A stretch of 64,000 nt of DNA from an uncultured Flavobacteriales bacterium (GTDB lineage Bacteria > Bacteroidota > Bacteroidia > Palsa-965), in assembly GCA_903873905.1 (NCBI GenBank), contig CAIQQJ010000057.1, positions 8,058 through 72,057 on the forward strand, written 5' to 3'. Below are positions 1 through 64,000 of the stretch, one piece after another. Both the position numbers and the translations under genes were made by a program. How positions within the stretch are numbered: the stretch's first letter is position 1; each line of letters opens with the position of its first letter. The notes beneath the pieces were generated by a model, which saw only the letters and a program-made list of their open reading frames with translations, made no database searches and had not been told where the DNA came from.

Positions 1-166
1 TCCCTACATTCTTTGTCTCAATGATATGAACAACAGCGCCAATGAGCATTTCCCCAGTTTTGCTGTCTTTTATCGAGCCACTAACAGTATACTTTGTTTG
101 CGAAAATGCCGACTGGCTTGAAAGCAATAGCAATGAAAAAAGAAAAACGTGATGAAATATTTTCAT
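1..166 (-). CDS. Partial (5' end only) TonB-dependent receptor/SusC-like protein; start codon at 166-164, gene continues beyond window
   Basis: Reverse-strand translation from the ATG at 166: MKIFHHVFLFSLLLLSSQSAFSQTKYTVSGSIKDSKTGEMLIGAVVHI. This is a signal peptide followed by the carboxypeptidase-regulatory-like N-terminal domain typical of TonB-dependent receptors. It is not in the ORF table because it runs off the window edge. Confidence 0.4.
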   Translation of the reverse strand, partial: MKIFHHVFLFSLLLLSSQSAFSQTKYTVSGSIKDSKTGEMLIGAVVHIIETKNVG

Positions 167-276
167 AAGAGGAGTTTGAATTAATAAGGTCGTAATTGGG
201 GGGACAAATATTGTAAAAAAGTGAAAAATATTTAGGCGCTGTAAACTGACAATTATCAATTAAAAAATTGAAATTG

Positions 277-1812
277 TTATTTCTTCAACACAATTCTGAA
301 AGTAGTTCCTTTTCCAGGAGTTGAACTTTTTACAAAAATTTCTCCACCATGATATTGTTCAATTATTCTTTTGCAAAGTGAAAGTCCCAATCCCCAGCCA
401 CGCTGTTTAGTTGTGAAGCCTGGTTCAAAAATTGTTTTCTGTTTCGAGCGTGGAATGCCTTTTCCAGTATCGCTAATGTCAATGTAAACGTAAGGTTGCA
501 AATCTGAAATATCAATTTTGATTTCTCCTTCTCCGTCCATTGCGTCAACCGCGTTGCGACAAAGATTTTCGATCACCCAAGCAAACAGTGGAACATTGAT
601 CGGCGCCATTATTTTTCCAGTGGCATTAAAATGGAACTTAACTGTTTTGGGAGAACGTGAACTGATGTATTGGATGGATTGTGTTAATGCGTCCACTACA
701 TTTTCCAAATTCATTTTCGGTTGCGATCCTATTTTTGAAAAACGTTCGGTAATCATTTCCAATCGTTTCACATCCTGTGCAATTTCTTTTGTCATCTCAT
801 CATCGACACCTTTCAGTTTCAGATATTCGAGCCAAGCCAAGAGTGAGGAAAGCGGAGTTCCCAACTGATGCGCAGTTTCTTTTGCAAGACCAACCCAAAC
901 CAAATTCTGTTCCGAACGGCGTGAAGTGCTGAATAATAAATAGGCGATGATGATGAACATTCCCACAATCATCAACATGATGAATGGGAAATAGCGCAAT
1001 TGTTGCAATTGCGGTGATTCCATGTAATAAATGATATTTCTTTTTCCAGTATGACTGGTAGAAACAATAATTGTGTCGCCTTTTGATTTCAAATTCATCA
1101 AAGCTTCATTCAAATAACTCATAGAATCCTTTTTCAATCTCAAGGAATCCAAATTTCCATAAGCTATAATGTTTGAAGATGTGTCAAGAAAAATAGCTGC
1201 AGCAGATGCTGGATTGGATGCAACTTCCTTAATGAACGAGCGCTCATTGTCTTCGTATGATTTTTTTATTTCACCAAAAACTTCCGAATCATGGTAATAG
1301 ATATATTCCATTTTCGGTTTTCCGCCTGCCGTGTTTTTCCCTGAACTGATATCAATAGGAATAGAATCGTGTTGCCTACGCATTTCCTCCAATTCTCGCT
1401 TTAGATATTCCGGATCTTTTCCTTTTTCTGGATCAAGATTTCTTGAAGCAAGAATTTTCCCCTTGTCATCAGTAATCATTACTGGAACAGTTTCGTTCCC
1501 ACGGATAACAGTAAAAACAAAACCAAGCGCAATGTTATCGTCTTCCACTTGTGACAGCAAACGATTCGCTTCGGCCCACAACTCCACTTTTTTTAATTCT
1601 TCCTTCTTTATTTTCGCGTAAAGTTTGTTGGTCGCCTCCATCATCAAGGCCTTTCTCCGCACCGCTTCGGCCCACAATTCCACATTGCGTTTTTCGCTCA
1701 CAGAAATCTTGTGAACGAGTTTGCTTGAATACCAAAGTGAAACGGCAACAATGCACAGCGCCGCAATCAGCAGCAACCATTTCCATTGTTGTTTTCTAGA
1801 ATAAATATTCAC
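277..1812 (-). CDS. Sensor histidine kinase (orphan, no adjacent response regulator)
   Basis: N-terminal TM helix. H-box HQLGTPLSSLLAWLEYL. HATPase_c G-boxes DTGKGI and GWGLGLSLCKRIIEQYHGG. Internal tandem repeat VELWAEAVRRKA / VELWAEANRLL, also visible in the DNA as a repeated cgcttcggcccacaa(c/t)tccac. Confidence 0.8.
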   Translation of the reverse strand: MNIYSRKQQWKWLLLIAALCIVAVSLWYSSKLVHKISVSEKRNVELWAEAVRRKALMMEATNKLYAKIKKEELKKVELWAEANRLLSQVEDDNIALGFVFTVIRGNETVPVMITDDKGKILASRNLDPEKGKDPEYLKRELEEMRRQHDSIPIDISSGKNTAGGKPKMEYIYYHDSEVFGEIKKSYEDNERSFIKEVASNPASAAAIFLDTSSNIIAYGNLDSLRLKKDSMSYLNEALMNLKSKGDTIIVSTSHTGKRNIIYYMESPQLQQLRYFPFIMLMIVGMFIIIAYLLFSTSRRSEQNLVWVGLAKETAHQLGTPLSSLLAWLEYLKLKGVDDEMTKEIAQDVKRLEMITERFSKIGSQPKMNLENVVDALTQSIQYISSRSPKTVKFHFNATGKIMAPINVPLFAWVIENLCRNAVDAMDGEGEIKIDISDLQPYVYIDISDTGKGIPRSKQKTIFEPGFTTKQRGWGLGLSLCKRIIEQYHGGEIFVKSSTPGKGTTFRIVLKK

Positions 1813-1892
1813 AGGAGAGCGATGAGTCGCAAAGATACGTTGTAGAGGGAGATTTATTGTGTTCAGGAATGGCTAATTAATAATTAAGATAT

Positions 1893-1945
1893 GGGCGTGC
1901 CCCAACAGAACTGTTGGTAGAGGACTTGTAACGACTATCCCTCAC
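1893..1945. repeat. Short palindromic intergenic repeat, family 1 copy A (gggcgtgc-CCCAACAGAACTGTTGG-...-actatccctcac)
   Basis: Perfect palindrome ccaacagaactgttgg at 1902-1917. The same core and flanks recur at 20371-20483 and 48326-48345. Confidence 0.5.
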
Positions 1946-1960
1946 ACAAAAAAAGCAAGT

Positions 1961-2041
1961 TTGTTCGAGCGAAGTCGAGAACCAGCTTCATAAGGAAAAC
2001 TCCAGTTTTTTGCTTAGGCGTTCTCGACTCCGCTCGAACAA
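1961..2041. repeat. Long inverted repeat (22-nt arms, 1 mismatch, ~37-nt spacer) forming a large hairpin between the HK and marC genes
   Basis: Arm 1 ttgttcgagcgaagtcgagaac (1961-1982). Arm 2 gttctcgactccgctcgaacaa (2020-2041) is its reverse complement except for one A/G difference. Confidence 0.5.
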
Positions 2042-2074
2042 ACGAAAGAGATAAATCATTAATCCGAAAATTTA

Positions 2075-2656
2075 TTAATGCGCTACCGGCCAAATATTCG
2101 TGTGTGTGCGAAACAATTTTACTGCAATCGCCAACAATACTATTCCGAAAACTTTTCTGAGAATAGCAACACCTCCAACTCCCAGGATTTTTTCCAAACG
2201 TGAAATGTTTTTCAGCACAACATAAACCACTATGACATTGATGAAAATACCAATGAGAATGCTCAACGTGCTGTATTCCGCCCGAAGTGAAAGTAAAGTT
2301 GTTAATGTTCCTGTTCCTGCAATTAATGGAAAGGCGAGTGGCATCACGGATGCGGTGGAAGGAACTTCATCTTTATACAAACGAATTCCAAGAATCATTT
2401 CTAGAGAAAGGAAAAACAAAACAAACGATCCTGCAATAGCAAAATCAGAAACATCGATTCCGATTAAATGCAACATGGGTTCTCCCACAAATAGAAAACC
2501 AACCATGATACAAAGCGAAACGAAAGAAGCACGCGGCGCATTTAAATCGCCCACCTTTTGACGCAATCCGATAATCACCGGAATGGAGCCCACTACATCG
2601 ATAACAGCAAACAAAACCATTGTAACCGTTGCGATTTCCTTAAAATTTATGACCAT
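2075..2656 (-). CDS. MarC-family (UPF0056) integral membrane protein
   Basis: 193 aa with six predicted TM segments. N-terminus MVINFKEIATVTMVLFAVIDVVGSIPVII and overall length match the MarC family. Confidence 0.75.
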   Translation of the reverse strand: MVINFKEIATVTMVLFAVIDVVGSIPVIIGLRQKVGDLNAPRASFVSLCIMVGFLFVGEPMLHLIGIDVSDFAIAGSFVLFFLSLEMILGIRLYKDEVPSTASVMPLAFPLIAGTGTLTTLLSLRAEYSTLSILIGIFINVIVVYVVLKNISRLEKILGVGGVAILRKVFGIVLLAIAVKLFRTHTNIWPVAH

Positions 2657-2661
2657 CTGGA

Positions 2662-2748
2662 TAATTTTGAATTTTGAGTTCTGAATTTTGAATTAGCCTA
2701 AATTCCATACTATTAATTTAGCATTCAAAATTTAGCATTCAAAATTAT
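2662..2748. repeat. AT-rich imperfect palindromic intergenic element, family 2 copy A
   Basis: gaattttgagttctgaattttgaatt...aatttagcattcaaaatttagcattcaaaatt. It shares the block ttgaattttgagttctgaatt and the 3' end ttcaaaattatttt with the element at 45631-45703. Confidence 0.5.
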
Positions 2749-2842
2749 TTTCCCGCAAAGGTAGAAGGTTTCAGAGCATTCAAAGCCTGTTTTTGAATCG
2801 AGGAAATAAACTAACTTTAGTGCGCACAACCTCCAGTATTTT

Positions 2843-4159
2843 ATGTCAATCGGGCAGGACATTTTTTGGAATATTTTTCGCCGTAAAACGCGCCTTTTTT
2901 TTGTGCTCGTATTGTTTTTTTTCGGAAGCATTGCGAAAGCACAGGGCGACCTGCGTTTTTTTGGAACGGCTACAAAAGGTGGCAGTCCACTTCCCGGTGC
3001 AACAGTTTCTGTTCTTATGGATGGGAAACAGATTTTTAATTTAACCACGGGCAAAAACGGGAAATTCAAATTCACTATTGATATTGGCCATTCCTATCGC
3101 ATCAATTATTCAGCGCCTGGGTGTGTGGATATGTACATGACTATGGATTTGCATACACCACCCGATAAAGCATGGGTTTATCCCGATTACTCTGCAGAAA
3201 TCCCGTTTTTCATTGCTGGCGATCCGAAAATGAAAACGGAATTATTCGCTAAAAAACCGTTTATTAAAATTGTTTTCGATGGCAATAAAGGGTTCTATGA
3301 TGATCCTTCTTATCGTTTCGCCGAAGAGGTTTTCAAAAATCCTGCTGACGAACAACGTAAGAAAGATGAACTCGCTAAAAAAGATGCGGAAGAAAAAGCT
3401 CGTTTAGCAGCGCAGGAAAAATTGCGCAAGGATGAAGAGGATCGTCAGCGCTTAGCGCAGCAAGAAGAGGACAGACGTAAAAAAGAAGAAGAAGACAAAA
3501 AAAACAAAACAAAAGTCACCCATCCAATTGATAAGGAAACGCCTGAACCGACCGTGGATCCGTCGATGGAAACAGATGCTATAAAACTAGAGCGGGAAAA
3601 ACAGGAAAAACTGGAACACGAAAAAACAAATAAGAACATACGTGCCAATTACGAAAACAATTTGCTCAAGCTTGTTGCCGAAAGTGAACGTCAGAATAAT
3701 TTACAGAAGTTTAATAAGATGAAAGTGGATGCACAATCCAGTTCTGTTGTTCAAACATTGCGGAGAGAAGCGCAAGTAAAAGGTGAAAATGATTTTCTCC
3801 TTGAGAAGTTGAAGGAGAAGCAGAAACAAACGCTTGCCAATAAGCAAGTGAATGAGGAACACCTCAAACAATTAATTGAAACCGCTTCAAAAATTGAACG
3901 TGACGATCGAGCGTCAAGGATGAAACCAGTTGCCGCTTCCCAAAATTTGAATTATGTAGCATCACCCAATGTTGTTGTGACTACAGAGGACGATTTTATT
4001 TTTGAAACAAAATCTACAGTCATTTCATGGGCGAATGGAACAAGAACGATTTTCAGCGTTGATGAATATTTATGGGGAAGTAGATACTATTACCACGACG
4101 GTGTGGAAATTGATGAAAAAACTTATGATGCTGAACTTTTCAAGCACAAACGCAATTAG
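2843..4159 (+). CDS. Hypothetical secreted protein: signal peptide, CarboxypepD_reg-like beta-sandwich, long Lys/Glu-rich coiled coil
   Basis: N-terminal hydrophobic leader LFFVLVLFFFGSIAKAQG. GTATKGGSPLPGATVSVLMDGKQ...GKNGKFKF is a carboxypeptidase-regulatory-like motif. Highly charged KKDEE/RRKKEEEDKK repeats follow. The 3' end overlaps the next ORF in another frame. Confidence 0.5.
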   Translation: MSIGQDIFWNIFRRKTRLFFVLVLFFFGSIAKAQGDLRFFGTATKGGSPLPGATVSVLMDGKQIFNLTTGKNGKFKFTIDIGHSYRINYSAPGCVDMYMTMDLHTPPDKAWVYPDYSAEIPFFIAGDPKMKTELFAKKPFIKIVFDGNKGFYDDPSYRFAEEVFKNPADEQRKKDELAKKDAEEKARLAAQEKLRKDEEDRQRLAQQEEDRRKKEEEDKKNKTKVTHPIDKETPEPTVDPSMETDAIKLEREKQEKLEHEKTNKNIRANYENNLLKLVAESERQNNLQKFNKMKVDAQSSSVVQTLRREAQVKGENDFLLEKLKEKQKQTLANKQVNEEHLKQLIETASKIERDDRASRMKPVAASQNLNYVASPNVVVTTEDDFIFETKSTVISWANGTRTIFSVDEYLWGSRYYYHDGVEIDEKTYDAELFKHKRN

Positions 4160-7100
4160 AAAAAAAGCGATTTTGCTCTTTTCGATTTTGCTCTTCACAT
4201 TTACATTTCACGTAAGTGCGCAGACTTCCAGCTTTATCACTTACGGTGTGGAGCAAGGCTTGGCGCAATCACAAATCCAATCTCTCGTTCAGGATAACGA
4301 TGGAAATTTGTGGATTGGAACGCTGGCTGGACTTACGCGATACAATGGAATGGCGTTTGAAAACTTTTCCAAAAAGAATGGACTTGCTGAAGATTGGATT
4401 ACGGTTTCATACAAGGATTCCAAAGGTGATATTTGGTTTGGTCATTGGGCTGGCGGTGTGAGTCGGTACAATTCCAAAACAAAAAAATTCGAAAGTCTAA
4501 ATTTGGAAGAATACACACGCTTCAGAACCGTAACTGCAATAACGGAAGATCAGCAAGGTTTTTTCTGGATAGCAACTGAAGGATCGGGGATTTTTATTTA
4601 TGATCCGGCAAAAAATAAAATGTTTGCGCTCAATGTAAAAGACGGCATTGCAAGTTCAAATATTTACGCATTACAACTGGACAAAAATGGAAACATGTGG
4701 ATCGGAACCGATCACGGCATTACCATTTGCGATACAAAAGGTGATATCAGCTCCCCCGCTTCATTTGTTGATTTGAGCGCAGCGCGTGGTTTTCCAAGTG
4801 ACGCCATCACTTCATTCGCACTTGCGAATAAGGGAACTGAAATGTGGGTGGGCACTGGTGATAAAGGTGTAATTGCACTTGAACTTCCTACTGGTTTTGT
4901 AAATAGAAACGCACCTACACTTCTTCCAACATTACACACTTTCCGAAACGATCAAGGCCTCGGCTCGGATTTTATTGAAACAATTTGTGAGGACAGTCAC
5001 GGAAATATTTGGGTGGGAACAATTGGTGGAGGTGCAACAAAAATTACGCCTTCGAAATCTGGAAATCGTTTGGATGCACTCGATAAGGCGGTGCTCAAAA
5101 ATTTCAATACTACACAAGGATTAAATTATTTTAATGTTCACACCATCATTGAGGATCGTGAAGGAAATATGTGGATTGGAACGGATGTTGGTTTGAATCA
5201 ATATCGCGGAGAACGTTTTCAATTGATTGACAAACAAGATGGACTTATCAATGATATTGTTTGGGCTACTTGTGTTGACCATGAAGGGTCAGTTTGGTTG
5301 GGAACAAACGGTGGACTTTCTCGCTTGACCTATTACACTGTTCCAGGCACAGGAGAAAAAAGATTTACAGTAAAAAATTACACCATTGAGGATGGATTGG
5401 GAAGTAATGTAATTCTTTCCATTTATGAAGATGAAACAAATACATTATGGGTGGGAACAGGATTTGGTGGCGTCAGCCGATTACTTCCTGGAGAATCACA
5501 TTTTGAAACGTTCAGTACAAAAGACGGCCTTGCTGATGATGTTGTTTACGCAATTAATTCCGATACAAAAGGAAATGTTTGGATTGGAACGAAAGAAGGC
5601 GTTTCAAGATTTGATGCAGCAACAAAAACATTTCGTAATTACACTACAGAAGATGGCCTTGGTGGAAATAACGTTTACAAAATATTTCGAGATAGTCGTG
5701 GAAATTTATGGTTTGGTGCTTTGGGAGGTTATCTTTCTGTTTACGATGGGAAAGGGTTTACAAAATATGACGAATCAAGTGGAATAGTTCATCGTTTTAT
5801 TCTTTGCATTAATGAAGATAAAGACCACAACATTTGGTTTGGCGCATACGGTGGTGGTTTGTATAAATTCGATGGAAGAACTTTTCACAATTACACTTCT
5901 AAAAATGGAATGACTACCGATTCTCCCTACGCGATTATTGCAGATCTCGATGGAAACATTTGGGTTGGAAACGGAAGAGGTCTTGATAGGTTCACGCCAA
6001 AAGACAGTTCATTTTCTCATTACGGACGAAGCGAAGGGTTTTTGGGTGTGGAAGTAAATCCAAATGCAGTTTCAATTTCGAAAGATGGAAGTTTGTGGTT
6101 CGGAACAATTATGGGTGCAGTGAAATTTGATCCGAATGAAAATAATTTGAATACCGTAGAACCATTAACTTCTATCAATGCTTTGAAAATATTTATGCGT
6201 GATGCGGATTTTCCGGAAGAAGGGAAATTCAGTTACGATCAGAATCATCTCACTTTTGGTTTTGTTGGAATCAGTTTGTCAAATCCTGAAAAAGTAAAAT
6301 ATCAATATAAACTTGAGGGATTTGATAATGATTGGTCACCTGTGCCAACCATTCATAACGAAGCCGTGTATTCGAATCTTCCTCCTGGTGATTATACATT
6401 CTTGGTTAAAGCCTCTAACAATGATGGGAAATGGAATAAGGATCCTGTTCAGTATAAATTTTACATCCGCCCTCCTTTCTGGCAAACGGCAACGTTTTAT
6501 GCACTCATGGTTTTCTTTGTTCTGTTTAGCATTTTTGGTTTTGATAAAATGCGAACACGTAAATTGAAGAAACAGAAAAAAATATTGGAAGAAAAAGTGG
6601 AGCAACGCACCCTAGAACTCGCACTCAAGAATGAAGAATTAGGTCAGAAAAACAGAGAGATCACAGATAGTATCCGATATGCAAAACGTTTGCAGGATAC
6701 CATGATGTTGCCAAGTCGTGATTTGAGAAAAACATTCCCAGAATCATTCCTGTTTTACAAACCGAAAGATATTGTTTCCGGAGATTTTTATTTTTCACGC
6801 ACCTATAACATTGGCGGAAAGCGAAGAGTGTTGGTGGCTGCAATTGATTGCACAGGTCATGGAGTTCCTGGTGCATTCATGAGCATCATGACCAATGATA
6901 TGATTCTTCATTTGTTGGATGGACATGAAATGGAATCGCCCGCACAATTGCTTGATCGTTTGAATGAAGCAATGAGTGGTAAAATGCGTCACACAATTGA
7001 TGAAGTAAAAGTTCGCGATGGTGTTGACATTGGCCTTGCTGTAATTGATCCTGATACGTTGGAAATGCAATATGCAGGAGCGTTCAATCCGATGTATATG

Positions 7101-7424
7101 TTCCGTGGAATTCAATTTACAGAATACAAAGCGGATAAAATTTCCATTGGAGGTTTTGGTGAAGACAAAGGGAAAAAGTTCACCAATCAACGCATTCAGC
7201 TTCAAGCGGGCGATACAGTTTATCTTTTCTCTGATGGTTATGCCGATCAGTTTGGTGGACCACAAGGAAAAAAATTCAAACTTTCACAAATGAAAGCTTT
7301 ACTTCTGAATTTACAGGAAAAGGAAATGTATGATCAACATCGTTTGCTTGAACAAACGATTGAAACATGGAAAGGTACACATGAGCAAGTGGACGACATG
7401 TTGGTGATTGGCTTCAGAGTGTGA
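4113..7424 (+). CDS. Membrane sensor: signal peptide, two-component-regulator propeller (Reg_prop) repeats + Y_Y_Y domain, TM helix, coiled coil, C-terminal PP2C/SpoIIE-type Ser/Thr phosphatase. The ORF opens at 4002; the likely start is the Met at 4113-4128 preceding the signal peptide.
   Basis: Repeated GN(I/M)W(I/V)GT propeller motifs. Y_Y_Y region KYQYKLEGFDNDWSPV...PPGDYTFLVKASNNDGKWN. TM segment FYALMVFFVLFSIFGF. PP2C motifs IRYAKRLQ, AIDCTGHGVPGAFMS, FSDGYADQFGG and QVDDMLVIGFRV. Confidence 0.8.
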   Translation: MKKLMMLNFSSTNAIRKKAILLFSILLFTFTFHVSAQTSSFITYGVEQGLAQSQIQSLVQDNDGNLWIGTLAGLTRYNGMAFENFSKKNGLAEDWITVSYKDSKGDIWFGHWAGGVSRYNSKTKKFESLNLEEYTRFRTVTAITEDQQGFFWIATEGSGIFIYDPAKNKMFALNVKDGIASSNIYALQLDKNGNMWIGTDHGITICDTKGDISSPASFVDLSAARGFPSDAITSFALANKGTEMWVGTGDKGVIALELPTGFVNRNAPTLLPTLHTFRNDQGLGSDFIETICEDSHGNIWVGTIGGGATKITPSKSGNRLDALDKAVLKNFNTTQGLNYFNVHTIIEDREGNMWIGTDVGLNQYRGERFQLIDKQDGLINDIVWATCVDHEGSVWLGTNGGLSRLTYYTVPGTGEKRFTVKNYTIEDGLGSNVILSIYEDETNTLWVGTGFGGVSRLLPGESHFETFSTKDGLADDVVYAINSDTKGNVWIGTKEGVSRFDAATKTFRNYTTEDGLGGNNVYKIFRDSRGNLWFGALGGYLSVYDGKGFTKYDESSGIVHRFILCINEDKDHNIWFGAYGGGLYKFDGRTFHNYTSKNGMTTDSPYAIIADLDGNIWVGNGRGLDRFTPKDSSFSHYGRSEGFLGVEVNPNAVSISKDGSLWFGTIMGAVKFDPNENNLNTVEPLTSINALKIFMRDADFPEEGKFSYDQNHLTFGFVGISLSNPEKVKYQYKLEGFDNDWSPVPTIHNEAVYSNLPPGDYTFLVKASNNDGKWNKDPVQYKFYIRPPFWQTATFYALMVFFVLFSIFGFDKMRTRKLKKQKKILEEKVEQRTLELALKNEELGQKNREITDSIRYAKRLQDTMMLPSRDLRKTFPESFLFYKPKDIVSGDFYFSRTYNIGGKRRVLVAAIDCTGHGVPGAFMSIMTNDMILHLLDGHEMESPAQLLDRLNEAMSGKMRHTIDEVKVRDGVDIGLAVIDPDTLEMQYAGAFNPMYMFRGIQFTEYKADKISIGGFGEDKGKKFTNQRIQLQAGDTVYLFSDGYADQFGGPQGKKFKLSQMKALLLNLQEKEMYDQHRLLEQTIETWKGTHEQVDDMLVIGFRV

Positions 7425-7484
7425 AATGGTTTTTTTGTTGAAAAAAATTAATTGTAAATAAATAAACAAATAAATTAAAAAATT

Positions 7485-7847
7485 ATGTCAAAAGTATTTC
7501 AAGACCGATTTGATCCTGAAAAATTCAAGGGAAATCCACGTGTGCTCATTGGGCATGTTGATTCTGAAATCATCAGAGCGACAATTAAGGAGGCACCAGA
7601 AGAAATTGTTGAGCGACTTTATTTTATCGGTTCCGCTTACAAACTTCATTTTTGTTCCATCATTGATATTTTCGGTGATATCAAATTGAATGAAACGCAA
7701 TGCACGAATTTCATATTGGAATTAGATTTTGTGGATTCGTTCGTGAATGATCCATTGTTGAAATTGGTTATTGAGGACATGAGAACAATGGCGAAAGAAT
7801 GTGTTGCTCTGAAAGGGAAGGTGAAATTTATCATTAGTGGAAATTAG
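7485..7847 (+). CDS. Small cytoplasmic hypothetical protein; possible STAS-like (anti-sigma-factor-antagonist / DUF4325-like) fold
   Basis: 120 aa, 60 nt downstream of and co-directional with the Y_Y_Y-PP2C gene. The segment FILELDFVDSFVNDPLLKLVIE...KGKVKFIIS loosely matches the STAS beta-strand / phosphorylatable-Ser region (LxLxFxDSxG). This is inference only. Confidence 0.35.
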   Translation: MSKVFQDRFDPEKFKGNPRVLIGHVDSEIIRATIKEAPEEIVERLYFIGSAYKLHFCSIIDIFGDIKLNETQCTNFILELDFVDSFVNDPLLKLVIEDMRTMAKECVALKGKVKFIISGN

Positions 7848-7906
7848 TATTTCTCGGTTTTCAAAAGGCATTGAAAATTATTTTGCTTTTCCAAAAAATC
7901 GATAAA

Positions 7907-8554
7907 ATGAAACATAAAATAATTTATTTTTTATTTTTCGGCGCAAGCATTGCACTTTTTACTTCCTGCAGAAAACCTGGGCATTCCATAAGAATGTATG
8001 GAATTGTTTATGATGAGCATACAGGTGTCCGCATTCCGAATGCAAATGTTTATTTTGACATTTACTTTAGCGATCACTTCAGCGGTAGTAGCATGAACAG
8101 AACTGGAGGAATTGGAACAACTGATGCGAATGGCACATATGAAATATTTTTCGAGGACGCAGACCGAAAAAAAGAGGTGGACAAAAGATATGACGGAAGT
8201 GTTGTTTCAACAGTTGGAGCAAATACTTTTTCCATCGGCCCTGATTACGCCGATCAATTTTATAAAGACTTTCCCATCAATGGACACGGGAAAATTAATA
8301 TTGTCCTCACGAATACAAATCCTTTTGATGCACAGGATTTGATAACCAATTTCTATTGCACAAGTCCAGGTGATTTACAAAATGGGAATATGCAATATTC
8401 AGGAATGAATGTAAACGATACGCTTCAAATACATTTATTAACTGGGGAACGTATTTTTCATTCTTCCGTTACAAAAAACAATGTTACAGTTTTACGGTCA
8501 GACACTGTTTACGTGGAAACCTTGACAGACACTTATTATCAACTAAATTATTGA
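7907..8554 (+). CDS. Hypothetical lipoprotein (the ORF opens at 7871; the likely start is the Met at 7907)
   Basis: Signal peptide plus lipobox MKHKIIYFLFFGASIALFTSC. No recognisable catalytic motif. Confidence 0.5.
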   Translation: MKHKIIYFLFFGASIALFTSCRKPGHSIRMYGIVYDEHTGVRIPNANVYFDIYFSDHFSGSSMNRTGGIGTTDANGTYEIFFEDADRKKEVDKRYDGSVVSTVGANTFSIGPDYADQFYKDFPINGHGKINIVLTNTNPFDAQDLITNFYCTSPGDLQNGNMQYSGMNVNDTLQIHLLTGERIFHSSVTKNNVTVLRSDTVYVETLTDTYYQLNY

Positions 8555-8565
8555 TTTAAAATTGC

Positions 8566-8793
8566 ATGGCTGAAACTCAAAAGAACAATCCACTTCACGG
8601 CGTTCGTCTCGATACGATGTTAAACCATCTTGTTGAACATTATGGCTGGAATAAATTAGGCCTTGTGATCAATATCAAATGTTTTAATGAAAATCCAAGC
8701 GTTAATTCAAGTTTGAAGTTCTTGCGCGCAACGCCATGGGCTAGAAAGAAAGTTGAAAATTTATATTTAGAAGTGGTATCCAATAAAAAATAA
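8566..8793 (+). CDS. DUF2132 (VF530-like) small conserved protein
   Basis: 75 aa. NPLHGVRLDTMLNHLVEHYGWNKLG...SLKFLRATPWARKKVENLY matches the conserved DUF2132 pattern (PLHGVTLE...YGWEELG...SLKFLRKTPWAR). Confidence 0.55.
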   Translation: MAETQKNNPLHGVRLDTMLNHLVEHYGWNKLGLVINIKCFNENPSVNSSLKFLRATPWARKKVENLYLEVVSNKK

Positions 8794-8798
8794 AAATC

Positions 8799-9299
8799 AT
8801 GCATGTAAACTTTATTGTACTCTTAGTTGCAGCCTTTGTTCCGTTACTAATCGGATTTATCTGGTACAACAAAAATATTTTCGGAACAAGTTGGATAAAG
8901 GCTGCAGGAATAGATGAGGAGAAATCAAAAGGAGCGAATATGATTTTGATTTTTGGTCTTACCTATTTGTTCAGTTTCTTTTCCGCTTTCGCCATTCAGT
9001 TCATGGTGGTTCATCAGTATGCTGTTTATTCTGTATTGGCAAATGAGCCGGGAATAAAAGATTCTAATTCTGGAATTGCTATTTATCTAAAAGACTTCAT
9101 GGAAAAATACGGCCATAATTTCCGAACATTTAAGCATGGTGTTTTACATGGAACAATGGGAGGATTGACCTTAGCACTTCCTATAATTGGAATCAATGCA
9201 CTTTTCGAGAGGAGAGGGTTTAAATACATTGCCATAAATGTTGGATATTGGGTTGTAAGCATGGCCATCATGGGTGGAATAATTTGTCAGTTTGCCTAA
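8799..9299 (+). CDS. DUF1761 family membrane protein
   Basis: 166 aa with four TM segments. N-terminus FIVLLVAAFVPLLIGFIWYNKNIFGTSWIKAAG matches the DUF1761 signature (xxLAVLVAAxxxFxxGxxWYxxLFGxxWxKA). Confidence 0.55.
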   Translation: MHVNFIVLLVAAFVPLLIGFIWYNKNIFGTSWIKAAGIDEEKSKGANMILIFGLTYLFSFFSAFAIQFMVVHQYAVYSVLANEPGIKDSNSGIAIYLKDFMEKYGHNFRTFKHGVLHGTMGGLTLALPIIGINALFERRGFKYIAINVGYWVVSMAIMGGIICQFA

Positions 9300-10059
9300 T
9301 GGAATTCGTAGATTCGCATTGATTCGTAATTCATACAGTTTGGAAAATCTCACTCGCCTAAATAAATTCATCCGTGAAACAGGTTTCTGTTCACGTAGGG
9401 AGGCCGATCAGTTTATTGAAGACGGCAGAGTGACTGTCAATGGCAATGTTCCCGAACTTGGGACAAAAGTTTCTGCTGCAGATGATATTCGCATTGATGG
9501 AAAACCAATCAGTAAAAAAGAGGAGTTACATTATCTCGCATTCAATAAACCTGCAGGGATTATTTGTACAACCGAATTAGATATCAAACAAAATATAATC
9601 GACTACATAAAATATCCAACAAGAATATTCCCTATTGGGAGATTGGATAGAGCTTCTGAAGGATTGATTTTTCTAACGAATGACGGCGACATTGTAAATA
9701 AAATTCTCCGTGCTGGAAACAATCATGAAAAGGAATATCTCGTTACCGTTGATAAGCCTATCACTGATACATTCATAAGAAGAATGGGTAATGGTCTTCC
9801 AATTTTGGAAACTACAACGAAAAAATGTTTTGTTGAACAAACAGGAAAATTTCAATTTAGAATTATTCTCACACAGGGCTTGAATCGTCAGATTCGCAGA
9901 ATGTGTAATTATCTTGAATATGAAGTAAAGGCATTGCGTCGTTTTCGGATTATGAACATAACGTTGGAAGGATTGAAAGCGGGTGACTGGCGCGAATTCA
10001 CCAAAGAGGAAATGGAAACGATCAATAAATTAATTGCAAATTCCAGTAAGACCGCTTGA
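9292..10059 (+). CDS. rluF: Pseudouridine synthase, RsuA/RluF family (S4 domain + PseudoU_synth_2); true start uncertain
   Basis: S4 motif GFCSRREADQFIEDGRVTVNG. Catalytic-Asp motif GRLDRASEGLIFLTNDGD. ...REFTKEEM near the C-terminus is typical of RluF/RsuA. Confidence 0.75.
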   Translation: MPNGIRRFALIRNSYSLENLTRLNKFIRETGFCSRREADQFIEDGRVTVNGNVPELGTKVSAADDIRIDGKPISKKEELHYLAFNKPAGIICTTELDIKQNIIDYIKYPTRIFPIGRLDRASEGLIFLTNDGDIVNKILRAGNNHEKEYLVTVDKPITDTFIRRMGNGLPILETTTKKCFVEQTGKFQFRIILTQGLNRQIRRMCNYLEYEVKALRRFRIMNITLEGLKAGDWREFTKEEMETINKLIANSSKTA

Positions 10060-10066
10060 GGTTTTA

Positions 10067-12163
10067 TTAAACTCTCACACCTAATACTAGCACGTCATCA
10101 AGTTGCTCTAGATTTCCTTTCCAATTTAAAAATTCTTCCTCAATTCTTTTTGCTTGCTCATTCAATGGCAAGGAAGAAACTTTTGTGAGCAGTTCATTGA
10201 AATTTTTGGAAAGATATTTTTTCCCTGTCGTTTCACCAAACTGATCAACATAACCGTCGGAAGAAAGATAAAAGGTTGTTTTGTTGGTTAGAGGAATTTC
10301 AATTTCTGCAAAAGGGGCATCGCCTTCTTTTTTTTCACCCGCAACAGAGTAGCGATCGCCTTTCACAAAATGAAATCCAGTTTGATCAACATAATAGAGT
10401 GGGCGACCAGCTCCGGAAAAAACGGCTTTTTTGTAGGTTGTATCAATACACAACATGGCAATGTCCATTCCATCGCTGGTGTCACGTGCGTCAACATCCT
10501 TGTTCAAGGCGTGGATCATCAGCACGTGCAAACGGTCAAGAATTTGGGATGGACTTGGTTTGCCATCCTGCTCAATAATTTTATTCAACATGTTGATTCC
10601 AATAACAGAAACCAAGGCTCCAGGAACACCGTGACCTGTACAATCGGCGACAGCAATGTAAGTGCAGCCTTCTTTTTCTGCCAACCAATAAAAATCTCCA
10701 CTCACAATATCGCGTGGTTTGTTTAAAATGAAAGACTCTACGCCCGATTTTTTTAGAATGCGATCATCGGGCATAACTGATTGTTGAATCCTTCTTGCAT
10801 AGGTTATACTTGCAGTGATTTCTTCTTTCTGTTGTGAAATCTCCACATTCTTTTTTTTGAGGATGAAATTGTGTTTTTGCTTGTTGCGCAATATTAAAAA
10901 GATGACAACAAGGATAATGAAGAATAAAATACTTCCAGAAAGAAATAAAATTGTATTGCGTCGATTTGCTTCTATTGCGAGTTTTGTCTGTGTGTCGGCA
11001 ATCAACATCAACTTGTTCTTTTTGTCCAACTCATAACTCTTCCGCATTTTTTCCACAGCTTCCGTTTGCGCCTGCCCATGAATACTGTCATTCAGATTCA
11101 TGTATCTTCTCAAATTGTAAAGCGCAGGCTCAAATTGTTTTTTCTTTTCGTAGGAGAGGCTAATTCCGTAATAAAATTCCGATTCAACATCCCGAATTCC
11201 AATTTGTTTTGCAATAATTAAACCACGTTGATAATTTGCCAATGCTGAATCTGGATTTCCCAAATCTCGTTCTGTATTTCCGATTGAAAGAAAGGCTTTT
11301 GCAACACCTTCTGGATGGTTCAATTCAATATTGAGAATAAGCGCTTTTCGTGAATAATAGATAGAGGAGTCATAATTACCTAATGCTTTGAAACAATCGC
11401 CAATATTATCATAAGTTGAACCAAGTCTCATTTTCATTCCGTTGCTGGAAAATTTGGAGAGGGCAATTCTAAAATAATAAAGTGCAGAATCATGTTTATC
11501 CAATTGTTCAAACATGGCACCAATATTTCCAAGTAATGCAGCTTCCAATTCCTGGTTATTATTGCTTTCTTTATTTAATCTATATCCTTCTTCGTAGGTT
11601 TTGAGAGCATTGGAAATATCATTTTGCCTATAATAAATATTTCCAAGTGTGAGTTTACAAACAGCGATTCCAAATTTATTTTTTAATTTTTCCTGCAACT
11701 TCAAGGAACGAATGGCATAATCTGCTGCGTTGGGATAATCACCTGTGCGATTGTAAACATTTGCAATGTTTAAATCTATTTTCGCAACTTCCTCTTCTTT
11801 TCCCATCTGTTTCCATCGTGTAAGCGAGGAATCATAATAGAGTATTGCATTTTCGAATTGGCCGCTGTTTTCAAAGCTCTGACCACACATGTTATAACCA
11901 TTCGCAAGTCCATGGGAATAATTTGCTTTACGCGAAATGGCTATTGCCTTTAGTGCAAATTCCTTATGTTGTATAGGATCTGAATAGCGATATAAACTTG
12001 CCAGTTGATTATACGTATTTGCTAAACTTGTGTCGTGCTGCTCAATTTTCAAAAGGGCTTTTAGACTGTCTGCTTTTTTTTCGTTTTGTCCGAAGGCAAC
12101 AGAAGAGACAACCTGTATAAACAGACAAAATGTTAGAATTAATTTTAGAAGACGAGTTGTCAT
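10067..12163 (-). CDS. Membrane sensor: signal peptide, periplasmic TPR repeats, TM helix, coiled coil, PP2C/SpoIIE-type phosphatase
   Basis: TPR-like repeats (ALKAIAISRKANYSHGLANGYNMCGQSFENSGQFENAILYY etc.). TM segment ILFLSGSILFFIILVVIFLIL. PP2C motifs ITYARRIQQS, VADCTGHGVPGALVS, SSDGYVDQFGE and QLDDVLVLGVRV. Confidence 0.8.
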   Translation of the reverse strand: MTTRLLKLILTFCLFIQVVSSVAFGQNEKKADSLKALLKIEQHDTSLANTYNQLASLYRYSDPIQHKEFALKAIAISRKANYSHGLANGYNMCGQSFENSGQFENAILYYDSSLTRWKQMGKEEEVAKIDLNIANVYNRTGDYPNAADYAIRSLKLQEKLKNKFGIAVCKLTLGNIYYRQNDISNALKTYEEGYRLNKESNNNQELEAALLGNIGAMFEQLDKHDSALYYFRIALSKFSSNGMKMRLGSTYDNIGDCFKALGNYDSSIYYSRKALILNIELNHPEGVAKAFLSIGNTERDLGNPDSALANYQRGLIIAKQIGIRDVESEFYYGISLSYEKKKQFEPALYNLRRYMNLNDSIHGQAQTEAVEKMRKSYELDKKNKLMLIADTQTKLAIEANRRNTILFLSGSILFFIILVVIFLILRNKQKHNFILKKKNVEISQQKEEITASITYARRIQQSVMPDDRILKKSGVESFILNKPRDIVSGDFYWLAEKEGCTYIAVADCTGHGVPGALVSVIGINMLNKIIEQDGKPSPSQILDRLHVLMIHALNKDVDARDTSDGMDIAMLCIDTTYKKAVFSGAGRPLYYVDQTGFHFVKGDRYSVAGEKKEGDAPFAEIEIPLTNKTTFYLSSDGYVDQFGETTGKKYLSKNFNELLTKVSSLPLNEQAKRIEEEFLNWKGNLEQLDDVLVLGVRV

Positions 12164-12183
12164 AAAATATAACTAAGATCAAA

Positions 12184-14268
12184 TTAATCCACCATAAGGC
12201 CAATTACTAGTATGTCATCCACTTGTTCCAAATTACCTTTCCAATCAACGAATTCCATTTTCAGGATTTGTTTTTGTTTTTCACAATCGTGGGAATGAAT
12301 TTTTGATAACAATTCCCTGAAACGGGTGTATTTGAATTTCTTTCCAGCCGGTCCGCCAAATTGATCAGCGTATCCGTCAGTGAAAAGGTACACCATATCG
12401 CCTGGGAAAAGTTGGATTTCATGATTGGTATAATTGTCGGCAACGCCATCAACATTTATTCCAATTGGGAATTTGTCGGAATTCAATTGAATGAATTCGC
12501 CCTTTGTGATGATGTAAGCCGGATTAAAAGCCCCTGCGTATTGCAGTTTTCTTGTTGAAGGATCGTAAGAACAAATGGCAATGTCCATTCCATCCTTTAC
12601 GGTATTGCCCGCATCAGATTGCCGCAATAATTTGTTCACACCAAAATCCAAGTGATGCAAAATGTCGGAAGGTTTTGTCAATCCCATTTCATTTACCGCC
12701 TGATTCAACAAATTGAAACCGATTACTGACATCAATGCACCAGGAACACCATGACCTGTACAATCTACTGCAGAGAAAATGGAATACTTGTCTCTACTAT
12801 CCAGCCAATAGAAATCACCACTCACAACGTCTTTTGGTTCGTAAAGGATAAAACTATTTGGAAGGACACGTTTGATTTGGTTTGGTGGAGGTAGAATGGA
12901 ATCCTGAATTTTCTTGGCGTAATTGATACTGTCGGTAATTGATTTTTTTTGCATGGAAATTTCAATGTTATTCTTCTCCAGTGCAGTGTTGAGTTTTTCT
13001 TTTACACGATAGCGGTAAAAAATAAATGCAATAATGATAAGCAACAACAATATTCCAACGATCAACATGAGAATGTTTCGAGATGCTCCGACTTTTTCTG
13101 CTTTATGTTCCGCCTCGATCAATTCCAGTTTGTGCTGCTCTTTTTCCGAATCGTAACGGGATCGAAGTTGATTTACTGCATTTACACTTTCTTCCCCTTT
13201 GACACTATCGTTAAGTGATTTATAACGGTCCAAAAAATAATAGGCAGAATCAAATTTGTTTAGTCCGGCAAAAGCAATTGCAATTCCCTCATAACAACCC
13301 AAGCGCTGCGATTTGGATTCCATGATATAGGCAATACGCAATGCGTAGGAATAAAAATATAAAGCTGAATCATGATGGTTAAGGTCGTTTGATAAACTTC
13401 CAAGATTCTGAAATGTTGAACAAACTCCACTTGTGTCACCATTCACTCTTCGCAAAGTCAAACTTCTTCTGAATAATTCACCTGCCTCATTATATTTTTT
13501 TTGAAATTGACGAATGGTTCCGAGGTTATTGAGACAAACGGATAATTCATAAACGGCATTTTCCTTACTGAAAATAGTTTCCCCTTTTTGATAATAGTAG
13601 GCCGCGCTATCATAACTCTGCATTGCATTATAAACGTTGCCGATATTAGTTAATGCCCTTCCCTTAAATTCAGGTTGAGTGGGGAAATGATAAGCAATTC
13701 TCAATGCCTCACGATATTGTTTCAATGTAAGGTCAAAGGATTTTTGTTCAATCAAAACATTGCCAATGGCAAGATGCATGGCGAACTGTCCTTCATAATT
13801 GTTCAATATTTCATAAAACCTCAACGCTTGATAAGCGTGATCAACTGCTGCAGTATAATCTCCGATGAAATATTCATTGTTGGCCATGTTGCCAAGGGAT
13901 TTGGCTTGGCCCAGTGTGTCATTCAGTCTTGCGTAAACTTCATAAGATTGCTGTTGGTCCTTGATTGCTTCCACGAAATTTCCACCAGTTTGATCCGCAA
14001 GTCCGAGCATCAAATATGAAGTTGCAATTCCCCAATCATAATTTGACTTTTTCGCAAGAGAAAGTGCTTGCAGGGCATAACTTCTTTCGGATGTATCGTA
14101 TTGGTCATCCAATAATTTTGTGATTTTCACCAATACATTTACACGTTCAGTATCCTGCAAATTACCAGATAGGAGTTTTTTCAAACTGTCAACATTGTTC
14201 TGTGCCACAATGTTGCCCAATGAAAAACAGCAAATAAAAAAAATGATTGAGACGAAATGTTTTTTCAT
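12184..14268 (-). CDS. Membrane sensor: signal peptide, TPR repeats, TM, PP2C/SpoIIE-type phosphatase (paralog)
   Basis: TM segment ILMLIVGILLLLIIIAFIFY. PP2C motifs INYAKKIQDS, AVDCTGHGVPGALMS, FTDGYADQFGG and QVDDILVIGLMV. Confidence 0.8.
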   Translation of the reverse strand: MKKHFVSIIFFICCFSLGNIVAQNNVDSLKKLLSGNLQDTERVNVLVKITKLLDDQYDTSERSYALQALSLAKKSNYDWGIATSYLMLGLADQTGGNFVEAIKDQQQSYEVYARLNDTLGQAKSLGNMANNEYFIGDYTAAVDHAYQALRFYEILNNYEGQFAMHLAIGNVLIEQKSFDLTLKQYREALRIAYHFPTQPEFKGRALTNIGNVYNAMQSYDSAAYYYQKGETIFSKENAVYELSVCLNNLGTIRQFQKKYNEAGELFRRSLTLRRVNGDTSGVCSTFQNLGSLSNDLNHHDSALYFYSYALRIAYIMESKSQRLGCYEGIAIAFAGLNKFDSAYYFLDRYKSLNDSVKGEESVNAVNQLRSRYDSEKEQHKLELIEAEHKAEKVGASRNILMLIVGILLLLIIIAFIFYRYRVKEKLNTALEKNNIEISMQKKSITDSINYAKKIQDSILPPPNQIKRVLPNSFILYEPKDVVSGDFYWLDSRDKYSIFSAVDCTGHGVPGALMSVIGFNLLNQAVNEMGLTKPSDILHHLDFGVNKLLRQSDAGNTVKDGMDIAICSYDPSTRKLQYAGAFNPAYIITKGEFIQLNSDKFPIGINVDGVADNYTNHEIQLFPGDMVYLFTDGYADQFGGPAGKKFKYTRFRELLSKIHSHDCEKQKQILKMEFVDWKGNLEQVDDILVIGLMVD

Positions 14269-14271
14269 AAT

Positions 14272-17200
14272 CTATGTTTTATAACGAAATCCGATCACAA
14301 GAACATCGTCCACCTGTTCCAATTTTCCTTTCCAGTCCAAAAATGATTTTTCAAAAAAATCATATTGGGCAGGCATTGGTTGTAAGTGAATTTCCTGCAG
14401 CATTTCCTGAAAACGTTTTACCATGAGTTTTTTCCCTCTGTCCCCTCCGAACTGATCGGCATAACCATCGGAAGTAAGGTAAAAACAATCGCCATCATTT
14501 AATTCTGTTTCGTGTAATGTGTAAAATCTTTCATCACCACCATGATCACCTCCAATTGAATATTTATTCGCAGGAAAAACAATCATTTGGTTTTTTCTCA
14601 TCATCCAAAGTGGACGATTCGCACCTGCATAACTTAATTTTTTCTTTTCGAAATCCACAAGGCACAGTGAAATGTCCATGCCATCGCGCGTTTCTCCACC
14701 CATATCCTGGTGCAATGCCTGTCGAATTCTAATATGTAACAGATTCAGAATCTTATCAGGAGATTCAATGTTTTTTTCCAAAACAATTTCATTCAAGAGC
14801 GTATTGCCAATCATGCTCATGAATGCACCTGGTACACCGTGGCCCGTGCAATCCACACAAGCGATCCAAGTTAAATTGCCACGTTTCACAAACCAATAAA
14901 AATCCCCGCTTACAATGTCGCGCGGATGAAATAGAACGAATGAATCAGGAAATGAATTATGTATTTCTGATTGCATTGGAAGAATGGCATGTTGAATTCT
15001 TTCAGCATAATGAATGCTGTCTTGAATACCCTTGTAGGCATATTCAAGTTCAGAATTCTGAATTTCTATTTTCACTTTTTGTTCAACCACCTCGGCTGTT
15101 CTTTCTTGTACAATAATTTCCAGCTTTTCCTTTTGTGTACGCAAGCGACGAGCACTCAAACGAACAGAAATGAAAATGATGCCGAGAAAAGCAAGAACAA
15201 ATAAAATGTAAGCCAATGTGGTTCTATACCAAGGAGGAAGAATGGTGAAAGTGTATGAACCTTCCTTGCTAGTTCGTCCAAGGAGATTGTACATTTTTAC
15301 TTTGAAAGTATATTTTCCTTCGGAAAGATTTGTGTAACTCTTCTCAGGATTTCCTTTTACTGGATACCAAGTAGTGTCAAACCCTTCGAGTTTGTACAAA
15401 TAATTTGTTTCACCATCCAATTCATAATAAGGGGCGGAAAATTTGAAAACAATCGAATTGAATTGATAGGGAATTGCCTGCGCATTGGTGAAATTGATGT
15501 TGTCGGAACCGAAATAGATCGTGGAATCTTTTCCAATTTTTACGGAAGAAATTATGGTGTTGAAAGGGATGTCGCTTGGAGGGTTGATGTTGCTGTTATA
15601 ACGCAACAGAATCGAATTTGATAAAAGCCAAGCAATTCCGTTTGGTTCAGAATAGACATATTGAAGTTCGTTTCCGCCGAAACAATATCCAATAGGCAAT
15701 TTTGTACGGAAGAATTTGTTTTTCGAATCCATTCCATAGAAGGTGATTAATGGAGAGATATTTGTTTGGAGAAATAAGGAATAATCAAAGGGTGGTTTTA
15801 ATCCAATAAAATTCCCGTCAAAAAGCAGGTCGAATATTTCCGGCGCATTGGAAAAACATTTTGATTTAGGATCAGTAGCTCGTGAAGGAATATATCTGTA
15901 AGCTTTTGTTCCACTGAAAAAATAAGTGGAATCACCGACAACAACCATATATGTTTGTTCCATCGGTAGTCCATTTGTTGTGTCATAACGTTGAATGGTA
16001 AAATTCGTGTCGTTGACATTGAACCGGGCATGGATGACCTCCTTGAATCGATTCGCACACCAGAAATCATATTGGTCATTTTTCTTCGAAGCATAATTGA
16101 TTCTGCCAATCCTGATAATATCTTCTCCAGGAATTTCATAGTGACGAATTAATTTCGGAAGGTGTCCGTCAATAAAACTGTAAACAGACATTCCGCCTTT
16201 TTCCATCGCAATGAATTCATCTGGATTAGGTGATTCACAAACACGGTTGATGTATTGGGACGAAAACTTTTCAATTTTGCCATTATGGGAATAAAAAAGC
16301 CCTTCGCTTGTGCTGATGAATAAATCGCCTTTTAATATGGTGAGGTTCCATACTTCTGTATGTGGAATTTCTTCCACCCTTTTAAATCGCAAATTGCTTG
16401 GAGAACCATTCACATTGGAACATTCAATGAATAATCCTTCCGTTGTACCTGCAAAAAGATTTCCCTGATATCGAATCAGCCATTGCAAGGTTCCGGAAAA
16501 ACCCGACTGGTCGCTGAAAAAAAGCGCAGGTGAATTGTAGCTGACCTTGCTGATTCCGTTATTATGCATCAGCCAAATGTTTTTCTGTCGATCAACAAAA
16601 ACATCTGCAATCGATTCATCACCGAGTCCAGATTTTTTATTCAGAATCTCAATCAGTTGAGCATTCCGATTATAAAATCCAATTCCAGATCGTGTAAAAA
16701 CAGCAAAGGTGGAATCATTCACCCATTCACAACCTAATGCACCATGATAGCTTGAAAATGTATCGGCTTTTTCCGACAATGTAGAAAACCAGGTGACCGA
16801 TCTTGAATTGAGTTTTGGATCCATTACAAAAAAGCCGCTGTCGCTGCTCACAATAAGACTCTTCTGATTTTTCCATGGAATCATTCCCAGAAGGCGGGTG
16901 TTTACAAATCGTTCACCACCCGGGCACAATTGCAATTTGTCATTGACAATTTCCATTAATCCAACGGTTCGTTGCCGCACGAATAATTTTCCGTTAGATT
17001 GAAACATCAATGCAAATCCCTTTTCGCGTGAAGCTTCAATAGTGCCAATTATTTTTTTCTCCTTGCAAATGAAAATACGTTCTGTTGATTGGAAATAGAT
17101 TTTTCCATTTGCACCAAAAACTTTCCAGATGTCTGAAAATGTTTTTTGGTTCGAATCGAGCGATGTGGTTAATGATACAAAACCCAATTTGCCATTAACA

Positions 17201-17529
17201 GAATCGCGTTGCAAATATCCGAACTCACCAACTGCGCCAACATAAATAATTCCAGTTGTGCTATCAATCATGATTTGTCGATTGGCAGAACCGGATTTTA
17301 CAAGAACATTTTGAAAAGTTGTACCGTCAAAAACAAAAATGGAAGACGTTCCTGCAAAATAGAGTAACCCATTTTTATCTTGCGTCGCCTGCCACATTTG
17401 GTTGAAGCCAAGGTAATCTTTCGGTGTATAATTTTTAATGTGATATCCCGAACGCTGCGCAAACACTTCCCTCCCTGAAAAAATCAGAAGGAAAACAAAC
17501 AACAAACTATTCTTGATTGCAGAATTCAT
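14272..17529 (-). CDS. Membrane sensor: signal peptide, Reg_prop beta-propeller + Y_Y_Y domain, TM, PP2C/SpoIIE-type phosphatase (paralog of 4113..7424)
   Basis: Y_Y_Y region YLYKLEGFDTTWYPV...LSEGKYTFKVKMYN. TM segment LAYILFVLAFLGIIFISV. PP2C motifs IHYAERIQHA, CVDCTGHGVPGAFMS, TSDGYADQFGG and QVDDVLVIGFRY. The start codon overlaps the upstream gene stop (ATGA). Confidence 0.8.
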   Translation of the reverse strand: MNSAIKNSLLFVFLLIFSGREVFAQRSGYHIKNYTPKDYLGFNQMWQATQDKNGLLYFAGTSSIFVFDGTTFQNVLVKSGSANRQIMIDSTTGIIYVGAVGEFGYLQRDSVNGKLGFVSLTTSLDSNQKTFSDIWKVFGANGKIYFQSTERIFICKEKKIIGTIEASREKGFALMFQSNGKLFVRQRTVGLMEIVNDKLQLCPGGERFVNTRLLGMIPWKNQKSLIVSSDSGFFVMDPKLNSRSVTWFSTLSEKADTFSSYHGALGCEWVNDSTFAVFTRSGIGFYNRNAQLIEILNKKSGLGDESIADVFVDRQKNIWLMHNNGISKVSYNSPALFFSDQSGFSGTLQWLIRYQGNLFAGTTEGLFIECSNVNGSPSNLRFKRVEEIPHTEVWNLTILKGDLFISTSEGLFYSHNGKIEKFSSQYINRVCESPNPDEFIAMEKGGMSVYSFIDGHLPKLIRHYEIPGEDIIRIGRINYASKKNDQYDFWCANRFKEVIHARFNVNDTNFTIQRYDTTNGLPMEQTYMVVVGDSTYFFSGTKAYRYIPSRATDPKSKCFSNAPEIFDLLFDGNFIGLKPPFDYSLFLQTNISPLITFYGMDSKNKFFRTKLPIGYCFGGNELQYVYSEPNGIAWLLSNSILLRYNSNINPPSDIPFNTIISSVKIGKDSTIYFGSDNINFTNAQAIPYQFNSIVFKFSAPYYELDGETNYLYKLEGFDTTWYPVKGNPEKSYTNLSEGKYTFKVKMYNLLGRTSKEGSYTFTILPPWYRTTLAYILFVLAFLGIIFISVRLSARRLRTQKEKLEIIVQERTAEVVEQKVKIEIQNSELEYAYKGIQDSIHYAERIQHAILPMQSEIHNSFPDSFVLFHPRDIVSGDFYWFVKRGNLTWIACVDCTGHGVPGAFMSMIGNTLLNEIVLEKNIESPDKILNLLHIRIRQALHQDMGGETRDGMDISLCLVDFEKKKLSYAGANRPLWMMRKNQMIVFPANKYSIGGDHGGDERFYTLHETELNDGDCFYLTSDGYADQFGGDRGKKLMVKRFQEMLQEIHLQPMPAQYDFFEKSFLDWKGKLEQVDDVLVIGFRYKT

Positions 17530-18692
17530 TTCAATTTGTCAAGTGCTTGTTCAATATCAGCCGCGATATCTGTAATGTGTTCAAGTCCCACAGAAACTCT
17601 TACAAGTCCTGCAGTGATTCCTGTTTTCTGGCGTTCCTCTTCGGTAAGTTTGGAATGTGTGGTGGAAGCTGGATGTGTAATAGTTGTGCGCGTGTCTCCC
17701 AAATTCGCAGTTAACGAACACATTTTTATACTGTCAAGAAATTTTCTTCCATGCGCAAGACCTCCTTTTAATTCGAAGGTTACAATTCCACCACCGGATT
17801 TCATTTGTTTTTTTGCAATGGCATAGTGTGGATGCGAAAGCAGAAATGGATACTTCACACTTGCTATCAGCGGATGATGCTGCAACATGGAAGCCAGTTT
17901 CAATGCATTTTCTGAATGACGTTCCATTCGAAGATGAAGTGTTTCCAAACTTTTTGAAAGTACCCAAGCATTGAAAGGTGAAAGTGATGGACCTGTGCTT
18001 CTGCAGAACAAATAAATTTCCTTGATCAATTCTTTTTTTCCTAGAACAGCACCACCAAGAACTCGGCCTTGTCCATCAATGAATTTGGTTGCCGAATGTG
18101 TGATGAGATCGGCGCCATAGTGTGCGGGTTGTTGTAGTGCTGGTGTTGCAAAACAATTGTCAACGTTCAACAACACTTTATGTTTTTTCGCCAATTGTCC
18201 GAGCCATTCCAAATCCACTAAATCTAAACCGGGATTCGTTGGTGTCTCTACGAAAATCATTTTTGTATTTTTCTGAATCAACGCTTCCCAAGTTTCAGGT
18301 TTGTTGATGTCTGCATAGGTGAATGTGATTCCCCAGCGCACCAAATATTTTGAAATGACCGTATGCGTTGATCCGAAAATGGAACTGCAGGCAAGCAAGT
18401 GATCACCACTTTTCAGAAATGCCAGAAATGATGCAACGATTGCCGACATTCCGGACGCCGTAGCAAAACCAGCTTCTGTTCCTTCGAGCGCACACATTTT
18501 ATCCACAAACTCATTCACATTTGGATTTGAAAAACGGGAATAAATATTGTCTTCATTTTCATCCGCAAATGTTGCACGCATGTGTTCCGAATCATCGAAT
18601 ACAAAACTTGACGTTAGAAATAACGGAACAGAATGTTCATGTTCCTGTGAACGTTCGTTTTGAATTCGAATGGCTTTTGTTTCTGGCTTCAT
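17526..18692 (-). CDS. PLP-dependent Cys/Met-metabolism enzyme (O-acetyl/O-succinylhomoserine sulfhydrylase or cystathionine gamma-synthase family)
   Basis: 388 aa. Motifs typical of this family: SRFSNPNVNEF, SATKFIDGQGRVLGGAVLG (PLP-binding Lys region) and the C-terminal GLVRVSVGLEH. Lies next to metX, consistent with direct sulfhydrylation. Confidence 0.8.
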   Translation of the reverse strand: MKPETKAIRIQNERSQEHEHSVPLFLTSSFVFDDSEHMRATFADENEDNIYSRFSNPNVNEFVDKMCALEGTEAGFATASGMSAIVASFLAFLKSGDHLLACSSIFGSTHTVISKYLVRWGITFTYADINKPETWEALIQKNTKMIFVETPTNPGLDLVDLEWLGQLAKKHKVLLNVDNCFATPALQQPAHYGADLITHSATKFIDGQGRVLGGAVLGKKELIKEIYLFCRSTGPSLSPFNAWVLSKSLETLHLRMERHSENALKLASMLQHHPLIASVKYPFLLSHPHYAIAKKQMKSGGGIVTFELKGGLAHGRKFLDSIKMCSLTANLGDTRTTITHPASTTHSKLTEEERQKTGITAGLVRVSVGLEHITDIAADIEQALDKLK

Positions 18693-18728
18693 TTTATTTT
18701 TGAGTTCGGGGTAAGTAGTTACGAGCAG

Positions 18729-19160
18729 TTATGAAATTAGATTTCCATTCACACGAACTTCCCAAGTAATTTTTGCATCCGCTTTTTCTAACGTTGCAGC
18801 AACAGAACAATATTTTTCCATCGATAATTGAACAGCACGTTTTGCTTTTTCGGGTTCGATGGTTCCGTCGAGATGGTAAATCACGTGAACGTCTTGCCAA
18901 AGAGCGGGTTCTTTTTCTTTTTCCCTTTCACCGTCAATTTCTATTCTGAAATCTGTGATTTCCTGTTTTTGTTTTTTCAGGATGATGATGATATCAACTG
19001 CGCTACATCCACCAAGCGCCATCAATAAACTTTGCATCGGACGAATGCCTTTTCCTTTTCCTCCCTGTTCAGGAGCGATATCGAAGATGACAGAATTTCC
19101 CTCTTCACTTTTCGCTTCAAATTGAAAAGCATCGTCAAGGCGTTGTAGTTGTACTTTCAT
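18729..19160 (-). CDS. osmC: OsmC/Ohr-family peroxiredoxin-like protein (the ORF opens at 19223; the likely start is MKVQLQRL at 19160)
   Basis: OsmC-like core ...PMQSLLMALGGCSAVDIIIILKK...KYCSVAATLEKADAKITWEV with the two conserved Cys. Only 36 nt from the downstream sulfhydrylase gene. Confidence 0.7.
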   Translation of the reverse strand: MKVQLQRLDDAFQFEAKSEEGNSVIFDIAPEQGGKGKGIRPMQSLLMALGGCSAVDIIIILKKQKQEITDFRIEIDGEREKEKEPALWQDVHVIYHLDGTIEPEKAKRAVQLSMEKYCSVAATLEKADAKITWEVRVNGNLIS

Positions 19161-19250
19161 AGGAGTTTTTCGAGATTTCAAAGATAGAAAAGCTTTACTC
19201 CCCAAGGGACTTCCAAGAAGCAAAACTCATTATCTTCGACCAATCTTTCA

Positions 19251-20261
19251 ATGAAAACAGACATTTTTCATAGCAAAAAGCCTTTTGCGACTGAATCTGG
19301 AATAACCCTTTCAGGTTTAGACTTGTCGTATTGTACTTCGGGAACCTTCATTGCAGGGAAAAGTAAAGTGGTTTGGGTTTGTCACGCCCTTACTGCAAGT
19401 GCCGATTGTGTGGATTGGTGGCCCGATTTGATTGGTGTTGGACAAGCAATTGATCCAGAAGAATATTTTATTGTTTGCATGAATATTCCTTCGTCGTGCT
19501 ATGGATCTTCGGGACCGATGAGTATTAATCCCGAAAACAATTCACCTTATTTCGGCGAATTTCCGGTTTTTACAATTCGTGATATCGTGCATGCAACAAT
19601 TTTATTGCGTGAACATTTGGGAATTGAAAAAATTCATTTGTTGATTGGTGGATCGATGGGCGGTTATCAATGTGTGGAGTGGGGCATCATGGAAAGTGAT
19701 CGAATTGAAAATCTTGCATTGGTTGCGACGGCTGCGCGTGAGAGCGCTTGGGGAATTGCAATTCATACCGCGCAGCGATTGGCCATTGAAACGGATCCCA
19801 CCTATGGAGAAAAAAATGCGAATGCTGGTGCGAAAGGATTAAAAACGGCACGCGCAATTGGAATGTTGACTTACAGAAATTATCAGGCATTTGTAAATAC
19901 ACAAACAGATACGGATGATCGAATAGAAAATTTCCGTTCCGAATCTTACATTCATTATCAAGGTGAAAAATTGGTGAAGCGTTTTAATGCATATTCCTAT
20001 TTTCTATTGACAAAATCAATGGATTCTCACAACGTTGCGCGTGATCGCGGAAGAGTGGAAGATGTGTTGAAAAAAATAAAAGCAAAAACTATTTGCATCG
20101 GCATCAGCAGTGATAATCTCTGTCCTGTGAATGAGCAGAAATTTTTGGCAGAGCATATTCCCAATGCAAAATTTGTGGAAATCGATTCTCCGTTTGGTCA
20201 CGATGGTTTTTTGGTGGAAGGAGAAAAGATTGGTTCTCTTATCATAGACTTTCTCAAGTAG
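19251..20261 (+). CDS. metX: Homoserine O-acetyltransferase
   Basis: Alpha/beta-hydrolase nucleophile elbow GGSMGGYQCVEWG and the characteristic N-terminal LxYxTxG...VVWVCHALT region. 336 aa. Confidence 0.85.
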   Translation: MKTDIFHSKKPFATESGITLSGLDLSYCTSGTFIAGKSKVVWVCHALTASADCVDWWPDLIGVGQAIDPEEYFIVCMNIPSSCYGSSGPMSINPENNSPYFGEFPVFTIRDIVHATILLREHLGIEKIHLLIGGSMGGYQCVEWGIMESDRIENLALVATAARESAWGIAIHTAQRLAIETDPTYGEKNANAGAKGLKTARAIGMLTYRNYQAFVNTQTDTDDRIENFRSESYIHYQGEKLVKRFNAYSYFLLTKSMDSHNVARDRGRVEDVLKKIKAKTICIGISSDNLCPVNEQKFLAEHIPNAKFVEIDSPFGHDGFLVEGEKIGSLIIDFLK

Positions 20262-20370
20262 GATTTTGAATGTCGAATATCGATTGCAGAATATCGAATA
20301 GCGAAGGCTCTCCTAATTTTCACTTCGATTTTCTACATTGGATATTCAATAATGGATATTCAATTTTTCA

Positions 20371-20483
20371 GGGCGTGCTCCCAATTCCCCCAACAGAATT
20401 GTTGGGGTTGGGAGGATCGGGCTCCCGCTATTACTCCTCGTCCCAACATTTCTATTGGGAGGGTAACCGCTACTATCCCTCAC
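20371..20483. repeat. Palindromic intergenic repeat, family 1 copy B (extended; carries a second palindrome tcccaacatttctattggga)
   Basis: gggcgtgc...ccccaacagaattgttgggg (20387-20406)...actatccctcac (20472-20483). Same 5' and 3' flanks as copy A at 1893-1945, but with an extra ~60 nt of internal sequence. Confidence 0.5.
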
Positions 20484-20534
20484 GCAAAAGAATCATTTTT
20501 AATCTGCACATCTGAAATCTGCACATCATTTTCC

Positions 20535-21761
20535 TCACCAAATCATCTTCACTTTTTCGGTTCGAAAAATTGTGGAAGTGCCTAGTTTCCCAACTTCGTT
20601 ATTTTTTCCATCAGCACCAACAAAACCAGCTTCTCCACTTTGTTTGCTCAACATTCCATAGGCTCCTCTTCCGCCCCTTCCTGCGTATCCGCCAGCTCCT
20701 TTGTTGCCAGATTTTCCACCGCTGTTGTTGACGACAATTTTATTTTTCCATTCCACAGCAGAAGAATCAAGATGAATGATTGCTACGCCACCATTTCCAC
20801 CACGACCTGCATTTCCACCATTTCCGCCGAATCCACCATTTCCGCCATTACCACTTGGGTTTTTTGTGGAATCAACACGGAGATCAATGTTAGGAGCGTA
20901 GGGTCCGTTGAACAAAACATTTTGCTGATAAAATTCTATGTGCTGAGGGTAGGGCATTGGTTCAACATAAGAAGCGCCAGCACCATCTGTACCTTTTTCT
21001 CCATTGCCACCATTTCCGCCATCACCACCATTGCCACCGCTTACGTCAACAAGAAGTGAACCTACATCAGGATCAATCAAAAAAACAGAATGAAGATTAT
21101 TGCAATGATTGATTACGAGAACACTTATCATTCTTTTTTCAGAAACCATTTTTGCTTTTACGAAAACATCAGCGATACAACCATCTGCTCCCGTTTCTCC
21201 ATCCGTTCCGTTTTGTCCTTGATGGCCATCGTATGATTTCCAATTTTTTGTTGTGTCAAGTCCATGAAGTTCTTCACCTGAAAGGCCATTAAAACCACCA
21301 AGACCATTTTGGCCTTTGCAATTGACAATGAATTTTGTTTTGTAGGAAATAGGCAATTCAATTTCCTGTTTCAGTTCAGGATAAAAAAAAGGTGTGACGG
21401 AAATTTTCAGAAAATCTTTTGCTATTCGCGGATCAGTTGAAACAATTATTTCCCCACGATCAAAGGTTCCCCCTTCAACATGAACGGAATAACTGTTCCA
21501 ATTCACAAATCCATTACAAAGTCCACGTGTTTTTAATTCTTTATGGAAAGGCGTTTCAGCAATAACGCCAATGGAAAAACTTGTTCCTGGAAAAATTGTT
21601 AGACTGTCTGTGGTAATGATTTTGATTTTGCTTACTTCGTAATTGTGCAGCTGGTCGGAAGTAAAATCATTGTAAGGATTAATGTGATTGAAGTGAAATA
21701 TTTTGCACGCAGGAACAATGACAAGCACGAACACGAATAGAAAAAATGTTCTCGGTTTCAT
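20535..21761 (-). CDS. Secreted collagen-like (Gly-X-Y triple-helix repeat) protein
   Basis: Signal peptide MKPRTFFLFVFVLVIVPA. Three runs of perfect GXY triplets: GQNGTDGETGADG, GGNGGDGGNGGNGEKGTDGAGAS and GNGGNGGFGGNGGNAGRGGNGG. Confidence 0.6.
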   Translation of the reverse strand: MKPRTFFLFVFVLVIVPACKIFHFNHINPYNDFTSDQLHNYEVSKIKIITTDSLTIFPGTSFSIGVIAETPFHKELKTRGLCNGFVNWNSYSVHVEGGTFDRGEIIVSTDPRIAKDFLKISVTPFFYPELKQEIELPISYKTKFIVNCKGQNGLGGFNGLSGEELHGLDTTKNWKSYDGHQGQNGTDGETGADGCIADVFVKAKMVSEKRMISVLVINHCNNLHSVFLIDPDVGSLLVDVSGGNGGDGGNGGNGEKGTDGAGASYVEPMPYPQHIEFYQQNVLFNGPYAPNIDLRVDSTKNPSGNGGNGGFGGNGGNAGRGGNGGVAIIHLDSSAVEWKNKIVVNNSGGKSGNKGAGGYAGRGGRGAYGMLSKQSGEAGFVGADGKNNEVGKLGTSTIFRTEKVKMIW

Positions 21762-21870
21762 TTACAATAAATGTAGGAAACCTGTCGGCTAATAAAAAGC
21801 TTATTTGTCAGGTGGACGGCCTTTGGCAATAATTGGTCAAGATTTAGGATTTTGAAACAAGGAAACAAGT

Positions 21871-24027
21871 TCACTTTATTATTACCCCTGCCAACAAAAC
21901 ATCATCCACCTGATCGAGCTCCCCTTTCCAATCATCAAAAGTTTTTTCAATACTGTTTTTTTGTTGAGCTAGATTCTTGCCGCTGATTGTCAATAAGGTT
22001 TCCTTGAGTTGACTGTATTTGAATTTTTTCCCACTTGCGCCACCAAACTGATCGGCAAATCCATCTGTGAACATATAGAATGCATCAAGGTCTTTCAGTG
22101 GAATGGTATGAACGGTGAAAGGTTTCAAGTGTCCCTGAAAAACACCAACAGGTTGACGATCGCCTTTTATTTCGTGCATTTCTCCATTTGTAATATAATA
22201 CAACGGGTTATTTGCGCCAGCAAATTTTAACACATTATTTTCTTCATCAATGCAACAGAGGGATATGTCCATTCCGTCTTTTACACCTTTCATGGAGAGC
22301 AAATTTCCTTCGGGCCTATCAAAGTTGGTTTGTTTAAGTGCAGCAACAACCACATTTGCCATTTGTGTAAGAATTTCTCCTGGATCAGTAATGTGTTTTT
22401 CCTTTACGACTTCATTCAGTGCGGTATTCCCAATCAATGACATGAATGCGCCAGGAACGCCATGGCCTGTGCAGTCTACCACTGCCACAATTTTTGTTTT
22501 TCCGCTTTTCCCAATCCACCAGAAATCCCCACTAACAATATCTCTAGGACGGAAAAACACAAATGAACCAGGAAAAAGTTCGCGCATTTCTTCTTGTGTT
22601 GGCAGAACGGCGAATTGAATTCGTTTTGCATAGTTGATACTGTCGAGCATATCGTGATGTTGCTCGTCAACAATTTTTTTCTGCAAGGCAATTTCATTTT
22701 TCTGTTTTTCAAGAATAACATTTGCTTGTTTTGATTTTGTTGCATTTCTATAAATGACAAAAACAAGAATCACCAACAACACCAGAGCAGATCCCATAAA
22801 CAGATTTCTTCTTTTCTGTTCATCTAGCGCAACAGCTTTCAGATTGTTTTCCTTGGCAAGTGATTCAAAGGCTTTCTGTCGTCTCTCCGTATCAAATTTT
22901 GTATTTAGCTCATTTACCTGTTCGCTGTTTTTTTCATTAAAAATGCTGTCATTGATTTCATAATATTGTTTGTAATAATCCAATGCCTTTTTATCATCAC
23001 CTAGTTTCTCATATGCTTTGGAAAGCGATAGGTAATCAGACTTCATCATATCGCGATAGTCAAGTTCACGTGCGAGAGCGAGACTTTTGTTTTCGTACAG
23101 AATAGCCTGATCAAATTTTCCGTCTTCAATGTATAAATCTCCAAGATTATTGCAGATTAATGCAATCCCATTCTTGTCTCCAATTTTCTCACGAATTTCC
23201 AAAGCGCGATTGTAATAATCAATTGCTTTCGGAATGTTATTTTGATAGTTATAAATATTTGCAAGGTTATTCAGACAAACAGCAATGCCACGAAGATTGT
23301 TGCTTTTTGAAAAAAGCGCCAATGACTTTTCATAATAGTCAATTGCTTTTATGGTGTCCGTTAAATCCAAATACGTATTTCCAATTCGGGCATATGAATT
23401 TGCAACACGAGATTCATTACCTGCCTTTTGATATAAACGCAAACCAGTTTCTTCATAACGTAAAGCATCTTTATAATTTTTCTGATCATTATAAATGACA
23501 CCAATATTCAAATAAGAATTTGCGGCTTCTTCTACATTTTTTTCTCCAATATTGGAAGTCAATGCTTGATTGTAGGAAATCAAGGCTTTGGGATAATCAC
23601 CTTTCTCTCGATAAATGAATCCCAATTTGTTCATTGCAAAAATCACATTATTACTGTCTCCAACTGCTCTTGCCAATTTTATGGATTTATGAAAAATATT
23701 CAAAGCCGTATCACTTTCTCCGGAGTAATAAAGTGCGTACGCAAGATTATTCATCGCTTCAGATTTTTCGAGATTGTTCTTTCTTTTTGTTGCAATCTCA
23801 AGTGCTTGTTTCGCGAAATAGATAGATGATTTATTATCAGTTGGAGAAAGCTTCACACTGATTTGATTGCAAATTCGAAACTTTGCTGTGTCCGATCCTG
23901 CGTTTTTGACAAGTGAAAGCAAGGAATCGTTTTGGGAAATGGCAAGACGAGGAATTGCCAATAATAAAAAAAAGAAAAAATAAAATATTGCAGAAAATGG
24001 AATACGATTTGAAAGATGGAAATTCAT
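21871..24027 (-). CDS. Membrane sensor: signal peptide, TPR repeats, TM, PP2C/SpoIIE-type phosphatase (paralog)
   Basis: Many TPR units (ALNIFHKSIKLARAVGDSNN..., AIDYYNRALEIREKIGDKNG...). TM segment LFMGSALVLLVILVFVIY. PP2C motifs INYAKRIQFA, VVDCTGHGVPGAFMS, FTDGFADQFGG and QVDDVLLAGVII. Confidence 0.8.
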   Translation of the reverse strand: MNFHLSNRIPFSAIFYFFFFLLLAIPRLAISQNDSLLSLVKNAGSDTAKFRICNQISVKLSPTDNKSSIYFAKQALEIATKRKNNLEKSEAMNNLAYALYYSGESDTALNIFHKSIKLARAVGDSNNVIFAMNKLGFIYREKGDYPKALISYNQALTSNIGEKNVEEAANSYLNIGVIYNDQKNYKDALRYEETGLRLYQKAGNESRVANSYARIGNTYLDLTDTIKAIDYYEKSLALFSKSNNLRGIAVCLNNLANIYNYQNNIPKAIDYYNRALEIREKIGDKNGIALICNNLGDLYIEDGKFDQAILYENKSLALARELDYRDMMKSDYLSLSKAYEKLGDDKKALDYYKQYYEINDSIFNEKNSEQVNELNTKFDTERRQKAFESLAKENNLKAVALDEQKRRNLFMGSALVLLVILVFVIYRNATKSKQANVILEKQKNEIALQKKIVDEQHHDMLDSINYAKRIQFAVLPTQEEMRELFPGSFVFFRPRDIVSGDFWWIGKSGKTKIVAVVDCTGHGVPGAFMSLIGNTALNEVVKEKHITDPGEILTQMANVVVAALKQTNFDRPEGNLLSMKGVKDGMDISLCCIDEENNVLKFAGANNPLYYITNGEMHEIKGDRQPVGVFQGHLKPFTVHTIPLKDLDAFYMFTDGFADQFGGASGKKFKYSQLKETLLTISGKNLAQQKNSIEKTFDDWKGELDQVDDVLLAGVIIK

Positions 24028-24173
24028 TGTAGGGAAATTCTATTCAGATTGTGAATGTACGAATTACCTTATGATGATTTATGCTTTTGCTCAAAAGGAT
24101 GTCGGTAGGTACAATGAAAAACCCCTCCATTTTTCAATGAAAGGATTTTTCAATTTTTATTTAAAAGAGTCAA

Positions 24174-26552
24174 TTAGCTGCCACACGCTTCACATGCATC
24201 CGGATTATCCAGTGAACAAGCTATTTCAGATAATCTTTGTTCTGTGGAAATGTTTTCTGTTTCCGCTTCAACATTCGGTTGGGTCAATGCGGCCTGATCA
24301 ACAGTAAACTTAATGGCGTCGGCTGCGGCTTTGGTTCGCAAGTAATACATTCCTGTTTTCAAACCTTTTTCCCAAGCATAAAAATGCATGGAAGTGAGTT
24401 TTGCGAAATTCGCGCTTGGCACAAAAAGATTAAGCGATTGTGATTGACAAATGAAAGCACCACGATCAGCAGCCATATCGATGAGCGCGCGTTGTGGGAT
24501 TTCCCAAACGGTACGATATAAATCTTTTATGTTCTGTGGAATTTCCGGAATATCCTGAACAGAACCATTCGCTCCGATGATTTTATTTTTCAGATTATCA
24601 TTCCACAAACCAAGCTTCACCAAATCTTTCAGCAAATGTTTGTTCACCACAACAAATTCTCCTGATAAAACTCGTCGTGTGTAAATGTTGGAAGTATACG
24701 GCTCGAAACATTCATTGTTGCCGAGAATTTGTGATGTTGAAGCGGTGGGCATTGGTGCAAGCAAAAGTGAATTGCGAACGCCATGTGTTTTTACTTCCTC
24801 TTTCAAAATATCCCATTCCCAACGTGAACTTGGAGTAACGTTCCACATATCAAATTGGAAAATTCCTTTTGACACAGGAGAACCTACAAACGTTTCATAT
24901 GGCCCATCTTTTTTTGCGAGATCTTTTGATGCTGTCATTGCAGCGTAATAAATTGTCTCGTGAATTTCTGCATTCAATTTTCTTGCCTCTTCACAATCAA
25001 ATGGAAGACGTAATAAAATAAAAACATCGGCCAACCCTTGAATTCCCAAACCAATTGGGCGATGCCGCATATTGGAACGACGGGCTTCTGGAACTGGATA
25101 ATAATTCCCGTCAATGATTTTGTTCAAATTCTTTGTGACGTGATAGGTAATGTCAAACAAACGCTGATGATCAAATGTTCCTTTGTCAACGAATCGTGGA
25201 AGTGCAAGTGATGCCAAATTACAAACCGCAATTTCATCAGGTGCCGTGTATTCAATAATTTCCGTGCAAAGGTTAGAGGATTTTATTGTTCCAAGATTTT
25301 GTTGGTTGCTTTTCTTGTTTGCAGCATCCTTAAATAACATGTAAGGATTTCCAGTTTCAATTTGTGACTCAAGAATTGCGAACCAAAGATCTTGCGCTTT
25401 AATTTGTTTGCGGAATTTTCCTTCTGCTTCGTATCGTGTGTAAAGTTTTTCAAATTCATCACCCCAACAATCGGCCAGTCCCGGTGCTTCATTCGGACAG
25501 AACAAAGACCAATCGCCATTTTCTTTCACACGTTTCATGAATAAGTCAGGAGTCCACATAGCAGTGAATAAATCACGTGCTCGCATTTCTTCTTTTCCAT
25601 TGTTCTTGCGCATGTCAAGAAATTCAAAAACATCTGCATGCCATGGTTCAAGATAAATTGCAAATGAACCTTTTCTTTTTCCACCACCTTGATCAACATA
25701 ACGGGCAGTGTCATTAAAAACGCGAAGCATTGGAATGATTCCATTCGACACTCCATTTGTTCCTTTGATGTACGAACCTGTTGCACGAATGTTATGAATG
25801 CTTAAGCCAATTCCGCCTGCGCTTTGAGAAATCTTTGCACAATTTTTCAAAGTATCATAAATGCCATCAATACTATCATCTTTCATTGTCAATAAAAAAC
25901 AAGAAGACATTTGTGGTTTTGGAGTTCCCGCATTGAAAAGTGTTGGCGTTGCATGTGTGAACCAACGTTCACTCATCAAATTGTAGGTTTCAATTGCAGA
26001 TTCAATATCTTCCTTATGAATTCCAACAGCAACGCGCATGATCATGTGTTGTGGACGCTCAGCAACTTTTCCGTGCAATTTCAAAAGATACGAACGCTCC
26101 AATGTTTTAAATCCAAAATAATCATAACCAAAATCGCGATCATAGATTATTGATGAGTCGAGAAGCTGTGCATTATTTTTTATTATTTCAAAAACATCAT
26201 CTGCAATGAGGGCCGCTTTCTGTCCAGTTTTTGGATCGAGATAGGTGTAAAGCATCTCCATTGTTTTGGAAAATGATTTCTCCGTATTCTTATGAAGATT
26301 TGAAACAGCAATGCGCGATGCGAGCAATGCATAATCAGGATGTGTTGTGGTAAGTGACGCGGCAGTTTCAGCGGCGAGATTGTCGAGTTCACTAGTTGTA
26401 ACACCAGGATAAATCCCTTGAATTACTTTCATTGCAACCTCAACAGGATTGACATGCACAGCATCGAGTGCATAACAGAGTTTTTGAATGCGTGCGGTGA
26501 TCTTGTCGAATTTTATGGATTCTTTACTTCCATCGCGTTTAATAACGTACAT
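24174..26552 (-). CDS. nrdA: Ribonucleoside-diphosphate reductase class Ia alpha subunit (with ATP-cone)
   Basis: ATP-cone N-terminus [22 protein letters not shown]. Catalytic region NLCTEI. C-terminal Cys pair ...CEACGS. 792 aa. Confidence 0.9.
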
Positions 26553-26616
26553 AAGTGTTTTTTATAAAATATTTTTTGAAGACTAAATTATTTCTGGACA
26601 GATCGTTTTTGAGTTA

Positions 26617-27594
26617 CTAAAAATCCTCGTCGAGACTGAAAACATTTTTCGAACTATCTCCTGCAACACCTGCCTTCTGATATTCCGCAACACGCTTCTC
26701 AAAAAAGTTTGTTTTCCCCTGCAGCGAAATCATTTCCATGAAGTCGAATGGATTCGTTGCATTGTAAATTTTTCTGCATCCCAAGGAAAGCAACAAACGA
26801 TCAGCAACAAATTCAATATACTGACACATTAAATCTGCGTTCATTCCAATTAATTTTACGGGAATTGAATCTGTCACGAATTCTTTTTCAATTGAAACGG
26901 CATTTGAAATAATATCAATGACTTGTTGTTCGGGAAGTTTGTTGTTGAGGTATTTCGTGTACAGCAGACAGGCAAAATCGCAATGCAAACCTTCATCGCG
27001 AGAAATCAATTCATTAGAGAATGAAAGGCCAGGCATAAGTCCGCGTTTCTTCAACCAGAAAATGGAGCAGAATGAACCGGAAAAGAAAATTCCTTCGACT
27101 GCTGCAAAAGCAATCAATCGTTCTGCGAAAGTTCCATTTGCAATCCAGCGCATGGCCCAATCCGCTTTGTTTTTCACAGCAGGAACCGTATCAACAGCAT
27201 GGAACAAATGATCTTTCTCAACAGGATCTTTGATATAGGTATCGATCAACAACGAATACGTTTCGCTGTGAATATTTTCAATCATGATTTGATAACCATA
27301 GAAACAACGAGCCTCTGGAAATTGAACTTCGCGCATGAAATTGATGGCAAGATTTTCATTTACAATTCCATCACTCGCTGCAAAAAACGCAAGAACATTT
27401 TTGATGAAGAAACGTTCATCATCACTTAATTTATTTGCCCAATCAGAAAGGTCCGGTGACAAATCGATTTCTTCCGCTGTCCAGAAACTCGCTTCGGCCA
27501 TTTTATACATTTCCCAAATATCATTGTGCTGAATTGGGAAAAGCACAAAACGATCTTTATTCTCCTGGAGAATAGGTTCACTTGATTCGGTCAT
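26617..27594 (-). CDS. nrdB: Ribonucleoside-diphosphate reductase beta subunit (di-iron/tyrosyl radical)
   Basis: Ferritin-like motifs [23 protein letters not shown] and [14 protein letters not shown]-terminal acidic tail ...SLDEDF. 325 aa. Confidence 0.9.
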
Positions 27595-28026
27595 AAAAAT
27601 TCTAGTCTTTGGCGGGTTAGTGGATGTACTTGACGGACACTTTTATATTGTTGGCGAAAAAAGCAGGCCTTGGCCTGCTCAATTATATTATTGAATGAAT
27701 TACGGTTGAGTTGTTATGAGAATATATTTGATGATTTTCTTCCAGGCAAATTTTTAGAAAATTGTGGTAACGACCAAAGAATTTCAATTAACAAAGACTC
27801 CGAGTTTTAAACACTGAAAAAAAAATCCTTTGTTGATAACGAATGGTAACCCATCAGTTCTTTAGGATTGATGCGACCTTGAACGTGAGCGAAAAGTAAA
27901 TGATAAAAAATGTTGTTTCAATTTGCTTTAATGAACATTACGACAGAATGAATCCCACCAACAGAAACTGATAATTGTCAATTACCAAAGTGTAGTTTTT
28001 TAGAATAAAAAGGAGACGTGAATTTC

Positions 28027-28617
28027 TTAAGACTTTTTCTTTTTTTCTTTTGTCTCAATAAACTTCGCAGCAGCGTCCAATTCTTTATACCACGCCGTTC
28101 CATATTTGCGAATCAGCGCGGTCTTTACAAATTTGTAAACGGGAACTTCCATTTTTTCTCCGCATGCACAAGCGGGTTTGCAAATGTCCCATGTTTCATA
28201 ATTCACCGCATCAAATTTTTTGTAAGCAGTGATTCTCACAGGATATAAATGACAAGAAACCGGTTTCTGAAATTTTATTTTTCCATCTTTCCAGGCTCTT
28301 TCAATTCCACAAAATGCAATTCCTTTTTCAAAAATGGTGTAAGCACATTCTTTATTTTCGTCCACCAATGGTGTTACTTTATCACCATCTGTATCGGTCA
28401 TCCATCGCCCTTGTTTTTCAATAGCTTCAATTCCTTTCGCCGTCATGTATGGTTTGACTTTCGGATAAATTTCATCCAGGATTTTTGTTTCATCATCTTC
28501 TAGAGGTGCACCAGAATCTCCATGAATGCAACAAGCACCTTTGCATGCGTTTAGATCGCATACAAATTGTTTTTCTACCAGATCATCTGATATGAGCGTT
28601 CTTCCAATTTCAATCAT
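28027..28617 (-). CDS. DUF3109-family Cys-rich protein (the ORF opens at 28689; the likely start is MIEIGRT at 28617)
   Basis: MIEIGRTLISDDLVEKQFVCDLNACKGACCIHGDSGAPL matches the conserved DUF3109 N-terminus and Cys cluster. Confidence 0.6.
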   Translation of the reverse strand: MIEIGRTLISDDLVEKQFVCDLNACKGACCIHGDSGAPLEDDETKILDEIYPKVKPYMTAKGIEAIEKQGRWMTDTDGDKVTPLVDENKECAYTIFEKGIAFCGIERAWKDGKIKFQKPVSCHLYPVRITAYKKFDAVNYETWDICKPACACGEKMEVPVYKFVKTALIRKYGTAWYKELDAAAKFIETKEKKKKS

Positions 28618-28829
28618 ACTGTAAAAGTAATTGGAATTTGGAATGTTTTTATGTTGGAACAGTTTTAGCCAATTGGTGTTGCAGAACAACCAATTTGTAA
28701 AGAAGGGACTAAAAAGAAAGGGGATAAATAATCGGCGGTATATGGAGATTCAGGCGAAATACCTGAATCTCCACATTGTTGTTCCACCGAGATGCTTGTC
28801 GCATCGACTCTACTACTTTATTAATAGAC

Positions 28830-30161
28830 TTATTTGGTAATCAAGATTGGAATACGTTTAACTCCAACCTCGGATGATAATTGTAAAATGTAAAGGCCTT
28901 CTTCGATTGCATCAGTTGAAATAGTTGTGATGTTTTTTCCTGCTGAAAAAGAAAGATCCTTATGATATACTATTTGACCCGTTAGGTTTATTAATTGTAG
29001 AGAATAACTTTCGTTATTTAGTGAGTTTAATTCTACAAAAAGCAATCCGCTACTTGGATTTGGATACACATTGAGTTCTGATGAAATATCTAAAGAATTC
29101 ACACCAACTGTGCTAATAATTGACACGGTGTTTGTTGTTGTGCAGGCATGTGCATCCGTAACAGTCACTGTGTAAGTTCCGGCAGCGAGTCCAACTGCAG
29201 TTTGTGTGGTCTGTCCTCCAGGATTCCAAACGTATGTATAAGGACTTGTTCCGCCCGCAGGTGTTGCTGTTGCTGTACCGTCAGGTGTCACGTTTGTTTG
29301 GTTAGTAGAACCCATTGTTGTTGATAGTACGGCTGCAGGTTGTGTAATTGCAACAGTTGCAGTTTGTGTGGCACTCACTCCATCTGTAACAGTTACAGTA
29401 TAACTACCTGCGCACAATCCTGTAGCAGTAGCAGTGGTTTGTGTAGGAGAAGAATTCCATGAATAAGTATAAGGAGGTGTGCCACCAGTTGCACTTACCG
29501 TAGCGGTTCCATTGCATACATTTCGGCAAGCAACATTTGTTGAATTTGAAATCGCAATTCCTAGTGGGCCTGGCTCACAAGCTGCTAATGAAGCTACATA
29601 AATATAATCTCCTGTTTCATCACCGGTGCCATTCGCTGCATTAAAGCATGCATAAAAAGTGCCGCATCCTGAACCTGCTATTGGGGCTGTCCAATTGAAT
29701 GTCCACGAAGCTGTATTGGGATTTATAATATGATTGTTTCCTCTGATATATTGCAATCCACCGGATGTTGTAACTATAGTTGAAGGAGTTGAAGTTAGGG
29801 TGCCAAACGATGTGCAATTGGATTTTTGTGGGCTAAGCTCGAAGTTGAAAAAATTTCGGCCAGTATAATTTATTGTTACAGTTATGCTGTATGTATTACC
29901 ACCAATATATCCACCAGCGGGAATATTACTTGTAATGGATGAAGAACCTATTCCAGAATTGACAACAAAATCACTATGACAGGAAGAGCAATCACTACCA
30001 TCGCAAGGCGATCCTGAATATCCTGTAGGAGGAGTAGGGTCGAAAAGCATTGACATAAAACTCATAAATGGGAGAGAAAATAAAACCAAAAGAATTATTT
30101 TCATTTTGTGAATCTTAGCGGAAAGGCTAAAACCGAGAATGTGTTTTTTAATTGTTTTCAT
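28830..30161 (-). CDS. T9SS cargo protein with SprB-type repeats and type-A C-terminal sorting domain
   Basis: Signal peptide. Repeats GTATVSATGGTPPYTYSWNSSPTQTTATATGLCAGSYTVTVTDGVSAT (GGTxPYTY = SprB repeat). CTD NVYPNPSSGLLFVEL...GLYILQLSSEVGVKRIPILITK. Confidence 0.7.
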   Translation of the reverse strand: MKTIKKHILGFSLSAKIHKMKIILLVLFSLPFMSFMSMLFDPTPPTGYSGSPCDGSDCSSCHSDFVVNSGIGSSSITSNIPAGGYIGGNTYSITVTINYTGRNFFNFELSPQKSNCTSFGTLTSTPSTIVTTSGGLQYIRGNNHIINPNTASWTFNWTAPIAGSGCGTFYACFNAANGTGDETGDYIYVASLAACEPGPLGIAISNSTNVACRNVCNGTATVSATGGTPPYTYSWNSSPTQTTATATGLCAGSYTVTVTDGVSATQTATVAITQPAAVLSTTMGSTNQTNVTPDGTATATPAGGTSPYTYVWNPGGQTTQTAVGLAAGTYTVTVTDAHACTTTNTVSIISTVGVNSLDISSELNVYPNPSSGLLFVELNSLNNESYSLQLINLTGQIVYHKDLSFSAGKNITTISTDAIEEGLYILQLSSEVGVKRIPILITK

Positions 30162-30318
30162 GATGTTTTTATTAAGAGATTTTCTTTGCAGTAAAGCTCA
30201 ACAAAAATGCTCTAAAAACATGTATTGACAAATGATTAAGAAAGGTTTATGGGTGGACAAATGACAAAAAAAAAACCGACAAAAGCCTGTTTTTAAAACA
30301 TGCGGCACTTTTGATAAC

Positions 30319-30356
30319 AAAGAAACCTTGCCAATTTTTTCAGCAAGGTTTCTTTT
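30319..30356 (-). terminator. Perfect 13-bp stem hairpin immediately downstream of the stop of 30370..31449 (minus strand)
   Basis: aaagaaaccttgc-caatttttt-cagcaaggtttcttt. Confidence 0.4.
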
Positions 30357-30369
30357 ATACTCTACGATT

Positions 30370-31449
30370 TTACTTTGTTATTGTAATCGGCAAACACTTC
30401 ATACTTCCATTTGAAGCAGTAATCTGAAGCATATATAAACCTTCACTAATTCCTTCAACAGAAATAGCATTTAGATTTTTTCCTTTTGCAATATGCAATG
30501 TTTCATTATATACAATTCGTCCTGTCATATCAATAACCTTCATCAAATAGTCTTCGTTTTCTGGAGCATTAATCGCAACAGAGAACTCGCCTTGACTTGG
30601 ATTTGGGAAAACATTAACAGAAGATTGGTTTTCGATTGAAGAAACTCCAACATCTCCAACAACTGAATTCCACTTAACTTGATAAATTACATTGCTATCA
30701 GCATAATACTCGATGTCAACAATTGGACCAGCTGTATTTGAAACATAAGAATAGGATTGTGTATTTGTGTTGGCTGTAAAAAGACTAATCCAATAGTGGT
30801 AAGGTCCAACAACAATTTTTGCCCAAGTGCTGTCAATTGAATGTTTTACGATGTTCTGACGCAGGCAATAAAAACCACCATGTGGCGTGTGTACCGTGCC
30901 CCAGCCATCAATGGTTGAAGAGGTAATAATTGTTTCTTTTTCTCTTACTGAATCAACAAAATAACCTTGATACAATGCGCCATAAACAAATTTTGCATCA
31001 TAGGCTGCGGTATCTGTAAAAGCAGTAAAGTAGGTTGAAGGGAAAGTTATTATTGTCTGAGGATTACTATAAACCTGCGCATTATTCACAGAGTTTCCCA
31101 ATAAATCACCAGCAACTCCGTAAAAGTCCAATTTAGTGGAAGTGGTATCAAAATAAAAATAATTAGTGTCCAGATGCATACACACATTTGCATTTGTGTA
31201 ATTCGACCCTAATAGTCCAGAGGACGCAGATGTAAAAGTGCTTATGATTGTATCATGCGCATGCAACGCTGTAAAGTTCCAATCGGCATTGGCACCAGCA
31301 GATCCTGGGGTAATTGTAGTGTTTGTATCAATGTATTGCGTTAGGGGAGAGCTCACATCAATATAATCACTGGATGTCACCGTGATTTGCGCCTTAACGG
31401 AAAAGGCACTCAAACCTAGAGTTGCAAGGGAAAATAAAATTTTTTTCAT
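30370..31449 (-). CDS. T9SS cargo protein (hypothetical) with type-A C-terminal sorting domain
   Basis: Signal peptide MKKILFSLATLGLSAFSVKAQ. CTD VFPNPSQGEFSVAINAPENEDYLMKVIDMTGRIVYNETLHIAKGKNLNAISVEGISEGLYMLQI. Confidence 0.7.
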   Translation of the reverse strand: MKKILFSLATLGLSAFSVKAQITVTSSDYIDVSSPLTQYIDTNTTITPGSAGANADWNFTALHAHDTIISTFTSASSGLLGSNYTNANVCMHLDTNYFYFDTTSTKLDFYGVAGDLLGNSVNNAQVYSNPQTIITFPSTYFTAFTDTAAYDAKFVYGALYQGYFVDSVREKETIITSSTIDGWGTVHTPHGGFYCLRQNIVKHSIDSTWAKIVVGPYHYWISLFTANTNTQSYSYVSNTAGPIVDIEYYADSNVIYQVKWNSVVGDVGVSSIENQSSVNVFPNPSQGEFSVAINAPENEDYLMKVIDMTGRIVYNETLHIAKGKNLNAISVEGISEGLYMLQITASNGSMKCLPITITK

Positions 31450-31572
31450 GATTTTTATTTTTAAGTAATGTTGATTTTTTTGAAGTCTATTGAATCTGCG
31501 AGAGTAACAATAAGTACAACTGTTTTAGATGTAGCAAAAGTGCCTAATTGTTGAATTCTCGAGAATGACATA

Positions 31573-31627
31573 CAAAAGGTTTCAGAAAGACAGTTGGCTA
31601 AAAAAAAAGCGACCAATGTCTATTTTG
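31573..31627. promoter_or_regulatory. Conserved ~55-nt motif upstream (minus-strand sense) of T9SS cargo gene 30370..31449; second copy at 34975..35030
   Basis: caaaaggtttcagaaagacagttggctaaaaaaaaagcgaccaatgtctatttt at 31573-31627, versus caaaaggtttcataaaggcagttggctaaaaaaaaaacggcagatgtctgtttc at 34975-35030. Confidence 0.3.
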
Positions 31628-31722
31628 TTGTTTTGAATTATAAATTATTTTTTTTTGCAACCGCGCGAACACCTGCTCTGAACTAATATTTCCGAAGATG
31701 ATCAACAAGATTTGAGAAAGAT

Positions 31723-32604
31723 TTACTGGAAGAACTCATACTCATACCTGTACTTTGCATATATTTTTCCGTATGGATTATAATCCGCCTTACCTACAAG
31801 TAAGCCATGCTTATTGTATTCATATGTTTGAGAATTCTGAACGGACTCGCCCGCGTAAAATGTTTTTTTGGCTAACAAATTGTAGTTCCCATACACATAT
31901 AAAATTTTGCTAAGAACAGAATTGTTTGCGTTGTGTTGAACCGCTTCAATCAAGTTATTGTTCTTATCATATTTATAAGCCCAGGAATAAAGAAGATCTC
32001 CAGTTGGAGAAAAGGCTTCCTCTTTTATTTTAGTATCATTTTCATACGAATACTTTCTTTTTTCACATAAGCCAGACGGCCAATACCAATCAAGTCCAAT
32101 CATTCTCCCCTCCTTATCATAAGAGGCAATATTGCGGTATTTATAAGTATTCACTGATAGAAAGTGAATTAATTCTATGCGGTTATTGTCACCATCATAA
32201 CTCCTTGTTTCTTTGTAGGCGCTACTATCTGCAATACTTCCTTTTGTAACGATTCGGTTACCGTTCAAGTCATATTCGCATGTAGTGGAACTTTCTGTAC
32301 TTCCATCAGGTGCGTATTTCGTTTCTCTTGACAGACACCCTTTGTTGTCAAAAAAGACAACACTACTGATATATTCTTTCTGATCCATTCCGGAATAAAC
32401 GCTGGTGGTGAACTCTGTCATTTTTTTCACCTTGTTTGACAACATTTTGTCCCGCTCATTTTCATCATCTGTTTTTTGATGATTCGAACAGGATGGGAAA
32501 ACGAAGAGGATTAGTAAGACATTTATAATGAATAATGTGGGGAATGAAAAAATTCTTTTTGCATGATCGGCAGGAGGGTTTTCAAATGCGGAAAGATTGT
32601 TCAT
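31723..32604 (-). CDS. YD-repeat-like hypothetical lipoprotein (the ORF opens at 32652; the likely start is the Met at 32604)
   Basis: Hydrophobic leader ending in FPSCS. Repeated YD-like units (YDLNGNRIV, YDGDNNRIE, YDKEGRMIG, YDKNNNLIE, YNKHGLLVG). Confidence 0.5.
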   Translation of the reverse strand: MNNLSAFENPPADHAKRIFSFPTLFIINVLLILFVFPSCSNHQKTDDENERDKMLSNKVKKMTEFTTSVYSGMDQKEYISSVVFFDNKGCLSRETKYAPDGSTESSTTCEYDLNGNRIVTKGSIADSSAYKETRSYDGDNNRIELIHFLSVNTYKYRNIASYDKEGRMIGLDWYWPSGLCEKRKYSYENDTKIKEEAFSPTGDLLYSWAYKYDKNNNLIEAVQHNANNSVLSKILYVYGNYNLLAKKTFYAGESVQNSQTYEYNKHGLLVGKADYNPYGKIYAKYRYEYEFFQ

Positions 32605-32629
32605 TTTATATTTCAATTTGTTTGAAAAA

Positions 32630-33334
32630 TTATTTTTGTTTTTCCGTGCCAAATCCAGTTGGAACCTTGAGGTCTTTTATGGTTGACATAAAAGTTCGCT
32701 TATCCACCCATTGAAATTCGCCATGCACGTTGAACACGTTTGTGTCGACAGGAGTGAATTCAACTTTTTCTGCTTGTAGCTGCATAGACATCCCATATTT
32801 GGTATGTGGATATTCCATAATCAGATAATGAAAATCTTTATAGGGACTTGCACCATAATTCATTCTCACTTTATCATAAAAATAGATATCAAATGTTTTA
32901 TTGTGGGTAATGTCATTTACAATTGCTTTTCGGCACTCTACACCTGCAATTGTTTTTTTTACATCAGTGGTTTCTATTTTATACAAAGGATCGTTTTCTT
33001 GGTCTTTTACATCTTCTGGAGTATCATGGAAAGCCATATTCTGTCCCATATCGTTAATCAGAAGTGAGGAATATTTTTTCAACTTATTGTCCAAAAGATT
33101 TACCACAACCAAAAGTCCCATGCCTCCGCTGGTTACAAAACAAACTTTGTCATCCTTAAACGCCAATTGCGTTTCTGTAGGAAGAAATGGAATGTTGTTA
33201 TAGGGGTTGTCGGCAGGGTAAGAAATTTTATAAACTACTTTGCCTTCAAAAATAGTAGGTACTGTTTCTTTTGTTGGACTGCAAGCGGAAATCACAGTGA
33301 CAAGAAGAATGAAAATAAATAATCTTGATTTCAT
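32630..33334 (-). CDS. Hypothetical lipoprotein
   Basis: MKSRLFIFILLVTVISACSP is a signal peptide with lipobox. No catalytic motif recognised. Confidence 0.5.
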   Translation of the reverse strand: MKSRLFIFILLVTVISACSPTKETVPTIFEGKVVYKISYPADNPYNNIPFLPTETQLAFKDDKVCFVTSGGMGLLVVVNLLDNKLKKYSSLLINDMGQNMAFHDTPEDVKDQENDPLYKIETTDVKKTIAGVECRKAIVNDITHNKTFDIYFYDKVRMNYGASPYKDFHYLIMEYPHTKYGMSMQLQAEKVEFTPVDTNVFNVHGEFQWVDKRTFMSTIKDLKVPTGFGTEKQK

Positions 33335-33440
33335 GTTGTAAAGTTACAGAATAGTTTCTGCTATGAAAAAATGGATTTGGCCTTTTTGCTTTTGAATAAT
33401 AAGATCATCCACTATTATTTCATAATCTACTTGGCTCATT

Positions 33441-33482
33441 AAAAAAACAATACTCACCGAATGGGTGAGTATTGTTTTTTTA
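33441..33482 (-). terminator. Perfect palindromic hairpin flanked by A/T runs, downstream of 33515..34780 (could function bidirectionally)
   Basis: aaaaaaacaatactcacc-gaat-gggtgagtattgtttttt. Confidence 0.5.
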
Positions 33483-33514
33483 ATTCTTAGCATTTGAAAG
33501 CTAGAAAATAAGTG

Positions 33515-34780
33515 TTAGAAGTTTTGATTTGCTGCGCCCTTCAATTGAACGTGAGGAGTAACGTGGACAGTGTTTCCGATACTTGTTGTTTTCACGTAGT
33601 AGTCTGAACGGTTGAAATCAAATTGACCTTCGAAAACAGCATACTTATTATAGGAAGTGTGTGCAAGATTCCATGCAGTATTTACTCCTTGGAATTCAAA
33701 GTACATGTCAATCTGTTTGCTGATTTTTCTGCTGTATGGTCCTTGATAACCTGGTCCAACTCCGTTCCATGCATTGGCAGAGTCAATCGCACAAACAGTT
33801 ACACGAGGAGCTTCAATTTCATCGGCAGCACTTTTATAAAATGCTTTTAATGTTCCGTGTGCAACATATCCATTGCCGTATTTTTCTACGTGGCCTGTAT
33901 TGTCCCAACAATTAACATAATACCATGCTGTGTCAGTAATAGGAACGGCTCTGCAAGTTGCGCGTGTGCGTCCAGATGTGTCAACCTGTAATGTTTTTGG
34001 AACACAACCGCCGTATAGGGTATCTCTTTGTGCTTCAAATGTATTAATGTGTGAAAGTAAAACGTATCCTCTGATGGTATCATTAATTGGGTGAGCTTCA
34101 TCAAAATAGAAATTCAGAAGTCCCCATCCGTAATTTGGAAAGTTATTTCCAAATGTTGAAAATCCACCTGCTAATGTTGTTCCATTTATTCCTCCATTAC
34201 CTGCACCTGAATATTCTGCTGACCATTCAATTTTGCTGTGAATCTCAAAAGGAACATATGCTTTTGTTCCCATGCTACCAATTGTATCTGCTTTGATGAT
34301 TGTCAGAATTCTTGTTCCTGTTGGAGCTTGTGTTGCAAGCACAACGTTCTTAGTGACATTTGAATTAGCCAAAGCAACTACATAACCCAAGTCGGTTGGG
34401 TCTGTATGAAAATCAATACCATCAATTATTCTGAAATTTTGGTTTGCAGTATTGTACTTCGCGTATACATAATAGGTATTAGGAAGCAAATAAGGCAATT
34501 GGTAATTACCAAGACTATCGGCAATTGCTGTTGCAACTGGATTACCACTTACAGAAGTTCCAAGATAAAGTGAGATCAATGCACCTTTTGCTGTCACAAA
34601 GTTATTTGTGAAATCAGGGTAGGTACAATGTCCTGATATTGTTTTTCCGGAAATAGTGTCGTGAACTGTTACCACCACAATTTGTGTGTCCTTTTTGCAT
34701 TGTGGAAATAATAACACCAACATAAATGCTAAAATAGCAGTTGGCACTAAGAAGCGGATGGTTTTCGCGGTTGTTTTCAT
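33515..34780 (-). CDS. Hypothetical secreted/lipoprotein (421 aa)
   Basis: Signal peptide MKTTAKTIRFLVPTAILAFMLVLLFPQC. Contains a beta-sandwich-like N-terminal region (carboxypeptidase-regulatory-like). No CTD recognised. Confidence 0.45.
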   Translation of the reverse strand: MKTTAKTIRFLVPTAILAFMLVLLFPQCKKDTQIVVVTVHDTISGKTISGHCTYPDFTNNFVTAKGALISLYLGTSVSGNPVATAIADSLGNYQLPYLLPNTYYVYAKYNTANQNFRIIDGIDFHTDPTDLGYVVALANSNVTKNVVLATQAPTGTRILTIIKADTIGSMGTKAYVPFEIHSKIEWSAEYSGAGNGGINGTTLAGGFSTFGNNFPNYGWGLLNFYFDEAHPINDTIRGYVLLSHINTFEAQRDTLYGGCVPKTLQVDTSGRTRATCRAVPITDTAWYYVNCWDNTGHVEKYGNGYVAHGTLKAFYKSAADEIEAPRVTVCAIDSANAWNGVGPGYQGPYSRKISKQIDMYFEFQGVNTAWNLAHTSYNKYAVFEGQFDFNRSDYYVKTTSIGNTVHVTPHVQLKGAANQNF

Positions 34781-34974
34781 GGTTTTAAATTTAATTTTTA
34801 ATTTTTTGTGTTACAGGAGCTAGTTGTTTGGTGGTTGTCAATAATGTTTATAGATTTTCTTAATGAAGACTAATGGACAGTATTAACTTTTATGCTTTTT
34901 AGGTTCAATTGATTTGAGAAACAAATTTTCTACTGCACAAAATTGTAGATATCCCCTTATTTGGAGAATGATAT

Positions 34975-35030
34975 TCAAAAGGTTTCATAAAGGCAGTTGG
35001 CTAAAAAAAAAACGGCAGATGTCTGTTTCA
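34975..35030. promoter_or_regulatory. Second copy of the conserved ~55-nt motif, upstream (minus-strand sense) of 33515..34780
   Basis: See 31573..31627. Confidence 0.3.
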
Positions 35031-35063
35031 AGAAAAGCGAAACGAGAAGTGTTGCGTGATTTC

Positions 35064-35783
35064 CTATGAATTGATGGCGATAAACGGTGCAACAACGTGC
35101 TGCAACTTTTCCAAGTTCAATAAATTAATATTTTGTCCGGATGCAGTAATGAGTTTCTCCTCCTCAAATTCTGATAATTGTTTTACCAAGCGGTCAACAG
35201 AAATCCCAGCAATTGAGGCCAGGTCTTTTCGGGAGATCTTTATATTAAGTGTGCTGTTGTTTTTTTCAAGTCCAAATTCATTGATCATCATTAAAAGGCA
35301 ATCGGCTGTTTTCTCACGTACATTCATTTCAGCCATATTTCGAAGTCGCCTTTCGGTTTCATTCAGCTGAATGATGTAAGTCCAAAGAATCTTCAAATGC
35401 AATTGGTGATTTTCTTGAAGCAACTGGATAAAAACACTACTGGGGATAAAATGTAGGAGTGAATCCTCTAATGCAGTTGCACAAAGAACATAGTTTGAAT
35501 TTTGAATCGCTCCTCTAAATCCAATAATACCACCTTCCTTTGAAATGGAAACGATAGGATTGTTTGAATGTATGCCATCTTTCCAAAGTTTCACTTTCCC
35601 TTTTTCAATCAAATAAACGAAATGAGCGGGTTGAAAATCAAAAAAGATGGCTTCATCCTTTTTAAAGAAATGGTGTTTTGAGTTTTGTTGAAGAATTTGC
35701 TTCTGTTTTGTTGTACAGAACTCCTCCAATAAGGGTATTTTATTTATGACATCTGTGCTAATAATACCTGGCGGGGTTTTCAT
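35064..35783 (-). CDS. Crp/Fnr-family transcriptional regulator (cNMP-binding + HTH)
   Basis: cNMP-binding beta-roll region (...DEAIFFDFQPAHFVYLIEKGKVKLWKD...GGIIGFRGA). C-terminal HTH SRKDLASIAGISVDRLVKQLSEFEEEKLI. Confidence 0.8.
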   Translation of the reverse strand: MKTPPGIISTDVINKIPLLEEFCTTKQKQILQQNSKHHFFKKDEAIFFDFQPAHFVYLIEKGKVKLWKDGIHSNNPIVSISKEGGIIGFRGAIQNSNYVLCATALEDSLLHFIPSSVFIQLLQENHQLHLKILWTYIIQLNETERRLRNMAEMNVREKTADCLLMMINEFGLEKNNSTLNIKISRKDLASIAGISVDRLVKQLSEFEEEKLITASGQNINLLNLEKLQHVVAPFIAINS

Positions 35784-35989
35784 ATTAGAAAGAAATATTT
35801 ATTGAGGTTAATTTGTCCTTAAAAATAACCTAAAAAAAGTAGAGTAATAATAATTTATATAGGGGATTTGAGTAATTAATTTAAAATCCCCCATAACACT
35901 GACAATTATCAATTCCGAGCATTTTGTTGTTTATATTTCAGTGGAACTTTCCTGAAAATTTAAATCGGAAAGACAAAGTTTAAGCACTT

Positions 35990-36125
35990 CATGCGTGTGG
36001 GGAATAATTATTCTTTTGAATAATCGAACGGGTTGTTGTTGTTGAGCAAAAGATTTTTGCTGTGAATGAAATCAAGCGTAGGTAAAATAGTAGTCGGATG
36101 TCAATTGATGTTTTTCATTCGTAAA
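35990..36125 (-). pseudogene. Remnant of the 5' end of a TPR-TM sensor gene (homologous to the N-terminus of 37396..39159), left between the two Crp paralogs
   Basis: 36010-36035 aattattcttttgaataatcgaac matches 39013-39037 (the coding sequence INSRLFKRIIDS of 37396..39159). Both segments end ...g(t)tttcattcgtaa at 36108-36125 and 39128-39145. No long ORF remains. Confidence 0.4.
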
Positions 36126-36258
36126 ACTATTGTAAATAAAATGTCCTGATTTTGCACAAGAGTTTCCTATTGTTACCCACAACAGGGCTTACTTCATCAC
36201 CTACTTCAATACGGATGAAGTACCAACCGAAAAAGACGAATTCCTGGCGAAAGATTTC

Positions 36259-36978
36259 CTAAGAATTATTATCAATATAGGGAGCAATAACTTCCTGTAA
36301 CTTTTCCTTGTTCAGTAAATTAATATTTTGTCCGGATGCATTAATGATTTTCTCCTCTTCAAATTCTGACAATTGTTTTACCAGGCGGTCAACAGAAATT
36401 CCTGCAATGGCAGCCAAATCTTTCCGGGAGATTTTTATATTAAGCGTGCTTTTGTTTTTTTCTAATCCAAATTCATTAATCATCATTAAAAGACAATCGG
36501 CTGTTTTCTCTCTTACATTCATTTCCGACATATTTCGGAGGCGTCTTTCTGTTTTTTCCAATTGCGTGATGTAATACCAAAGAATCTTGAAATGTAATTC
36601 ATGGTTTTCCTTAAGAACCTGAATGAAAATATTTTTTGGAATAAAATAGAGGAGCGAATCTTCCAATGCGGTAGCCGAAAGTAGATAGTTTGATTCTTGA
36701 ATGGCGCCCCTAAATCCGAAAATGTGGCCTTCTTTTGCAAGAGAAACTATGGTGTGGTGCGAATGAATGCCGTCTTTCCAAAGTTTTACTTTTCCTTTTC
36801 CAATCAAATAAACGAAATGCGCAGGTTGGAAATCAAAAAAGATGACTTCATCCTTTTTAAAAAGATGATGTTTTGAACTTTGTTGAAGCAATTTTTTCTG
36901 TTTTGTTGTGCAGAATTCTTCTAACAAAGGAATTTCATTTATGAAATCCTCGCTAATCGTTAATAGGGGAGTTTTCAT
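36259..36978 (-). CDS. Crp/Fnr-family transcriptional regulator, tandem paralog (~85% aa identity to 35064..35783)
   Basis: Same length (239 aa). Near-identical HTH SRKDLAAIAGISVDRLVKQLSEFEEEKII. Confidence 0.8.
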   Translation of the reverse strand: MKTPLLTISEDFINEIPLLEEFCTTKQKKLLQQSSKHHLFKKDEVIFFDFQPAHFVYLIGKGKVKLWKDGIHSHHTIVSLAKEGHIFGFRGAIQESNYLLSATALEDSLLYFIPKNIFIQVLKENHELHFKILWYYITQLEKTERRLRNMSEMNVREKTADCLLMMINEFGLEKNKSTLNIKISRKDLAAIAGISVDRLVKQLSEFEEEKIINASGQNINLLNKEKLQEVIAPYIDNNS

Positions 36979-37395
36979 ATTAATGGGAATTATTTATAAA
37001 AATAAGATTGTTCTAAAAATCAGTTAGTCAAAAGTAGATTTATTTTAGTTTATAAAAGGAAATTGAAACAAGAAGAAATTCGAATTCACGTAAAACTGAC
37101 GAGTGTTTGTTTTTTAATATGTTCTTTATCATCAATTCTGTAAGTATTCTATTTTCTTTCATTGTTCTATCCGCAAAAAATTGGATACCTGATTCGCCTT
37201 GGAATTATTATGTTTATTTTATCTACTGACTGTCCTCCCCAAGTGTTAACCCAAAATCGTGGTCACATTTATGAATGTTGGGTTATTTCACAAAAGCCTT
37301 TGACCTGGAATGGCTCCAAGAAAAGTATTCTTTTCTAAGAAATCAATTTAAGTAGAGGCGGCGTATAAACTTGGACTTGTCGCAAATTGGAATTA

Positions 37396-39159
37396 CTATT
37401 TCTTCAAACGATTAATATTTTTCCCAATATAAATATCAGTAGGTAAAAGTGACTGCTGAATTCTTTTCGCATAATGAATGGAGTCTAGAATTTCCTTTTG
37501 TTTTATTTCCACCAACTCTTTCTGATTTTCAACTTCCAATTTTTCTTTTGAAATGAGTTTGTTTGCTTTTCTTTTTGACTGATAAGCAAATCCAAGAATA
37601 AGTAGGATAACGCATATTGCACCTATCCCTCCAACAAGACTATTTCTTATAACTTTATTTTTTTCAGAAGTTTGTTTTTCTCTTTCATTTGACAATTGCT
37701 GTTTCAATCCAAATTCACTTTTCAACTTCATTTCATCATATTCGGACTGAAGGGAAAGCATTTCTGATTTGTTGTTTGCCTTATCAACAGAATCTTTAAG
37801 AGCAGTGCGCCGATCAAGATAAAAATAAGCCAGTTTCCAGTTTCCCATTCCTTCATATCCGTTATTTAAAAGGAAATAAATACGTTCCGTATAGATTATA
37901 TAGTGATCCACTTTCTCGATTTCCAGGGCACGAAGCGCATAAGAAACCACGAGGTCATATTTTTTTTCTTCCAAAGCGATTGTTGCCAGTGACATGTAGG
38001 AATACAATTCACCTTCTCTATTTCCACCTGCCAAACGGAGTTTAAGTGCGATCTCCTGATAATATTTTGCGGAATCTATCATTCCGGCACTCAATAAATA
38101 TTCGCCAAAATTTCCAAATTGCAAAGCAGAAACTTTTTTCCTTTCGAGAAAATCATAATGCATCGCTTTTCTCATGTTTGCAATGGCAGAGTCAAATTTC
38201 CCCTGTATTGAAAATAGATTGGCGCGTGTTGAATAGGAATGAGTGATTCTATAATTTGAATGGATGGCCATTGAGAGTTTCAAATTCATTGCATTCATTT
38301 CTTCCGCCTGCTTGTAATTTTCAATCTCAGCATAAAGCATTGCCAAATTACCAAGTGCCGAAAGCCATCCTGTTGTATCGTGTATTTGCTCTGAAATCTG
38401 AATTGCTTCCAGCAAAGGAGGTTGAGCGATGCGCATTCTCCTGTTGTCATTATTGTATAAACCTTTGAATTGAAGAACACGCTCATAAAGAAAAAGGGAG
38501 CCAGAACGTTTCGAATAAGTCTCGGCAGAATCAATATATGAGAATATTTTTTGTTTTGTTTCCAGTGAGGGATTATCACCATATAAATAATATACACGAC
38601 TCCAACGAAACCAAATCACAGCTTCTGCAATTACTGATTTGCTTTTTCTAGCGGCAGTTATTGCCCGGGTGAATAATTCTTCAATCGTCTTGGCGTCCAA
38701 ATCCTTTTTTATTGAAGTCAACACAATTGTTTTCAATAGGAGGCACCTCGACAATAGGGAGAATTGTTTTTCCTTTTCAGCTGATGCAATTCCGGCATCG
38801 ATGGCAGTCATTGCCCCTGGAAAATCCTTTGCCAGGAAGCATTTCAACATTTTCTGCTGCAACGAAATTATTCCGAAAGAATTAGGATACAATAATTTTG
38901 CAGTCTTCTCCTGCTGGGCAATCAAGGACTGGGCATACGCTGAATCGCCATTGGCGGCATCTTGAAAATTATGCTCTATCAGCCAAAGTTTCCTTTCTAC
39001 ATTACTACAGGAGTCAATTATTCTTTTGAATAATCGACTGTTTATTGTTTGCTGAGCGAAAGCTGTTTGTTCAAGGGCAAAAACCGAGAGCAGACAAAGT
39101 AGCAATCGTATTGAAACGGAAGTTTTCATTCGTAATGCTAGTGAAAGTGAAATATCCAA
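37396..39159 (-). CDS. TPR-like periplasmic domain + TM sensor protein whose PP2C phosphatase domain is cut off after its first ~20 residues (degenerate paralog / possible pseudogene)
   Basis: Signal peptide. TM segment LVGGIGAICVILLILGFAY. Coiled coil. Ends ...ILDSIHYAKRIQQSLLPTDIYIGKNINRLKK-stop, i.e. only the first conserved PP2C motif is present; no DCTGHG, DGYADQFGG or DD motifs. No ORF of 60 aa or more in the 417 nt downstream (37395 to 36979). Confidence 0.65.
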   Translation of the reverse strand: MDISLSLALRMKTSVSIRLLLCLLSVFALEQTAFAQQTINSRLFKRIIDSCSNVERKLWLIEHNFQDAANGDSAYAQSLIAQQEKTAKLLYPNSFGIISLQQKMLKCFLAKDFPGAMTAIDAGIASAEKEKQFSLLSRCLLLKTIVLTSIKKDLDAKTIEELFTRAITAARKSKSVIAEAVIWFRWSRVYYLYGDNPSLETKQKIFSYIDSAETYSKRSGSLFLYERVLQFKGLYNNDNRRMRIAQPPLLEAIQISEQIHDTTGWLSALGNLAMLYAEIENYKQAEEMNAMNLKLSMAIHSNYRITHSYSTRANLFSIQGKFDSAIANMRKAMHYDFLERKKVSALQFGNFGEYLLSAGMIDSAKYYQEIALKLRLAGGNREGELYSYMSLATIALEEKKYDLVVSYALRALEIEKVDHYIIYTERIYFLLNNGYEGMGNWKLAYFYLDRRTALKDSVDKANNKSEMLSLQSEYDEMKLKSEFGLKQQLSNEREKQTSEKNKVIRNSLVGGIGAICVILLILGFAYQSKRKANKLISKEKLEVENQKELVEIKQKEILDSIHYAKRIQQSLLPTDIYIGKNINRLKK

Positions 39160-39199
39160 TTTTGAACAAAATGTTTTTTATTCTTACCCAAAACTATTA

Positions 39200-39976
39200 T
39201 TATTCAATCACCAATTTCTTCGCAGGTGAATTTCCGATCCGAACAAAATAAATTCCTGATGGCCCCTGGGAAAGATCAATTATTTGATCAGTTGAAATTT
39301 CTTTTTGAAGAATTAATTCTCCCAACATGTTTTCCACTCGAAGCATTTCAGGATTTTGCAATGGAGAAAAAAATTGAATGGAAATGTTTCCATTGGAAGG
39401 ATTTGGGAAAATGTTCCAACCTACATTGGAATTGAATTCGTTCATTCCAGTGACCATTATTGTTTGACATGCTGTATCAAAACATCCATTTGCATCCACC
39501 ACAAACAAACATACCGTTTCATTTCCTGATGAAGAATAAGTGTGCGAAGGAAATTGTTGTTGAGAAGTTCCTGCATCACCGAAATTCCAAAGCCATGATG
39601 CTATGCCCCCAGTGCTGAGATCCAAAAATGAAACGTTATTGTTTCCATTAAGTGTAAATGTAAACGCTGCAACAGGATTTGGAAAAACCGTTACAACACC
39701 ACTTGAGGTTGTGGTTCCACTTGCAAGTGTTTCGATTAGCGTTACGGTATAAGTTGCAGGAATGGTATAACAATGCATTGGACTCTGCAAGTTGGAAGGT
39801 GCGGACGCATCACCAAAATCCCAAAGCCAAGTAAGAACGTTAGGCGTCTGATCTTGGAAGCCTGCACACACTGGACTACATCCGCTGGATGGGGAAATGG
39901 TAAATGTCGGTTGTGAAAATCCTTGAATGGAAAATCCTGCCAAAAAAACCAAGAGGCACGTAATTTGCTTTTTCAT
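39200..39976 (-). CDS. T9SS cargo protein with PKD domain(s) and type-A C-terminal sorting domain
   Basis: PKD motif WLWNFGDAGTSQQQFPSHTYSSSGNETVCLFVVDANGC. CTD FPNPSNGNISIQFFSPLQNPEMLRVENMLGELILQKEI...GIYFVRIGNS. Confidence 0.7.
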   Translation of the reverse strand: MKKQITCLLVFLAGFSIQGFSQPTFTISPSSGCSPVCAGFQDQTPNVLTWLWDFGDASAPSNLQSPMHCYTIPATYTVTLIETLASGTTTSSGVVTVFPNPVAAFTFTLNGNNNVSFLDLSTGGIASWLWNFGDAGTSQQQFPSHTYSSSGNETVCLFVVDANGCFDTACQTIMVTGMNEFNSNVGWNIFPNPSNGNISIQFFSPLQNPEMLRVENMLGELILQKEISTDQIIDLSQGPSGIYFVRIGNSPAKKLVIE

Positions 39977-40094
39977 AATTGAAAATAGTTATAAAAATTA
40001 AATTCTTATTGGTTCATGCAAAAGTGAGTATTCTTTCCTGTAAATAAAATGCGATGGTTTAATGTTCTTACGTGTTCAAACGGAGGTTGACACA

Positions 40095-41846
40095 TCAAAA
40101 CGTTTTATTGTTTTTATTTTTATTCAGACGAATTAATGTTTTTTCAATATATTTTTCAGTAGGTAAAAGTGATTGTTGAATTCGTTTTGCGTAATGAATG
40201 GAGTCAATAATTTCCTTTTGTTTTTCCTCCACGATTTCCTTTTGCATGGCGATCTCCGTGTTTTTCTGTTCGAGCAGGATGTTTGATTTATTTTTGATTC
40301 TGTAACTACGGAAAACAAAAACAAGAATCAATAAAATAGAAAGGATTCCAAACAATAATAGGTTTCGAATAAATGAATTTTTCTGAGCTTGTTTTTCGCT
40401 TTCTATTTTGGAAATATTTTGTTTGAAATCGAATTGTTCTTTCATCTGTTTCTTTTCATATGCGGACCGGATATCCCCAATTTTTGTTTTGTTACTAAGG
40501 CTGTCAAGCGAATCAATAGCAAGCTGATGTTTTTTCATGTAAAGAAAGGCCTTCTCCCAATTCTTCAGTCCTTCATATCCTTGGTAAAGATTCAGGTAGA
40601 TATTGTCGTCATAAATTCCAAAATGTCGATCGTTTTCAATTGCCAATGCCTTTTCTCCATAACTCACCGCTTCTTGAAAATTCTTTTCCTTGATGGATAT
40701 TCTACCCAATGAATTGTAAGAATAAAGTTCTCCTTCTTTATTTTTAAATTTAATTCTTTCTTCCAAAGCAATTTTCTGATAATATTTTGCACTGTCAATA
40801 AAACCAAATCCCAAAAGCAATTCTCCAAAATCACCCTTAACTAGCGGGTCATTGTAATTGTTTTTTGCAAGGTCATTGTACAAAATGCTTTTCCTTCCAT
40901 ATTCCAATGCTTTTAGGGTATCCTTGATACTTGCATAATCAAACATAACTTGATGGCAATAATTACTCAAATAGCCATAGCTTTTCAATTTTTCAGCGAG
41001 CTGAATTCCTTTCAAATTATATTTAACGGCTTCCTGATAATTTTCAACAGCTCCATAAATGCCACCGAGTAAGGAATAGGCTGTCATAAGTGATGTGGTG
41101 TCAGATATTTTCTCTGCTAGCGAAAGCATGGGAAGAATAAGTTCTTCAGCTTTGCTGTTATTTTTCTCCAAGTAATAGGCGCGAGCCTCTGAAATTGTAC
41201 TCTTCTCGAAAAAGAAAGTCATCCCATGTCTTTGAAAAATGGCGATAGCAGAATCAGAAAACAGGAATGCATCATTTTGCATATTTTCAAATTCTTTTTT
41301 TGATCTTTCATTGAAACGATATTTCGAATAAACTAACCAGTACGAGCCTTCCAACATCCAATTACCTTGATCATGTGCTAGTTTAATGGAAGATTTAAAA
41401 AATGTTTCTATTGCAGGATGTTCTGCTTCATCATGAGCACTAAAAAAAATGGCAGCACGTGAATAATCAAGCATAGCTTTTTTTGCCAACAGCTCTTTCT
41501 TGTTTACAATTTGTGAAAGTGAATCAATAATCGTTCGTGCTGCTTGATCATCTCCTCTCATATGAAAAAGCAAAGCCTGCTGTTCAGCGAGCGTGTATTT
41601 TTGAAAAGCTGGATTGATTTTCTTTTCAACTTCATTGTATTGGGCACACCATTTTGAAAATTGTGTTGTATCCGTTGCACACGCATCAATAAGTGCTGCC
41701 TCAATGAGATAAAGTTTTTCACGCGGAGCTTTGGTCGTATCAATTAGGCGCCCGTAAAGTCGCTGCAACGATGTGTGTTGTGCAGATGCCTGAATGCAAA
41801 TGAGGCAAAAGAAAAGATGGGCAAGAAGTAGGGTTCTTGTTTTCAT
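40095..41846 (-). CDS. Second TPR-like + TM sensor protein with truncated PP2C stub (paralog of 37396..39159)
   Basis: TM segment LLLFGILSILLILVFVF. Ends ...IIDSIHYAKRIQQSLLPTEKYIEKTLIRLNKNKNNKTF-stop. The 3'-terminal ~100 nt are near-identical at DNA level to the 3' end of 37396..39159 (cagtaggtaaaagtga(c/t)tg(c/t)tgaattc...taatgaatggagtc). Confidence 0.65.
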   Translation of the reverse strand: MKTRTLLLAHLFFCLICIQASAQHTSLQRLYGRLIDTTKAPREKLYLIEAALIDACATDTTQFSKWCAQYNEVEKKINPAFQKYTLAEQQALLFHMRGDDQAARTIIDSLSQIVNKKELLAKKAMLDYSRAAIFFSAHDEAEHPAIETFFKSSIKLAHDQGNWMLEGSYWLVYSKYRFNERSKKEFENMQNDAFLFSDSAIAIFQRHGMTFFFEKSTISEARAYYLEKNNSKAEELILPMLSLAEKISDTTSLMTAYSLLGGIYGAVENYQEAVKYNLKGIQLAEKLKSYGYLSNYCHQVMFDYASIKDTLKALEYGRKSILYNDLAKNNYNDPLVKGDFGELLLGFGFIDSAKYYQKIALEERIKFKNKEGELYSYNSLGRISIKEKNFQEAVSYGEKALAIENDRHFGIYDDNIYLNLYQGYEGLKNWEKAFLYMKKHQLAIDSLDSLSNKTKIGDIRSAYEKKQMKEQFDFKQNISKIESEKQAQKNSFIRNLLLFGILSILLILVFVFRSYRIKNKSNILLEQKNTEIAMQKEIVEEKQKEIIDSIHYAKRIQQSLLPTEKYIEKTLIRLNKNKNNKTF

Positions 41847-41903
41847 TGGGGTTAGCTGTGTAATAAGGGAACTGCAATATAAATGATTTTAAAATAGTAG
41901 GCG

Positions 41904-43889
41904 TTAAATCCTGATGCCTATTACACAAACATCATCCAATTGTTCAAGGTTACCTTTCCAATCCTCGAAAGTTTTATCCAAAACATTTTTCTGTTCTGAC
42001 ATTTTCATTGCACTGATCGCGAGCAGCTTTTCCTCAAGTTGTTTGTATTTGAATTTTTTCCCTTTCTCTCCACCGAATTGATCCGCATAGCCATCTGTGA
42101 AACAATATAATGCATCGCCTTTTTGCAATTGAAAATCACGTTTACCAAAATCCTTCAAGTCTCCGCTATGAACACCCACGGGCATTTTATCGGCTTCAAG
42201 AAAAATCACTTCATTGCCTGCTACTGATTTGCGAATAATAACTGCAGGATTATTCGCTCCTGAAAATTCAATTGTATTGTTTTTTTTGTTCCATGAAAAA
42301 ATTGAAATGTCCATTCCATCACGTTGTCGGATTTCCCTTCCACGCTGTTCAAGCGCATGAATTATTTTTTCACGAAGCAGATTTAAAATAAGTCCAGTGG
42401 AAAATATTTTCTTGCCGGAAACAATTTCATCGAGAAAACTCATCCCCAAAACACTCATGAATGCGCCTGGAACGCCATGACCTGTACAATCGGCAGCACA
42501 CCAAACGGCGTACGCATTGGACGAATATGCCCAATAGAAATCTCCGCTCACCACATCGCGCGGTTTGAAAAGAATAAAATATTCAGGAACTATTTCTTCC
42601 CAAGTTTCCTTTTGTGTCAACAGTGCCGATTGAATTCGCTCAGCATAATTGATGGAATCGGTAATAGATTTGTTTTTTTCTTCAACGATAATTTTCTGTT
42701 TTTCAATAATCATTTTCTGTCGTTGCGTAATGCGAAAACGATTGAGAATAAAACCTAGAAACAATAGCACCATCACCAATCCTGCCGTTACCGCGAGGAT
42801 GATAAGCTTTTGTTTTTTCTTTTCGGATTCATCTATTGCACTTTGTTTTTCATGGTCTTTACGAAGTGCGAGTTTTTCATTCTCATATTGATTTTGCATT
42901 TCAATACGCTCCATGCTTCTTTTGGTTTCCTCATTGTTCAGGGAATCCCTTGCCTTGATGAACTCCTTGTAAAACTTGAGCGCCTTCATGCCGTCATTTT
43001 TCTTGGAATAAACTTCTGAAAGCGTTTCACAGATTTCCTCCACACCAACCAAATCGCCAATTTCTTTTGAAATGCCCAATGCTTCCAATTCATATTGCTC
43101 CGCTTTGGGAAGGTCCTTCATTTCCAGATACAGTGCACCGATATTGGCAAGTGAAGTGGAAACGCCAATGCGGTTATTGATTTCCCTCCGCAAATCAAGT
43201 GAGAGCAAATAATATTTCAAGGCACGGTCATAATCTTTTTCCGACTGGTATAAAGTGCCAAGATTGTTGAAGGTGTTTGAGATTCCTTTCTTGTTGGTTC
43301 GAGGGTTTTCATACTCCAGTGCCTGTTTGTAATATTTCAATGCTGTTGAAGTGTCGCCAAGAACCTTGTACACAATTCCAATATTGTTGAGAGATCCGGA
43401 AATTCCTGTGGAATCTTTTTGTTGTTGCTGAATAGCCAATGCCTTTTTATAATATTCCAGCGCCTTTGTATTGTTATTCTGGTACCAATAAATGATCCCG
43501 ATGGAATTGTAACAGAGCGATGTTTTCTTTTGCGATTGCATGCTGTCGGCAACATTCAGTGCGACGAATTTCATCTCCAACGCTTTCGTGTAATCGCCTA
43601 GGTCGAGAAAAATATTTCCAAGACTAAATGCGGATTCATAAATTCCTGACTTGACATTTGCTGCACGGTAAAGACGATAGGCCAATTCCGCATTCATTTT
43701 GCCATTCATGGCATTATCCGCATCTACATATTCATTGGACAATTGCAAATAATATTTTGCCTTGGTCGAATCAATTTTGGTTGCAGCAATGAGATTTTGC
43801 AGCGAATCAATCTTGTCCTTTTGCGCATGGGAAACTGAACACGTGCAGGACGCGATAAAAAAAAGAAAAAGCTGAATGACTTTTTTCAT
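41904..43889 (-). CDS. Membrane sensor: signal peptide, TPR repeats, TM, PP2C/SpoIIE-type phosphatase (paralog)
   Basis: TM segment LIILAVTAGLVMVLLFLGFIL. PP2C motifs INYAERIQSA, AADCTGHGVPGAFMS, FTDGYADQFGG and QLDDVCVIGIRI. Confidence 0.8.
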   Translation of the reverse strand: MKKVIQLFLFFIASCTCSVSHAQKDKIDSLQNLIAATKIDSTKAKYYLQLSNEYVDADNAMNGKMNAELAYRLYRAANVKSGIYESAFSLGNIFLDLGDYTKALEMKFVALNVADSMQSQKKTSLCYNSIGIIYWYQNNNTKALEYYKKALAIQQQQKDSTGISGSLNNIGIVYKVLGDTSTALKYYKQALEYENPRTNKKGISNTFNNLGTLYQSEKDYDRALKYYLLSLDLRREINNRIGVSTSLANIGALYLEMKDLPKAEQYELEALGISKEIGDLVGVEEICETLSEVYSKKNDGMKALKFYKEFIKARDSLNNEETKRSMERIEMQNQYENEKLALRKDHEKQSAIDESEKKKQKLIILAVTAGLVMVLLFLGFILNRFRITQRQKMIIEKQKIIVEEKNKSITDSINYAERIQSALLTQKETWEEIVPEYFILFKPRDVVSGDFYWAYSSNAYAVWCAADCTGHGVPGAFMSVLGMSFLDEIVSGKKIFSTGLILNLLREKIIHALEQRGREIRQRDGMDISIFSWNKKNNTIEFSGANNPAVIIRKSVAGNEVIFLEADKMPVGVHSGDLKDFGKRDFQLQKGDALYCFTDGYADQFGGEKGKKFKYKQLEEKLLAISAMKMSEQKNVLDKTFEDWKGNLEQLDDVCVIGIRI

Positions 43890-44078
43890 TTGATGCTGAA
43901 ATTCCCAATGTTTCCGGTTTCATTTTAATTCGAAGAATGAAATCCATAGTAGGAAGGTAGGAAAATTTAAAAATCAAACTCATTTTGTTACACTTATTTG
44001 TGGAGGTCAGGGAGGCCAACAACCATTTTCTCCGAACTCCCTACTCCCAACTCCCAACTCATTGCTATCTTTGCGCCC

Positions 44079-45620
44079 ATGGCAAATCAAGACGATCTTT
44101 TTAAAAACATCATTTCGCATTCTAAGGAATACGGATTCATTTTTCCATCATCAGAAATTTATGATGGACTCAGCGCTGTTTACGATTACGGACAATATGG
44201 TGCCGAACTGAAAAAAAATATTCGAGAATATTGGTGGAAAGCGATGGTGCAGTTGAATGAAAATATTGTTGGAATTGATGCTGCAATTTTCATGCATCCA
44301 ACAACCTGGAAAGCTTCTGGCCACGTGGATGCTTTCAGTGATCCACTCATTGATAATAAAGATTCCAAAAAACGTTATCGCGCCGATGTATTGATTGAAG
44401 ACGCCATGACGAAATTCGAAGACAAAATCAATAAGGAAGTAGAAAAAGCCGCGAAACGATTTGGTGAAACTTTTGATGCGGCAATGTATCGCACTACCAA
44501 TCCACGCGTGATGGAGTATCAGAAAAAAATTGATGATACGAATGCACGTTTCAAAACCGCGCTCGAGAATAATGACATGGATGGTTTAAAACAAATCATC
44601 GTTGATCTTGAAGTGGTTTGTCCTGTTTCCGGTTCTCGCAATTGGACAGAAGTGCGTCAATTCAATTTGATGTTCTCTACACAATTGGGTTCTGTTGCAG
44701 AAGATTCAAATACCATTTACCTCCGTCCTGAAACTGCTCAGGGGATTTTTGTGAATTTCTTGAATGTGCAGAAAACAGGAAGAATGAAAATTCCTTTCGG
44801 TATTGCACAAACAGGAAAAGCTTTTCGAAATGAAATCGTAGCGCGACAATTTATTTTCCGCATGCGCGAGTTCGAACAAATGGAAATGCAATTTTTCATT
44901 CGACCGGGAACAGAAAATGAGTGGTATGAAAAATGGAAAGCTACAAGAATGAATTGGCATAAAGCGCTAGGCATTCCAGAATCAAAATATCGTTTTCATG
45001 ATCATTTGAAATTGGCGCATTATGCAAAAGCCGCTTGTGATATTGAATTTGAATTTCCATTTGGTTTCAAAGAATTGGAAGGAATTCATTCGAGAAGCGA
45101 TTTCGATTTGAAACAACACGAACAGTTTTCAGGAAAGAAATTGCAATACTTCGATCCGGAATTGAATGAAAGTTATGTTCCGTTTGTAATTGAAACGTCC
45201 ATCGGTCTTGATAGAATGTTCCTGGCCACAATGTCGTACGCTTACAAGGAAGAAAAATTGGAAGATGGAAGTGAGCGCGTGGTTTTAAATCTACCTCCAT
45301 TTCTTGCACCGATCAAAGCAGCCATTCTTCCATTGGTAAATAAGGATGGTCTTCCTGAAAAAGCAGAAGAGATTATCAATATTCTAAAATTCGAACACAT
45401 CATTACCTCTGAAGAGAAAGATTCCATCGGAAAACGTTATCGTCGACAAGATGCGATTGGCACTCCTTACTGCATTACAGTTGATCACCAAACATTGACA
45501 GATAACACTGTTACCATTCGTGAGCGCGATACCATGAAACAGGAACGCGTGGCGATTGATCAGCTCTCAAAAATTATTGGAGAGAAGGTGAGCATGAATA
45601 ATGTGTTGAGAAAGTTGTAG
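44079..45620 (+). CDS. glyQS: Glycine--tRNA ligase, dimeric alpha2 (GlyQS) type (the ORF opens at 43998; the likely start is MANQDD at 44079)
   Basis: N-terminus ...FIFPSSEIYDGLSAVYDYGQYGAELKKNIREYWWKAMVQ is diagnostic of alpha2 GlyRS. Class II motifs FRNEIVARQFIFRMREFEQMEMQFF. C-terminal anticodon-binding domain. Confidence 0.9.
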   Translation: MANQDDLFKNIISHSKEYGFIFPSSEIYDGLSAVYDYGQYGAELKKNIREYWWKAMVQLNENIVGIDAAIFMHPTTWKASGHVDAFSDPLIDNKDSKKRYRADVLIEDAMTKFEDKINKEVEKAAKRFGETFDAAMYRTTNPRVMEYQKKIDDTNARFKTALENNDMDGLKQIIVDLEVVCPVSGSRNWTEVRQFNLMFSTQLGSVAEDSNTIYLRPETAQGIFVNFLNVQKTGRMKIPFGIAQTGKAFRNEIVARQFIFRMREFEQMEMQFFIRPGTENEWYEKWKATRMNWHKALGIPESKYRFHDHLKLAHYAKAACDIEFEFPFGFKELEGIHSRSDFDLKQHEQFSGKKLQYFDPELNESYVPFVIETSIGLDRMFLATMSYAYKEEKLEDGSERVVLNLPPFLAPIKAAILPLVNKDGLPEKAEEIINILKFEHIITSEEKDSIGKRYRRQDAIGTPYCITVDHQTLTDNTVTIRERDTMKQERVAIDQLSKIIGEKVSMNNVLRKL

Positions 45621-45630
45621 CTTTAATCTA

Positions 45631-45703
45631 TTCTGAATTTTGAGTTCTGAATTCTAAATTGAAAAAGGAATTCAAAATTTAGAATTCAAAATTCAAAATT
45701 ATT
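45631..45703. repeat. AT-rich imperfect palindromic intergenic element, family 2 copy B (between glyQS and the methyltransferase gene)
   Basis: ttctgaattttgagttctgaattctaaattg-aaaaagg-aattcaaaatttagaattcaaaattcaaaattattttt. Shares its core and end with 2662-2748. Confidence 0.5.
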
Positions 45704-45707
45704 TTTC

Positions 45708-46457
45708 ATGGACGCAAAACATTGGGACAATCTCGCCGCAACTTTCGAATCGGAAGTAATGAGCTCTTTACATGCCGACAAAAATCGTGCTTTGGAAAGT
45801 GCAATAAAAAAATACATCAAGAAAAAAGATCATGTAGCTGACTTCGGTTGCGGTGTTGGAGGATTTCTTCCCTTGCTTTCCAAAGTTGCTGGAAAAATAT
45901 CAGCTTGCGATTTTTCTATCAAATGTATTGACATTGCCAAGTTGCGATTTGCGGGAATGAAAAATATTGATCTTTTCGTTCATGATCTTACAAAACCATT
46001 GAAATTGAAATGTGATGTTGCAGTTGCTGCGAACGTTTTGATTTCTCCAGAACCGGAAAAATTGAAACAAATGTTGAAGACGATGGCAGCCACTGTAAAA
46101 AAAGGTGGCTACTTAATTGTTGTTGTTCCCTCAATGGAATCGTCGCTTTTTGTTTACCAAAAAATCATGTCAATAAGGATGGCTGGCGGAGAATCAGCTG
46201 CTCAAGCAAAAAAATATATTGAAGGAAAAATCAATTCAGATATAATTTCCCTTTCCGATGGAGTGGTGCAGGTGGGAAGCGTTCCAACAAAACATTATGT
46301 TGGAGAAGAATTTGAATCGCTGCTATTGCAATTCAAAATGGAAACGGTAGATCGAAAAAAATTGGAATACGATTGGGAAACAGAGTTGATCAACCCTCCG
46401 AAAAACCTAAAAGGTCCATTCCCTTTCGATTGGATGTTTGTTGCTCAGAAGAAGTGA
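45708..46457 (+). CDS. Class I SAM-dependent methyltransferase
   Basis: Motif I VADFGCGVGGFLPLLS. Motif II/III region VAVAANVLISPE. 249 aa. Confidence 0.7.
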   Translation: MDAKHWDNLAATFESEVMSSLHADKNRALESAIKKYIKKKDHVADFGCGVGGFLPLLSKVAGKISACDFSIKCIDIAKLRFAGMKNIDLFVHDLTKPLKLKCDVAVAANVLISPEPEKLKQMLKTMAATVKKGGYLIVVVPSMESSLFVYQKIMSIRMAGGESAAQAKKYIEGKINSDIISLSDGVVQVGSVPTKHYVGEEFESLLLQFKMETVDRKKLEYDWETELINPPKNLKGPFPFDWMFVAQKK

Positions 46458-46585
46458 CGAGTGTCATGTGACAAGGGAAAATATGTGCGGCTTATTTTAA
46501 CCCAATATTTGCAAATCTTGACCATTTATGGTAAAATTATATCCCGAAAGGACCAATATCCTACCTAGTTCGGCCTTAATTTTAT

Positions 46586-47473
46586 TTGCTCATGAAAGCC
46601 CTTCCTTTCAAAATTCCAATTCCAGGCGAAGCGTCGATTGTTGTTGAAGAAGAAATTCAACCACACTTTTACACTTATTTGCATCAGCATCAAGAAGTGC
46701 AACTCACTTGGATTTTAAAAGGTGAAGGAACTTTGCTTGCGGGTAATTATACGGGGCATTTTGGTTCAGGTGATATTTATTGGTTAGGACCGAATCAACC
46801 GCATGTGTTTCGCTGCGATCCTGTTTATTTTCAGAATAAAAATTGGTTGAAAGCGCAATCGATTTCTGTTTATTTCGATGTGTCGGAAACGCGACAGAAT
46901 TTATTGTCTGTTCCTGAATTAGAAAATCTGAAAAAGTTTTCATTGCGTTCTTCCAAAGGATTTCGAATTGAGCCAGTAGATTATGTGGCCATGACGGAAG
47001 CGTTTCTTCGTGTGCGTGTTCAACAAGGCTTACAACGACTCACTTCATTTCTTCAACTTATTGATCTCGTTTTAAATCACAGCAAACATTTTCCATTGTC
47101 AGATGAAGAAGTTGGTTCTGATTTATCTGAAAAAGAAGGAACACGCATGCACGCGATTTTTGATTTCACCTTGAAAAACTTTGACAAGGAAGTCAGCATT
47201 ACCAATGCAGCTGATGTGGTGCACATGACACCTGAAGCATTTTGTAGGTTCTTCAAAAAACATACGAGAAAAACATACGTCACTTTTCTCAATGAAGTTC
47301 GAGTGGAAAAAGCATGCAGGAAATTAAAAAGTTCCGACGATAAACTCATTGCCGAAATCGCGTATGCTTGTGGATTCGGAAATGTTTCTCACTTCAATCG
47401 TGTGTTCAGAAAGGTCACAGGAAAAACACCGAGAGAATATCAAGCACATGCGGCAGCAAGAGTGCAGAGGTGA
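46586..47473 (+). CDS. AraC-family transcriptional regulator (cupin-like N-domain + AraC HTH)
   Basis: C-terminal HTH_18 region ITNAADVVHMTPEAFCRFFKK...IAYACGFGNVSHFNRVFRKVTGKTPREY. Confidence 0.8.
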   Translation: MLMKALPFKIPIPGEASIVVEEEIQPHFYTYLHQHQEVQLTWILKGEGTLLAGNYTGHFGSGDIYWLGPNQPHVFRCDPVYFQNKNWLKAQSISVYFDVSETRQNLLSVPELENLKKFSLRSSKGFRIEPVDYVAMTEAFLRVRVQQGLQRLTSFLQLIDLVLNHSKHFPLSDEEVGSDLSEKEGTRMHAIFDFTLKNFDKEVSITNAADVVHMTPEAFCRFFKKHTRKTYVTFLNEVRVEKACRKLKSSDDKLIAEIAYACGFGNVSHFNRVFRKVTGKTPREYQAHAAARVQR

Positions 47474-47626
47474 TGTGAAAATTTCAAATGTGCAGATTTC
47501 AAATTGTTTTGACCGCGTCGCTGGTTAATTCTATGAAGCGCAATGTTCGGTACAATAAATTTTCTGTGAAATTATTTTAGAAAGTAACAATTGGAAATCG
47601 GCAATTATCAAATTGGAAATCCTTTT

Positions 47627-48190
47627 CTACTTTCCATTATAGTTGGTCATCGTAAGACCAAGACCAATCGTACCCAAGGCACGAATCGCATCACTACATT
47701 TTTCTAAACGCTCTTCTAATAATTTTTTCTGCTCATCACTCCATTTTCCCAAAACATATTCCACCTGTCTTCCTTTTGGAAATTCATTTCCTACCCCAAA
47801 ACGCAAACGCGCATATTCATTTGTTTGCAAAGTTTCTTCAATGTGTGCAAGTCCATTGTGTCCACCTGCTCCGCCTTTTGCCTTAATGCGAATGGTTCCA
47901 AACGGCAAAGCAAGATCGTCGCAGATGACCAGCAAATTTTCTTTTGATATTTTTTCCGCTTGCATCCAATACTGAACAGCCTTTCCACTCAAATTCATGA
48001 AGGTTGTTGGCTTAATCAAAATAAAATTTCTTCCCTTGAATTTGTATTCTGTTACAAACGCGTGTCGGTCATGACGCCAAGAAAGTTTTGCAGCAGTAGC
48101 GAGATGATCAAGCACAGAAAATCCGATGTTGTGTCGTGTACCAACATATTCATCACCGATGTTTCCTAATCCTACAATTAAATACTTCAT
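47627..48190 (-). CDS. pth: Peptidyl-tRNA hydrolase
   Basis: MKYLIVGLGNIGDEYVGTRHNIGF, plus the catalytic His in HNIGF and GGHNGL. Confidence 0.9.
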   Translation of the reverse strand: MKYLIVGLGNIGDEYVGTRHNIGFSVLDHLATAAKLSWRHDRHAFVTEYKFKGRNFILIKPTTFMNLSGKAVQYWMQAEKISKENLLVICDDLALPFGTIRIKAKGGAGGHNGLAHIEETLQTNEYARLRFGVGNEFPKGRQVEYVLGKWSDEQKKLLEERLEKCSDAIRALGTIGLGLTMTNYNGK

Positions 48191-48250
48191 TTCAGAGAAT
48201 AAAGATAATTGAAAAATAGCGGCAACGTTTAGTCGTAGCTTGCGTCAGTC

Positions 48251-48286
48251 GCAATAAAAAAACCACGATGAAATTCATCGTGGTTT
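48251..48286 (-). terminator. Hairpin + T-run (minus-strand sense) between rplY and pth; possible partial terminator/attenuator
   Basis: Reverse complement reads aaaaccacgatgaatttcatcgtggttttttt. Confidence 0.4.
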
Positions 48287-48325
48287 TAAAATTATTCTGC
48301 GTAAAAAGAAATTTGTCAGCGAGTG

Positions 48326-48345
48326 TCCCAACAGAATTGTTGGGA
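48326..48345. repeat. Palindromic repeat family 1 copy C (tcccaacagaattgttggga), just 3' of rplY
   Basis: Same 20-nt palindrome core as 20387-20406. Flank gcgagtgtccc resembles gggcgtgcccc of copy A. Confidence 0.45.
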
Positions 48346-48356
48346 TGTATCGAAGC

Positions 48357-49016
48357 CTATTTCTTTTTCTCAGCTGGTTTTTTAGCATCTGCAGCTTTTT
48401 TAGCATCTGCAGCCGGAGCACCAGCAGCAGCTGGAGCAGCAGCACTTGATTTGGATGACTCGTCTTCAACAACGTTACGAGTAACACGAACAGTTACGAT
48501 GGTAATGTTCGGTTTGTCGAGCAATGTGAGACCGTCAATGGTAACATCAGCAACACGAACGGTATCTCCGATTTCCATTTTGGAAACGTCGATCGTTAAT
48601 GCATCTGGTAATTTTTCAACAGGACCGCGTACAGCAATTTTCCGCAATTTACGAATAAGCTTTCCGCCGTTACGTACGCCGGGAGCTGTTCCGTCGAATC
48701 TTACTGGAAGTTCAATCGTTACTGATTTACCAGCAACAACTTCAAGAAAATCGACATGCAGAATCTTGTCAGTAACGGGATGCAACTGCAACTCCTTCAT
48801 GATTGCATTGTGTTTCTTTCCGTCAACTGTTAGTTCGACGATGTGGACATCCGGAGTGTAAACAAGTGGTTTGAAATCTCGCTCAGCTACAGCGAAAATC
48901 ACTTGCTCCGATCCACCATAAAGAACACAAGGTACCATGCCGGTAGTTCTCAGTCCCTTCGCATCTTTTTTCCCTACGTTCGTTCTTGACGAACCGCTAA
49001 TGGCTACTGATTTCAT
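48357..49016 (-). CDS. rplY: 50S ribosomal protein L25 / general stress protein Ctc
   Basis: N-terminus MKSVAISGSSRTNVGKKDAKGLRTTGMVPCVLYGG, typical of L25/Ctc. C-terminal Ala/Lys-rich tail. Confidence 0.85.
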   Translation of the reverse strand: MKSVAISGSSRTNVGKKDAKGLRTTGMVPCVLYGGSEQVIFAVAERDFKPLVYTPDVHIVELTVDGKKHNAIMKELQLHPVTDKILHVDFLEVVAGKSVTIELPVRFDGTAPGVRNGGKLIRKLRKIAVRGPVEKLPDALTIDVSKMEIGDTVRVADVTIDGLTLLDKPNITIVTVRVTRNVVEDESSKSSAAAPAAAGAPAADAKKAADAKKPAEKKK

Positions 49017-49051
49017 TGTGATTTTGGATTTATGGTTAGTGAATAAAAAAA

Positions 49052-49984
49052 TTACAATATAAAATGTGAACTGATTGATTCATGATTTACGACGCGATGA
49101 AAAACGTCGGCAAACATATTTGTTACTGATAACACTTTTATTTTAGGAGTTTCCTCTCTCAATGGAATAGTATCGGTAACAATCAATTCGGTGATTTTTG
49201 ATTTTTCTAAAACGTCATATGCTTTTCCAGAAAGAACAGCATGTGTGCACATTGCACGAACACTTAATGCTCCGCGATCCATCATCATATCAGCAGCTTT
49301 GCAAAGTGTTCCGCCAGTGTCAATGATATCATCGATGAGAACAATGTTTCTTCCTTCCATTTCTCCAATTCCAGTGATGGAATCAACGATGTTCGCTTTG
49401 GTACGTGTCTTATAACAAATAACAATTTCACTCTTCAAATGTTTCGCATACGCATTTGCGCGTTTGGATCCGCCCATGTCAGGCGCGGCCATTGTGAGAT
49501 TCGGAAGTTTTAATCTTTCGATATACGGAATGAAAATTGTCGAAGCGTAAAGATGATCTACAGGAACATTGAAAAATCCCTGAATCTGATCGGCGTGCAA
49601 ATCCATTGTCATGATGCGATCAACTCCTGCGGTGTACAATAAATCCGCAATCAACTTTGCACCGATAGCAACTCTAGGTTGGTCTTTTCTATCTTGACGA
49701 GCGAAACCGAAATATGGCATCACTGCGATAATCTCAGCCGCGGAAGCACGTTTCGCAGCATCAACCATCAACAACAATTCAAAAAGATTGTCGGTAGGTG
49801 GAGTAGTGGACTGAACAAGAAAAATTGTTGAGCCACGAACTGTTTCTTCGTAATTGGTTTGAAACTCACCATCGCTGAATTTCTGAAAAGTCAGTTTGCC
49901 CAAAGGCTGTCCGTATGACGCGGATAATTGCTCCGCGAAATGTTTCGAGGTTGAACCGGAGAATATTTTTACTTCTGAAGTCAC
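49052..49984 (-). CDS. prs: Ribose-phosphate pyrophosphokinase
   Basis: KIFSGSTSKHFAEQL..., PRPP-binding loop VLIDDIIDTGGTL, and DLHADQIQGFF. Confidence 0.9.
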   Translation of the reverse strand: MTSEVKIFSGSTSKHFAEQLSASYGQPLGKLTFQKFSDGEFQTNYEETVRGSTIFLVQSTTPPTDNLFELLLMVDAAKRASAAEIIAVMPYFGFARQDRKDQPRVAIGAKLIADLLYTAGVDRIMTMDLHADQIQGFFNVPVDHLYASTIFIPYIERLKLPNLTMAAPDMGGSKRANAYAKHLKSEIVICYKTRTKANIVDSITGIGEMEGRNIVLIDDIIDTGGTLCKAADMMMDRGALSVRAMCTHAVLSGKAYDVLEKSKITELIVTDTIPLREETPKIKVLSVTNMFADVFHRVVNHESISSHFIL

Positions 49985-50124
49985 AGTTTTTTTCCTTTTT
50001 CTAGGGGTGCAAATGTAAGGAAATAGCTACAGACAGGCAATAGAAATCAGCGGTTTGTAGGAATGAGTCGAAATCAAGCAATTATTGTAAAAAAGGACGA
50101 ATTTTCTTCAATTTACGCTCAAAT

Positions 50125-52020
50125 TCACCAAGAATCACCCGAATATGCCAGGATTCTGAATGCGCAGTCGGGGTAATTTGAAGGATATTTCAATCGTAAT
50201 TTACCCCAATAGTTTGTTTTGGAGGTAATATGACCGATTTCTTTTCCAGGAATTCTTGTGTCATAATAGGCAACGTAATAAAGTTGATTGGAACGAAGTC
50301 CATTGATTTGAAAAGTTTCCCCTTCTCTGTTTTCAGGTTTTTCCGCTTTGTCATTGTCTTTCGGCAGAAACTTTTCTTTGCCAAATCGATCGCGACAATC
50401 GGTCATAATATTTCCCCACCAATAACTTTGATTGTGGATCCATCCGATTGCACCATCTGCATTTTTTGAAATTTCAAAAAAAGTTTCAATACCATTTCCA
50501 GACCACATTTTTGATTCATTCTCGAACAACATTTTTCCTGCAATTGAATCCATGAAAAATCGCAAAGCAGGAAAATTGGCAGAACGATTGGAGTCGGATT
50601 TCCATTGCCACCAATAAATTCCACAACCTGCATCGCCCATAAATAAGGTTGCCCAAAAAGTATTGTGATAATTGATGTCGTTGCAATGTTCAAAATCATC
50701 CGCATCACTATTGTTCTTCGGACCATTTATCATTCCCGTTTCTCCGAATAGAAAGGGTTTGTTTATTTTTTGATAAGCACGTTCATGAATAATTTCAAAT
50801 CGGTTTTCATTCGACAAAAACTTGTTGCTGTAATGGTGAATGTCAATGAAACTTATTGCAGGATTGTTGAAAACACTGGCATATTTTTTTTCGCCACAAC
50901 TTGTTGAAAGCATATGCACATGATCGCCCAATTCATTTCGCAGGAGATTATTGATGTGTGTGATGTAATTTCTGAAGTAAATTTCATGATCGGAAAATCC
51001 ATCCCAATAATTCTGTTCACTTACAATTTCAATTGAGGAAATGGCGGGAGAAAAAGCCCATCGCGCATAAACGTATCGGAAATAATTATCAATTGCTTTT
51101 AGTGCTGAAGTGTCATTCAAAATATCTGCAACAGTTCCTCCTTCTTTTCCAAACGCTTTTCGATAAGGATTCCATTCTTCTTTTGGAATATTATTTCCAA
51201 AACCACTATTGATTTCAATGGAAAGTTGAATGTGCAATCCGCGCGCTTCTGCAATTCGCACCATGCTATCGAGCGCACACGCACGCTCTTGTACATATAC
51301 GCCTAAATCTTTCCATTCAATTCCCGTACTCCAAGGTGCCATGAAACAACGCACATAATTTCCTCCATTATCTGCAAGATTATTCATGTAATGGTAAACA
51401 TCGTAATAGCCGCAGTTGTATGCAGGAAAAGGTCCAGCATATCCATGTAGAATTGGCTCGTCGGCCCATGCAATATTTTGTCCCAATGGAAAAAAATAGG
51501 TTCCATCTGTAAATTGAAAATGTCTTTGATCGGCAGCCACATTCAAATAGCCATGATTATTTCCAGCAACACAATTAAAAGTAATTCCGCAAGATTTCGG
51601 AACCGACATTTCTAGCGTTTCTCCAATGAGAAAATTGCATTGCCAGTTTCCTGTATCAGGAACAGCAAACCGAACACGCCAAGGCCATTCCGTTTCTGTT
51701 GTGACATATTTATTTTGTTTTTCATCGGCCTTTGCATCTTGCATATAGAAAGCAGAGACAGCATAAGTTTTTTCGTGACAAATGAATTGCAGTCGTAAAA
51801 AATGTTGTGAATAGGGATTTGCACCAAGTGAATGATCGTCAAGAAACAATTTGAACAAGCGCTCCTGTTCAGGAATTCGAATCCCGATTTCTATGGTTTC
51901 ATATTTGGCAATTGTGCCATTTGGAGCTCCATGGAGGATTTTTGTTTCATAATGTTCCTGTGAAAAAACATAAATGGGTAATAATAGGGCAAAGAAGATG
52001 ATTTTCAGAGGGGAATTCAT
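50125..52020 (-). CDS. Secreted glycoside-hydrolase-like protein (N-terminal beta-sandwich + GH5/cellulase-like TIM barrel; DUF5060/DUF4038-type architecture). The ORF opens at 52047.
   Basis: Signal peptide. Motifs GQNIAWADEP, NNIPKEEWNPY and FLFGETGM are consistent with a clan GH-A (beta/alpha)8 fold with catalytic Glu candidates. Assignment is tentative. Confidence 0.45.
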   Translation of the reverse strand: MNSPLKIIFFALLLPIYVFSQEHYETKILHGAPNGTIAKYETIEIGIRIPEQERLFKLFLDDHSLGANPYSQHFLRLQFICHEKTYAVSAFYMQDAKADEKQNKYVTTETEWPWRVRFAVPDTGNWQCNFLIGETLEMSVPKSCGITFNCVAGNNHGYLNVAADQRHFQFTDGTYFFPLGQNIAWADEPILHGYAGPFPAYNCGYYDVYHYMNNLADNGGNYVRCFMAPWSTGIEWKDLGVYVQERACALDSMVRIAEARGLHIQLSIEINSGFGNNIPKEEWNPYRKAFGKEGGTVADILNDTSALKAIDNYFRYVYARWAFSPAISSIEIVSEQNYWDGFSDHEIYFRNYITHINNLLRNELGDHVHMLSTSCGEKKYASVFNNPAISFIDIHHYSNKFLSNENRFEIIHERAYQKINKPFLFGETGMINGPKNNSDADDFEHCNDINYHNTFWATLFMGDAGCGIYWWQWKSDSNRSANFPALRFFMDSIAGKMLFENESKMWSGNGIETFFEISKNADGAIGWIHNQSYWWGNIMTDCRDRFGKEKFLPKDNDKAEKPENREGETFQINGLRSNQLYYVAYYDTRIPGKEIGHITSKTNYWGKLRLKYPSNYPDCAFRILAYSGDSW

Positions 52021-52173
52021 GAATGCAATTTGGGGAAATAATGGCAATATGTGAATGTTGTGATTTATTTACGTTTGTTTTTTGTGTGATCGATAAGAAT
52101 AGGTAATTTCGCTTCCCCTTAAACGGGATTGTGAATCTACTACCGACGCAGGATTTACTCTTAAAACAAAAAC

Positions 52174-52257
52174 GCCCAGCTGGCGGAATCGGTAGACGCG
52201 CTGGTCTCAAACACCAGTGCCTTCACTGGCATGCCGGTTCGACTCCGGCGCTGGGTA
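52174..52257 (+). tRNA. tRNA-Leu (anticodon CAA), type II with long variable arm, no encoded CCA
   Basis: Acceptor GCCCAGC/GCTGGGT (one G-U pair). D-arm GGAATCGGTAGAC. Anticodon stem CTGGT/ACCAG with loop CTCAAAC. Variable arm GTGCCTTCACTGGCAT. T-arm GCCGGTTCGACTCCGGC. Discriminator A. Confidence 0.85.
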
Positions 52258-52264
52258 CACCTCT

Positions 52265-52293
52265 AAAGCCCCTGATTATCAGGGGCTTTTTTT
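52265..52293 (+). terminator. Rho-independent terminator after tRNA-Leu
   Basis: aaagcccctga-ttat-caggggcttttttt. Confidence 0.6.
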
Positions 52294-52395
52294 GTTGATC
52301 CTGAACGGGAGTCGAACTTTGAAATTCCCATTGGTAAAATCGAAATATTTAATTGGTAATTCAACTAGGATTGATGTTGTTTCGCATTCAAAAAA

Positions 52396-52593
52396 ATGGA
52401 AACAAATAATTTAAACCGGAATGATTATTACAGAAAAAATCGTTTGACAAAAGATGAACTTAGAAAACACGAAGGGTTTGAAAATATGTCGGATGAAGAA
52501 TTGGAGAGAAGAGTTGCAAGGCTTCTTGAACTTGCTTCTGTGTTGGTTGAAATTTATTTATATCAACAAAAAACGAGAAAAATTATTGATTAA
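52396..52593 (+). CDS. Small hypothetical ORF (65 aa, charged/helical); may not be real
   Basis: Supported only by an ORF in an otherwise empty intergenic region. No motif recognised. Confidence 0.2.
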   Translation: METNNLNRNDYYRKNRLTKDELRKHEGFENMSDEELERRVARLLELASVLVEIYLYQQKTRKIID

Positions 52594-52791
52594 TAAAACA
52601 GACGGAAACGATGGTGTATTTCTGAAATAAATTTTCCAGGTATAAGCGGAAGCTCAATGGGGGTAATATGACGTCGTGAGTTATTAATCAAAAGGTGAAT
52701 ATTTCTCAAGAATGCATTGTAAAAACAGAAAGAATTAGTTGCAATTCATCTCCAATTTGGAGATATTTGGTTGACTAACACTTTTGAAAAA

Positions 52792-53718
52792 ATGCGACGA
52801 GCCTTGTTGATAACGTTGATTATTTCTTGTAATACATTTCTTGAAGCGCAAAATTGGGCGGCAGCAGGATCAGTTTGGCATTTTAATTATTCTAATCTGA
52901 CTTTTGACGGTTACATTAAAATTGAAAAAATTGGAGACACTTTGATAAGTGGAAAAATTTGCGACATTCTTAAAAAAACAAGAATTGGATACAATTACAT
53001 TTCAAGTTCTGACGATACGATTTATCTCGGAAGAGAGTATACTCGATTAAGTAACGACACAGTTTATAATTTTAGAAACAATCAGTTTTTTATTTTGTAC
53101 TGTTTCAACGCTGTTCCTGGGGATACTTGGTTGGTTGCTGGGAATAACACCAATTGTAATCTTACTGATAGCATCAAAGTTGATAGTATAGGAACAACCG
53201 TAATAAGTTCCACGACCTTAAGATACATTTGGACTAGCCCATCAATCAATATTGGTTTGCAATTCACCGGAAAAGTTGTAGAAAAAATTGGGTGTATTGG
53301 ATATATGTTTCCAGAACCATTTTGTCTAACCGATCTTAATGAAGGAGGTCCCTTCAGATGTTACAGTGATAGCAGCTTATGGTCATTTCAAACCGGGATT
53401 GTTCCCTATTGCGATTTTACTAACCAAATTGCTGAGCAATCTCTAACAAATAGAATTGGGCTTGTTTATCCAAATCCGTTTTCAAAATCCACAACAATTT
53501 TTCTTCCAAATCAGAAAAAAAATTCAAAAGCAGTTTTGAAAATCTTCAACGCTCTTGGTACTCAAGTTGCAGAATATTCCAATTTCAGAAATGAGCAACT
53601 TATTGAAGGAGATTTTTTAAGTGATGGAATTTATTTATGGATTATTTATAATAATAACAATGAAATTATTTCTTCTGGGAAAATTATAAAAAATTCGCAA
53701 CTAAACTTAATACCATGA
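52792..53718 (+). CDS. T9SS cargo protein (hypothetical) with C-terminal sorting domain (the ORF opens at 52771)
   Basis: Signal peptide MRRALLITLIISCNTFLEAQN. CTD-like end VYPNPFSKSTTIFLPNQ...GIYLWIIYNNNNEIISSGKIIKN. Confidence 0.55.
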   Translation: MRRALLITLIISCNTFLEAQNWAAAGSVWHFNYSNLTFDGYIKIEKIGDTLISGKICDILKKTRIGYNYISSSDDTIYLGREYTRLSNDTVYNFRNNQFFILYCFNAVPGDTWLVAGNNTNCNLTDSIKVDSIGTTVISSTTLRYIWTSPSINIGLQFTGKVVEKIGCIGYMFPEPFCLTDLNEGGPFRCYSDSSLWSFQTGIVPYCDFTNQIAEQSLTNRIGLVYPNPFSKSTTIFLPNQKKNSKAVLKIFNALGTQVAEYSNFRNEQLIEGDFLSDGIYLWIIYNNNNEIISSGKIIKNSQLNLIP

Positions 53719-56700
53719 ATCAGCATTTTCTAAATCTTCCGAAAAAACTTTTACTTCTACTTTTTCTAAATGTATTTATTACAAGGATTTATTCCCAGAA
53801 TACAATCCCTGATTTTTCTAATGATGTTGCTCCGCCACCGTCGATTTCTCCTACCAGCGGAACTTGTAACAATACTTTAACGAATACATCACCTGATTTT
53901 GTAAATAAATATCGGCCACTAACTTTTTGGATACCTACAGCAAACACTCCTGTCAAAACCATTCAAATTGCAATGCATATTTTTACCGGAGGAAATTCAT
54001 TGACAAATACTCCAGGTGTCATTGCGTGGTTGAATTCTGTTGTCAATCAAATTAATTTTGACTTAGCGCATAATTGCACTCCTGGTCTTCCCACCGTTCC
54101 AAATGTGGTTGATTTGGCTGATACTAAAATACGCTTCGAACTTTCCAATATTTATTTTTACAATAACACGACACTTTACAATTCGCAAAACACCTCCGCG
54201 ATGCTTTCATACATAAGTGGAGTTGACCCAAATCGATTGAATTATCTCTCTGTTTTAATTCCGACTGGCGGACAACAGAATGCAGCGACCCCTTACCCGT
54301 CCTACATTTCTTATGGCTCAAGTGCAAATGATTTATATGTATATAATATGTTTGCTATGGTTCCAGCTGACAATACACAAAATTCGGTTTTTTATAATAT
54401 TTTAAAACATGAACTTGGACATTGTCTTGATTTATTACACACTTATTCGGGGTGTTGTTATCCCGAGGATTGTCAACCCTCACCTGATTACTTGTCCGAC
54501 GTTTTTGGAACAGCTTTTAATTCCAATTGTTGGCTTCAGGGAGGATGGAACTGTAACCCTTATTTAAGTTCACTTTGTACAAGTAATTGGATGGGCGGAT
54601 GGGCTGGAGCCTGCTATCTTTCTCCATTGCAAATCGCAAAGATTCATCGGGCGTTGTCTTTAAAAACAACAAGACGTTACGTTAAAGATGTTGCCTTGCC
54701 TTCTACTGTTTATGATATTGCATCAAACGAAACTTGGGATTTCGATATTAGATGGTATGGTGATATACATGTAAAAGCTGGCGCAACTTTGACTGTGAAA
54801 TGCAAAATACTAATGTCGGCCGGGGCAAAAATTGTTGTTGAACGAGGGGGAAAATTGATAATTGATGGAGGAACGATAACAAATAGTTCTAAGGTTTTAT
54901 GGAAAGGAGTAGAAGTTTGGGGCAACCCTTTTGTCGGCCAATCAAATACTACATCGAACGGTCAGGGACAAGTTATAATACAAAATGGAGGAACAGTTGA
55001 AAATGCTGAAATTGCTGTTGCTGCAACACAGCTTGATCCACAAGGCCAACCTAACTTTCTCTGGGATGGCGGAATTATACGTGCCCAAAATGCCGTTTTC
55101 AGAAACAATATTATAGGAATTCAACTTTGGTCATACCACGGGACAACCACACAATTGAATTACAGTTATGCGAAAAATTGCACATTCGAAACGACTTCAA
55201 CATGGCCTAATACAAGTATCTATCCAAAGTATTTTGTGGATATGTATGATGTTGATTATACTTCAATTCTTGGCTGTACTTTTCAAAATTTAGTTCCAAA
55301 CAGTTTTCCTGTTGGTAACAGAGGCGAAGGAATTTTTAGCGTTGATGCAAGATTCAGAGTTGGAAATTTTTGTACCAATACTCAATGCACTTTATTTATT
55401 CCAAGCGCATTTACTAACCTTACTTATGGCGTAGACGCTTCCGCTTCAATGCCATTGTTAACATGCGCAGTTGATGGCGCGGTTTTCAGCAGTTGTGACA
55501 AGGGCGTTTCGATTCGAGGATTAGATTATGCAACAATAACACGAGGTACATTTAATATTACTCCAGGGACATTATCAATTCCGCACTTTGGAATTTATGC
55601 CGACAATTGCACCGGATTTCAAATCGACGGAAATACTTGTACCGGTTCAGGAAGTCCTGCATATGATGTTGGTGTTCTCATTCGTGATTCACGTGACATG
55701 TCGAACATCGTTTATAATAATTCGTTTACGAATCTACATGTTGGAGAAGAAGCAATAGGAGATAATGATGGTCCAAATATTCCTGATGGTCTAAGATTCA
55801 ATTGCAATGATAATTTGAATAACCTCTATGATATTTACGTTACGAATCCTACCAGTCAAAATAACATTACAACTGACATTGGAAAAATTCAAGGACTGCT
55901 TGATCAATTATATCCTAATCCGCAACAATTAGTACGAAATACGTATTCTGCTCCTTGTGTAGCTTCAAATGAAAATCGTTTCAGAATGGACAAAGTGAGT
56001 TCGCAAACTGCGACACATAACAATCATCTTACTCCATCTACAACTCCTGTTCCTTGCAAGGACAATCTTGTTATAACATCAAATACGAATTATACTTTCA
56101 ATAAACCTCTTGATTGCCCATCAAGCTTTGGAGGTAATCCGAGTTTATCAGCTCTTCAATTGCAGTTGTCTTCATACACAACTCAAATAAATTCTCAAAA
56201 AGTAATTGTTGATGGAAATAATACCCAGGGGCTTTTAACTATTATTGCTACAAGTTCATCAGGTCAAATAAAAAATTCTTTGCTTGGTGTTGGCCCATAT
56301 CTTTCTGATCAGGTTTTATTAGCAGCCATTGCTAAAAATCTTCCCGCAGGAATTCTCAAAGACATCATCATTCCAAACTCGCCAGTAACACTTGCCGTCA
56401 AACAAGCAATCGATGCAATTAGTCTTCCACCGGGAATCAGAAACCAGATCAATGCAGCACAAACAGGAGTTTCTCCTCGTGCAATACTTGAAAATCATAT
56501 TGATCAACTACAATTTGAACGTGACCTTCTTCTTAGTTCAGAAATCCGTTTAATTTTAAATGATACAACTTTCATTGACCCAATTGGCAAGGTGATTTCA
56601 ATTATTAAAATTGAAAACATTCCTGATCAAAAATGCAAACTAGCTTCTGCATATATTGCGAATAAGGATTATGTAAAAGCGGATTCGGTCTTAACGGTAA

Positions 56701-57239
56701 TTGAAGCTGAGCAGTCAGGTATTCTAGATAACTTCTGTCAACTAAATAGGATTCTTATTGATCTTCGCCAATCAATACAAGGTTGTCTTGTCTTGCATGC
56801 TGATTCAATAAAAAAGGCCGCTGTGGAGCAAATCGCTGTTCAGGTTGATAAGGATGGTTGTTCAAATGCACAAGCACTTCTGATGAAAGCCTTTGCTTCT
56901 TTTTATCCGGAAGATGTTGTTTTCCCTAATGATGGAATTAGTTATCGAGTTATCCAGCCTGAACTGATACAACCAAATCAGGTGATTAGCGATTATAGGG
57001 CATTTCCAAACCCAGCAATTGATAAATTAAATGTGGAATATAAACTTCCCTCTGGTGTAGTAAATCCAATATTGATTGTATTTGATATTAATGGAAAGAC
57101 AATCATTCGCCAACAAATTTCTTCAGATGCGGGCACAACTCAGTTAAACATTGCTGAATTGCCCTCCGGTTTATTTTTCTGGCGAATTGAAGCTGACGGA
57201 GAGATTTTGCACTCTGATAAATTCTCAATAGTCAGGTAA
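53715..57239 (+). CDS. Giant T9SS cargo protein: zincin-like HEXXHxxxxxH metalloprotease motif + parallel beta-helix repeats + type-A C-terminal sorting domain
   Basis: Signal peptide. HELGHCLDLLH at about aa 230 (HEXXH followed by a third His six residues on, as in metzincins, but with Asp in the Gly position). Gly/Asn-rich beta-helix-like repeats (GGTITNSSKVLWKGVEVWGNP, NGGTVENAEIAVAA). CTD FPNPAIDKLNVEYKL...GLFFWRIEADGEILHSDKFSIV. Start overlaps the upstream stop (ATGA). Confidence 0.6.
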   Translation: MNQHFLNLPKKLLLLLFLNVFITRIYSQNTIPDFSNDVAPPPSISPTSGTCNNTLTNTSPDFVNKYRPLTFWIPTANTPVKTIQIAMHIFTGGNSLTNTPGVIAWLNSVVNQINFDLAHNCTPGLPTVPNVVDLADTKIRFELSNIYFYNNTTLYNSQNTSAMLSYISGVDPNRLNYLSVLIPTGGQQNAATPYPSYISYGSSANDLYVYNMFAMVPADNTQNSVFYNILKHELGHCLDLLHTYSGCCYPEDCQPSPDYLSDVFGTAFNSNCWLQGGWNCNPYLSSLCTSNWMGGWAGACYLSPLQIAKIHRALSLKTTRRYVKDVALPSTVYDIASNETWDFDIRWYGDIHVKAGATLTVKCKILMSAGAKIVVERGGKLIIDGGTITNSSKVLWKGVEVWGNPFVGQSNTTSNGQGQVIIQNGGTVENAEIAVAATQLDPQGQPNFLWDGGIIRAQNAVFRNNIIGIQLWSYHGTTTQLNYSYAKNCTFETTSTWPNTSIYPKYFVDMYDVDYTSILGCTFQNLVPNSFPVGNRGEGIFSVDARFRVGNFCTNTQCTLFIPSAFTNLTYGVDASASMPLLTCAVDGAVFSSCDKGVSIRGLDYATITRGTFNITPGTLSIPHFGIYADNCTGFQIDGNTCTGSGSPAYDVGVLIRDSRDMSNIVYNNSFTNLHVGEEAIGDNDGPNIPDGLRFNCNDNLNNLYDIYVTNPTSQNNITTDIGKIQGLLDQLYPNPQQLVRNTYSAPCVASNENRFRMDKVSSQTATHNNHLTPSTTPVPCKDNLVITSNTNYTFNKPLDCPSSFGGNPSLSALQLQLSSYTTQINSQKVIVDGNNTQGLLTIIATSSSGQIKNSLLGVGPYLSDQVLLAAIAKNLPAGILKDIIIPNSPVTLAVKQAIDAISLPPGIRNQINAAQTGVSPRAILENHIDQLQFERDLLLSSEIRLILNDTTFIDPIGKVISIIKIENIPDQKCKLASAYIANKDYVKADSVLTVIEAEQSGILDNFCQLNRILIDLRQSIQGCLVLHADSIKKAAVEQIAVQVDKDGCSNAQALLMKAFASFYPEDVVFPNDGISYRVIQPELIQPNQVISDYRAFPNPAIDKLNVEYKLPSGVVNPILIVFDINGKTIIRQQISSDAGTTQLNIAELPSGLFFWRIEADGEILHSDKFSIVR

Positions 57240-57240
57240 T

Positions 57241-58446
57241 ATGCGTTTCAGAATTTATTTTATTTTAATATTTTTCATTGCAACAATTTCCTTGTCTGCT
57301 CAAACTTGGTTACAGAGAGCGGATGTCCCATTTAATATCCAGAATAGCGAAGGAACTTCATTTGCCATAGGAGATAAAATTTACATCGTTTGCGGAGTAA
57401 TAAACAACAACTACTCCAATTTTTGCTGGGAGTTTAATACAACAACAAATATCTGGTCTCAGAAAACAAGTTTCCCCGGTTGCCCGAGAAGATGGCCAAG
57501 TTCATTTTCAATTGGAGGGAAAGGATATTTTCTAGGTGGAGAAGATACCATCGCCGGAACTAATAATGATCTATGGGAATATGATCCGGTAGTTGATTCA
57601 TGGACTCAGAAAACTTCTCTTCCGAGTTCCATACGTTGTGGTGCGATATCTTGGGTAATTAATGGAAAGGGATATGTTGTAAGCGGAGCCCAATCATTTG
57701 GTATAGTTTTAAATGATTGTTGGCAATATGACCCCATCCTTGATTCTTGGATTCAGAAGAGTTCAATGCCATGCACAGGACGAACATTTGGTGCTGGATT
57801 TTCTATTGGGAATAAGGGATATGCAGGTTTAGGATCTGATTACTCTCAAAATTTAAAAGACTGGTGGGAGTATAATTCAATTTCTGACTCATGGACTATC
57901 AAAGATTCTCTGCCTAGCATTGCTGTAAATATTGCAGCATTCTCTATTGATAGTTTCGGTTACGTTGGGCCTGGCGACTACACATATATTTTGGGCAGTT
58001 CATTTTTTCAATTCAATCATGTTTCTGGCCAGTGGTTACAACTTGCAAATTTTACTGGAGCTCAATATTTTAGCCCCTATTCAGTTACTTGTAACGGAAA
58101 AGGCTATGTCATTTCCGGAAGTAGCTTTACTACTTGCCAAAAAACAACATGGGAATTTACAGCACCTGTTGGAATAGAGGAATATTCAGGAAATTCATGT
58201 TCTGTTTTTCCGAATCCTTCGAGTGATAAAGTGAGGATTAAATTAGATCAAAATATTATTTCATCTGGCTCCGGTTATTCCATCGAATTAACTGATGTCA
58301 CTGGGAAAGTTGTTCGACTTGAAAGTGGCCTGAAAATGACGGACTCAATTGAATTAAGTAAAGAAAACCTTCAATCAGGAATTTATTTTTTTGCTATTAA
58401 AAATGATGAAAAGATTTACGGGCGAGGCAAAATTGTTTTTGAATAA
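57241..58446 (+). CDS. Kelch-repeat (galactose-oxidase-like beta-propeller) T9SS cargo protein
   Basis: Six repeats of the pattern G...Y..GG.........W.YDP..D.W. (for example DLWEYDPVVDSWTQK, DCWQYDPILDSWIQK, DWWEYNSISDSWTIK). CTD VFPNPSSDKVRIKL...GIYFFAIKNDEKIYGRGKIVFE. Confidence 0.7.
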   Translation: MRFRIYFILIFFIATISLSAQTWLQRADVPFNIQNSEGTSFAIGDKIYIVCGVINNNYSNFCWEFNTTTNIWSQKTSFPGCPRRWPSSFSIGGKGYFLGGEDTIAGTNNDLWEYDPVVDSWTQKTSLPSSIRCGAISWVINGKGYVVSGAQSFGIVLNDCWQYDPILDSWIQKSSMPCTGRTFGAGFSIGNKGYAGLGSDYSQNLKDWWEYNSISDSWTIKDSLPSIAVNIAAFSIDSFGYVGPGDYTYILGSSFFQFNHVSGQWLQLANFTGAQYFSPYSVTCNGKGYVISGSSFTTCQKTTWEFTAPVGIEEYSGNSCSVFPNPSSDKVRIKLDQNIISSGSGYSIELTDVTGKVVRLESGLKMTDSIELSKENLQSGIYFFAIKNDEKIYGRGKIVFE

Positions 58447-58657
58447 AATTTAGTTGAGATTGATTTTGAAGTCTATAATTCTTTCAATTTATCCCAATCC
58501 TCCCAAAAAAAGTTCGATATTTCAAGCCTTCTGTGTACAAAAAACAGAGTGAGAAACAGAGCGCCCCGAAGGGGTCCCTACGGGAAGAGCGAAGTTTCGA
58601 CCTCTGTTTTTTTCTTCACACTCATTCTCATCTCTCACGCTAAAAATCAGCACCACT

Positions 58658-59002
58658 ATGTTCGATTTTCAAAAACTCGAGGTTTATAAAAAGGCAAAGA
58701 GTTTTCACGTTGATTGTAAAAATCTAATTCTGACTAAGAAGTTGGATACGTATGTGAAGGACCAATTGGGGCGAGCTTCCTTTAGTGTGGCATTGAACAT
58801 TGCCGAGGGGTCAGGTAAATTTTCAAAGGCAGATCGAAAAAATTATTTTACAACAGCCCGTGCTTCGGTCTTTGAGTGTGTAGCGGTATTGGATATACTT
58901 TGTGATCAATCAACAATTTCAAAGGATGAGTTTGATCCATTGACATCTTCGGCTGATGAACTTTCTCGGATTTTGTATGCGATGATCAAAAATCTTTCCT
59001 GA
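58658..59002 (+). CDS. Four-helix-bundle protein (23S rRNA intervening-sequence protein family; Avd-like fold)
   Basis: MFDFQKLEVYKKAKSFHVDCKNL...RASFSVALNIAEGSGKFSKADRKNYFTTARASVFECVAVLDI matches the family consensus (LxVYxxAxxL...RxSxSIxxNIAEGxxR...DxxxFxxIAxGSxxE). Confidence 0.75.
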   Translation: MFDFQKLEVYKKAKSFHVDCKNLILTKKLDTYVKDQLGRASFSVALNIAEGSGKFSKADRKNYFTTARASVFECVAVLDILCDQSTISKDEFDPLTSSADELSRILYAMIKNLS

Positions 59003-59218
59003 AAATGTTTTTTTCTTCATTCTCATTCTATTTCTGATTAATTGCAAATCAACAAGAAAGTTCGATAAATAAAACCCCTTGGGTACTGAAAAAGCTTCTC
59101 ATTTTTGATGAGCCTTTTTTGATTTTATTAAAAAGGAAAATCTATATTGTTACCTAAATGTGTTTCTTAATACAAGAACTATCCCAATTAATACACAAAG
59201 AAGAATAATACAATCTCA

Positions 59219-60706
59219 ATGAAAATAAAATCCTTCCACGGTTTGGTGTTGTTGTGCCTGTTCAATACAATGGTGCACGCACAAAAAATTCAAGCGACTT
59301 ATTCTTCAAGTTCATTTGCTGGACCATTCTCAGGAAAAGTCATTTTATATCTTTCAAAAGAACTTCATTCACCCAAAGATGCGGTCGACAATATTCCTTC
59401 GTTCTGCTGTTTTGCCATTACCGTAAAAGATATTCAACCCAACTCCCCAGTTGTATTTGATGATGCCGCAATTTATTTTCCGGTAAAGTTGTCCGATATT
59501 GAACGTGGTGAATATTATGCGCAAGTAGTTTGGGATCGCAACACAGGCGGTCGCAACATTGGAAGCTGCCCCGACAATATGTTCAACGCTTCAGTGAAAT
59601 TCAACTTCACAAAAAAAATCAAACAAACTTTTTTGATCAAATGCGATTCTGTCATACCGAATCCAACCTTCGTTGAAGTGCCGTTCATGAAAGAACTAAA
59701 AGCACATTCTGATTTGCTCACTGCATTTTATCATAGGGAAACTACTGTTGATGGCGCTGTCAATCTACCTGCGGAATATTACACCGATCCTTCGCGCAAA
59801 TTTCCAGTCGAGTTCGTCGTGCTCGGTTATGGTGGCGACTATCATTGGAATTCAGAGGATACGCTTAAAGCATGGCCACTCGATTCTTTTCCCTGCATTC
59901 GCGTTTTCCTTGATGGCAATTGTCCGTGGGGCCACAGCACGTATGCAAATAGTGTGAACACGGGTCCATGGGGAGACGCACTTGTGAATGAATTCATTCC
60001 TGCATTGGAGAAAAAGTTTCGTTGCAATGGCGCACGTTTTGTTTCAGGTCACAGCAGTGGAGGTTGGAGTTCATTGTGGCTGCAAGTAAATTATCCGAAA
60101 ACATTTGCAGGTTGCTGGTCGAGTTCTCCTGATCCTGTTGATTTTCGCAATTACGAGATGATTGATATTTATAAAGAAAAAAATATGTTTTATGATCAGG
60201 ATTCTTCTTTGCGTGTGGACGGTGCTATTGCTGGATACAGCGGTATGCCTTGGATTTTTTTCAAGGATGATTATCGAATTGAAAATGTGTTGTGGCGTGG
60301 TGAACAGTATTGGTCATGGAATGCAGTATGGGGTGGAAAGTTGAGTAACGGATTACCGGAAAACATCTGTGATCCCAACACAGGAATTATTGATAGCGTA
60401 GTTGCATCGCACTGGAAGAACTACGACATCTCTTTAATTCTTCGAACGAACTGGAATGAATTACAACCAGAACTCGATAATAAGATTCGAATTACAGCTG
60501 GCAATTCTGATAATTACTCTCTTGACAAATCAGTGAAGTTGTTGGAATCAGAAATGAAAAAGTTGAATGCAAAAATGGAATTCGTCTATTATCCAGGCGA
60601 TCACTTTACAGTCTGGACAAACCCAACTTTTGTTGTTGATGGCCAGCATTTCCTTGCTCAAAAATATGTGGAATGGTTGAAGCTGCATCCTGAGTCGAAG
60701 AAATAG
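59219..60706 (+). CDS. Secreted esterase-family (alpha/beta hydrolase, enterochelin-esterase-like) protein
   Basis: Signal peptide. GxSxG nucleophile elbow VSGHSSGGWSSLW. C-terminal Asp/His region consistent with an alpha/beta hydrolase. Confidence 0.55.
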   Translation: MKIKSFHGLVLLCLFNTMVHAQKIQATYSSSSFAGPFSGKVILYLSKELHSPKDAVDNIPSFCCFAITVKDIQPNSPVVFDDAAIYFPVKLSDIERGEYYAQVVWDRNTGGRNIGSCPDNMFNASVKFNFTKKIKQTFLIKCDSVIPNPTFVEVPFMKELKAHSDLLTAFYHRETTVDGAVNLPAEYYTDPSRKFPVEFVVLGYGGDYHWNSEDTLKAWPLDSFPCIRVFLDGNCPWGHSTYANSVNTGPWGDALVNEFIPALEKKFRCNGARFVSGHSSGGWSSLWLQVNYPKTFAGCWSSSPDPVDFRNYEMIDIYKEKNMFYDQDSSLRVDGAIAGYSGMPWIFFKDDYRIENVLWRGEQYWSWNAVWGGKLSNGLPENICDPNTGIIDSVVASHWKNYDISLILRTNWNELQPELDNKIRITAGNSDNYSLDKSVKLLESEMKKLNAKMEFVYYPGDHFTVWTNPTFVVDGQHFLAQKYVEWLKLHPESKK

Positions 60707-60833
60707 TCTGTAAGGTAATTTCTGATTTTGTTTTTTCATAGCACCCAAATCTTTTCACATAATTTTTTTGCTGATAAGTTTATTCAGTAAGGTTGAAATA
60801 TTCCTGAAATGAGATTTAAATTTGCAATTGTAA

Positions 60834-61652
60834 ATGTCATTATACTTTTCCTCCATCAATTCAGGCAGCAATGGGAATTGTTATTACATCGGTAATAACG
60901 AGGATGCTGTATTTGTTGATGTGGGATTGTCGTGTAAGGAAATTGAAAAGCGGATGATTCGTTCAGGATTATCCATGCAGAGGGTGAAGGCAATTTTCAT
61001 TTCGCATGAACACATCGATCATATTCGTGGAATGGAAGTGATTTCCAAGAAATATGAAATTCCGGTTTACATCAATGAAAAAACATTGGCAAACTCAAGA
61101 ATGAAATTGAATTCACACTTGGTTCGCACCTTTGCAGATGAAGAAATTATTTCCATTGATTCACTGCAGGTAATTCCATTTATCAAATCACACGACGCTG
61201 CTGATCCTTACAGTTTTTCTGTCATTGGTAACAATGCTCGTGTTGGCGTGTTCACGGACATCGGAACGGTTTGTGAAAAACTGAGTAATCATTTCAGTCA
61301 ATGCCACGCCGCTTTTTTGGAAGCAAATTATGATGAGGCAATGCTGGAAAATGGAAACTATCCGATTTATCTGAAAAAAAGAATTCGGGGAAGTCATGGA
61401 CATTTATCCAATGATCAGGCCTTGGAACTTTTTAAGGAAAACAAATCGGAAAATCTCTCATTGTTGTTTTTAGCACATTTGTCAAAAGAAAATAATTCTC
61501 CCCAGTTGGTTCAGGAATTATTTCAAGAACATTCGAACACAACAAGAATTGAGATCGCAAGTCGACATGAAGAGTCGGCTATTTTTAAAATAGATGCTGC
61601 TGGTGTATTGGAAGAGATTGACGTACAAAAACAATTTATTTTGCAGATCTGA
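60834..61652 (+). CDS. MBL-fold metallo-hydrolase
   Basis: HxHxDH motif ISHEHIDHIRG. Downstream His/Asp ligands (KSHDAAD, GSHGHLSND). Confidence 0.8.
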   Translation: MSLYFSSINSGSNGNCYYIGNNEDAVFVDVGLSCKEIEKRMIRSGLSMQRVKAIFISHEHIDHIRGMEVISKKYEIPVYINEKTLANSRMKLNSHLVRTFADEEIISIDSLQVIPFIKSHDAADPYSFSVIGNNARVGVFTDIGTVCEKLSNHFSQCHAAFLEANYDEAMLENGNYPIYLKKRIRGSHGHLSNDQALELFKENKSENLSLLFLAHLSKENNSPQLVQELFQEHSNTTRIEIASRHEESAIFKIDAAGVLEEIDVQKQFILQI

Positions 61653-61797
61653 ACCAGTCTCAAATGGCTCGATGTTACAAGTGGCCACTTCAATAAATTT
61701 GTGAAGAGCTAGATCTGCTAATCTAACACTAACTGAACAATAAAAAACACGACCTTTGCAATTCCTCCAAGGGAGTTCCTTCGGAATAATTTTTACC

Positions 61798-62277
61798 ATG
61801 CCAACAAAAACAAAACGCCTTTCTTTCGACGAGATCTACATGGAACTTGCGGAAAACCTCGGACTTCGTTCCCATTGTGTAAAAGCAAAAGTAGGAGCTG
61901 TTCTAACAAAGGATACTCGAATCATTTCGCTAGGCTACAATGGTCCGCCAGCGGGTACACATAATTGCGATGTTGAATGGCCCGACGAAGGTTGTCCTCG
62001 TGATTCAAAAGGATCCTGTTCACTTGCGCTGCATGCAGAAATGAATGCGATTCTTTACGCATCAAAAAACAATGTACCGTTGGAAGGTTGCACTTTGTAT
62101 GTAACACTTTCACCTTGCATTTCGTGTGCGCGTATCATTTACACTGCGGGAATCAGACACGTTATTTTCAAAAATTCTTATGCTGAATACAAAGGCATAC
62201 CAACTGATGAGGGAGTTGAATTCCTCCGCAAGTTTGGCGTTACAGTTGATCGATACATTTCCAACGACAAAAAATAA
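61798..62277 (+). CDS. dCMP deaminase / ComEB-type cytidine-deoxycytidylate deaminase (the ORF opens at 61756)
   Basis: Zinc-binding motifs HAEMNAI and PCISCARII. Confidence 0.8.
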   Translation: MPTKTKRLSFDEIYMELAENLGLRSHCVKAKVGAVLTKDTRIISLGYNGPPAGTHNCDVEWPDEGCPRDSKGSCSLALHAEMNAILYASKNNVPLEGCTLYVTLSPCISCARIIYTAGIRHVIFKNSYAEYKGIPTDEGVEFLRKFGVTVDRYISNDKK

Positions 62278-62279
62278 AA

Positions 62280-63863
62280 ATGCGAAGGCTGATTGTTTTA
62301 TTACCGCTTATTATTGGTGTTTCAATTGCTGCTGGTGTTTTATTGGGCAGCCGCATTGGACACAAATCAAATGATGATTCGGATGAAAATTCATTCGGAA
62401 AAATAAAGGCGGTGCTCAGCTATGTTCAGGCAAATTATGTGGATTCTGTCAATGCTGAAAAATTAACGGATCTTACTTTGGAAGAAATGTTGCAACATCT
62501 CGATCCGCATTCAGATTATTTTACCGCTGAGGAAACAAAAGCAATGAACGAACCTTTGAAAGGAAACTTTGATGGGATTGGAATCGAATACAATTTTGTT
62601 CGTGATACACTTGTTGTGATGGCTGTAATTCCTGGCGGCCCTTCTGAAAAAGCCGGTTTGCAAACGGGAGATCGTATTGTGCGAGCGAACGACACTTTAA
62701 TCGTTGGAAAAAATGCAGGCGAAGACTTTATCAGAAAAAAACTTCGTGGACCTAAGGGAACAAAAGTTACCGTGAAAATAAAACGTCCGACAAAAGTGGC
62801 AATGTTCGATGTGAGCATCACGCGTGGAAGCATTCCGATTCACAGCGTTGAAGGTTCGTACATGTTGAACGGTGAAGTTGGTTATGTAAAACTCAATCGT
62901 TTTGCAGAAACGAGTTACGATGAATTTGTAAATGCATGCGATTCACTTCTTAAACTCGGCATGAAAAAAATCGTTCTCGATCTTCGTGGAAATGGAGGAG
63001 GATATCTTAGTGCAGCTACTTCCATCGCAGATGAATTTTTGTCGAAAGGCAAAATGATTGTTTATACAAAAGGCCGAATGGATGGTGAAGAAAAAAGTCT
63101 CGCTACTGATAAAGGCAATCTAGAAAATATGCCACTTGTAATTTTAGTGGATGAGAATTCCGCATCAGCAAGTGAAATTCTTGCGGGCGCCATTCAGGAT
63201 AATGATCGCGGTGAAATTGTTGGAAGAAGAACATTTGGAAAAGGATTGGTGCAAGAAGAAAAACAATTGAACGATGGTTCAGCATTTCGTTTGACCATTG
63301 CACGCTATTACACACCAACAGGACGTTGCATTCAAAAGCCTTATGATAAAGGATTGGCAGCTTACGAAGCGGATGAACAGAACCGTTACAAACATGGAGA
63401 ATTTGTAAATGCCGATAGCATCAAATTCCCCGACTCCTTAAAGTTCAAAACTCCCGGTGGAAAAATTGTTTACGGTGGAGGAGGAATCATGCCCGATCTT
63501 TTTGTGCCGCTGGATACATCAGAAGGTTCAAAATTCCTTAATGATCTTTTTTACAAAGACATTTTCACACTTTGGTCGCTTGATTATGTGCAGAAGAACA
63601 AAGGAGAACTTTTGAAATTGGGATTATCGAAATTCAGAACCAACTTTGTGGTTTCAGACGCGATGGTGAATGAATTGATTGCGATCGGTGGAAAAAATGG
63701 AGTAGAAAAAAACGAGGCTCAATTATTCCGCTCCATCGTGTTGGTTCGTAAATACATGAAAGCTGCCATTGCAAGAAATGTGTGGGGCAGTGCTGGTTAT
63801 TTGCAAATTTGGAATCAGGACGATACGTTTCTGCATGCCGCATTGAGCACCTTCAAAAAATAA
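62280..63863 (+). CDS. ctp: Carboxyl-terminal processing protease (S41 family) with PDZ domain
   Basis: N-terminal TM anchor. PDZ region GIGIEY...VIPGGPSEKAGLQTGDRIV. S41 motifs RGNGGGYL, the catalytic Ser in ENSASASEILAG and Lys in TFGKGLVQ. Confidence 0.85.
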   Translation: MRRLIVLLPLIIGVSIAAGVLLGSRIGHKSNDDSDENSFGKIKAVLSYVQANYVDSVNAEKLTDLTLEEMLQHLDPHSDYFTAEETKAMNEPLKGNFDGIGIEYNFVRDTLVVMAVIPGGPSEKAGLQTGDRIVRANDTLIVGKNAGEDFIRKKLRGPKGTKVTVKIKRPTKVAMFDVSITRGSIPIHSVEGSYMLNGEVGYVKLNRFAETSYDEFVNACDSLLKLGMKKIVLDLRGNGGGYLSAATSIADEFLSKGKMIVYTKGRMDGEEKSLATDKGNLENMPLVILVDENSASASEILAGAIQDNDRGEIVGRRTFGKGLVQEEKQLNDGSAFRLTIARYYTPTGRCIQKPYDKGLAAYEADEQNRYKHGEFVNADSIKFPDSLKFKTPGGKIVYGGGGIMPDLFVPLDTSEGSKFLNDLFYKDIFTLWSLDYVQKNKGELLKLGLSKFRTNFVVSDAMVNELIAIGGKNGVEKNEAQLFRSIVLVRKYMKAAIARNVWGSAGYLQIWNQDDTFLHAALSTFKK

Positions 63864-64000
63864 AGCGATTCCCTTTTCAGGAAATCGCTTTCAAAAAATT
63901 CTGAATATTAATTGTTATTTCTTTTTCAGTTTTGCTAGTGAATCTGCAAGATGAATTGAATCTGCTTTTTTCTGAGCTTTATTAGCTGCATCATTAGCCG

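Follow-up and report, generated by a model that had tools for sequence, protein, structure and literature searches.

Predicted SiaA-type sensor phosphatases and their phosphatase-less relatives in a gene cluster of an uncultured Flavobacteriales bacterium

Signalling in Bacteroidota is usually framed in terms of hybrid two-component systems (HTCS), ECF sigma/anti-sigma pairs and SusR-like regulators, and the combination of a periplasmic sensor with a PP2C phosphatase, although common in this phylum, is unstudied. The closest described counterpart of the phosphatases reported here is SiaA of the Pseudomonas aeruginosa SiaABCD system. The PP2C domain of SiaA is a dimer (PMC7647112), and coiled-coil linkers drive the dimers of PPM phosphatases as a general mechanism (PMC12143880). 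Work on SiaB and SiaC, the probable partners of the phosphatases considered below, has so far been confined to Pseudomonas, in which the two control a diguanylate cyclase. Here, we analysed a 64,000-nucleotide stretch of contig CAIQQJ010000057.1 from an uncultured Flavobacteriales bacterium (hereafter, the window), in which an earlier note, made from the sequence alone, had described eight paralogous sensor phosphatase genes.

All eight open reading frames were recovered at the coordinates given previously and are lettered A to H by start position (Table 1). The description of six of the products as membrane proteins with a periplasmic sensor and a PP2C domain was confirmed for A, B, C, D, E and H by Pfam matches, hydrophobicity and active-site alignment. 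Each of the eight begins with a signal-like segment whose last residues are A/G/S-Q, and has one strongly hydrophobic helix (residues 826-850 of A, numbered on the 1140-aa open reading frame), followed by a charged helical linker of 29-51 residues. The start of A is most likely at 4113, giving 1103 aa, in agreement with the NCBI annotation of a metagenome-assembled genome (GCA_026391895.1), in which the CarboxypepD_reg-like gene upstream of A is also annotated. Orthologs of A in 2 other loci are directly preceded by a gene of 422-438 aa, with a weak CarboxypepD_reg match in one (L086) and no family match in the other (L087). The PLP enzyme gene and D, C and B are likely to form one operon, and H, encoded on the strand of G, precedes it by 57 bp.

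Table 1. Coordinates of the sensor genes, their phosphatase domains and selected neighbours in the window, with predicted features.
Feature	Position	Strand	Description
Upstream neighbour of A	2843..4159	+	CarboxypepD_reg-like, 438 aa (418 aa annotated); overlaps A start; weak CarboxypepD_reg match
Gene A	4113..7424	+	Signal peptide, Reg_prop double propeller + Y_Y_Y, TM helix, 45-residue linker, predicted SiaA-type PP2C
A, SpoIIE match	6819-7418	+	Pfam Reg_prop 189 bits, Y_Y_Y 67, SpoIIE 76; NF038263 C-terminal part 202 bits
Gene B	10067..12163	-	Signal peptide, TPR array, TM helix, 29-residue linker, predicted SiaA-type PP2C
B, SpoIIE match	10070-10672	-	Pfam TPR_12 106 bits, SpoIIE 72; NF038263 192 bits
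Gene C	12184..14268	-	Signal peptide, TPR array, TM helix, 31-residue linker, predicted SiaA-type PP2C
C, SpoIIE match	12196-12783	-	Pfam TPR_12 95 bits, SpoIIE 79; NF038263 205 bits
Gene D	14272..17529	-	Signal peptide, divergent HTCS-type double propeller + Y_Y_Y, TM helix, 51-residue linker, predicted SiaA-type PP2C
D, SpoIIE match	14281-14871	-	Pfam Y_Y_Y 41 bits, SpoIIE 54; NF038263 210 bits
Cys/Met-metabolism PLP enzyme gene	17526..18692	-	Pfam Cys_Met_Meta_PP 437 bits; 4-nt overlap with D start
Gene E	21871..24027	-	Signal peptide, TPR array, TM helix, 39-residue linker, predicted SiaA-type PP2C
E, SpoIIE match	21892-22491	-	Pfam TPR_12 153 bits, SpoIIE 64; NF038263 184 bits
Gene F	37396..39159	-	Phosphatase-less: signal peptide, TPR region, TM helix, linker; tail ~37399-37497; no SpoIIE match
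PKD-domain T9SS cargo gene, between G and F	39200..39976	-	Pfam PKD_4 90 bits, Por_Secre_tail 50 bits
Gene G	40095..41846	-	Phosphatase-less: signal peptide, TPR region, TM helix, linker; tail ~40098-40217; no SpoIIE match
Gene H	41904..43889	-	Signal peptide, TPR array, TM helix, 31-residue linker, predicted SiaA-type PP2C
H, SpoIIE match	41910-42497	-	Pfam TPR_12 108 bits, SpoIIE 64; NF038263 146 bits

The proposed division of the sensors into TPR arrays (B, C, E and H) and propellers (A and D) was upheld by Pfam and by a structural model of D. TPR families were matched in B, C, E, H, F and G, and Reg_prop was matched in A as 6 stretches, together with Y_Y_Y. In D, Pfam recognised Y_Y_Y only, with no Reg_prop match, and the AlphaFold2 model (pLDDT 86) resembles the periplasmic HTCS sensors of BT4663 (PDB 4A2L) and BT3049 (Foldseek E 4e-30, TM 0.72); the HTCS-type module claimed for both proteins thus stands, for A by Pfam and for D by Y_Y_Y and Foldseek. 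Orthologs of A (49-85% identity) keep its architecture unchanged, and those of D range from 72% down to about 40%. Distant homologs of the D sensor carry kinase outputs (HisKA/HATPase/REC/AraC), GerE, or PAS/GAF plus PP2C, and this variety of predicted outputs shows domain swapping. The fusion of Reg_prop/Y_Y_Y to a phosphatase, held to be unusual, is not: all of the best 120 matches to A share the architecture, and in databases they already go by the name 'ligand-binding sensor domain-containing protein/serine phosphatase RsbU' or 'SpoIIE family protein phosphatase', and sensor-PP2C fusions are abundant in Bacteroidota and already annotated automatically. Linker lengths fall into classes of 32, 39, 45-46 and 51-53 residues, 85% being 3-4 modulo 7 in a sample that holds many related sequences.

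The C-terminal domains of the six scored above threshold with the Pfam SpoIIE model (PF07228; 54-79 bits, gathering cutoff 25 bits), a check that the earlier note had proposed, whereas F and G lacked the match. The metal-binding residues of SiaA (PMC7647112), mapped by sequence alignment of the PP2C domains to SiaA-PP2C, are invariant in all six: D457 (SGDF), D474/G477 (DCTGHG), D534 (DGMD), D600/G601/D604 (DGYADQ) and D653 (DD), in SiaA numbering. The statement that all PP2C metal motifs are intact is therefore correct for the ligands and incorrect for 'xYAxRIQ', which binds no metal and is the helix that closes the linker, ahead of beta-1 of the PP2C core; 'SGDFY', which contributes the first metal-binding Asp, is missing from the motifs listed before. 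All six match the PP2C part of NF038263 (SiaA) with 146-210 bits, versus the lower Pfam SpoIIE scores, the match being confined to model positions ~372-657 (C-terminal ~270 positions), and none reaches the cutoff of 700 bits for a full-length SiaA equivalog. Consistently, the sole sequence match of E in the PDB is SiaA-PP2C (6K4E; phmmer E 9.5e-33), which is also the best PP2C fold match of the D model (Foldseek E 1e-18, TM 0.90, rmsd 2.6 A, 32% identity). No RsbU, RsbP or SpoIIE structure was retrieved by PDB sequence search or appeared in the Foldseek top 50, and neither the RsbT-binding RsbU_N domain nor the SpoIIE multi-pass membrane region was among the Pfam matches, a single TM helix following the periplasmic domain. 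By sequence and model, the phosphatase domains are thus SiaA-type rather than RsbU-type. Because only the C-terminal part of NF038263 matches and Pfam found no HAMP domain in the proteins (SiaA's own N-terminal part is also absent), the six are members of the SiaA PP2C subfamily and not SiaA orthologs. More than 50 invariant positions mark the PP2C domains as a tight SiaA-like subfamily, which suggests that they may have a common type of substrate.

A domain search of the window agreed with the earlier note that it contains no partner gene of the anti-sigma or sigma kind, STAS antagonist and RsbW-type genes being absent as well, and SiaB and SiaC genes were found neither in the window and the 10 kb on either side nor in the syntenic loci of relatives. 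The comparison covered 80 homologous PP2C-centred Bacteroidota loci from GTDB, with neighbours taken within about 10 kb. Loci with the same PP2C subtype contain SiaB-family kinase genes in 13 cases (NF038262, 174-271 bits, cutoff 85 bits; PF19788) and SiaC-family genes in 12 (PF09345, 109-150 bits), many of them forming co-oriented operons of the order PP2C, (lipoprotein), SiaB, SiaC. The encoded proteins match the solved P. aeruginosa SiaB and SiaC chains, with the NTSS phospho-site kept, and an unbiased scan of the neighbours of the 80 loci placed SiaC (8), DUF4154 (8) and DUF6272 (7) at the top. No SiaD-like cyclase was seen beside the Bacteroidota SiaB/SiaC pairs; in these operons, SiaC is followed by genes such as those for a TerB-ABC transporter fusion or a CarboxypepD_reg protein. 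The link to SiaB/SiaC is one of homology plus association in a minority of loci. Since SiaB and SiaC are the recurrent neighbours, a search for STAS, RsbW or sigma partners, as suggested previously, aims at the wrong proteins; of the RsbU-like partner switching then proposed, the partner switch is retained as the best reading, and the RsbU type gives way to SiaA, which is nearer by sequence and fold and whose partners recur beside this PP2C subtype in other loci. We consider it fairly probable that the six are SiaA-type sensor phosphatases acting in a phospho-SiaC partner switch, with F and G as non-enzymatic modulators.

Two other modes of action have to be weighed. The phosphatases could dispense with a partner switch and directly dephosphorylate other proteins phosphorylated on Ser/Thr, for instance transporters, Hanks-type kinase substrates or the enzymes of adjoining genes, of which the PLP enzyme is an example. 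The 67 of 80 homologous loci without SiaB/SiaC within about 10 kb are consistent with this, as are the varied local contexts implied by the conserved operons, both PLP enzyme-D-C-B and the YfiR-like, TPR, PP2C operons of homologous loci. We nevertheless regard direct action as unlikely, given that SiaC and SiaB are the only recurrent cytoplasmic phosphoprotein and kinase neighbours, that no Pkinase family is among the recurrent neighbours in the scan, and that the subfamily is so tight. The second possibility, that RsbU/SpoIIE-type enzymes dephosphorylate STAS anti-sigma-factor antagonists and so free sigma from an RsbW-like kinase/anti-sigma encoded elsewhere, draws on the above-threshold SpoIIE matches, on 'serine phosphatase RsbU' among the database names of homologs and on the STAS-like structure of SiaC itself, which makes the two systems related. 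ECF sigma genes were also present near PP2C genes in 4 of 150 scanned neighbours, and one lies ~8 kb past the right end of the window. However, ECF sigma genes are numerous in Bacteroidota genomes, so this count is not an enrichment; no STAS or RsbW-type (HATPase_c_2) family is among the 25 most frequent neighbour families of the 80 loci, and this, with the lack of RsbU_N and the greater closeness to SiaA in sequence and structure searches, makes the sigma-factor route improbable.

F and G had been described as carrying only the first motif. The 'YAKRIQ' helix is indeed kept, but the motif is not metal-binding, and because 'xYAxRIQ' lies before the PP2C core, both proteins are without any catalytic residue. 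Aligned with full-length relatives, F ends 19 residues after 'DSIHYAKRIQ' and G 26 residues after it; the two are only 33% identical, yet have a common end point, at which P0122 (64% identical to G) and P0128 (26%) also end. We define as stubs proteins with a sensor, a TM helix and a linker that end 15-25 residues after '[DS]SIxYAxRIQxxLLP' and have no PP2C core; F, G, P0122 and P0128 are all of this kind, F itself being the representative P0146 of the stub family, and the same tail closes 122 of the 150 best cluster representatives. TPR is the only Pfam match of stub proteins, no specific NCBIfam model matches them, and they are annotated merely as 'TPR repeat protein'. The nearest full-length relatives of G (32-34%) have a complete PP2C domain; between G and its ortholog P0122, dN is 0.25 and dS saturated, with dN/dS about 0.07, and the lengths of F and G are identical in independent assemblies. 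In 3 loci (L095, L119 and L128), full-length sensor PP2C genes have stub genes downstream of them; an adjacent stub gene was present in none of the 80 PP2C-centred GTDB loci. F and G are thus, unexpectedly, members of a large, conserved and unnamed family of phosphatase-less sensors.

The density of the cluster is unusual, as had been claimed: the stretch from 10 kb before D to 10 kb after it contains five PP2C genes, versus a maximum of 3 in the 80 PP2C-centred GTDB loci, and only 2 of 80 metagenome loci contain 4-5. A recent lineage-specific expansion, a possibility also raised there, is contradicted by the data. The PP2C domains share 38-48% identity between window paralogs versus 50-68% with other genomes, where the nearest relatives of every paralog are found, and relatives with the same gene order contain orthologs of B, C, D, E and G at the corresponding positions, 51-69% identical. 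B has a 61% ortholog at the same position in L092; C orthologs (51% in L092, 59% in L093) each directly follow the D ortholog; E orthologs are 69% (L088, beside RNR genes) and 59% (L092) identical; and the order Abhydrolase-OsmC-PLP enzyme-D is kept in L092 and L093. In L088, the gene that immediately follows the G ortholog is a 56% ortholog of the PKD gene, and the TPR-SpoIIE gene in the position of H is only ~33% identical, leaving no clear H ortholog. Because relatives keep both the E…D-C-B block and the G-PKD pair in synteny and the paralogs are more divergent than the orthologs, the cluster is not a recent expansion, and the paralogs are old. The reading of F and G as decaying pseudogenes in a recently amplified tandem cluster, to which their missing catalytic domain and the adjacent, co-oriented B, C and D might point, is very improbable and was rejected on the conserved stub end, the low dN/dS, the constant lengths and the positional orthologs. 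Regulation of T9SS cargo by the cluster was not borne out either, the one point in its favour being the conserved pair of G and the PKD/CTD gene.

In the phospho-SiaC partner switch that we favour, the six full-length proteins would be SiaA-type sensor phosphatases that cross the membrane once and form dimers. The periplasmic TPR array or propeller with Y_Y_Y would bind the signal, the A/D-like sensors of Bacteroides hybrid two-component systems being probably glycan sensors, and the TM helix, with an uninterrupted helical linker of heptad periodicity, would relay the signal to the cytoplasmic PP2C dimer. The latter would strip the phosphate from a phospho-threonine of a small SiaC-family (DUF1987, STAS-like) protein, which a SiaB-family kinase would rephosphorylate; unphosphorylated SiaC would bind and then switch an effector. 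A single SiaB/SiaC pair, or a small number of such pairs, encoded in another part of the genome, probably serves several sensors. For F and G, which keep the sensor, TM helix, linker and conserved 'DSIHYAKRIQQSLLPTEKYI' tail of a widespread family apparently under selection and have no enzyme, the likeliest role is to modulate the full-length sensors or to serve as their scaffold, and not to act as phosphatases. More speculatively, and in our view doubtfully, there may be a Bacteroidota-wide phospho-threonine partner-switch network, in which dozens of periplasmic sensor phosphatases per genome (TPR, HTCS-propeller or 7TMR-DISM inputs) feed a few SiaB/SiaC hubs with outputs other than c-di-GMP, and a large family of catalytically headless paralogs, F and G among them, tunes the network by pairing with full-length sensors via the TM/coiled-coil/'YAKRIQ' linker; if true, this would bring to bacterial PPM phosphatases a principle that has not been described for them, that of a pseudo-enzyme decoy or co-sensor.

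Our results suggest a further, numerically large layer of Bacteroidota signalling, in which SiaA-type Ser/Thr phosphatases take their input from the same periplasmic sensor modules. If confirmed, this would provide a substrate hypothesis for many 'SpoIIE family' or 'RsbU' proteins of gut, oral and environmental Bacteroidota, and a natural case in which kinases and phosphatases have exchanged sensor modules. Whether pseudo-phosphatase sensors regulate their active paralogs could be asked cheaply with the phosphatase-less family.

Each known system resembles the cluster in part. B, C, E, H and the stubs share with FimS, the TPR histidine kinase of Porphyromonas gingivalis (NF053520), a periplasmic TPR region, a TM helix and a coiled coil, with below-threshold scores of 57-138 bits, far under the 600-bit cutoff, but have no kinase domain. 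A and D have the double beta-propeller, Y_Y_Y and single TM helix of the Bacteroides HTCS proteins BT4663, BT3049 and BT4673 (Foldseek E 4e-30 to 1e-25, TM up to 0.72), with a PP2C output in place of HisKA, HATPase_c, receiver and AraC domains, which are absent from both by Pfam. Firmicutes RsbU, RsbP and SpoIIE are like the six in the PPM/PP2C fold with its Pfam SpoIIE match, the N-terminal regulatory module, the helical linker, the phosphatase dimer and the partner-switch logic; unlike them, the six have periplasmic sensors and no RsbU_N, PAS or other cytoplasmic regulatory domain, have no STAS/RsbW neighbours in the loci scanned, and are nearer SiaA in sequence and fold. From SiaABCD the window differs in having many paralogs per locus and no siaB, siaC or siaD beside them, the sensors differ in being TPR or HTCS-type propeller/Y_Y_Y modules instead of the SiaA N-terminal region, with no HAMP found, and the Bacteroidota operons differ in that no diguanylate cyclase was seen in them. 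With SiaA, however, the six have in common a sensor anchored in the membrane and, after it, a PP2C domain belonging to one subfamily (~32% identity, TM 0.90), all metal ligands and the 'DS..YA..IQ..LP' helix before the core, and related Bacteroidota loci have SiaB- and SiaC-family genes beside the phosphatase gene.

All eight sensor ORFs (A to H) named in the earlier note are present in the window, and six of them end in a PP2C domain (see the table). Each of the eight proteins has a signal-peptide-like N-terminus ending in A/G/S-Q and a single, strongly hydrophobic helix that leads into a charged helical region. Pfam found no Reg_prop match in the N-terminal ~650 residues of D. The AlphaFold2 model of this protein (built on 40 orthologs; pLDDT 86) contains four-stranded blades as well as a beta-sandwich, a single long helix and the PP2C core; its Foldseek matches include BT4663, BT3049 and BT4673, periplasmic sensors from Bacteroides hybrid two-component systems (E 4e-30 to 1e-25, with TM reaching 0.72). 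Thus, the structural description proposed earlier is right for all six full-length proteins, on the basis of Pfam domains and, for D, of the model.

Features of the array and its surroundings (window positions, or handles of loci and proteins elsewhere)
Feature	Position or locus	Strand	Description
CarboxypepD_reg-like gene	2843-4159		418-438 aa, weak domain match; overlaps the start of A
A	4113-7424	+	C-terminal SpoIIE/PP2C; Reg_prop + Y_Y_Y (Pfam)
Small ORF	7485-7847		120 aa; downstream of A
Small ORF	7871-8554		215-227 aa; downstream of A
B	10067-12163	-	C-terminal SpoIIE/PP2C; TPR array (Pfam)
C	12184-14268	-	C-terminal SpoIIE/PP2C; TPR array (Pfam)
D	14272-17529	-	C-terminal SpoIIE/PP2C; Y_Y_Y alone (Pfam)
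PLP enzyme gene	17526-18692		Cys/Met metabolism; shares 4 nt with the start of D
Hydrolase-OsmC-PLP enzyme-D order	includes 18729-19223, 19251-20261		kept in L092 and L093
E	21871-24027	-	C-terminal SpoIIE/PP2C; TPR array (Pfam)
T9SS cargo block	28830-31449		C-terminal-domain cargo
Three co-oriented ORFs	31723-34780		309, 234 and 421 aa
Crp/Fnr-type pair	35064-35783, 36259-36978	same as F	239 aa each; cNMP_binding + HTH_Crp_2; directly downstream of F
F	37396-39159		TPR array (Pfam), no PP2C core; P0146
G	40095-41846		TPR array (Pfam), no PP2C core
H	41904-43889	-	C-terminal SpoIIE/PP2C; TPR array (Pfam)
tRNA-Leu(CAA)	52174-52258		in a 723-bp gap ahead of the cargo block
T9SS cargo block	52771-58446		C-terminal-domain cargo
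23S rRNA-intervening-sequence family gene	58658-59002		114 aa; in the 772-bp gap 58447-59218
Metallo-beta-lactamase-fold gene	60834-61652		chromosomal housekeeping context
Stub family	P0146-P0294; L095, L105, L106, L119, L128		phosphatase-less TPR or 7TMR-DISM sensors, including F and G
DUF4154 operon	L013, L024, L031, L044, L054, L055, L060, L069		DUF4154 (periplasmic), TPR-like, SiaA-type PP2C

The PP2C domains align over their whole length to that of Pseudomonas aeruginosa SiaA (PDB 6K4E; E-value 9.5e-33 for E), which is the only solved structure matched by sequence and also the best PP2C fold match of the D model (TM 0.90, rmsd 2.6 Å, 32% identity). The C-terminal ~270 positions of the SiaA model NF038263 (NCBIfam) scored 146-210 bits in the six proteins, against 54-79 bits for Pfam SpoIIE. 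The conserved active-site residues of SiaA-PP2C are D457, D474, G477, D600, G601 and D653; two further residues, D534 and D604, support a third metal (PMC7647112). Their equivalents by alignment (the Asp of SGDF, the Asp and second Gly of DCTGHG, the second Asp of DGMD, the DG and later Asp of DGYADQ and the first Asp of DD) are invariant in all six, and the active sites are therefore intact, as had been claimed. The 'xYAxRIQ' element, previously counted among the metal-binding motifs, is a helix ahead of core strand beta-1; F and G do keep this first motif only, as noted earlier, but it binds no metal. The six proteins are not SiaA orthologs, being far under the 700-bit equivalog cutoff of NF038263 and having neither the SiaA N-terminal region nor a HAMP domain.

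Two motifs typical of the PP2C subtype, searched in a single genome for each GTDB species, yielded at least 596 confirmed matches, and ORFs were called and clustered around the best 80 of these loci, nearly all of them titled Bacteroidota, from many orders, with a few record titles naming other taxa. The commonest neighbours in the 80 loci were families of ~185 aa (13 loci) and ~127 aa (12 loci), frequently in a co-oriented operon of PP2C, in some cases a lipoprotein, then the 185-aa and 127-aa proteins, sometimes followed by a TerB-ABC transporter fusion. The former family comprises SiaB-type kinases (NF038262, 174-271 bits with a cutoff of 85; Pfam DUF6272) and the latter SiaC-type phosphoproteins (PF09345, 109-150 bits); both match the solved P. 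aeruginosa chains directly, and the 'NTSS' phospho-threonine site is kept. In an unbiased scan against Pfam, the families found most often among 150 small neighbours were SiaC (8), DUF4154 (8) and DUF6272 (7), and the 25 commonest included neither a STAS nor an RsbW-type family. In Pseudomonas, SiaA removes the phosphate from SiaC-P and SiaB restores it, and free SiaC switches on SiaD, a cyclase; SiaC has a STAS-like structure, and the Sia module is regarded as a partner-switch system (PMC7647112). Given this likeness and the recurrence of SiaB and SiaC, the partner switching invoked in the earlier note is reasonable as a kind of system, but the partners to be expected are SiaB and SiaC rather than RsbV, RsbW and a sigma factor. 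Because the assignment draws on homology together with the associations seen in other genomes, we consider it fairly probable that the window phosphatases act on a SiaC-type substrate. In three Cytophagales loci (L039, L040 and L076), the order is CheR-like, CheB-like, ~235-aa protein, sensor PP2C, SiaB, SiaC and a ~1,020-aa TerB-ABC transporter fusion, the last being a candidate non-cyclase output of the SiaC-family protein.

At the window itself, tblastn and custom HMMs for SiaB and SiaC returned noise only; these searches covered the window, 10 kb to either side of it and five syntenic loci from relatives, each translated in all six frames. Inspection of all gaps and small ORFs of the window, with Pfam and NCBIfam searches of the unassigned ORFs, likewise yielded no partner gene, in agreement with the earlier reading. 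The two small ORFs downstream of A are called as genes in an NCBI MAG; they have no Pfam or NCBIfam match and are not kept after the A ortholog in L086.

F and G are 33% identical to each other and end 19-26 residues past 'DSIHYAKRIQ', as do a G ortholog from another MAG (P0122, 64%) and P0128 (26%); in their closest full-length relatives (32-34%), a complete PP2C domain continues past the motif. A reading of both genes as pseudogenes is contradicted by this common end point, by identical lengths in independent assemblies and by the comparison of G with its ortholog (dN 0.25, dS saturated, dN/dS about 0.07), in which conservation is highest over the C-terminal 90 codons; downstream of F and G there is no room for a PP2C remnant. 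The tail is moreover family-wide. Among the best 150 hits of an exhaustive profile search against 1.84 billion representatives, 122 lack a PP2C core and end at a conserved DSIHYAKRIQQSLLPTEKYI..RLKK tail, more fully '...EEKQKEILDSIHYAKRIQQSLLPTEKYIxKxLxRLKK', and 22 are full-length TPR-PP2C proteins. Stub-family members are named only 'TPR repeat protein' and matched no specific NCBIfam model. The shared tail, its prevalence among the representatives and the low dN/dS thus place F and G in a large, selected family of predicted phosphatase-less sensors. Metagenome loci contain stub genes in tandem arrays, with seven in a row in L106; in L095, L119 and L128 they share the strand of a full-length sensor phosphatase and come directly downstream of it. 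One stub carries a 7TMR-DISM sensor in place of TPR. Across 16 metagenome loci with stubs, no neighbour from outside the family proved conserved, and in none of the 80 GTDB loci centred on PP2C does a stub gene adjoin the phosphatase gene. F and G may partner or modulate full-length sensors through the shared linker.

This linker, from the transmembrane helix to the motif, spans 29-51 residues in the eight proteins. Its lengths in 318 homologs peak at ~32, 39, 45-46 and 51-53, and 85% are 3-4 mod 7, a periodicity that agrees with a continuous coiled coil and is supportive only, as many of these sequences are related. SiaA-PP2C is a dimer in the crystal and on elution (PMC7647112). Among D homologs, the propeller/Y_Y_Y sensor is also joined to HisKA/HATPase/REC/AraC, GerE or PAS/GAF-PP2C outputs, a direct view of apparent sensor exchange between outputs.

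The fusion of Reg_prop/Y_Y_Y to a phosphatase, which had seemed unusual, is common: at least 7,788 of 8,000 scored candidates are homologous to A at E <= 1e-10, and Reg_prop, Y_Y_Y and SpoIIE occur in all of the best 120 (49-100% identity), with automatic names including 'ligand-binding sensor domain-containing protein/serine phosphatase RsbU'. Nor does the array result from a recent lineage-specific expansion. Recent tandem duplication is at odds with the identity of the PP2C domains inside the window (38-48%), each of which has a 50-68% relative in another genome, and with positional orthologs. L092 keeps the order E ... hydrolase-OsmC-PLP enzyme-D-C-B (59% for E, 62% for D, 51% for C and 61% for B), the more distant L093 retains PLP enzyme-D-C, and L088 has E beside ribonucleotide reductase genes (69%) and the G-PKD pair (64% and 56%). 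An A ortholog at 76% keeps the upstream neighbours of A, but not B-C-D. The closer relatives elsewhere and the conserved gene order thus identify the array as an inherited syntenic block of diverged paralogs. A TPR-SpoIIE gene upstream of the G ortholog in L088 (7651-9828) was rejected as an H ortholog, being ~33% identical to H although the G, PKD and E orthologs there are at 56-69%; it seems that the full-length partner beside the stub was either replaced or diverged at a much higher rate. The claim of local density did hold, with five PP2C genes within ±10 kb of D; the 80 GTDB loci have three at most, and just two among 80 metagenome loci have 4-5.

From their spacing, the genes PLP enzyme-D-C-B (a 4-nt overlap, then gaps of 3 and 20 nt) and H-G-PKD-F (gaps of 57, 118 and 40 nt) look like two operons; promoter and terminator scans of both regions gave counts equal to the shuffle background. 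The former would place a sulfur amino-acid enzyme in one transcript with three sensor phosphatases. The order alpha/beta-hydrolase, OsmC, PLP enzyme, D is kept in L092 and L093 at 62% and 54% identity, respectively. In L086 and L087, a 422-438-aa gene directly precedes the A ortholog, with a family match in L086 only, and the CarboxypepD_reg-like protein may serve as a co-sensor in the envelope or as an operon partner.

The window comes from the chromosome of a metagenome-assembled member of the Bacteroidota (class Bacteroidia), in which housekeeping genes (including ribonucleotide reductase, ProRS, Pth, L25 and PRPP synthetase) are mixed with six T9SS C-terminal-domain cargo genes, and several independent assemblies, including GCA_026391895.1 (NCBI MAG), carry contigs encoding proteins identical to those of the window. 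Regulation of the cargo by the sensors had been proposed; the single tie between them is the G-PKD pairing. The two cargo blocks encode SprB-repeat, M43-peptidase-like (1174 aa) and Kelch-propeller proteins, and gene length in the right-hand block varies from one assembly of this organism to another (1174 aa here versus 1088 or 1012 aa). The stretch between F and the DUF3109 gene is missing in L088, and the three co-oriented ORFs, whose sole family signal is a sub-threshold RHS-repeat match, fall in a segment absent from this relative. An identical copy of the metallo-beta-lactamase-fold gene in L003 has a precomputed Pfam match to Anti-Pycsar_Apyc1 (PF23023).

Collectively, the earlier observation is confirmed and its interpretation was partly right: judged from sequence, the array is a set of SiaA-type partner-switch phosphatases with Bacteroidota sensor modules and headless paralogs. 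Literature searches on Reg_prop/Y_Y_Y with SpoIIE, on SpoIIE/PP2C in Bacteroidetes and on DUF1987/DUF6272 returned no account of these Bacteroidota proteins; the design is common in sequence databases, its function is putative, and no experimental characterisation was found in the literature searched. A second recurrent operon, in about 10 loci, joins a YfiR-like DUF4154 protein, a ~300-aa TPR-like protein and a ~595-aa PP2C protein. With its YfiR-like component, it is reminiscent of YfiR-YfiN control, from which it differs by its phosphatase output.

Follow-up and report, generated by a model that had tools for sequence, protein, structure and literature searches.

Direct sulfhydrylation through metX(W) and metZ has been described in Pseudomonas and beta-proteobacteria (Alaminos & Ramos 2001, cited in PMC4239095). 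The locus analysed here, part of a 64-kb stretch of DNA from an uncultured bacterium (hereafter the window), likewise encodes a MetX-like homoserine O-acyltransferase and a MetZ-type O-acylhomoserine sulfhydrylase. It differs from that arrangement, as summarised in the citing paper, in that metX is divergent, an OsmC-family gene stands ahead of metZ and three phosphatase genes stand behind it, and in having no metW, leader RNA or riboswitch. In Ca. Pelagibacter ubique, a SAM-V riboswitch controls osmC/bhmT/metY genes, and osmC is the most induced gene under sulfur limitation (PMC5069961). There too an OsmC-family gene is joined with genes of homocysteine or methionine synthesis, in our case by gene order only; phylum, partner genes and mode of control are all different, and our locus shows no riboswitch.

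The phosphatases have counterparts of two kinds. The sensor half of the first (receptor phosphatase 1) is predicted to share with the hybrid two-component sensors BT4663 and BT3049 (4a2l, 3v9f) a two-propeller plus Y_Y_Y periplasmic fold followed by one transmembrane (TM) helix. Its output, however, is a PP2C domain where those proteins have histidine kinase, receiver and AraC domains, its identity to these two proteins is just 14-18%, and a Pfam scan finds in it none of the kinase, receiver or HTH domains of a Bacteroides HTCS. On the output side, all three phosphatases resemble SiaA of the Pseudomonas aeruginosa SiaABCD system and RsbU/SpoIIE in having a PF07228 cytoplasmic domain with its metal-binding motifs intact. 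Unlike SiaA, they fall far under the cut-off of the SiaA equivalog model NF038263 (191.8, 205 and 210.5 bits against 700, the match being limited to the C-terminal ~260 positions) and carry other sensor domains, and neither the window nor any of nine annotated related loci has a SiaB or SiaC gene. Chlamydia RsbU spans the membrane and joins a PP2C output to a periplasmic sensor domain. It works in a defined RsbV/RsbW partner-switching system (PMC11619594). The phosphatases described here are similarly membrane receptor PP2Cs with an extracytoplasmic ligand-binding domain, but their sensor folds are different and no RsbV/RsbW partners are visible at this locus. Literature searches found no paper describing receptor-type PP2Cs whose sensors are HTCS-like or of TPR type, and nothing relevant on Y_Y_Y combined with SpoIIE, on OsmC combined with a sulfhydrylase or on Bacteroidetes met regulons.

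The methionine module and its control region

Five genes follow one another on the minus strand. The unit opens with osmC (18729..19160, 143 aa) and continues with metZ (17526..18692, 388 aa), which encodes the PLP-dependent sulfhydrylase, receptor phosphatase 1 (Y_Y_Y + SpoIIE; 14272..17529, 1085 aa) and receptor phosphatase 2 (TPR + SpoIIE; 12184..14268, 694 aa), closing with receptor phosphatase 3 (TPR + SpoIIE; 10067..12163, 698 aa). The junctions measure 36 nt, a 4-nt ATGA stop/start overlap read from the sequence (metZ/receptor phosphatase 1, 17526..17529, minus strand), 3 nt and 20 nt, and metX (19251..20261, plus strand, 336 aa) lies divergently adjacent to osmC, 90 nt away. An earlier note on this DNA had given the same five reading frames, junction sizes and divergent metX, and its domain calls (OsmC, PF02566; Cys_Met_Meta_PP, PF01053; Y_Y_Y with SpoIIE; TPR with SpoIIE twice) proved correct. 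At the far end a pseudouridine synthase gene (9292-10059, plus strand) converges on the unit, its stop 7 nt from that of receptor phosphatase 3; upstream of metX, a fourth TPR-PP2C receptor phosphatase gene (21871..24027, minus strand) belongs to a separate transcription unit. The osmC reading frame is extendable to a TTG at 19223; its predicted start is the ATG at 19160, which is common to the orthologues, and a conserved -7 box falls within the extension.

The OsmC-family protein matches PF02566 with 72.9 bits (cut-off 27.5) and NF008009 with 76.7, under the latter's cut-off of 138; among solved structures it is nearest in sequence to 1vla, 2e8c and 1ml8, and we assign it on these comparisons to the YhfA/TM0919-like group. 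C52, C118 and P41 never vary across 53 metZ-linked orthologues, and 94% of these sequences have R40. The domain, the two catalytic cysteines and the conserved arginine place the protein in the OsmC/Ohr thiol peroxidase family, peroxidase activity being predicted at most. MetZ scores 436.7 bits with PF01053 and 535.3 with NF006003, above the cut-off of 522, and by this NCBIfam cut-off is an O-succinylhomoserine sulfhydrylase with a putative acyl-substrate specificity. The MetX-like protein matches PF00561, and its best NCBIfam matches are MetX models that stay under their cut-offs (TIGR01392, 337.6 against 500; NF001209, 311.4 against 331); we infer the metX function from this best match together with the conserved metZ context. 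When metagenomic loci with a MetZ 62-80% identical were compared, osmC stood ahead of metZ in 50 of 63, and metX was divergent in 24 of 47. Divergent metX and osmC-metZ form a widespread Bacteroidota module that exists without any phosphatase.

The divergent control region (19161..19250, 90 nt) contains two mirrored -7 boxes around a short inverted repeat, TATCTTCG serving metX and TATCTTTG (19179..19186, minus strand) serving osmC. The latter is an exact match to the Bacteroidetes-type TAnnTTTG, 26 nt upstream of the osmC ATG, and the sole one at a promoter-like distance for the five-gene unit, of which it is the presumed promoter. It is invariant in an alignment of the window with L001, L006, L007 and L009, lies at 25-29 nt in L012 and L013, and has a comparable box upstream of osmC in most of 30 other loci. 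The mirrored boxes account for the RNA fold z-score of -2.36 for this region. A terminator-like hairpin flagged at 19228-19190 was discarded, as it is made up of these boxes and a short repeat between them, and the promoter lies downstream of it. An operator palindrome between the promoters was also discarded, the weak TCCC..GGGA / TCTCA..TGAGA repeat being shared by five close loci but not by the clade at large. The earlier note had proposed a search for SAM or methionine regulatory elements upstream of osmC, and the search came back empty: the only Rfam family at gathering score across the whole window is one tRNA, and at E <= 10 the interval 19050-19400 gives noise matches and nothing more. 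With the -7 box 26 nt before the ATG, the predicted osmC leader of ~15-20 nt would be too short to leave room for a riboswitch.

Anatomy of the receptor phosphatases

All three phosphatases match PF07228 (71.7, 79.2 and 54.4 bits, cut-off 25) and contain the DCTGHG, (S/T)DG and C-terminal DD motifs; with this domain score and intact metal-binding Asp motifs they are predicted members of the SpoIIE family of PPM/PP2C phosphatases. Receptor phosphatase 1 consists of a signal peptide, two beta-propellers, a Y_Y_Y Ig-like domain, a TM helix (771-789), a coiled coil and the PP2C/SpoIIE domain, with sequence matches to PF07495 and PF07228; its Reg_prop repeats are at the edge of detection, scoring 16.6 bits where the cut-off is 20.4. 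A Foldseek search with its AlphaFold model (pLDDT 86.3) returned the BT4663 periplasmic sensor (4a2l, E 6e-30), BT3049 (3v9f, TMt 0.70) and the PP2C domain of SiaA (6k4e, TMt 0.91, 32% identity), and the model thus shows a BT4663-like periplasmic double-propeller/Y_Y_Y sensor coupled to a SiaA-like PP2C domain. Receptor phosphatases 2 and 3 each have a signal peptide, a TPR array (TPR_12 in receptor phosphatase 2), a TM helix (399-417 and 405-423, respectively) and PP2C/SpoIIE, an order that identifies them as putative periplasmic TPR-PP2C receptors.

That the phosphatases might respond to redox or sulfur status, as the earlier note had suggested, is not supported. Their sensors are extracytoplasmic, one BT4663-like and two of TPR type, and a search for redox- or sulfur-sensing domains in the three proteins found none. 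Nor are they poor in sulfur: methionine plus cysteine makes up 3.0-3.4% of their residues, while paralogues range over 2.8-3.8% and the window averages 3.6%, and the idea of a sulfur-sparing composition was dropped for want of a signal relative to the paralogues.

We also looked for the partners with which phosphatases of this family work elsewhere. A Pfam scan of all large ORFs of the window identified no STAS, RsbW or SiaB/SiaC-type protein, phmmer with SpoIIAA, RsbV and RsbW queries (approximate sequences) gave a best E of 0.12, and STAS, RsbW or SiaC partners are not annotated in any of nine related loci. A partner-switching module, with substrate and cognate kinase close by, is therefore not seen in the window or the related loci; the partners could be encoded elsewhere in the genome.

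Distribution of the phosphatase cassette

The order metZ-phosphatase recurs in 11 other loci, among them L001, L006, L007, L009, L010, L012 and L092-L095, and is seen only in part in L093, which is cut within metZ, and in L012, which is cut shortly past the phosphatase start. Counting the window, phosphatase genes directly follow metZ in 12 of 13 members of the clade, and the order holds even where the first phosphatase is 43% identical; the number of trailing phosphatases and the flanks differ. Elsewhere, none of 57 other metZ loci has a same-strand PP2C gene downstream of metZ. The combination, which the earlier note had called unusual, is indeed so, and the synteny that it proposed to look for in related genomes is there.

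The one clade member that lacks the cassette, L013, groups with the cassette loci at 97.5% bootstrap, and when it is left out of the grouping the support is 6%. Its metZ is followed by ~200 nt that have no homologue in the cassette loci, and then by a stretch, containing a hairpin terminator, that matches the pre-SprB intergenic region found elsewhere behind the cassette. From this nested position, L013 appears to be a clean secondary loss of the cassette in which the met module was kept. A first, unbootstrapped tree had placed it outside the cassette clade, with insertion after the split, a result overturned with more loci and bootstraps.

Phosphatases of this type also occur in other settings. 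Full-length orthologues of receptor phosphatase 1 lie away from met genes in L008 and L011, and in L014, L015 and L029 a different PP2C paralogue adjoins metZ in convergent orientation. The latter arrangement was considered as an older form of the association and rejected, the L014 protein having its better match in the paralogue encoded at 4002-7424 of the window (535 bits, against 292 bits for the operon phosphatase); the arrangement suggests chance adjacency in PP2C-rich genomes. Since six receptor-type PP2C genes were counted in the 64-kb window, adjacency alone is weak evidence for a common function.

Probable read-through transcription and the question of a link to methionine

We lean towards reading the locus as an old met module joined by a promoterless cassette that lives on read-through and encodes ordinary sensors not needed for methionine synthesis. 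In the first layer, metX would make O-acylhomoserine, and the osmC-like gene and metZ would turn it into homocysteine by direct sulfhydrylation, driven in both directions by back-to-back Bacteroidetes-type promoters in an intergenic region of ~65-100 nt. The second layer would be the receptor PP2C cassette, one Y_Y_Y/propeller type followed by one or two TPR types, set behind metZ a single time in the ancestor of one uncultured clade. Having no promoter of its own, it would be transcribed by read-through from the osmC promoter, so that phosphatase levels should rise and fall with methionine promoter activity, and translation of the first phosphatase may proceed by termination-reinitiation at the ATGA overlap. 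The extracytoplasmic ligand-binding domains (glycan-sensor-like propellers and TPR arrays) would control the cytoplasmic SiaA/RsbU-like PP2C domain, which presumably dephosphorylates a phospho-Ser/Thr partner encoded elsewhere, and the phosphatases would be dispensable for methionine synthesis.

The five genes probably form one transcript, driven from the osmC promoter. In agreement with the earlier note, which saw no hairpins in the junctions, no terminator-like site was found in any of the four, and their folds, computed with 50 nt on either side, do not exceed shuffled sequences in stability (z = +0.15, +0.10, +0.12 and -0.46). The 4-nt overlap between metZ and the phosphatase is retained at 9 of 11 related junctions (the -4 geometry is found in L001, L006, L010, L092, L093, L094 and L095, and as TTGA in L012), the spacing being different in L007 (+5 nt) and L009 (+13 nt). 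Tiny or overlapping, unstructured junctions and a kept overlap argue for the co-transcription and translational coupling that the earlier note had taken the junctions to imply, and both stand as predictions from sequence. Kept order by itself is no proof of an operon, because the whole ~20-kb neighbourhood is syntenic in the clade, with TPR3-PP2C upstream and SprB/PKD/CHU_C downstream; homologues of the fourth TPR-PP2C are at the same position in L001, L006, L007, L013, L094 and L095. Between 10067 and 19250 on the minus strand the only exact -7 boxes are that of osmC and one inside receptor phosphatase 3, and in six loci the 600 nt ahead of each phosphatase start contain no exact TAnnTTTG. 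Only ~10 of 43 window genes are preceded by the consensus, however, so that failing to find it says little against internal promoters. The genes could on this account be separate, merely adjacent units, with non-consensus promoters in the 3' ends of metZ and the phosphatases and tight spacing due to genome compaction, which we regard as rather unlikely. Most window genes that clearly need a promoter of their own lack the exact motif, so the scan is blind to non-consensus promoters, and the genes do contain sigma-70-like matches (such as 17534..17506 and 12218..12191, minus strand), but these are not of the Bacteroidetes promoter type and such matches are overall only 2.3 sd above shuffles. A search for a promoter embedded in the 3' end of metZ gave no signal of excess synonymous-site conservation, which over the last ~150 nt in nine loci is 0.40-0.46 against a mean of 0.50. 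Separate units are also difficult to reconcile with junctions that leave next to no non-coding space (36, -4, 3 and 20 nt), with the conserved stop/start geometry and with the consensus boxes that do occur at unlinked orthologues of phosphatase 1 (in L011 at 19 nt, in L008 at 115 and 148 nt), the metZ-linked orthologues having none.

Read-through would account for the arrangement with no role for the phosphatases in methionine metabolism; that the cassette has long been kept beside metZ, its overlap intact, down to 43% identity, could just as well result from selection for a genuine functional connection. The phosphatases might then belong to a methionine or sulfur circuit, their production gated by methionine limitation, or their activity controlling the phosphorylation of MetX, MetZ, OsmC or a met regulator upon an envelope or extracellular cue. 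The persistence of junction and order in nearly the whole clade while flanks and trailing phosphatases vary, and the lack of a separate promoter at the metZ-linked phosphatase, would fit such coupling. We nevertheless consider it unlikely, as the sensors are periplasmic modules of glycan-sensor-like or TPR type that lack any redox- or sulfur-binding domain, the proteins show no sulfur-sparing, L013 lost the cassette cleanly and yet kept its met module, all 57 other metZ loci do without the cassette, full-length orthologues are found unlinked to met genes, and the PP2C gene beside metZ at three further loci is a different, convergent paralogue. The more specific version, in which glycan- or envelope-sensing PP2Cs made only when the met promoter is active set the Ser/Thr-phosphorylation of a Met-pathway enzyme, a regulator or the OsmC-like protein, seems to us distinctly improbable; if true, such wiring would make homocysteine synthesis in this Bacteroidota lineage answer to an extracellular cue.

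Should the single transcript of the two-layer reading be confirmed, the locus would be a clean natural case of signalling genes that captured a biosynthetic promoter and, over a long divergence, went on depending on it, and would help in understanding the growth of operons. As the count in this window illustrates, these uncultured Bacteroidota are very rich in receptor PP2Cs with HTCS-like or TPR sensors. A lead of wider reach is the OsmC/YhfA-family protein ahead of metZ in about four fifths of related loci, which, together with the Pelagibacter osmC placed independently under a SAM riboswitch, points to an unrecognised thiol-dependent helper of homocysteine synthesis.

Gene order of the metZ-phosphatase locus and its history

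An ORF scan reproduced exactly the coordinates that the earlier note had given for five minus-strand genes, and Pfam matched its domain calls: an OsmC protein (18729-19223 as scanned, with the ATG at 19160 as the supported start), a PLP enzyme with a Cys_Met_Meta_PP domain (388 aa, 17526-18692), phosphatase 1 with Y_Y_Y and SpoIIE domains (1085 aa, 14272-17529), and phosphatases 2 (694 aa, 12184-14268) and 3 (698 aa, 10067-12163), both with TPR and SpoIIE domains. The spacings of 36 nt, a 4-nt ATGA overlap, 3 nt and 20 nt were all recovered. Terminator-like sites fall in none of the four junctions, and their folding shows no gain over shuffled sequence (z = +0.15, +0.10, +0.12 and -0.46). With NCBIfam, the PLP enzyme scores 535 bits against a cut-off of 522 on the O-succinylhomoserine sulfhydrylase (MetZ) model; the closest models for the divergent gene (19251-20261) are those of MetX, whose cut-offs it does not reach.

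The earlier note had also called for a synteny check. When the 1085-aa phosphatase was used as a query and the contigs of its orthologues were inspected, the same gene order was found again in relatives. Ten loci carry metX / osmC - metZ - Y_Y_Y-PP2C - TPR-PP2C(s), within each contig's reach, with phosphatase identities to the window of 72% (L001), 62% (L006), 55% (L007), 54% (L009), 54% (L012, a partial, metZ-based match), 51% (L092), 49% (L010), 48% (L093), 46% (L094) and 43% (L095). The 4-nt metZ/phosphatase overlap is present at 9 of 11 junctions, including that of the window (ATGA in eight, TTGA in L012), the two exceptions being L007 (+5 nt) and L009 (+13 nt). The trailing phosphatases differ in number, with two, one, or a truncated SpoIIE-only gene.

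We also fetched 80 metagenomic loci (L012-L091) whose MetZ relatives are 62-80% identical, and located the counterparts of the window proteins on each. Of the 63 loci with sufficient sequence, 50 have osmC directly upstream of metZ in the same orientation, and metX is divergent in 24/47. Downstream of metZ, a same-strand PP2C gene occurs in none of 57 loci and a convergent one in three of the more distant ones, all encoding propeller/Y_Y_Y-PP2C proteins on the minus strand (L014, 11166-14318, where the 3' ends overlap by 11 nt; L015, ~1656-2840; L029, ~11743-13077). The L014 protein scores 535 bits to the window paralogue at 4002-7424 vs 292 bits to the operon phosphatase, and its adjacency to metZ is an independent one.

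In a bootstrapped NJ tree built on MetZ and OsmC, the nine cassette loci included group together with L013 at 97.5% bootstrap, vs 6% for the cassette loci without L013; the high-GC locus L012, in which the cassette is present, is sister at 63%. L013 itself lacks the cassette. The ~200 nt after its metZ have no counterpart in the cassette loci; next comes a stretch, containing a hairpin terminator, that matches at 69-73% over ~210-230 nt their intergenic region between the last phosphatase and the SprB/PKD/CHU_C adhesin gene; no phosphatase remnants were detectable in the region after metZ. The simplest reading is a single acquisition, kept in 12 of the 13 sampled lineages (the window included), and one clean loss, in L013, where the methionine module stayed intact.

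A non-coding block is conserved upstream of the adhesin gene (L013 ~11425-11470, and the pre-SprB intergenic regions of L006, L007, L010, L092, L094 and L095). It holds a hairpin terminator, AAGGTTTCA...TGAAACCTTTTTT, and a perfect palindrome, ATTATGCATGCATAAT, matched on both strands in several loci, which may be an operator.

Receptor phosphatases of the window

In each of the three operon phosphatases, a signal-like segment at the N terminus and one TM helix precede a PP2C domain in which the DCTGHG, DG and DD motifs are intact. An AlphaFold model of the 1085-aa protein, made from 40 homologues (pLDDT 86.3), predicts two beta-propellers, a Y_Y_Y Ig-like domain, a TM helix with coiled coil, and an alpha/beta PP2C domain. 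By Foldseek, its periplasmic part resembles the Bacteroides HTCS sensors BT4663 (4a2l, E 6e-30) and BT3049 (3v9f, TMt 0.70), and its cytoplasmic part resembles SiaA-PP2C (6k4e, TMt 0.91, 32% identity). SiaA equivalog identity was ruled out for the phosphatases (~200 bits vs a cut-off of 700). Genes of the STAS, RsbW or SiaB/SiaC type were found neither in the window nor among the annotated relatives; the substrate would presumably be encoded elsewhere.

Six SpoIIE-type receptor genes, two propeller/Y_Y_Y and four TPR, occupy ~23% of the bases in the 64-kb window (4002-7424(+), three genes in 10067-17529(-), 21871-24027(-) and 41904-43889(-)), so that the prior chance of one bordering any operon is high. 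A literature search returned no paper on Y_Y_Y/TPR-PP2C receptors in Bacteroidota. For the 1140-aa propeller-PP2C, the TTG listed as start lies within the preceding ORF (2843-4159), giving an overlap of 158 nt (4002-4159), and there is an exact -7 box at 3997-4004; the real start is probably further downstream. Directly downstream of the TPR-PP2C gene at 21871-24027 is a gene for a 408-aa protein (20535-21761(-)) with no match in Pfam or NCBIfam; L007 has two homologues of it (57-58% identity) in tandem at the corresponding position. Two ~585-aa TPR proteins without a recognisable output domain (37396-39159(-) and 40095-41846(-)) flank a PKD/T9SS protein and adjoin the TPR-PP2C gene at 41904-43889, and could be receptors that signal through an undescribed output. 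A small ORF at 58658-59002(+) matches PF05635, the family of 23S rRNA-intervening-sequence proteins (81.5 bits), yet the window is without rRNA.

Predicted promoter of osmC and probable transcription of the phosphatase genes

The window is Bacteroidota-like (GC ~38%, with T9SS, SprB and CHU_C genes), and we therefore chose as search motif the Bacteroidetes -7 box TAnnTTTG, the consensus from Bacteroides and Flavobacterium promoters. The motif is rarer in the window than expected (45 vs 78 +/- 9) and three-fold enriched in intergenic DNA (15/45 in 11.7% of bases), a pattern consistent with spurious promoters being selected against. From 10067 to 19250 the minus strand holds just two copies, one at 19179-19186, 26 nt ahead of the osmC ATG, and one within the last gene. 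The osmC box is identical across an alignment of the window and four relatives, one like it stands upstream of osmC in the majority of 30 other loci, and metX is served by a mirrored box on the opposite strand. Because the box lies so close to the ATG, the osmC leader would be only ~15-20 nt. The search for SAM or methionine elements upstream of osmC, proposed in the earlier note, gave no Rfam match, which together with the short predicted leader excludes a SAM riboswitch. A structured element flagged there proved to be the palindrome of the two divergent -7 boxes. Elsewhere in the window are tandem genes for 239-aa Crp/Fnr-type regulators (cNMP_binding + HTH_Crp_2; 35064-35783(-) and 36259-36978(-)), the second with an exact -7 box 58 nt upstream.

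It is reasonably probable that all five genes form a single transcription unit: with the widespread metX / osmC-metZ module as starting point, a promoter-less receptor PP2C cassette would have been added behind metZ in one uncultured Bacteroidota clade, and the osmC promoter would drive the five genes as one, with translation of phosphatase 1 coupled to metZ. In six loci checked, no exact -7 box lies within 600 nt upstream of the linked phosphatase genes, and two full-length orthologues without met-gene linkage have their own (19 nt from the ATG in L011, 43% identity; at 115 and 148 nt in L008, 50%). An exact box precedes only ~10 of the 43 window genes. Synonymous-site conservation in the last 150 nt of metZ (0.40-0.46 vs a gene mean of 0.50) shows no excess, which speaks against a conserved embedded promoter. 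That independent internal promoters drive the phosphatase genes is rather unlikely.

A true methionine or sulfur signalling link is, in our judgement, improbable. The conserved gene order is by itself no proof of selection on the operon, since synteny in the clade extends over the ~20 kb around the locus and includes both a fourth TPR-PP2C gene, upstream of metX, and, downstream, the adhesin gene. The suggestion that the phosphatases respond to redox or sulfur status was not borne out: their sensor domains are extracytoplasmic ligand-binding folds without a redox or sulfur-related domain, their Met+Cys content (3.0-3.4%) is no lower than that of paralogues (2.8-3.8%) or the window mean (3.6%), and the methionine module persists without the cassette, as in L013. 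All parts of the locus are from known families; their arrangement is lineage-specific.

OsmC as a probable part of the methionine module

All metZ-linked orthologues of OsmC examined (n = 53) have both cysteines, and 94% retain the arginine; the solved structures closest to the protein are those of TM0919 (1vla), Aq_1549 (2e8c) and E. coli YhfA (1ml8). It makes more sense as a component of the methionine module than as a stress gene placed there by chance. Pelagibacter offers an independent precedent for OsmC tied to methionine genes: there osmC, like bhmT and metY, is preceded by a SAM-V riboswitch, and no gene responds to sulfur limitation with a stronger induction (PMC5069961). Our literature search returned nothing treating OsmC together with sulfhydrylases. 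The OsmC-MetZ partnership is the most worthwhile lead from this locus. The linkage to metZ, the invariant cysteines and the SAM-V-controlled osmC of Pelagibacter suggest that this OsmC/YhfA-family protein may have an unrecognised role in homocysteine synthesis.

Follow-up and report, generated by a model that had tools for sequence, protein, structure and literature searches.

Two tandem genes for Crp/Fnr-family regulators, separated by a spacer that resembles the beginning of a nearby membrane-protein gene, raise the question of how this arrangement arose, and whether the spacer between them is still of use. The locus was analysed within the window, i.e., the whole stretch of 64,000 nt, and all of its genes lie on the minus strand. 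The intact genes and the regions upstream of the two regulators are as follows.

39200..39976, minus strand: gene of a protein with PKD and T9SS C-terminal sorting domains (Pfam), the last ~75 nt of which (39200-39273/6) form the start of the duplicated unit
37396..39129, minus strand: intact gene of a short-form TPR membrane protein (the sensor) of 577 aa, with its ATG at 39129
36979..37066, minus strand: upstream region of Crp2, 88 nt, with a putative Bacteroidetes-type -7 box TACTTTTG at 37036-37029
36259..36978, minus strand: Crp2, Crp/Fnr-family regulator of 239 aa with cNMP_binding and HTH_Crp_2 domains, the upstream and more conservative copy
35784..35871, minus strand: upstream region of Crp1, 88 nt, 64% identical without gaps to 36979-37066, the counterpart of the -7 box being TACTTTTT
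35064..35783, minus strand: Crp1, Crp/Fnr-family regulator of 239 aa with the same two domains, the downstream and faster-evolving copy

The two tandem Crp/Fnr reading frames reported in the initial annotation are as described in length and domain content, while their identity, given there as ~85%, is measured at 81% for the proteins and 79% for the DNA. The repeat pairs 35058-35871 with 36253-37066 (815 nt, gap-free, 79% identical, offset 1195) and extends 88 nt upstream of either gene. Like CRP, FNR, NtcA, FixK, and FtrB, both proteins of ~240 aa combine an N-terminal cNMP-binding-type effector domain with a C-terminal Crp-type HTH domain (HTH_Crp_2), and their Pfam scores (49–57 bits for PF00027, 38–41 bits for PF13545) all exceed the gathering cut-offs, which places them in the Crp/Fnr transcription factor family. 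Their NCBIfam equivalog scores of 35–51 bits, against cut-offs of 211–300, leave Crp1 and Crp2 outside all named subfamilies. For the cAMP receptor protein CRP the score is 50 bits against a cut-off of 266 (NF008732), and for FNR it is 42 bits against 228 (NF008365); unlike FNR, neither copy has the N-terminal cysteine cluster, a single conserved cysteine (C23) being found there. Several Crp paralogues per locus also occur in relatives, with three at one such locus (L026).

Purifying selection acts on both copies (dN/dS 0.11, dS 1.03), with mismatches of 15, 7.5, and 36% at the first, second, and third codon positions. Crp1 has accumulated 13–16 lineage-specific changes and Crp2 5–7. The two domains have diverged unequally: 8% of residues differ in the HTH domain (6 of 72 positions, with an identical recognition-helix region) and 22% in the sensory domain. 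The DNA-binding domains are thus nearly identical and the effector domains diverged.

Each Crp copy probably has its own promoter, that of Crp1 probably lying within 35784..35871. A scan for the Bacteroidetes -7 motif gives three matches, where roughly four are expected by chance (an estimate), and the only suggestive aspect is their positions, ~50–60 nt upstream of the start codons of the sensor and Crp2. Scans for sigma-70 promoters and intrinsic terminators show no enrichment over shuffled sequences, and the Rfam covariance models give no match at E≤1 across 34500-40300. The folding z-score of the whole spacer, -2.75, reflects a few local hairpins.

Most of the 475-nt spacer between Crp1 and Crp2 is made up of gene relics. 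A tract of ~320 nt (35941-36252) is collinear, in direct orientation and at an offset of ~3010, with 38951-39273, and takes in the 3'-terminal ~75 nt of the PKD/T9SS-tail gene, the DNA between the two genes, and ~59 codons from the start of the TPR protein gene.

36188..36252, minus strand: remnant of the PKD/T9SS-tail gene, corresponding to its last ~75 nt (C-terminal sorting domain), from alignment and translations
36119..36187, minus strand: remnant of the DNA that separates the PKD/T9SS gene from the sensor gene, from alignment; the counterpart of the sensor's -7-like box is decayed (CTGTTGTG)
35941..36118, minus strand: remnant of the TPR membrane protein gene, corresponding to its first ~59 codons, from alignment, with the relic ATG at 36118-36116

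A BLASTN comparison of the spacer with the whole window returns a single non-self match, pairing 36006-36246 with 39016-39258 (70% over 247 nt, E=4e-19). From there the homology continues up to 36252 on one side, and in ungapped register to ~35941 on the other (34 of 66 positions identical, a value reached by 3 of ~63,900 window offsets, the self-match included). The homology to the start of the sensor gene that had been noted before is therefore real, but its extent is ~320 nt and not ~135 nt; the 3' end of the PKD/T9SS-tail gene within the tract had been missed. The alignment carries the similarity well beyond the short shared strings that had been quoted. The string AATTATTCTTTTGAATAATCGA is present in exactly two copies in the window (36006-36027 and 39016-39037; 0.02 expected by chance), whereas the shared ends GTTTTCATTCGTAA are found as such at 39122-39135 and with one mismatch (TTTTTC...) in the spacer copy at 36111-36124. 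A dispersed repeat or mobile element was considered and rejected, the 64 kb holding two copies only, both at this locus.

Across the alignment the relic retains 58–61% identity. The TPR-gene portion reads into a stop after five codons (at codon 6) and has a 1-nt insertion and further stops, and the PKD portion, shortened by deletions of ~9 nt and by one of 1 nt, no longer reads in frame. Mismatches in the TPR portion are nearly flat over the three codon positions (28, 32, and 42%, in a small sample of ~60 codons), which indicates that coding constraint is gone. Homology to a functional gene, a disrupted frame, and lost codon-position bias are the marks of a pseudogene relic. No open reading frame in the spacer reaches 60 aa, the longest having 36 aa; the relic is undetectable at the protein level, and among the fetched loci the tract is confined to the same species. 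The relic is most likely non-functional spacer DNA. We note that ~320 nt of dead DNA surviving to a dS of ~1 is long for a bacterial genome.

One segment of the relic differs from its surroundings, and is best viewed together with its intact counterpart.

36006..36027, no strand assigned: 22-nt perfectly conserved core containing the palindrome ATTATTC-TTTT-GAATAAT, 22/22 identical to 39016-39037
39012..39039, no strand assigned: 28-nt near-perfect palindrome in sensor codons ~31–40 (dG -13.1, z -6.4)

A perfect 22-nt run is not what uniform neutral decay would predict in such a relic. The relic might instead have been kept as a working cis-element, in which the palindrome ATTATTC-N4-GAATAAT would be the putative operator of a dimeric regulator, possibly for the Crp proteins themselves. 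We consider this improbable. Its appeal lies in the run itself, which stands in an otherwise ~58–61%-identical alignment with a P of 0.0007–0.002, rising to 0.035 at a generous 70% background, against which it is only marginally unusual; in the perfect 7+4+7 symmetry, which extends to 12-bp arms in the intact gene and recalls the 5-N4-5 geometry of FNR sites; and in the identical recognition-helix regions of Crp1 and Crp2. However, conservation on the intact side is accounted for by coding constraint (RLFKRII), and no third copy with two or fewer mismatches exists within the 64 kb. Nor do the loci examined in distant Crp relatives contain the motif; two of these relatives (one of them in three assemblies) have a different palindrome, TTGGCATATGCCTGT, in common. 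Finally, the site is remote from the putative promoters, at ~+155 from the -7 box of the sensor and ~-180 from that of Crp1 (~230 nt upstream of the Crp1 gene). That the two copies, one in the 5' portion of the sensor gene and one upstream of Crp1, would couple both genes to the same regulator is similarly doubtful, as is the more general proposal that the relic is recruited regulatory DNA, with a palindromic operator kept both in the live sensor gene and in its dead copy.

The left end of the relic bears on how it came to lie beside Crp2. The relic abuts the end of the Crp repeat exactly, at 36253/36252 (TAGGAAATC|TTTCGCC), and the ATC at this point is present in both parental sequences. Three further features describe the junction and the right end of the tract.

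36253..36258, minus strand: duplication junction GAAATC, the 6 nt common to the 3' side of both Crp stop codons, from three-way comparison
35872..35940, minus strand: 69 nt with no demonstrable homologue, its local alignment score being no better than that of shuffled sequence
37067..38950, minus strand: segment of the intact copy, ~1.9 kb, with no counterpart in the downstream copy, from the difference of the homology blocks

At the junction the 3' flank of a Crp gene meets a site inside the PKD gene, and the ATC at 36253-36255 is a microhomology with GATC|TTTCC in that gene. The duplicated unit starts within the PKD/T9SS-tail gene, at ~39273-39276, and ends 6 nt past the Crp stop codon. A junction of unit end to unit start at a shared ATC is diagnostic of tandem duplication. 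In accordance with a tandem segmental duplication, the two copies are collinear and direct, and the novel junction lies between unique outer flanks: the upstream PKD gene is intact, and the homology ends downstream of Crp1, where the flank is unique. Divergence is consistent across the unit, with identities of 64% at Crp third positions, 53% at fourfold-degenerate sites, 64% in the upstream 88 nt, and the 58–61% of the relic. Neither a mobile-element gene nor a tRNA nor a repeat marks the borders of the unit.

At the other end, the Crp upstream homology, when followed past its 88 nt into 35872-35940, aligns no better than shuffles do, and these 69 nt, assignable to neither side, are likely the scar of an internal deletion. 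They contain the 5' arm of a 12-bp hairpin (35860-35895, dG -14.2), and four strain-specific SNPs are found at 35892-35941. The segment without counterpart, 37067..38950, consists of 329 nt of intergenic DNA and sensor codons ~60–577.

From these features we infer, with good confidence, a ~3.0-kb tandem duplication of which ~1.9 kb was lost or never copied, leaving a non-functional relic and two retained Crp genes. On the minus strand the block would have begun in the PKD/T9SS-tail gene, ~75 nt ahead of its stop, taken in the TPR gene and the intergenic DNA that follows it, and ended 6 nt beyond the Crp stop; it was probably duplicated by illegitimate recombination at the 3-nt microhomology ATC. 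The downstream copy would then have lost ~1.9 kb, or have been made without it, the missing piece being sensor codons ~60–577 and ~330 nt of intergenic DNA. This would have left the dead relic (PKD 3' end, intergenic region, and sensor 5' end), joined to the 88 promoter-proximal nt of the second Crp gene, with both Crp copies retained under purifying selection. The order of events, duplication and then deletion, is the probable one. The earlier proposal of a duplicated sensor-plus-Crp unit that subsequently lost its inner sensor is in this respect borne out by the two homology blocks and the ATC junction. The duplication is old (dS ~1), of an age that intermediate relatives would be needed to calibrate.

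Could the second copy have come from elsewhere? A related lineage might have supplied a diverged PKD-sensor-Crp segment that integrated beside the resident one, with one of the two sensors deleted afterwards, and a dS of ~1 in the face of databases without intermediate relatives would fit such an origin. Yet a unit-end-to-unit-start junction at a 3-nt microhomology between unique outer flanks is what an event in situ would be expected to yield, and neither the even divergence nor borders free of mobile-element genes, tRNAs, and repeats favour integration, which makes a xenologous copy quite unlikely. Least probable are two separate events, a duplication of Crp alone and a later insertion, into the spacer, of a ~320-nt patch copied from where the PKD and sensor genes adjoin. 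Such a scheme would fit the shortness of the patch and the lack of a recognisable join between its right end (~35941) and the block upstream of Crp, but its left end would have to match the end of the Crp repeat to the nucleotide, its divergence equals that of Crp silent sites, and the scheme is less parsimonious than a single tandem duplication.

The arrangement recurs in all available assemblies, without indels and at 99.5–99.7% identity in contigs that were assembled independently for several samples, which excludes an assembly artefact. Genome contigs, the protein database, and metagenomes yielded no relative in which the unit is single, nor one in which two units are complete. Available Crp relatives either belong to the same species (≥99.5% identity) or are at most 56% identical: the protein database has no Crp sequences between 81% and 56% identity, a scan of genome contigs with Crp2 gives one match at 55% and others at ≤35% over substantial length, and a metagenome scan with the sensor returns the same species and distant proteins only. 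The nearest Crp homologues outside the species, 52–56% identical, stand in a different gene context. A TPR membrane protein adjoins Crp in none of the five distant relatives examined (38–55% identity); three of the five adjoin a Fer4(NrfC-like)/NrfD/cytochrome c operon, and one a molybdopterin oxidoreductase. The functional link between the Crp regulators and the sensor that the initial annotation had considered probable thus finds no support, all five adjoining other genes, and co-duplication attests only to a former neighbourhood of genes, not to function.

Nor is the sensor well described as truncated, the label it was first given. The 577-aa protein has a signal peptide, TPR repeats, and one transmembrane segment, and ends with DSIHYAKRIQQSLLP and a tail. 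In their TPR ectodomain, single transmembrane segment, and coiled coil, the 577- and 583-aa proteins are like the TPR-transmembrane-SpoIIE (PP2C, RsbU/SiaA-like) proteins of Bacteroidota, and the motif DSIxYAxRIQxxLLP is common to them and to SpoIIE-bearing homologues (neighbouring 661-aa protein, P0073). Unlike the latter, they stop 12–25 residues past the motif, match no SpoIIE domain, and lack the catalytic domain that defines a SpoIIE/PP2C membrane phosphatase. No SpoIIE remnant is found downstream of the short-form sensor. Among the 135 motif-bearing cluster representatives in the top matches of a HMMER search, 110 end 12–25 residues after the motif and have a conserved tail, like the 577-aa protein. 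Judged by these homologues, the short form is a widespread, separate, and uncharacterised architecture and not a recent truncation or a broken gene. A literature search for TPR/SpoIIE membrane proteins in Bacteroidetes found no papers.

Gene relics in bacterial intergenic DNA have been described for Rickettsia and Mycobacterium leprae. As in those, the remaining fragment has stops, frameshifts, and lost codon-position bias, and the direct repeats, microhomology junction, and loss of one redundant gene copy are those of tandem duplication with pseudogene decay. Unlike them, the present relic lies in a free-living-type Bacteroidota chromosome (with T9SS cargo and housekeeping genes), has survived to a dS of ~1, and includes one perfectly conserved 22-nt palindrome.

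In sum, the locus carries an evolutionary footprint of an ordinary kind, if an unusually well preserved one. For annotation, the spacer should not be mined for genes, and the case cautions that function is not readable from co-duplication. A new biological question would arise only if a regulator turned out to bind the conserved palindrome, in which event the duplicated Crp gene and the short-form TPR membrane protein would have their expression tied to one and the same regulator. As it stands, the locus offers a nucleotide-resolved case of regulator-family growth in an uncultured lineage of Bacteroidota: a tandem duplication at a microhomology, after which the redundant neighbour was lost and two regulators were kept, with a shared DNA-binding domain and diverging effector domains.

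Every relevant gene lies on the minus strand of the window. The features are listed in 5' to 3' order along that strand, and Pfam bears out their assignments.

Features of the Crp/relic locus
43889–41904, minus: TPR+SpoIIE protein, 661 aa
41846–40095, minus: TPR membrane protein without SpoIIE, 583 aa
39976–39200, minus: PKD protein with a T9SS C-terminal sorting domain, 258 aa
39129–37396, minus: second TPR membrane protein without SpoIIE (the sensor)
36978–36259, minus: Crp2
Between Crp2 and Crp1: spacer, 475 nt
35783–35064, minus: Crp1
34780–33515, minus: 421-aa protein, no family match

The ORF finder starts the sensor at a TTG (39159); the ATG at 39129, which yields a 577-aa protein with a typical signal peptide, is the start chosen by gene callers on two other assemblies.

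In a BLASTN comparison with the window, the whole spacer gives one significant non-self match (36006–36246 to 39016–39258, 70% over 247 nt, E = 4e-19). The 22-mer on which the initial annotation relied is present in exactly two copies in 64 kb (36006 and 39016, against 0.02 expected), and the 14-mer that it also quoted is found at 39122, with one mismatch in the spacer copy at 36111. In the direction of the sensor interior, homology extends without gaps as far as about 35941 (34/66 identical, a score reached by just 3 of ~63,900 window offsets, self-match included); on the opposite side it reaches 36252, so that the relic tract measures ~320 nt, with 61% identity across 322 alignment columns; the homologous stretch first noticed is real, and forms its middle part only. 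Three parts make up the relic, their order unchanged: ~75 nt from the 3' end of the PKD gene, 70 nt of intergenic DNA and ~59 codons from the start of the sensor. It is no dispersed repeat, having two copies only, both at this locus, in the window and the loci fetched around more distant Crp relatives. The Crp repeat (35058–35871 versus 36253–37066) is gap-free, 79% identical over 815 nt, and spans the ORF with 88 nt upstream and 6 nt downstream; protein identity is 81%, against the ~85% first estimated. The same architecture occurs at 99.5–99.7% identity in the NCBI MAG GCA_947475455.1, in Logan assemblies (two sequencing runs) and in several ENA metagenome assemblies, with no indels across up to 10.6 kb (shorter contigs cover 2.6–8.0 kb), and is no assembly artefact.

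Sequences compared at the junction (slash, switch point)
Downstream of Crp1: ...TCATAGGAAATC / ACGCAAC...
Downstream of Crp2: ...TCTTAGGAAATC / TTTCGCCAGGAATTC...
Interior of the intact PKD gene: ...AATAATTGATC / TTTCCCAGGGGCCATCAGGAATTT...

This three-way comparison places the switch from the Crp 3' flank to the PKD gene interior, after Crp2, between 36253 and 36252, where ATC occurs in both parental sequences. The point is the junction of unit end and unit start, as expected of tandem duplication by illegitimate recombination. The intact copy of the unit spans about 3.02 kb, from 39273–39276 to 36253; the downstream copy has no counterpart of about 37067–38950 (~1.9 kb), which is replaced by 69 nt (35872–35940) assignable to neither side. 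The original structural proposal, a duplicated unit with its inner sensor lost, is supported, with the unit boundary corrected. Events of this kind are ordinary, but the resolution at which this one is documented is unusually fine.

The window departs from each of the six other assemblies of the species at four SNPs within 50 nt (35892, 35918, 35935 and 35941), which lie inside or border the spacer segment assignable to neither side; the spacer SNP density, 8.4 per kb, is the highest among multi-SNP features of the locus (a single-SNP 118-nt intergenic region has 8.5). A 12-bp, G+C-containing hairpin (35860–35895, minus; dG -14.2, z -2.6) spans the point where the unassigned segment meets the conserved block upstream of Crp1. 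This hairpin could serve as a terminator or insulator against read-through from Crp2, whose native 3' flank was lost in the duplication.

The relic is dead. Its ATG (36118–36116) opens five codons and then a stop, a 1-nt insertion and further stops follow, the PKD fragment is likewise out of frame, and the longest spacer ORF is 36 aa. The relic is undetected by tblastn with the sensor protein and has no Rfam match, and the Bacteroidetes-type -7 box of the sensor, TAGTTTTG (39196–39189), has decayed to CTGTTGTG. Mismatches to the intact sensor are nearly flat across codon positions 1/2/3 (28/32/42%, versus 15/7.5/36% for the Crp pair), and coding constraint was therefore lost early. Crp1 and Crp2 have diverged to dS 1.03 (dN 0.11, dN/dS 0.11), with 53% identity at fourfold-degenerate sites and 64% at third codon positions; identity is 64% over their upstream 88 nt and 58–61% between the relic and its intact counterpart. 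This similar divergence fits one old event in which the block was copied whole. At dS about 1, the ~320 nt of dead sequence has persisted longer than expected in a bacterial genome.

Purifying selection acts on both Crp genes. Their products differ at 8% of positions in the HTH domain and 22% in the effector domain, and relative to five outgroups Crp1 carries 13–16 lineage-specific changes and Crp2 5–7; it is reasonable to suppose that they recognise a common DNA motif, while the signals they answer to differ in kind or in tuning. A TAnnTTTG box lies 51–58 nt upstream of the Crp2 ATG and the equivalent position of Crp1 reads TACTTTTT, suggesting a putative promoter for each gene.

The perfect 22-nt match stands within a relic otherwise ~58% identical; in simulations, a run of at least 22 has P = 0.0007 at background identity, 0.002 at overall identity and 0.035 at 70%. 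Coding constraint (RLFKRII) can account for its conservation in the intact sensor, not in the dead copy. The sequence of the run is perfectly palindromic (ATTATTC-TTTT-GAATAAT), with a 5-N4-5 geometry that resembles FNR sites; the obvious reading, an operator bound by a dimeric regulator, is nonetheless improbable, as no further copies occur elsewhere in the window or in the relatives' loci and its position is awkward relative to either promoter. In the intact sensor gene its arms extend to 12 bp, giving a near-perfect palindrome of 28 nt inside codons ~31–40 (39012–39039; 4-nt loop; RNA dG -13.1, z -6.4), unusual within a coding region.

A 15-nt palindromic element, TTGGCATATGCCTGT (core GGCATATGCC), is identical among distant Crp orthologues, at these positions in the fetched loci (L026–28 are three assemblies of one relative).

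Positions of the 15-nt element
L001: 7234–7248
L026 and L027: 7479–7493
L028: ~6052–6066

It adjoins the Crp gene, in intergenic DNA towards the neighbouring operon or a divergent Crp paralogue, and is a candidate operator for the Crp clade; it was not found in the window.

The sensor had been labelled truncated, a label that its homologues do not support. Among top representatives bearing DSIxYAxRIQxxLLP in a full HMMER search, 110/135 stop 12–25 residues past the motif and share a conserved tail (PTEKYIxKxLxRLxK); the remaining 25 run on for ~230–257 residues, and every long form tested by Pfam has a SpoIIE domain in that extension. The 577-aa and 583-aa proteins (34% identical full-length, with a common end point) are members of this widespread short-form family, which keeps the juxtamembrane helix and lacks the phosphatase domain, rather than products of recently broken genes; neither gene is followed by a SpoIIE remnant. 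The 64 kb also hold six SpoIIE-domain paralogues (4002–7424, 10067–12163, 12184–14268, 14272–17529, 21871–24027 and 41904–43889), their phosphatase domains 37–45% identical to one another, and with the two short forms these constitute a marked local expansion of a signalling family.

A functional link between Crp and sensor, also proposed initially, does not follow, since co-duplication proves adjacency only. The 417-nt gap between sensor and Crp2, with its promoter-like box, argues against obligatory co-transcription. No TPR membrane protein stands beside the Crp gene at L001, L025, L026–28, L029 or L030, the last on a contig too short to show the neighbourhood. The nearest Crp homologues outside the species are 52–56% identical. 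The Crp gene adjoins a Fer4 (NrfC-like)/NrfD/cytochrome c operon at L001, L025 and L026–28 and a molybdopterin oxidoreductase at L029, and a respiratory or redox operon therefore appears to be the conserved partner of the clade. The window has no such operon. The three genes that follow Crp1 (33515–34780, 32630–33334 and 31723–32652, minus) are conserved in every assembly of the species; their products have an N-terminal hydrophobic, signal-peptide-like segment and no significant Pfam match (nor an NCBIfam match for the one tested). As candidate targets of Crp1 these genes are the nearest, though nothing ties them to Crp1. At L026, three Crp/Fnr-family genes (2213–2905, 6615–7403 and 7907–8641) surround one Fer4/NrfD/cytochrome c operon, so that multiplication of this type of regulator close to its target locus is a recurrent event.
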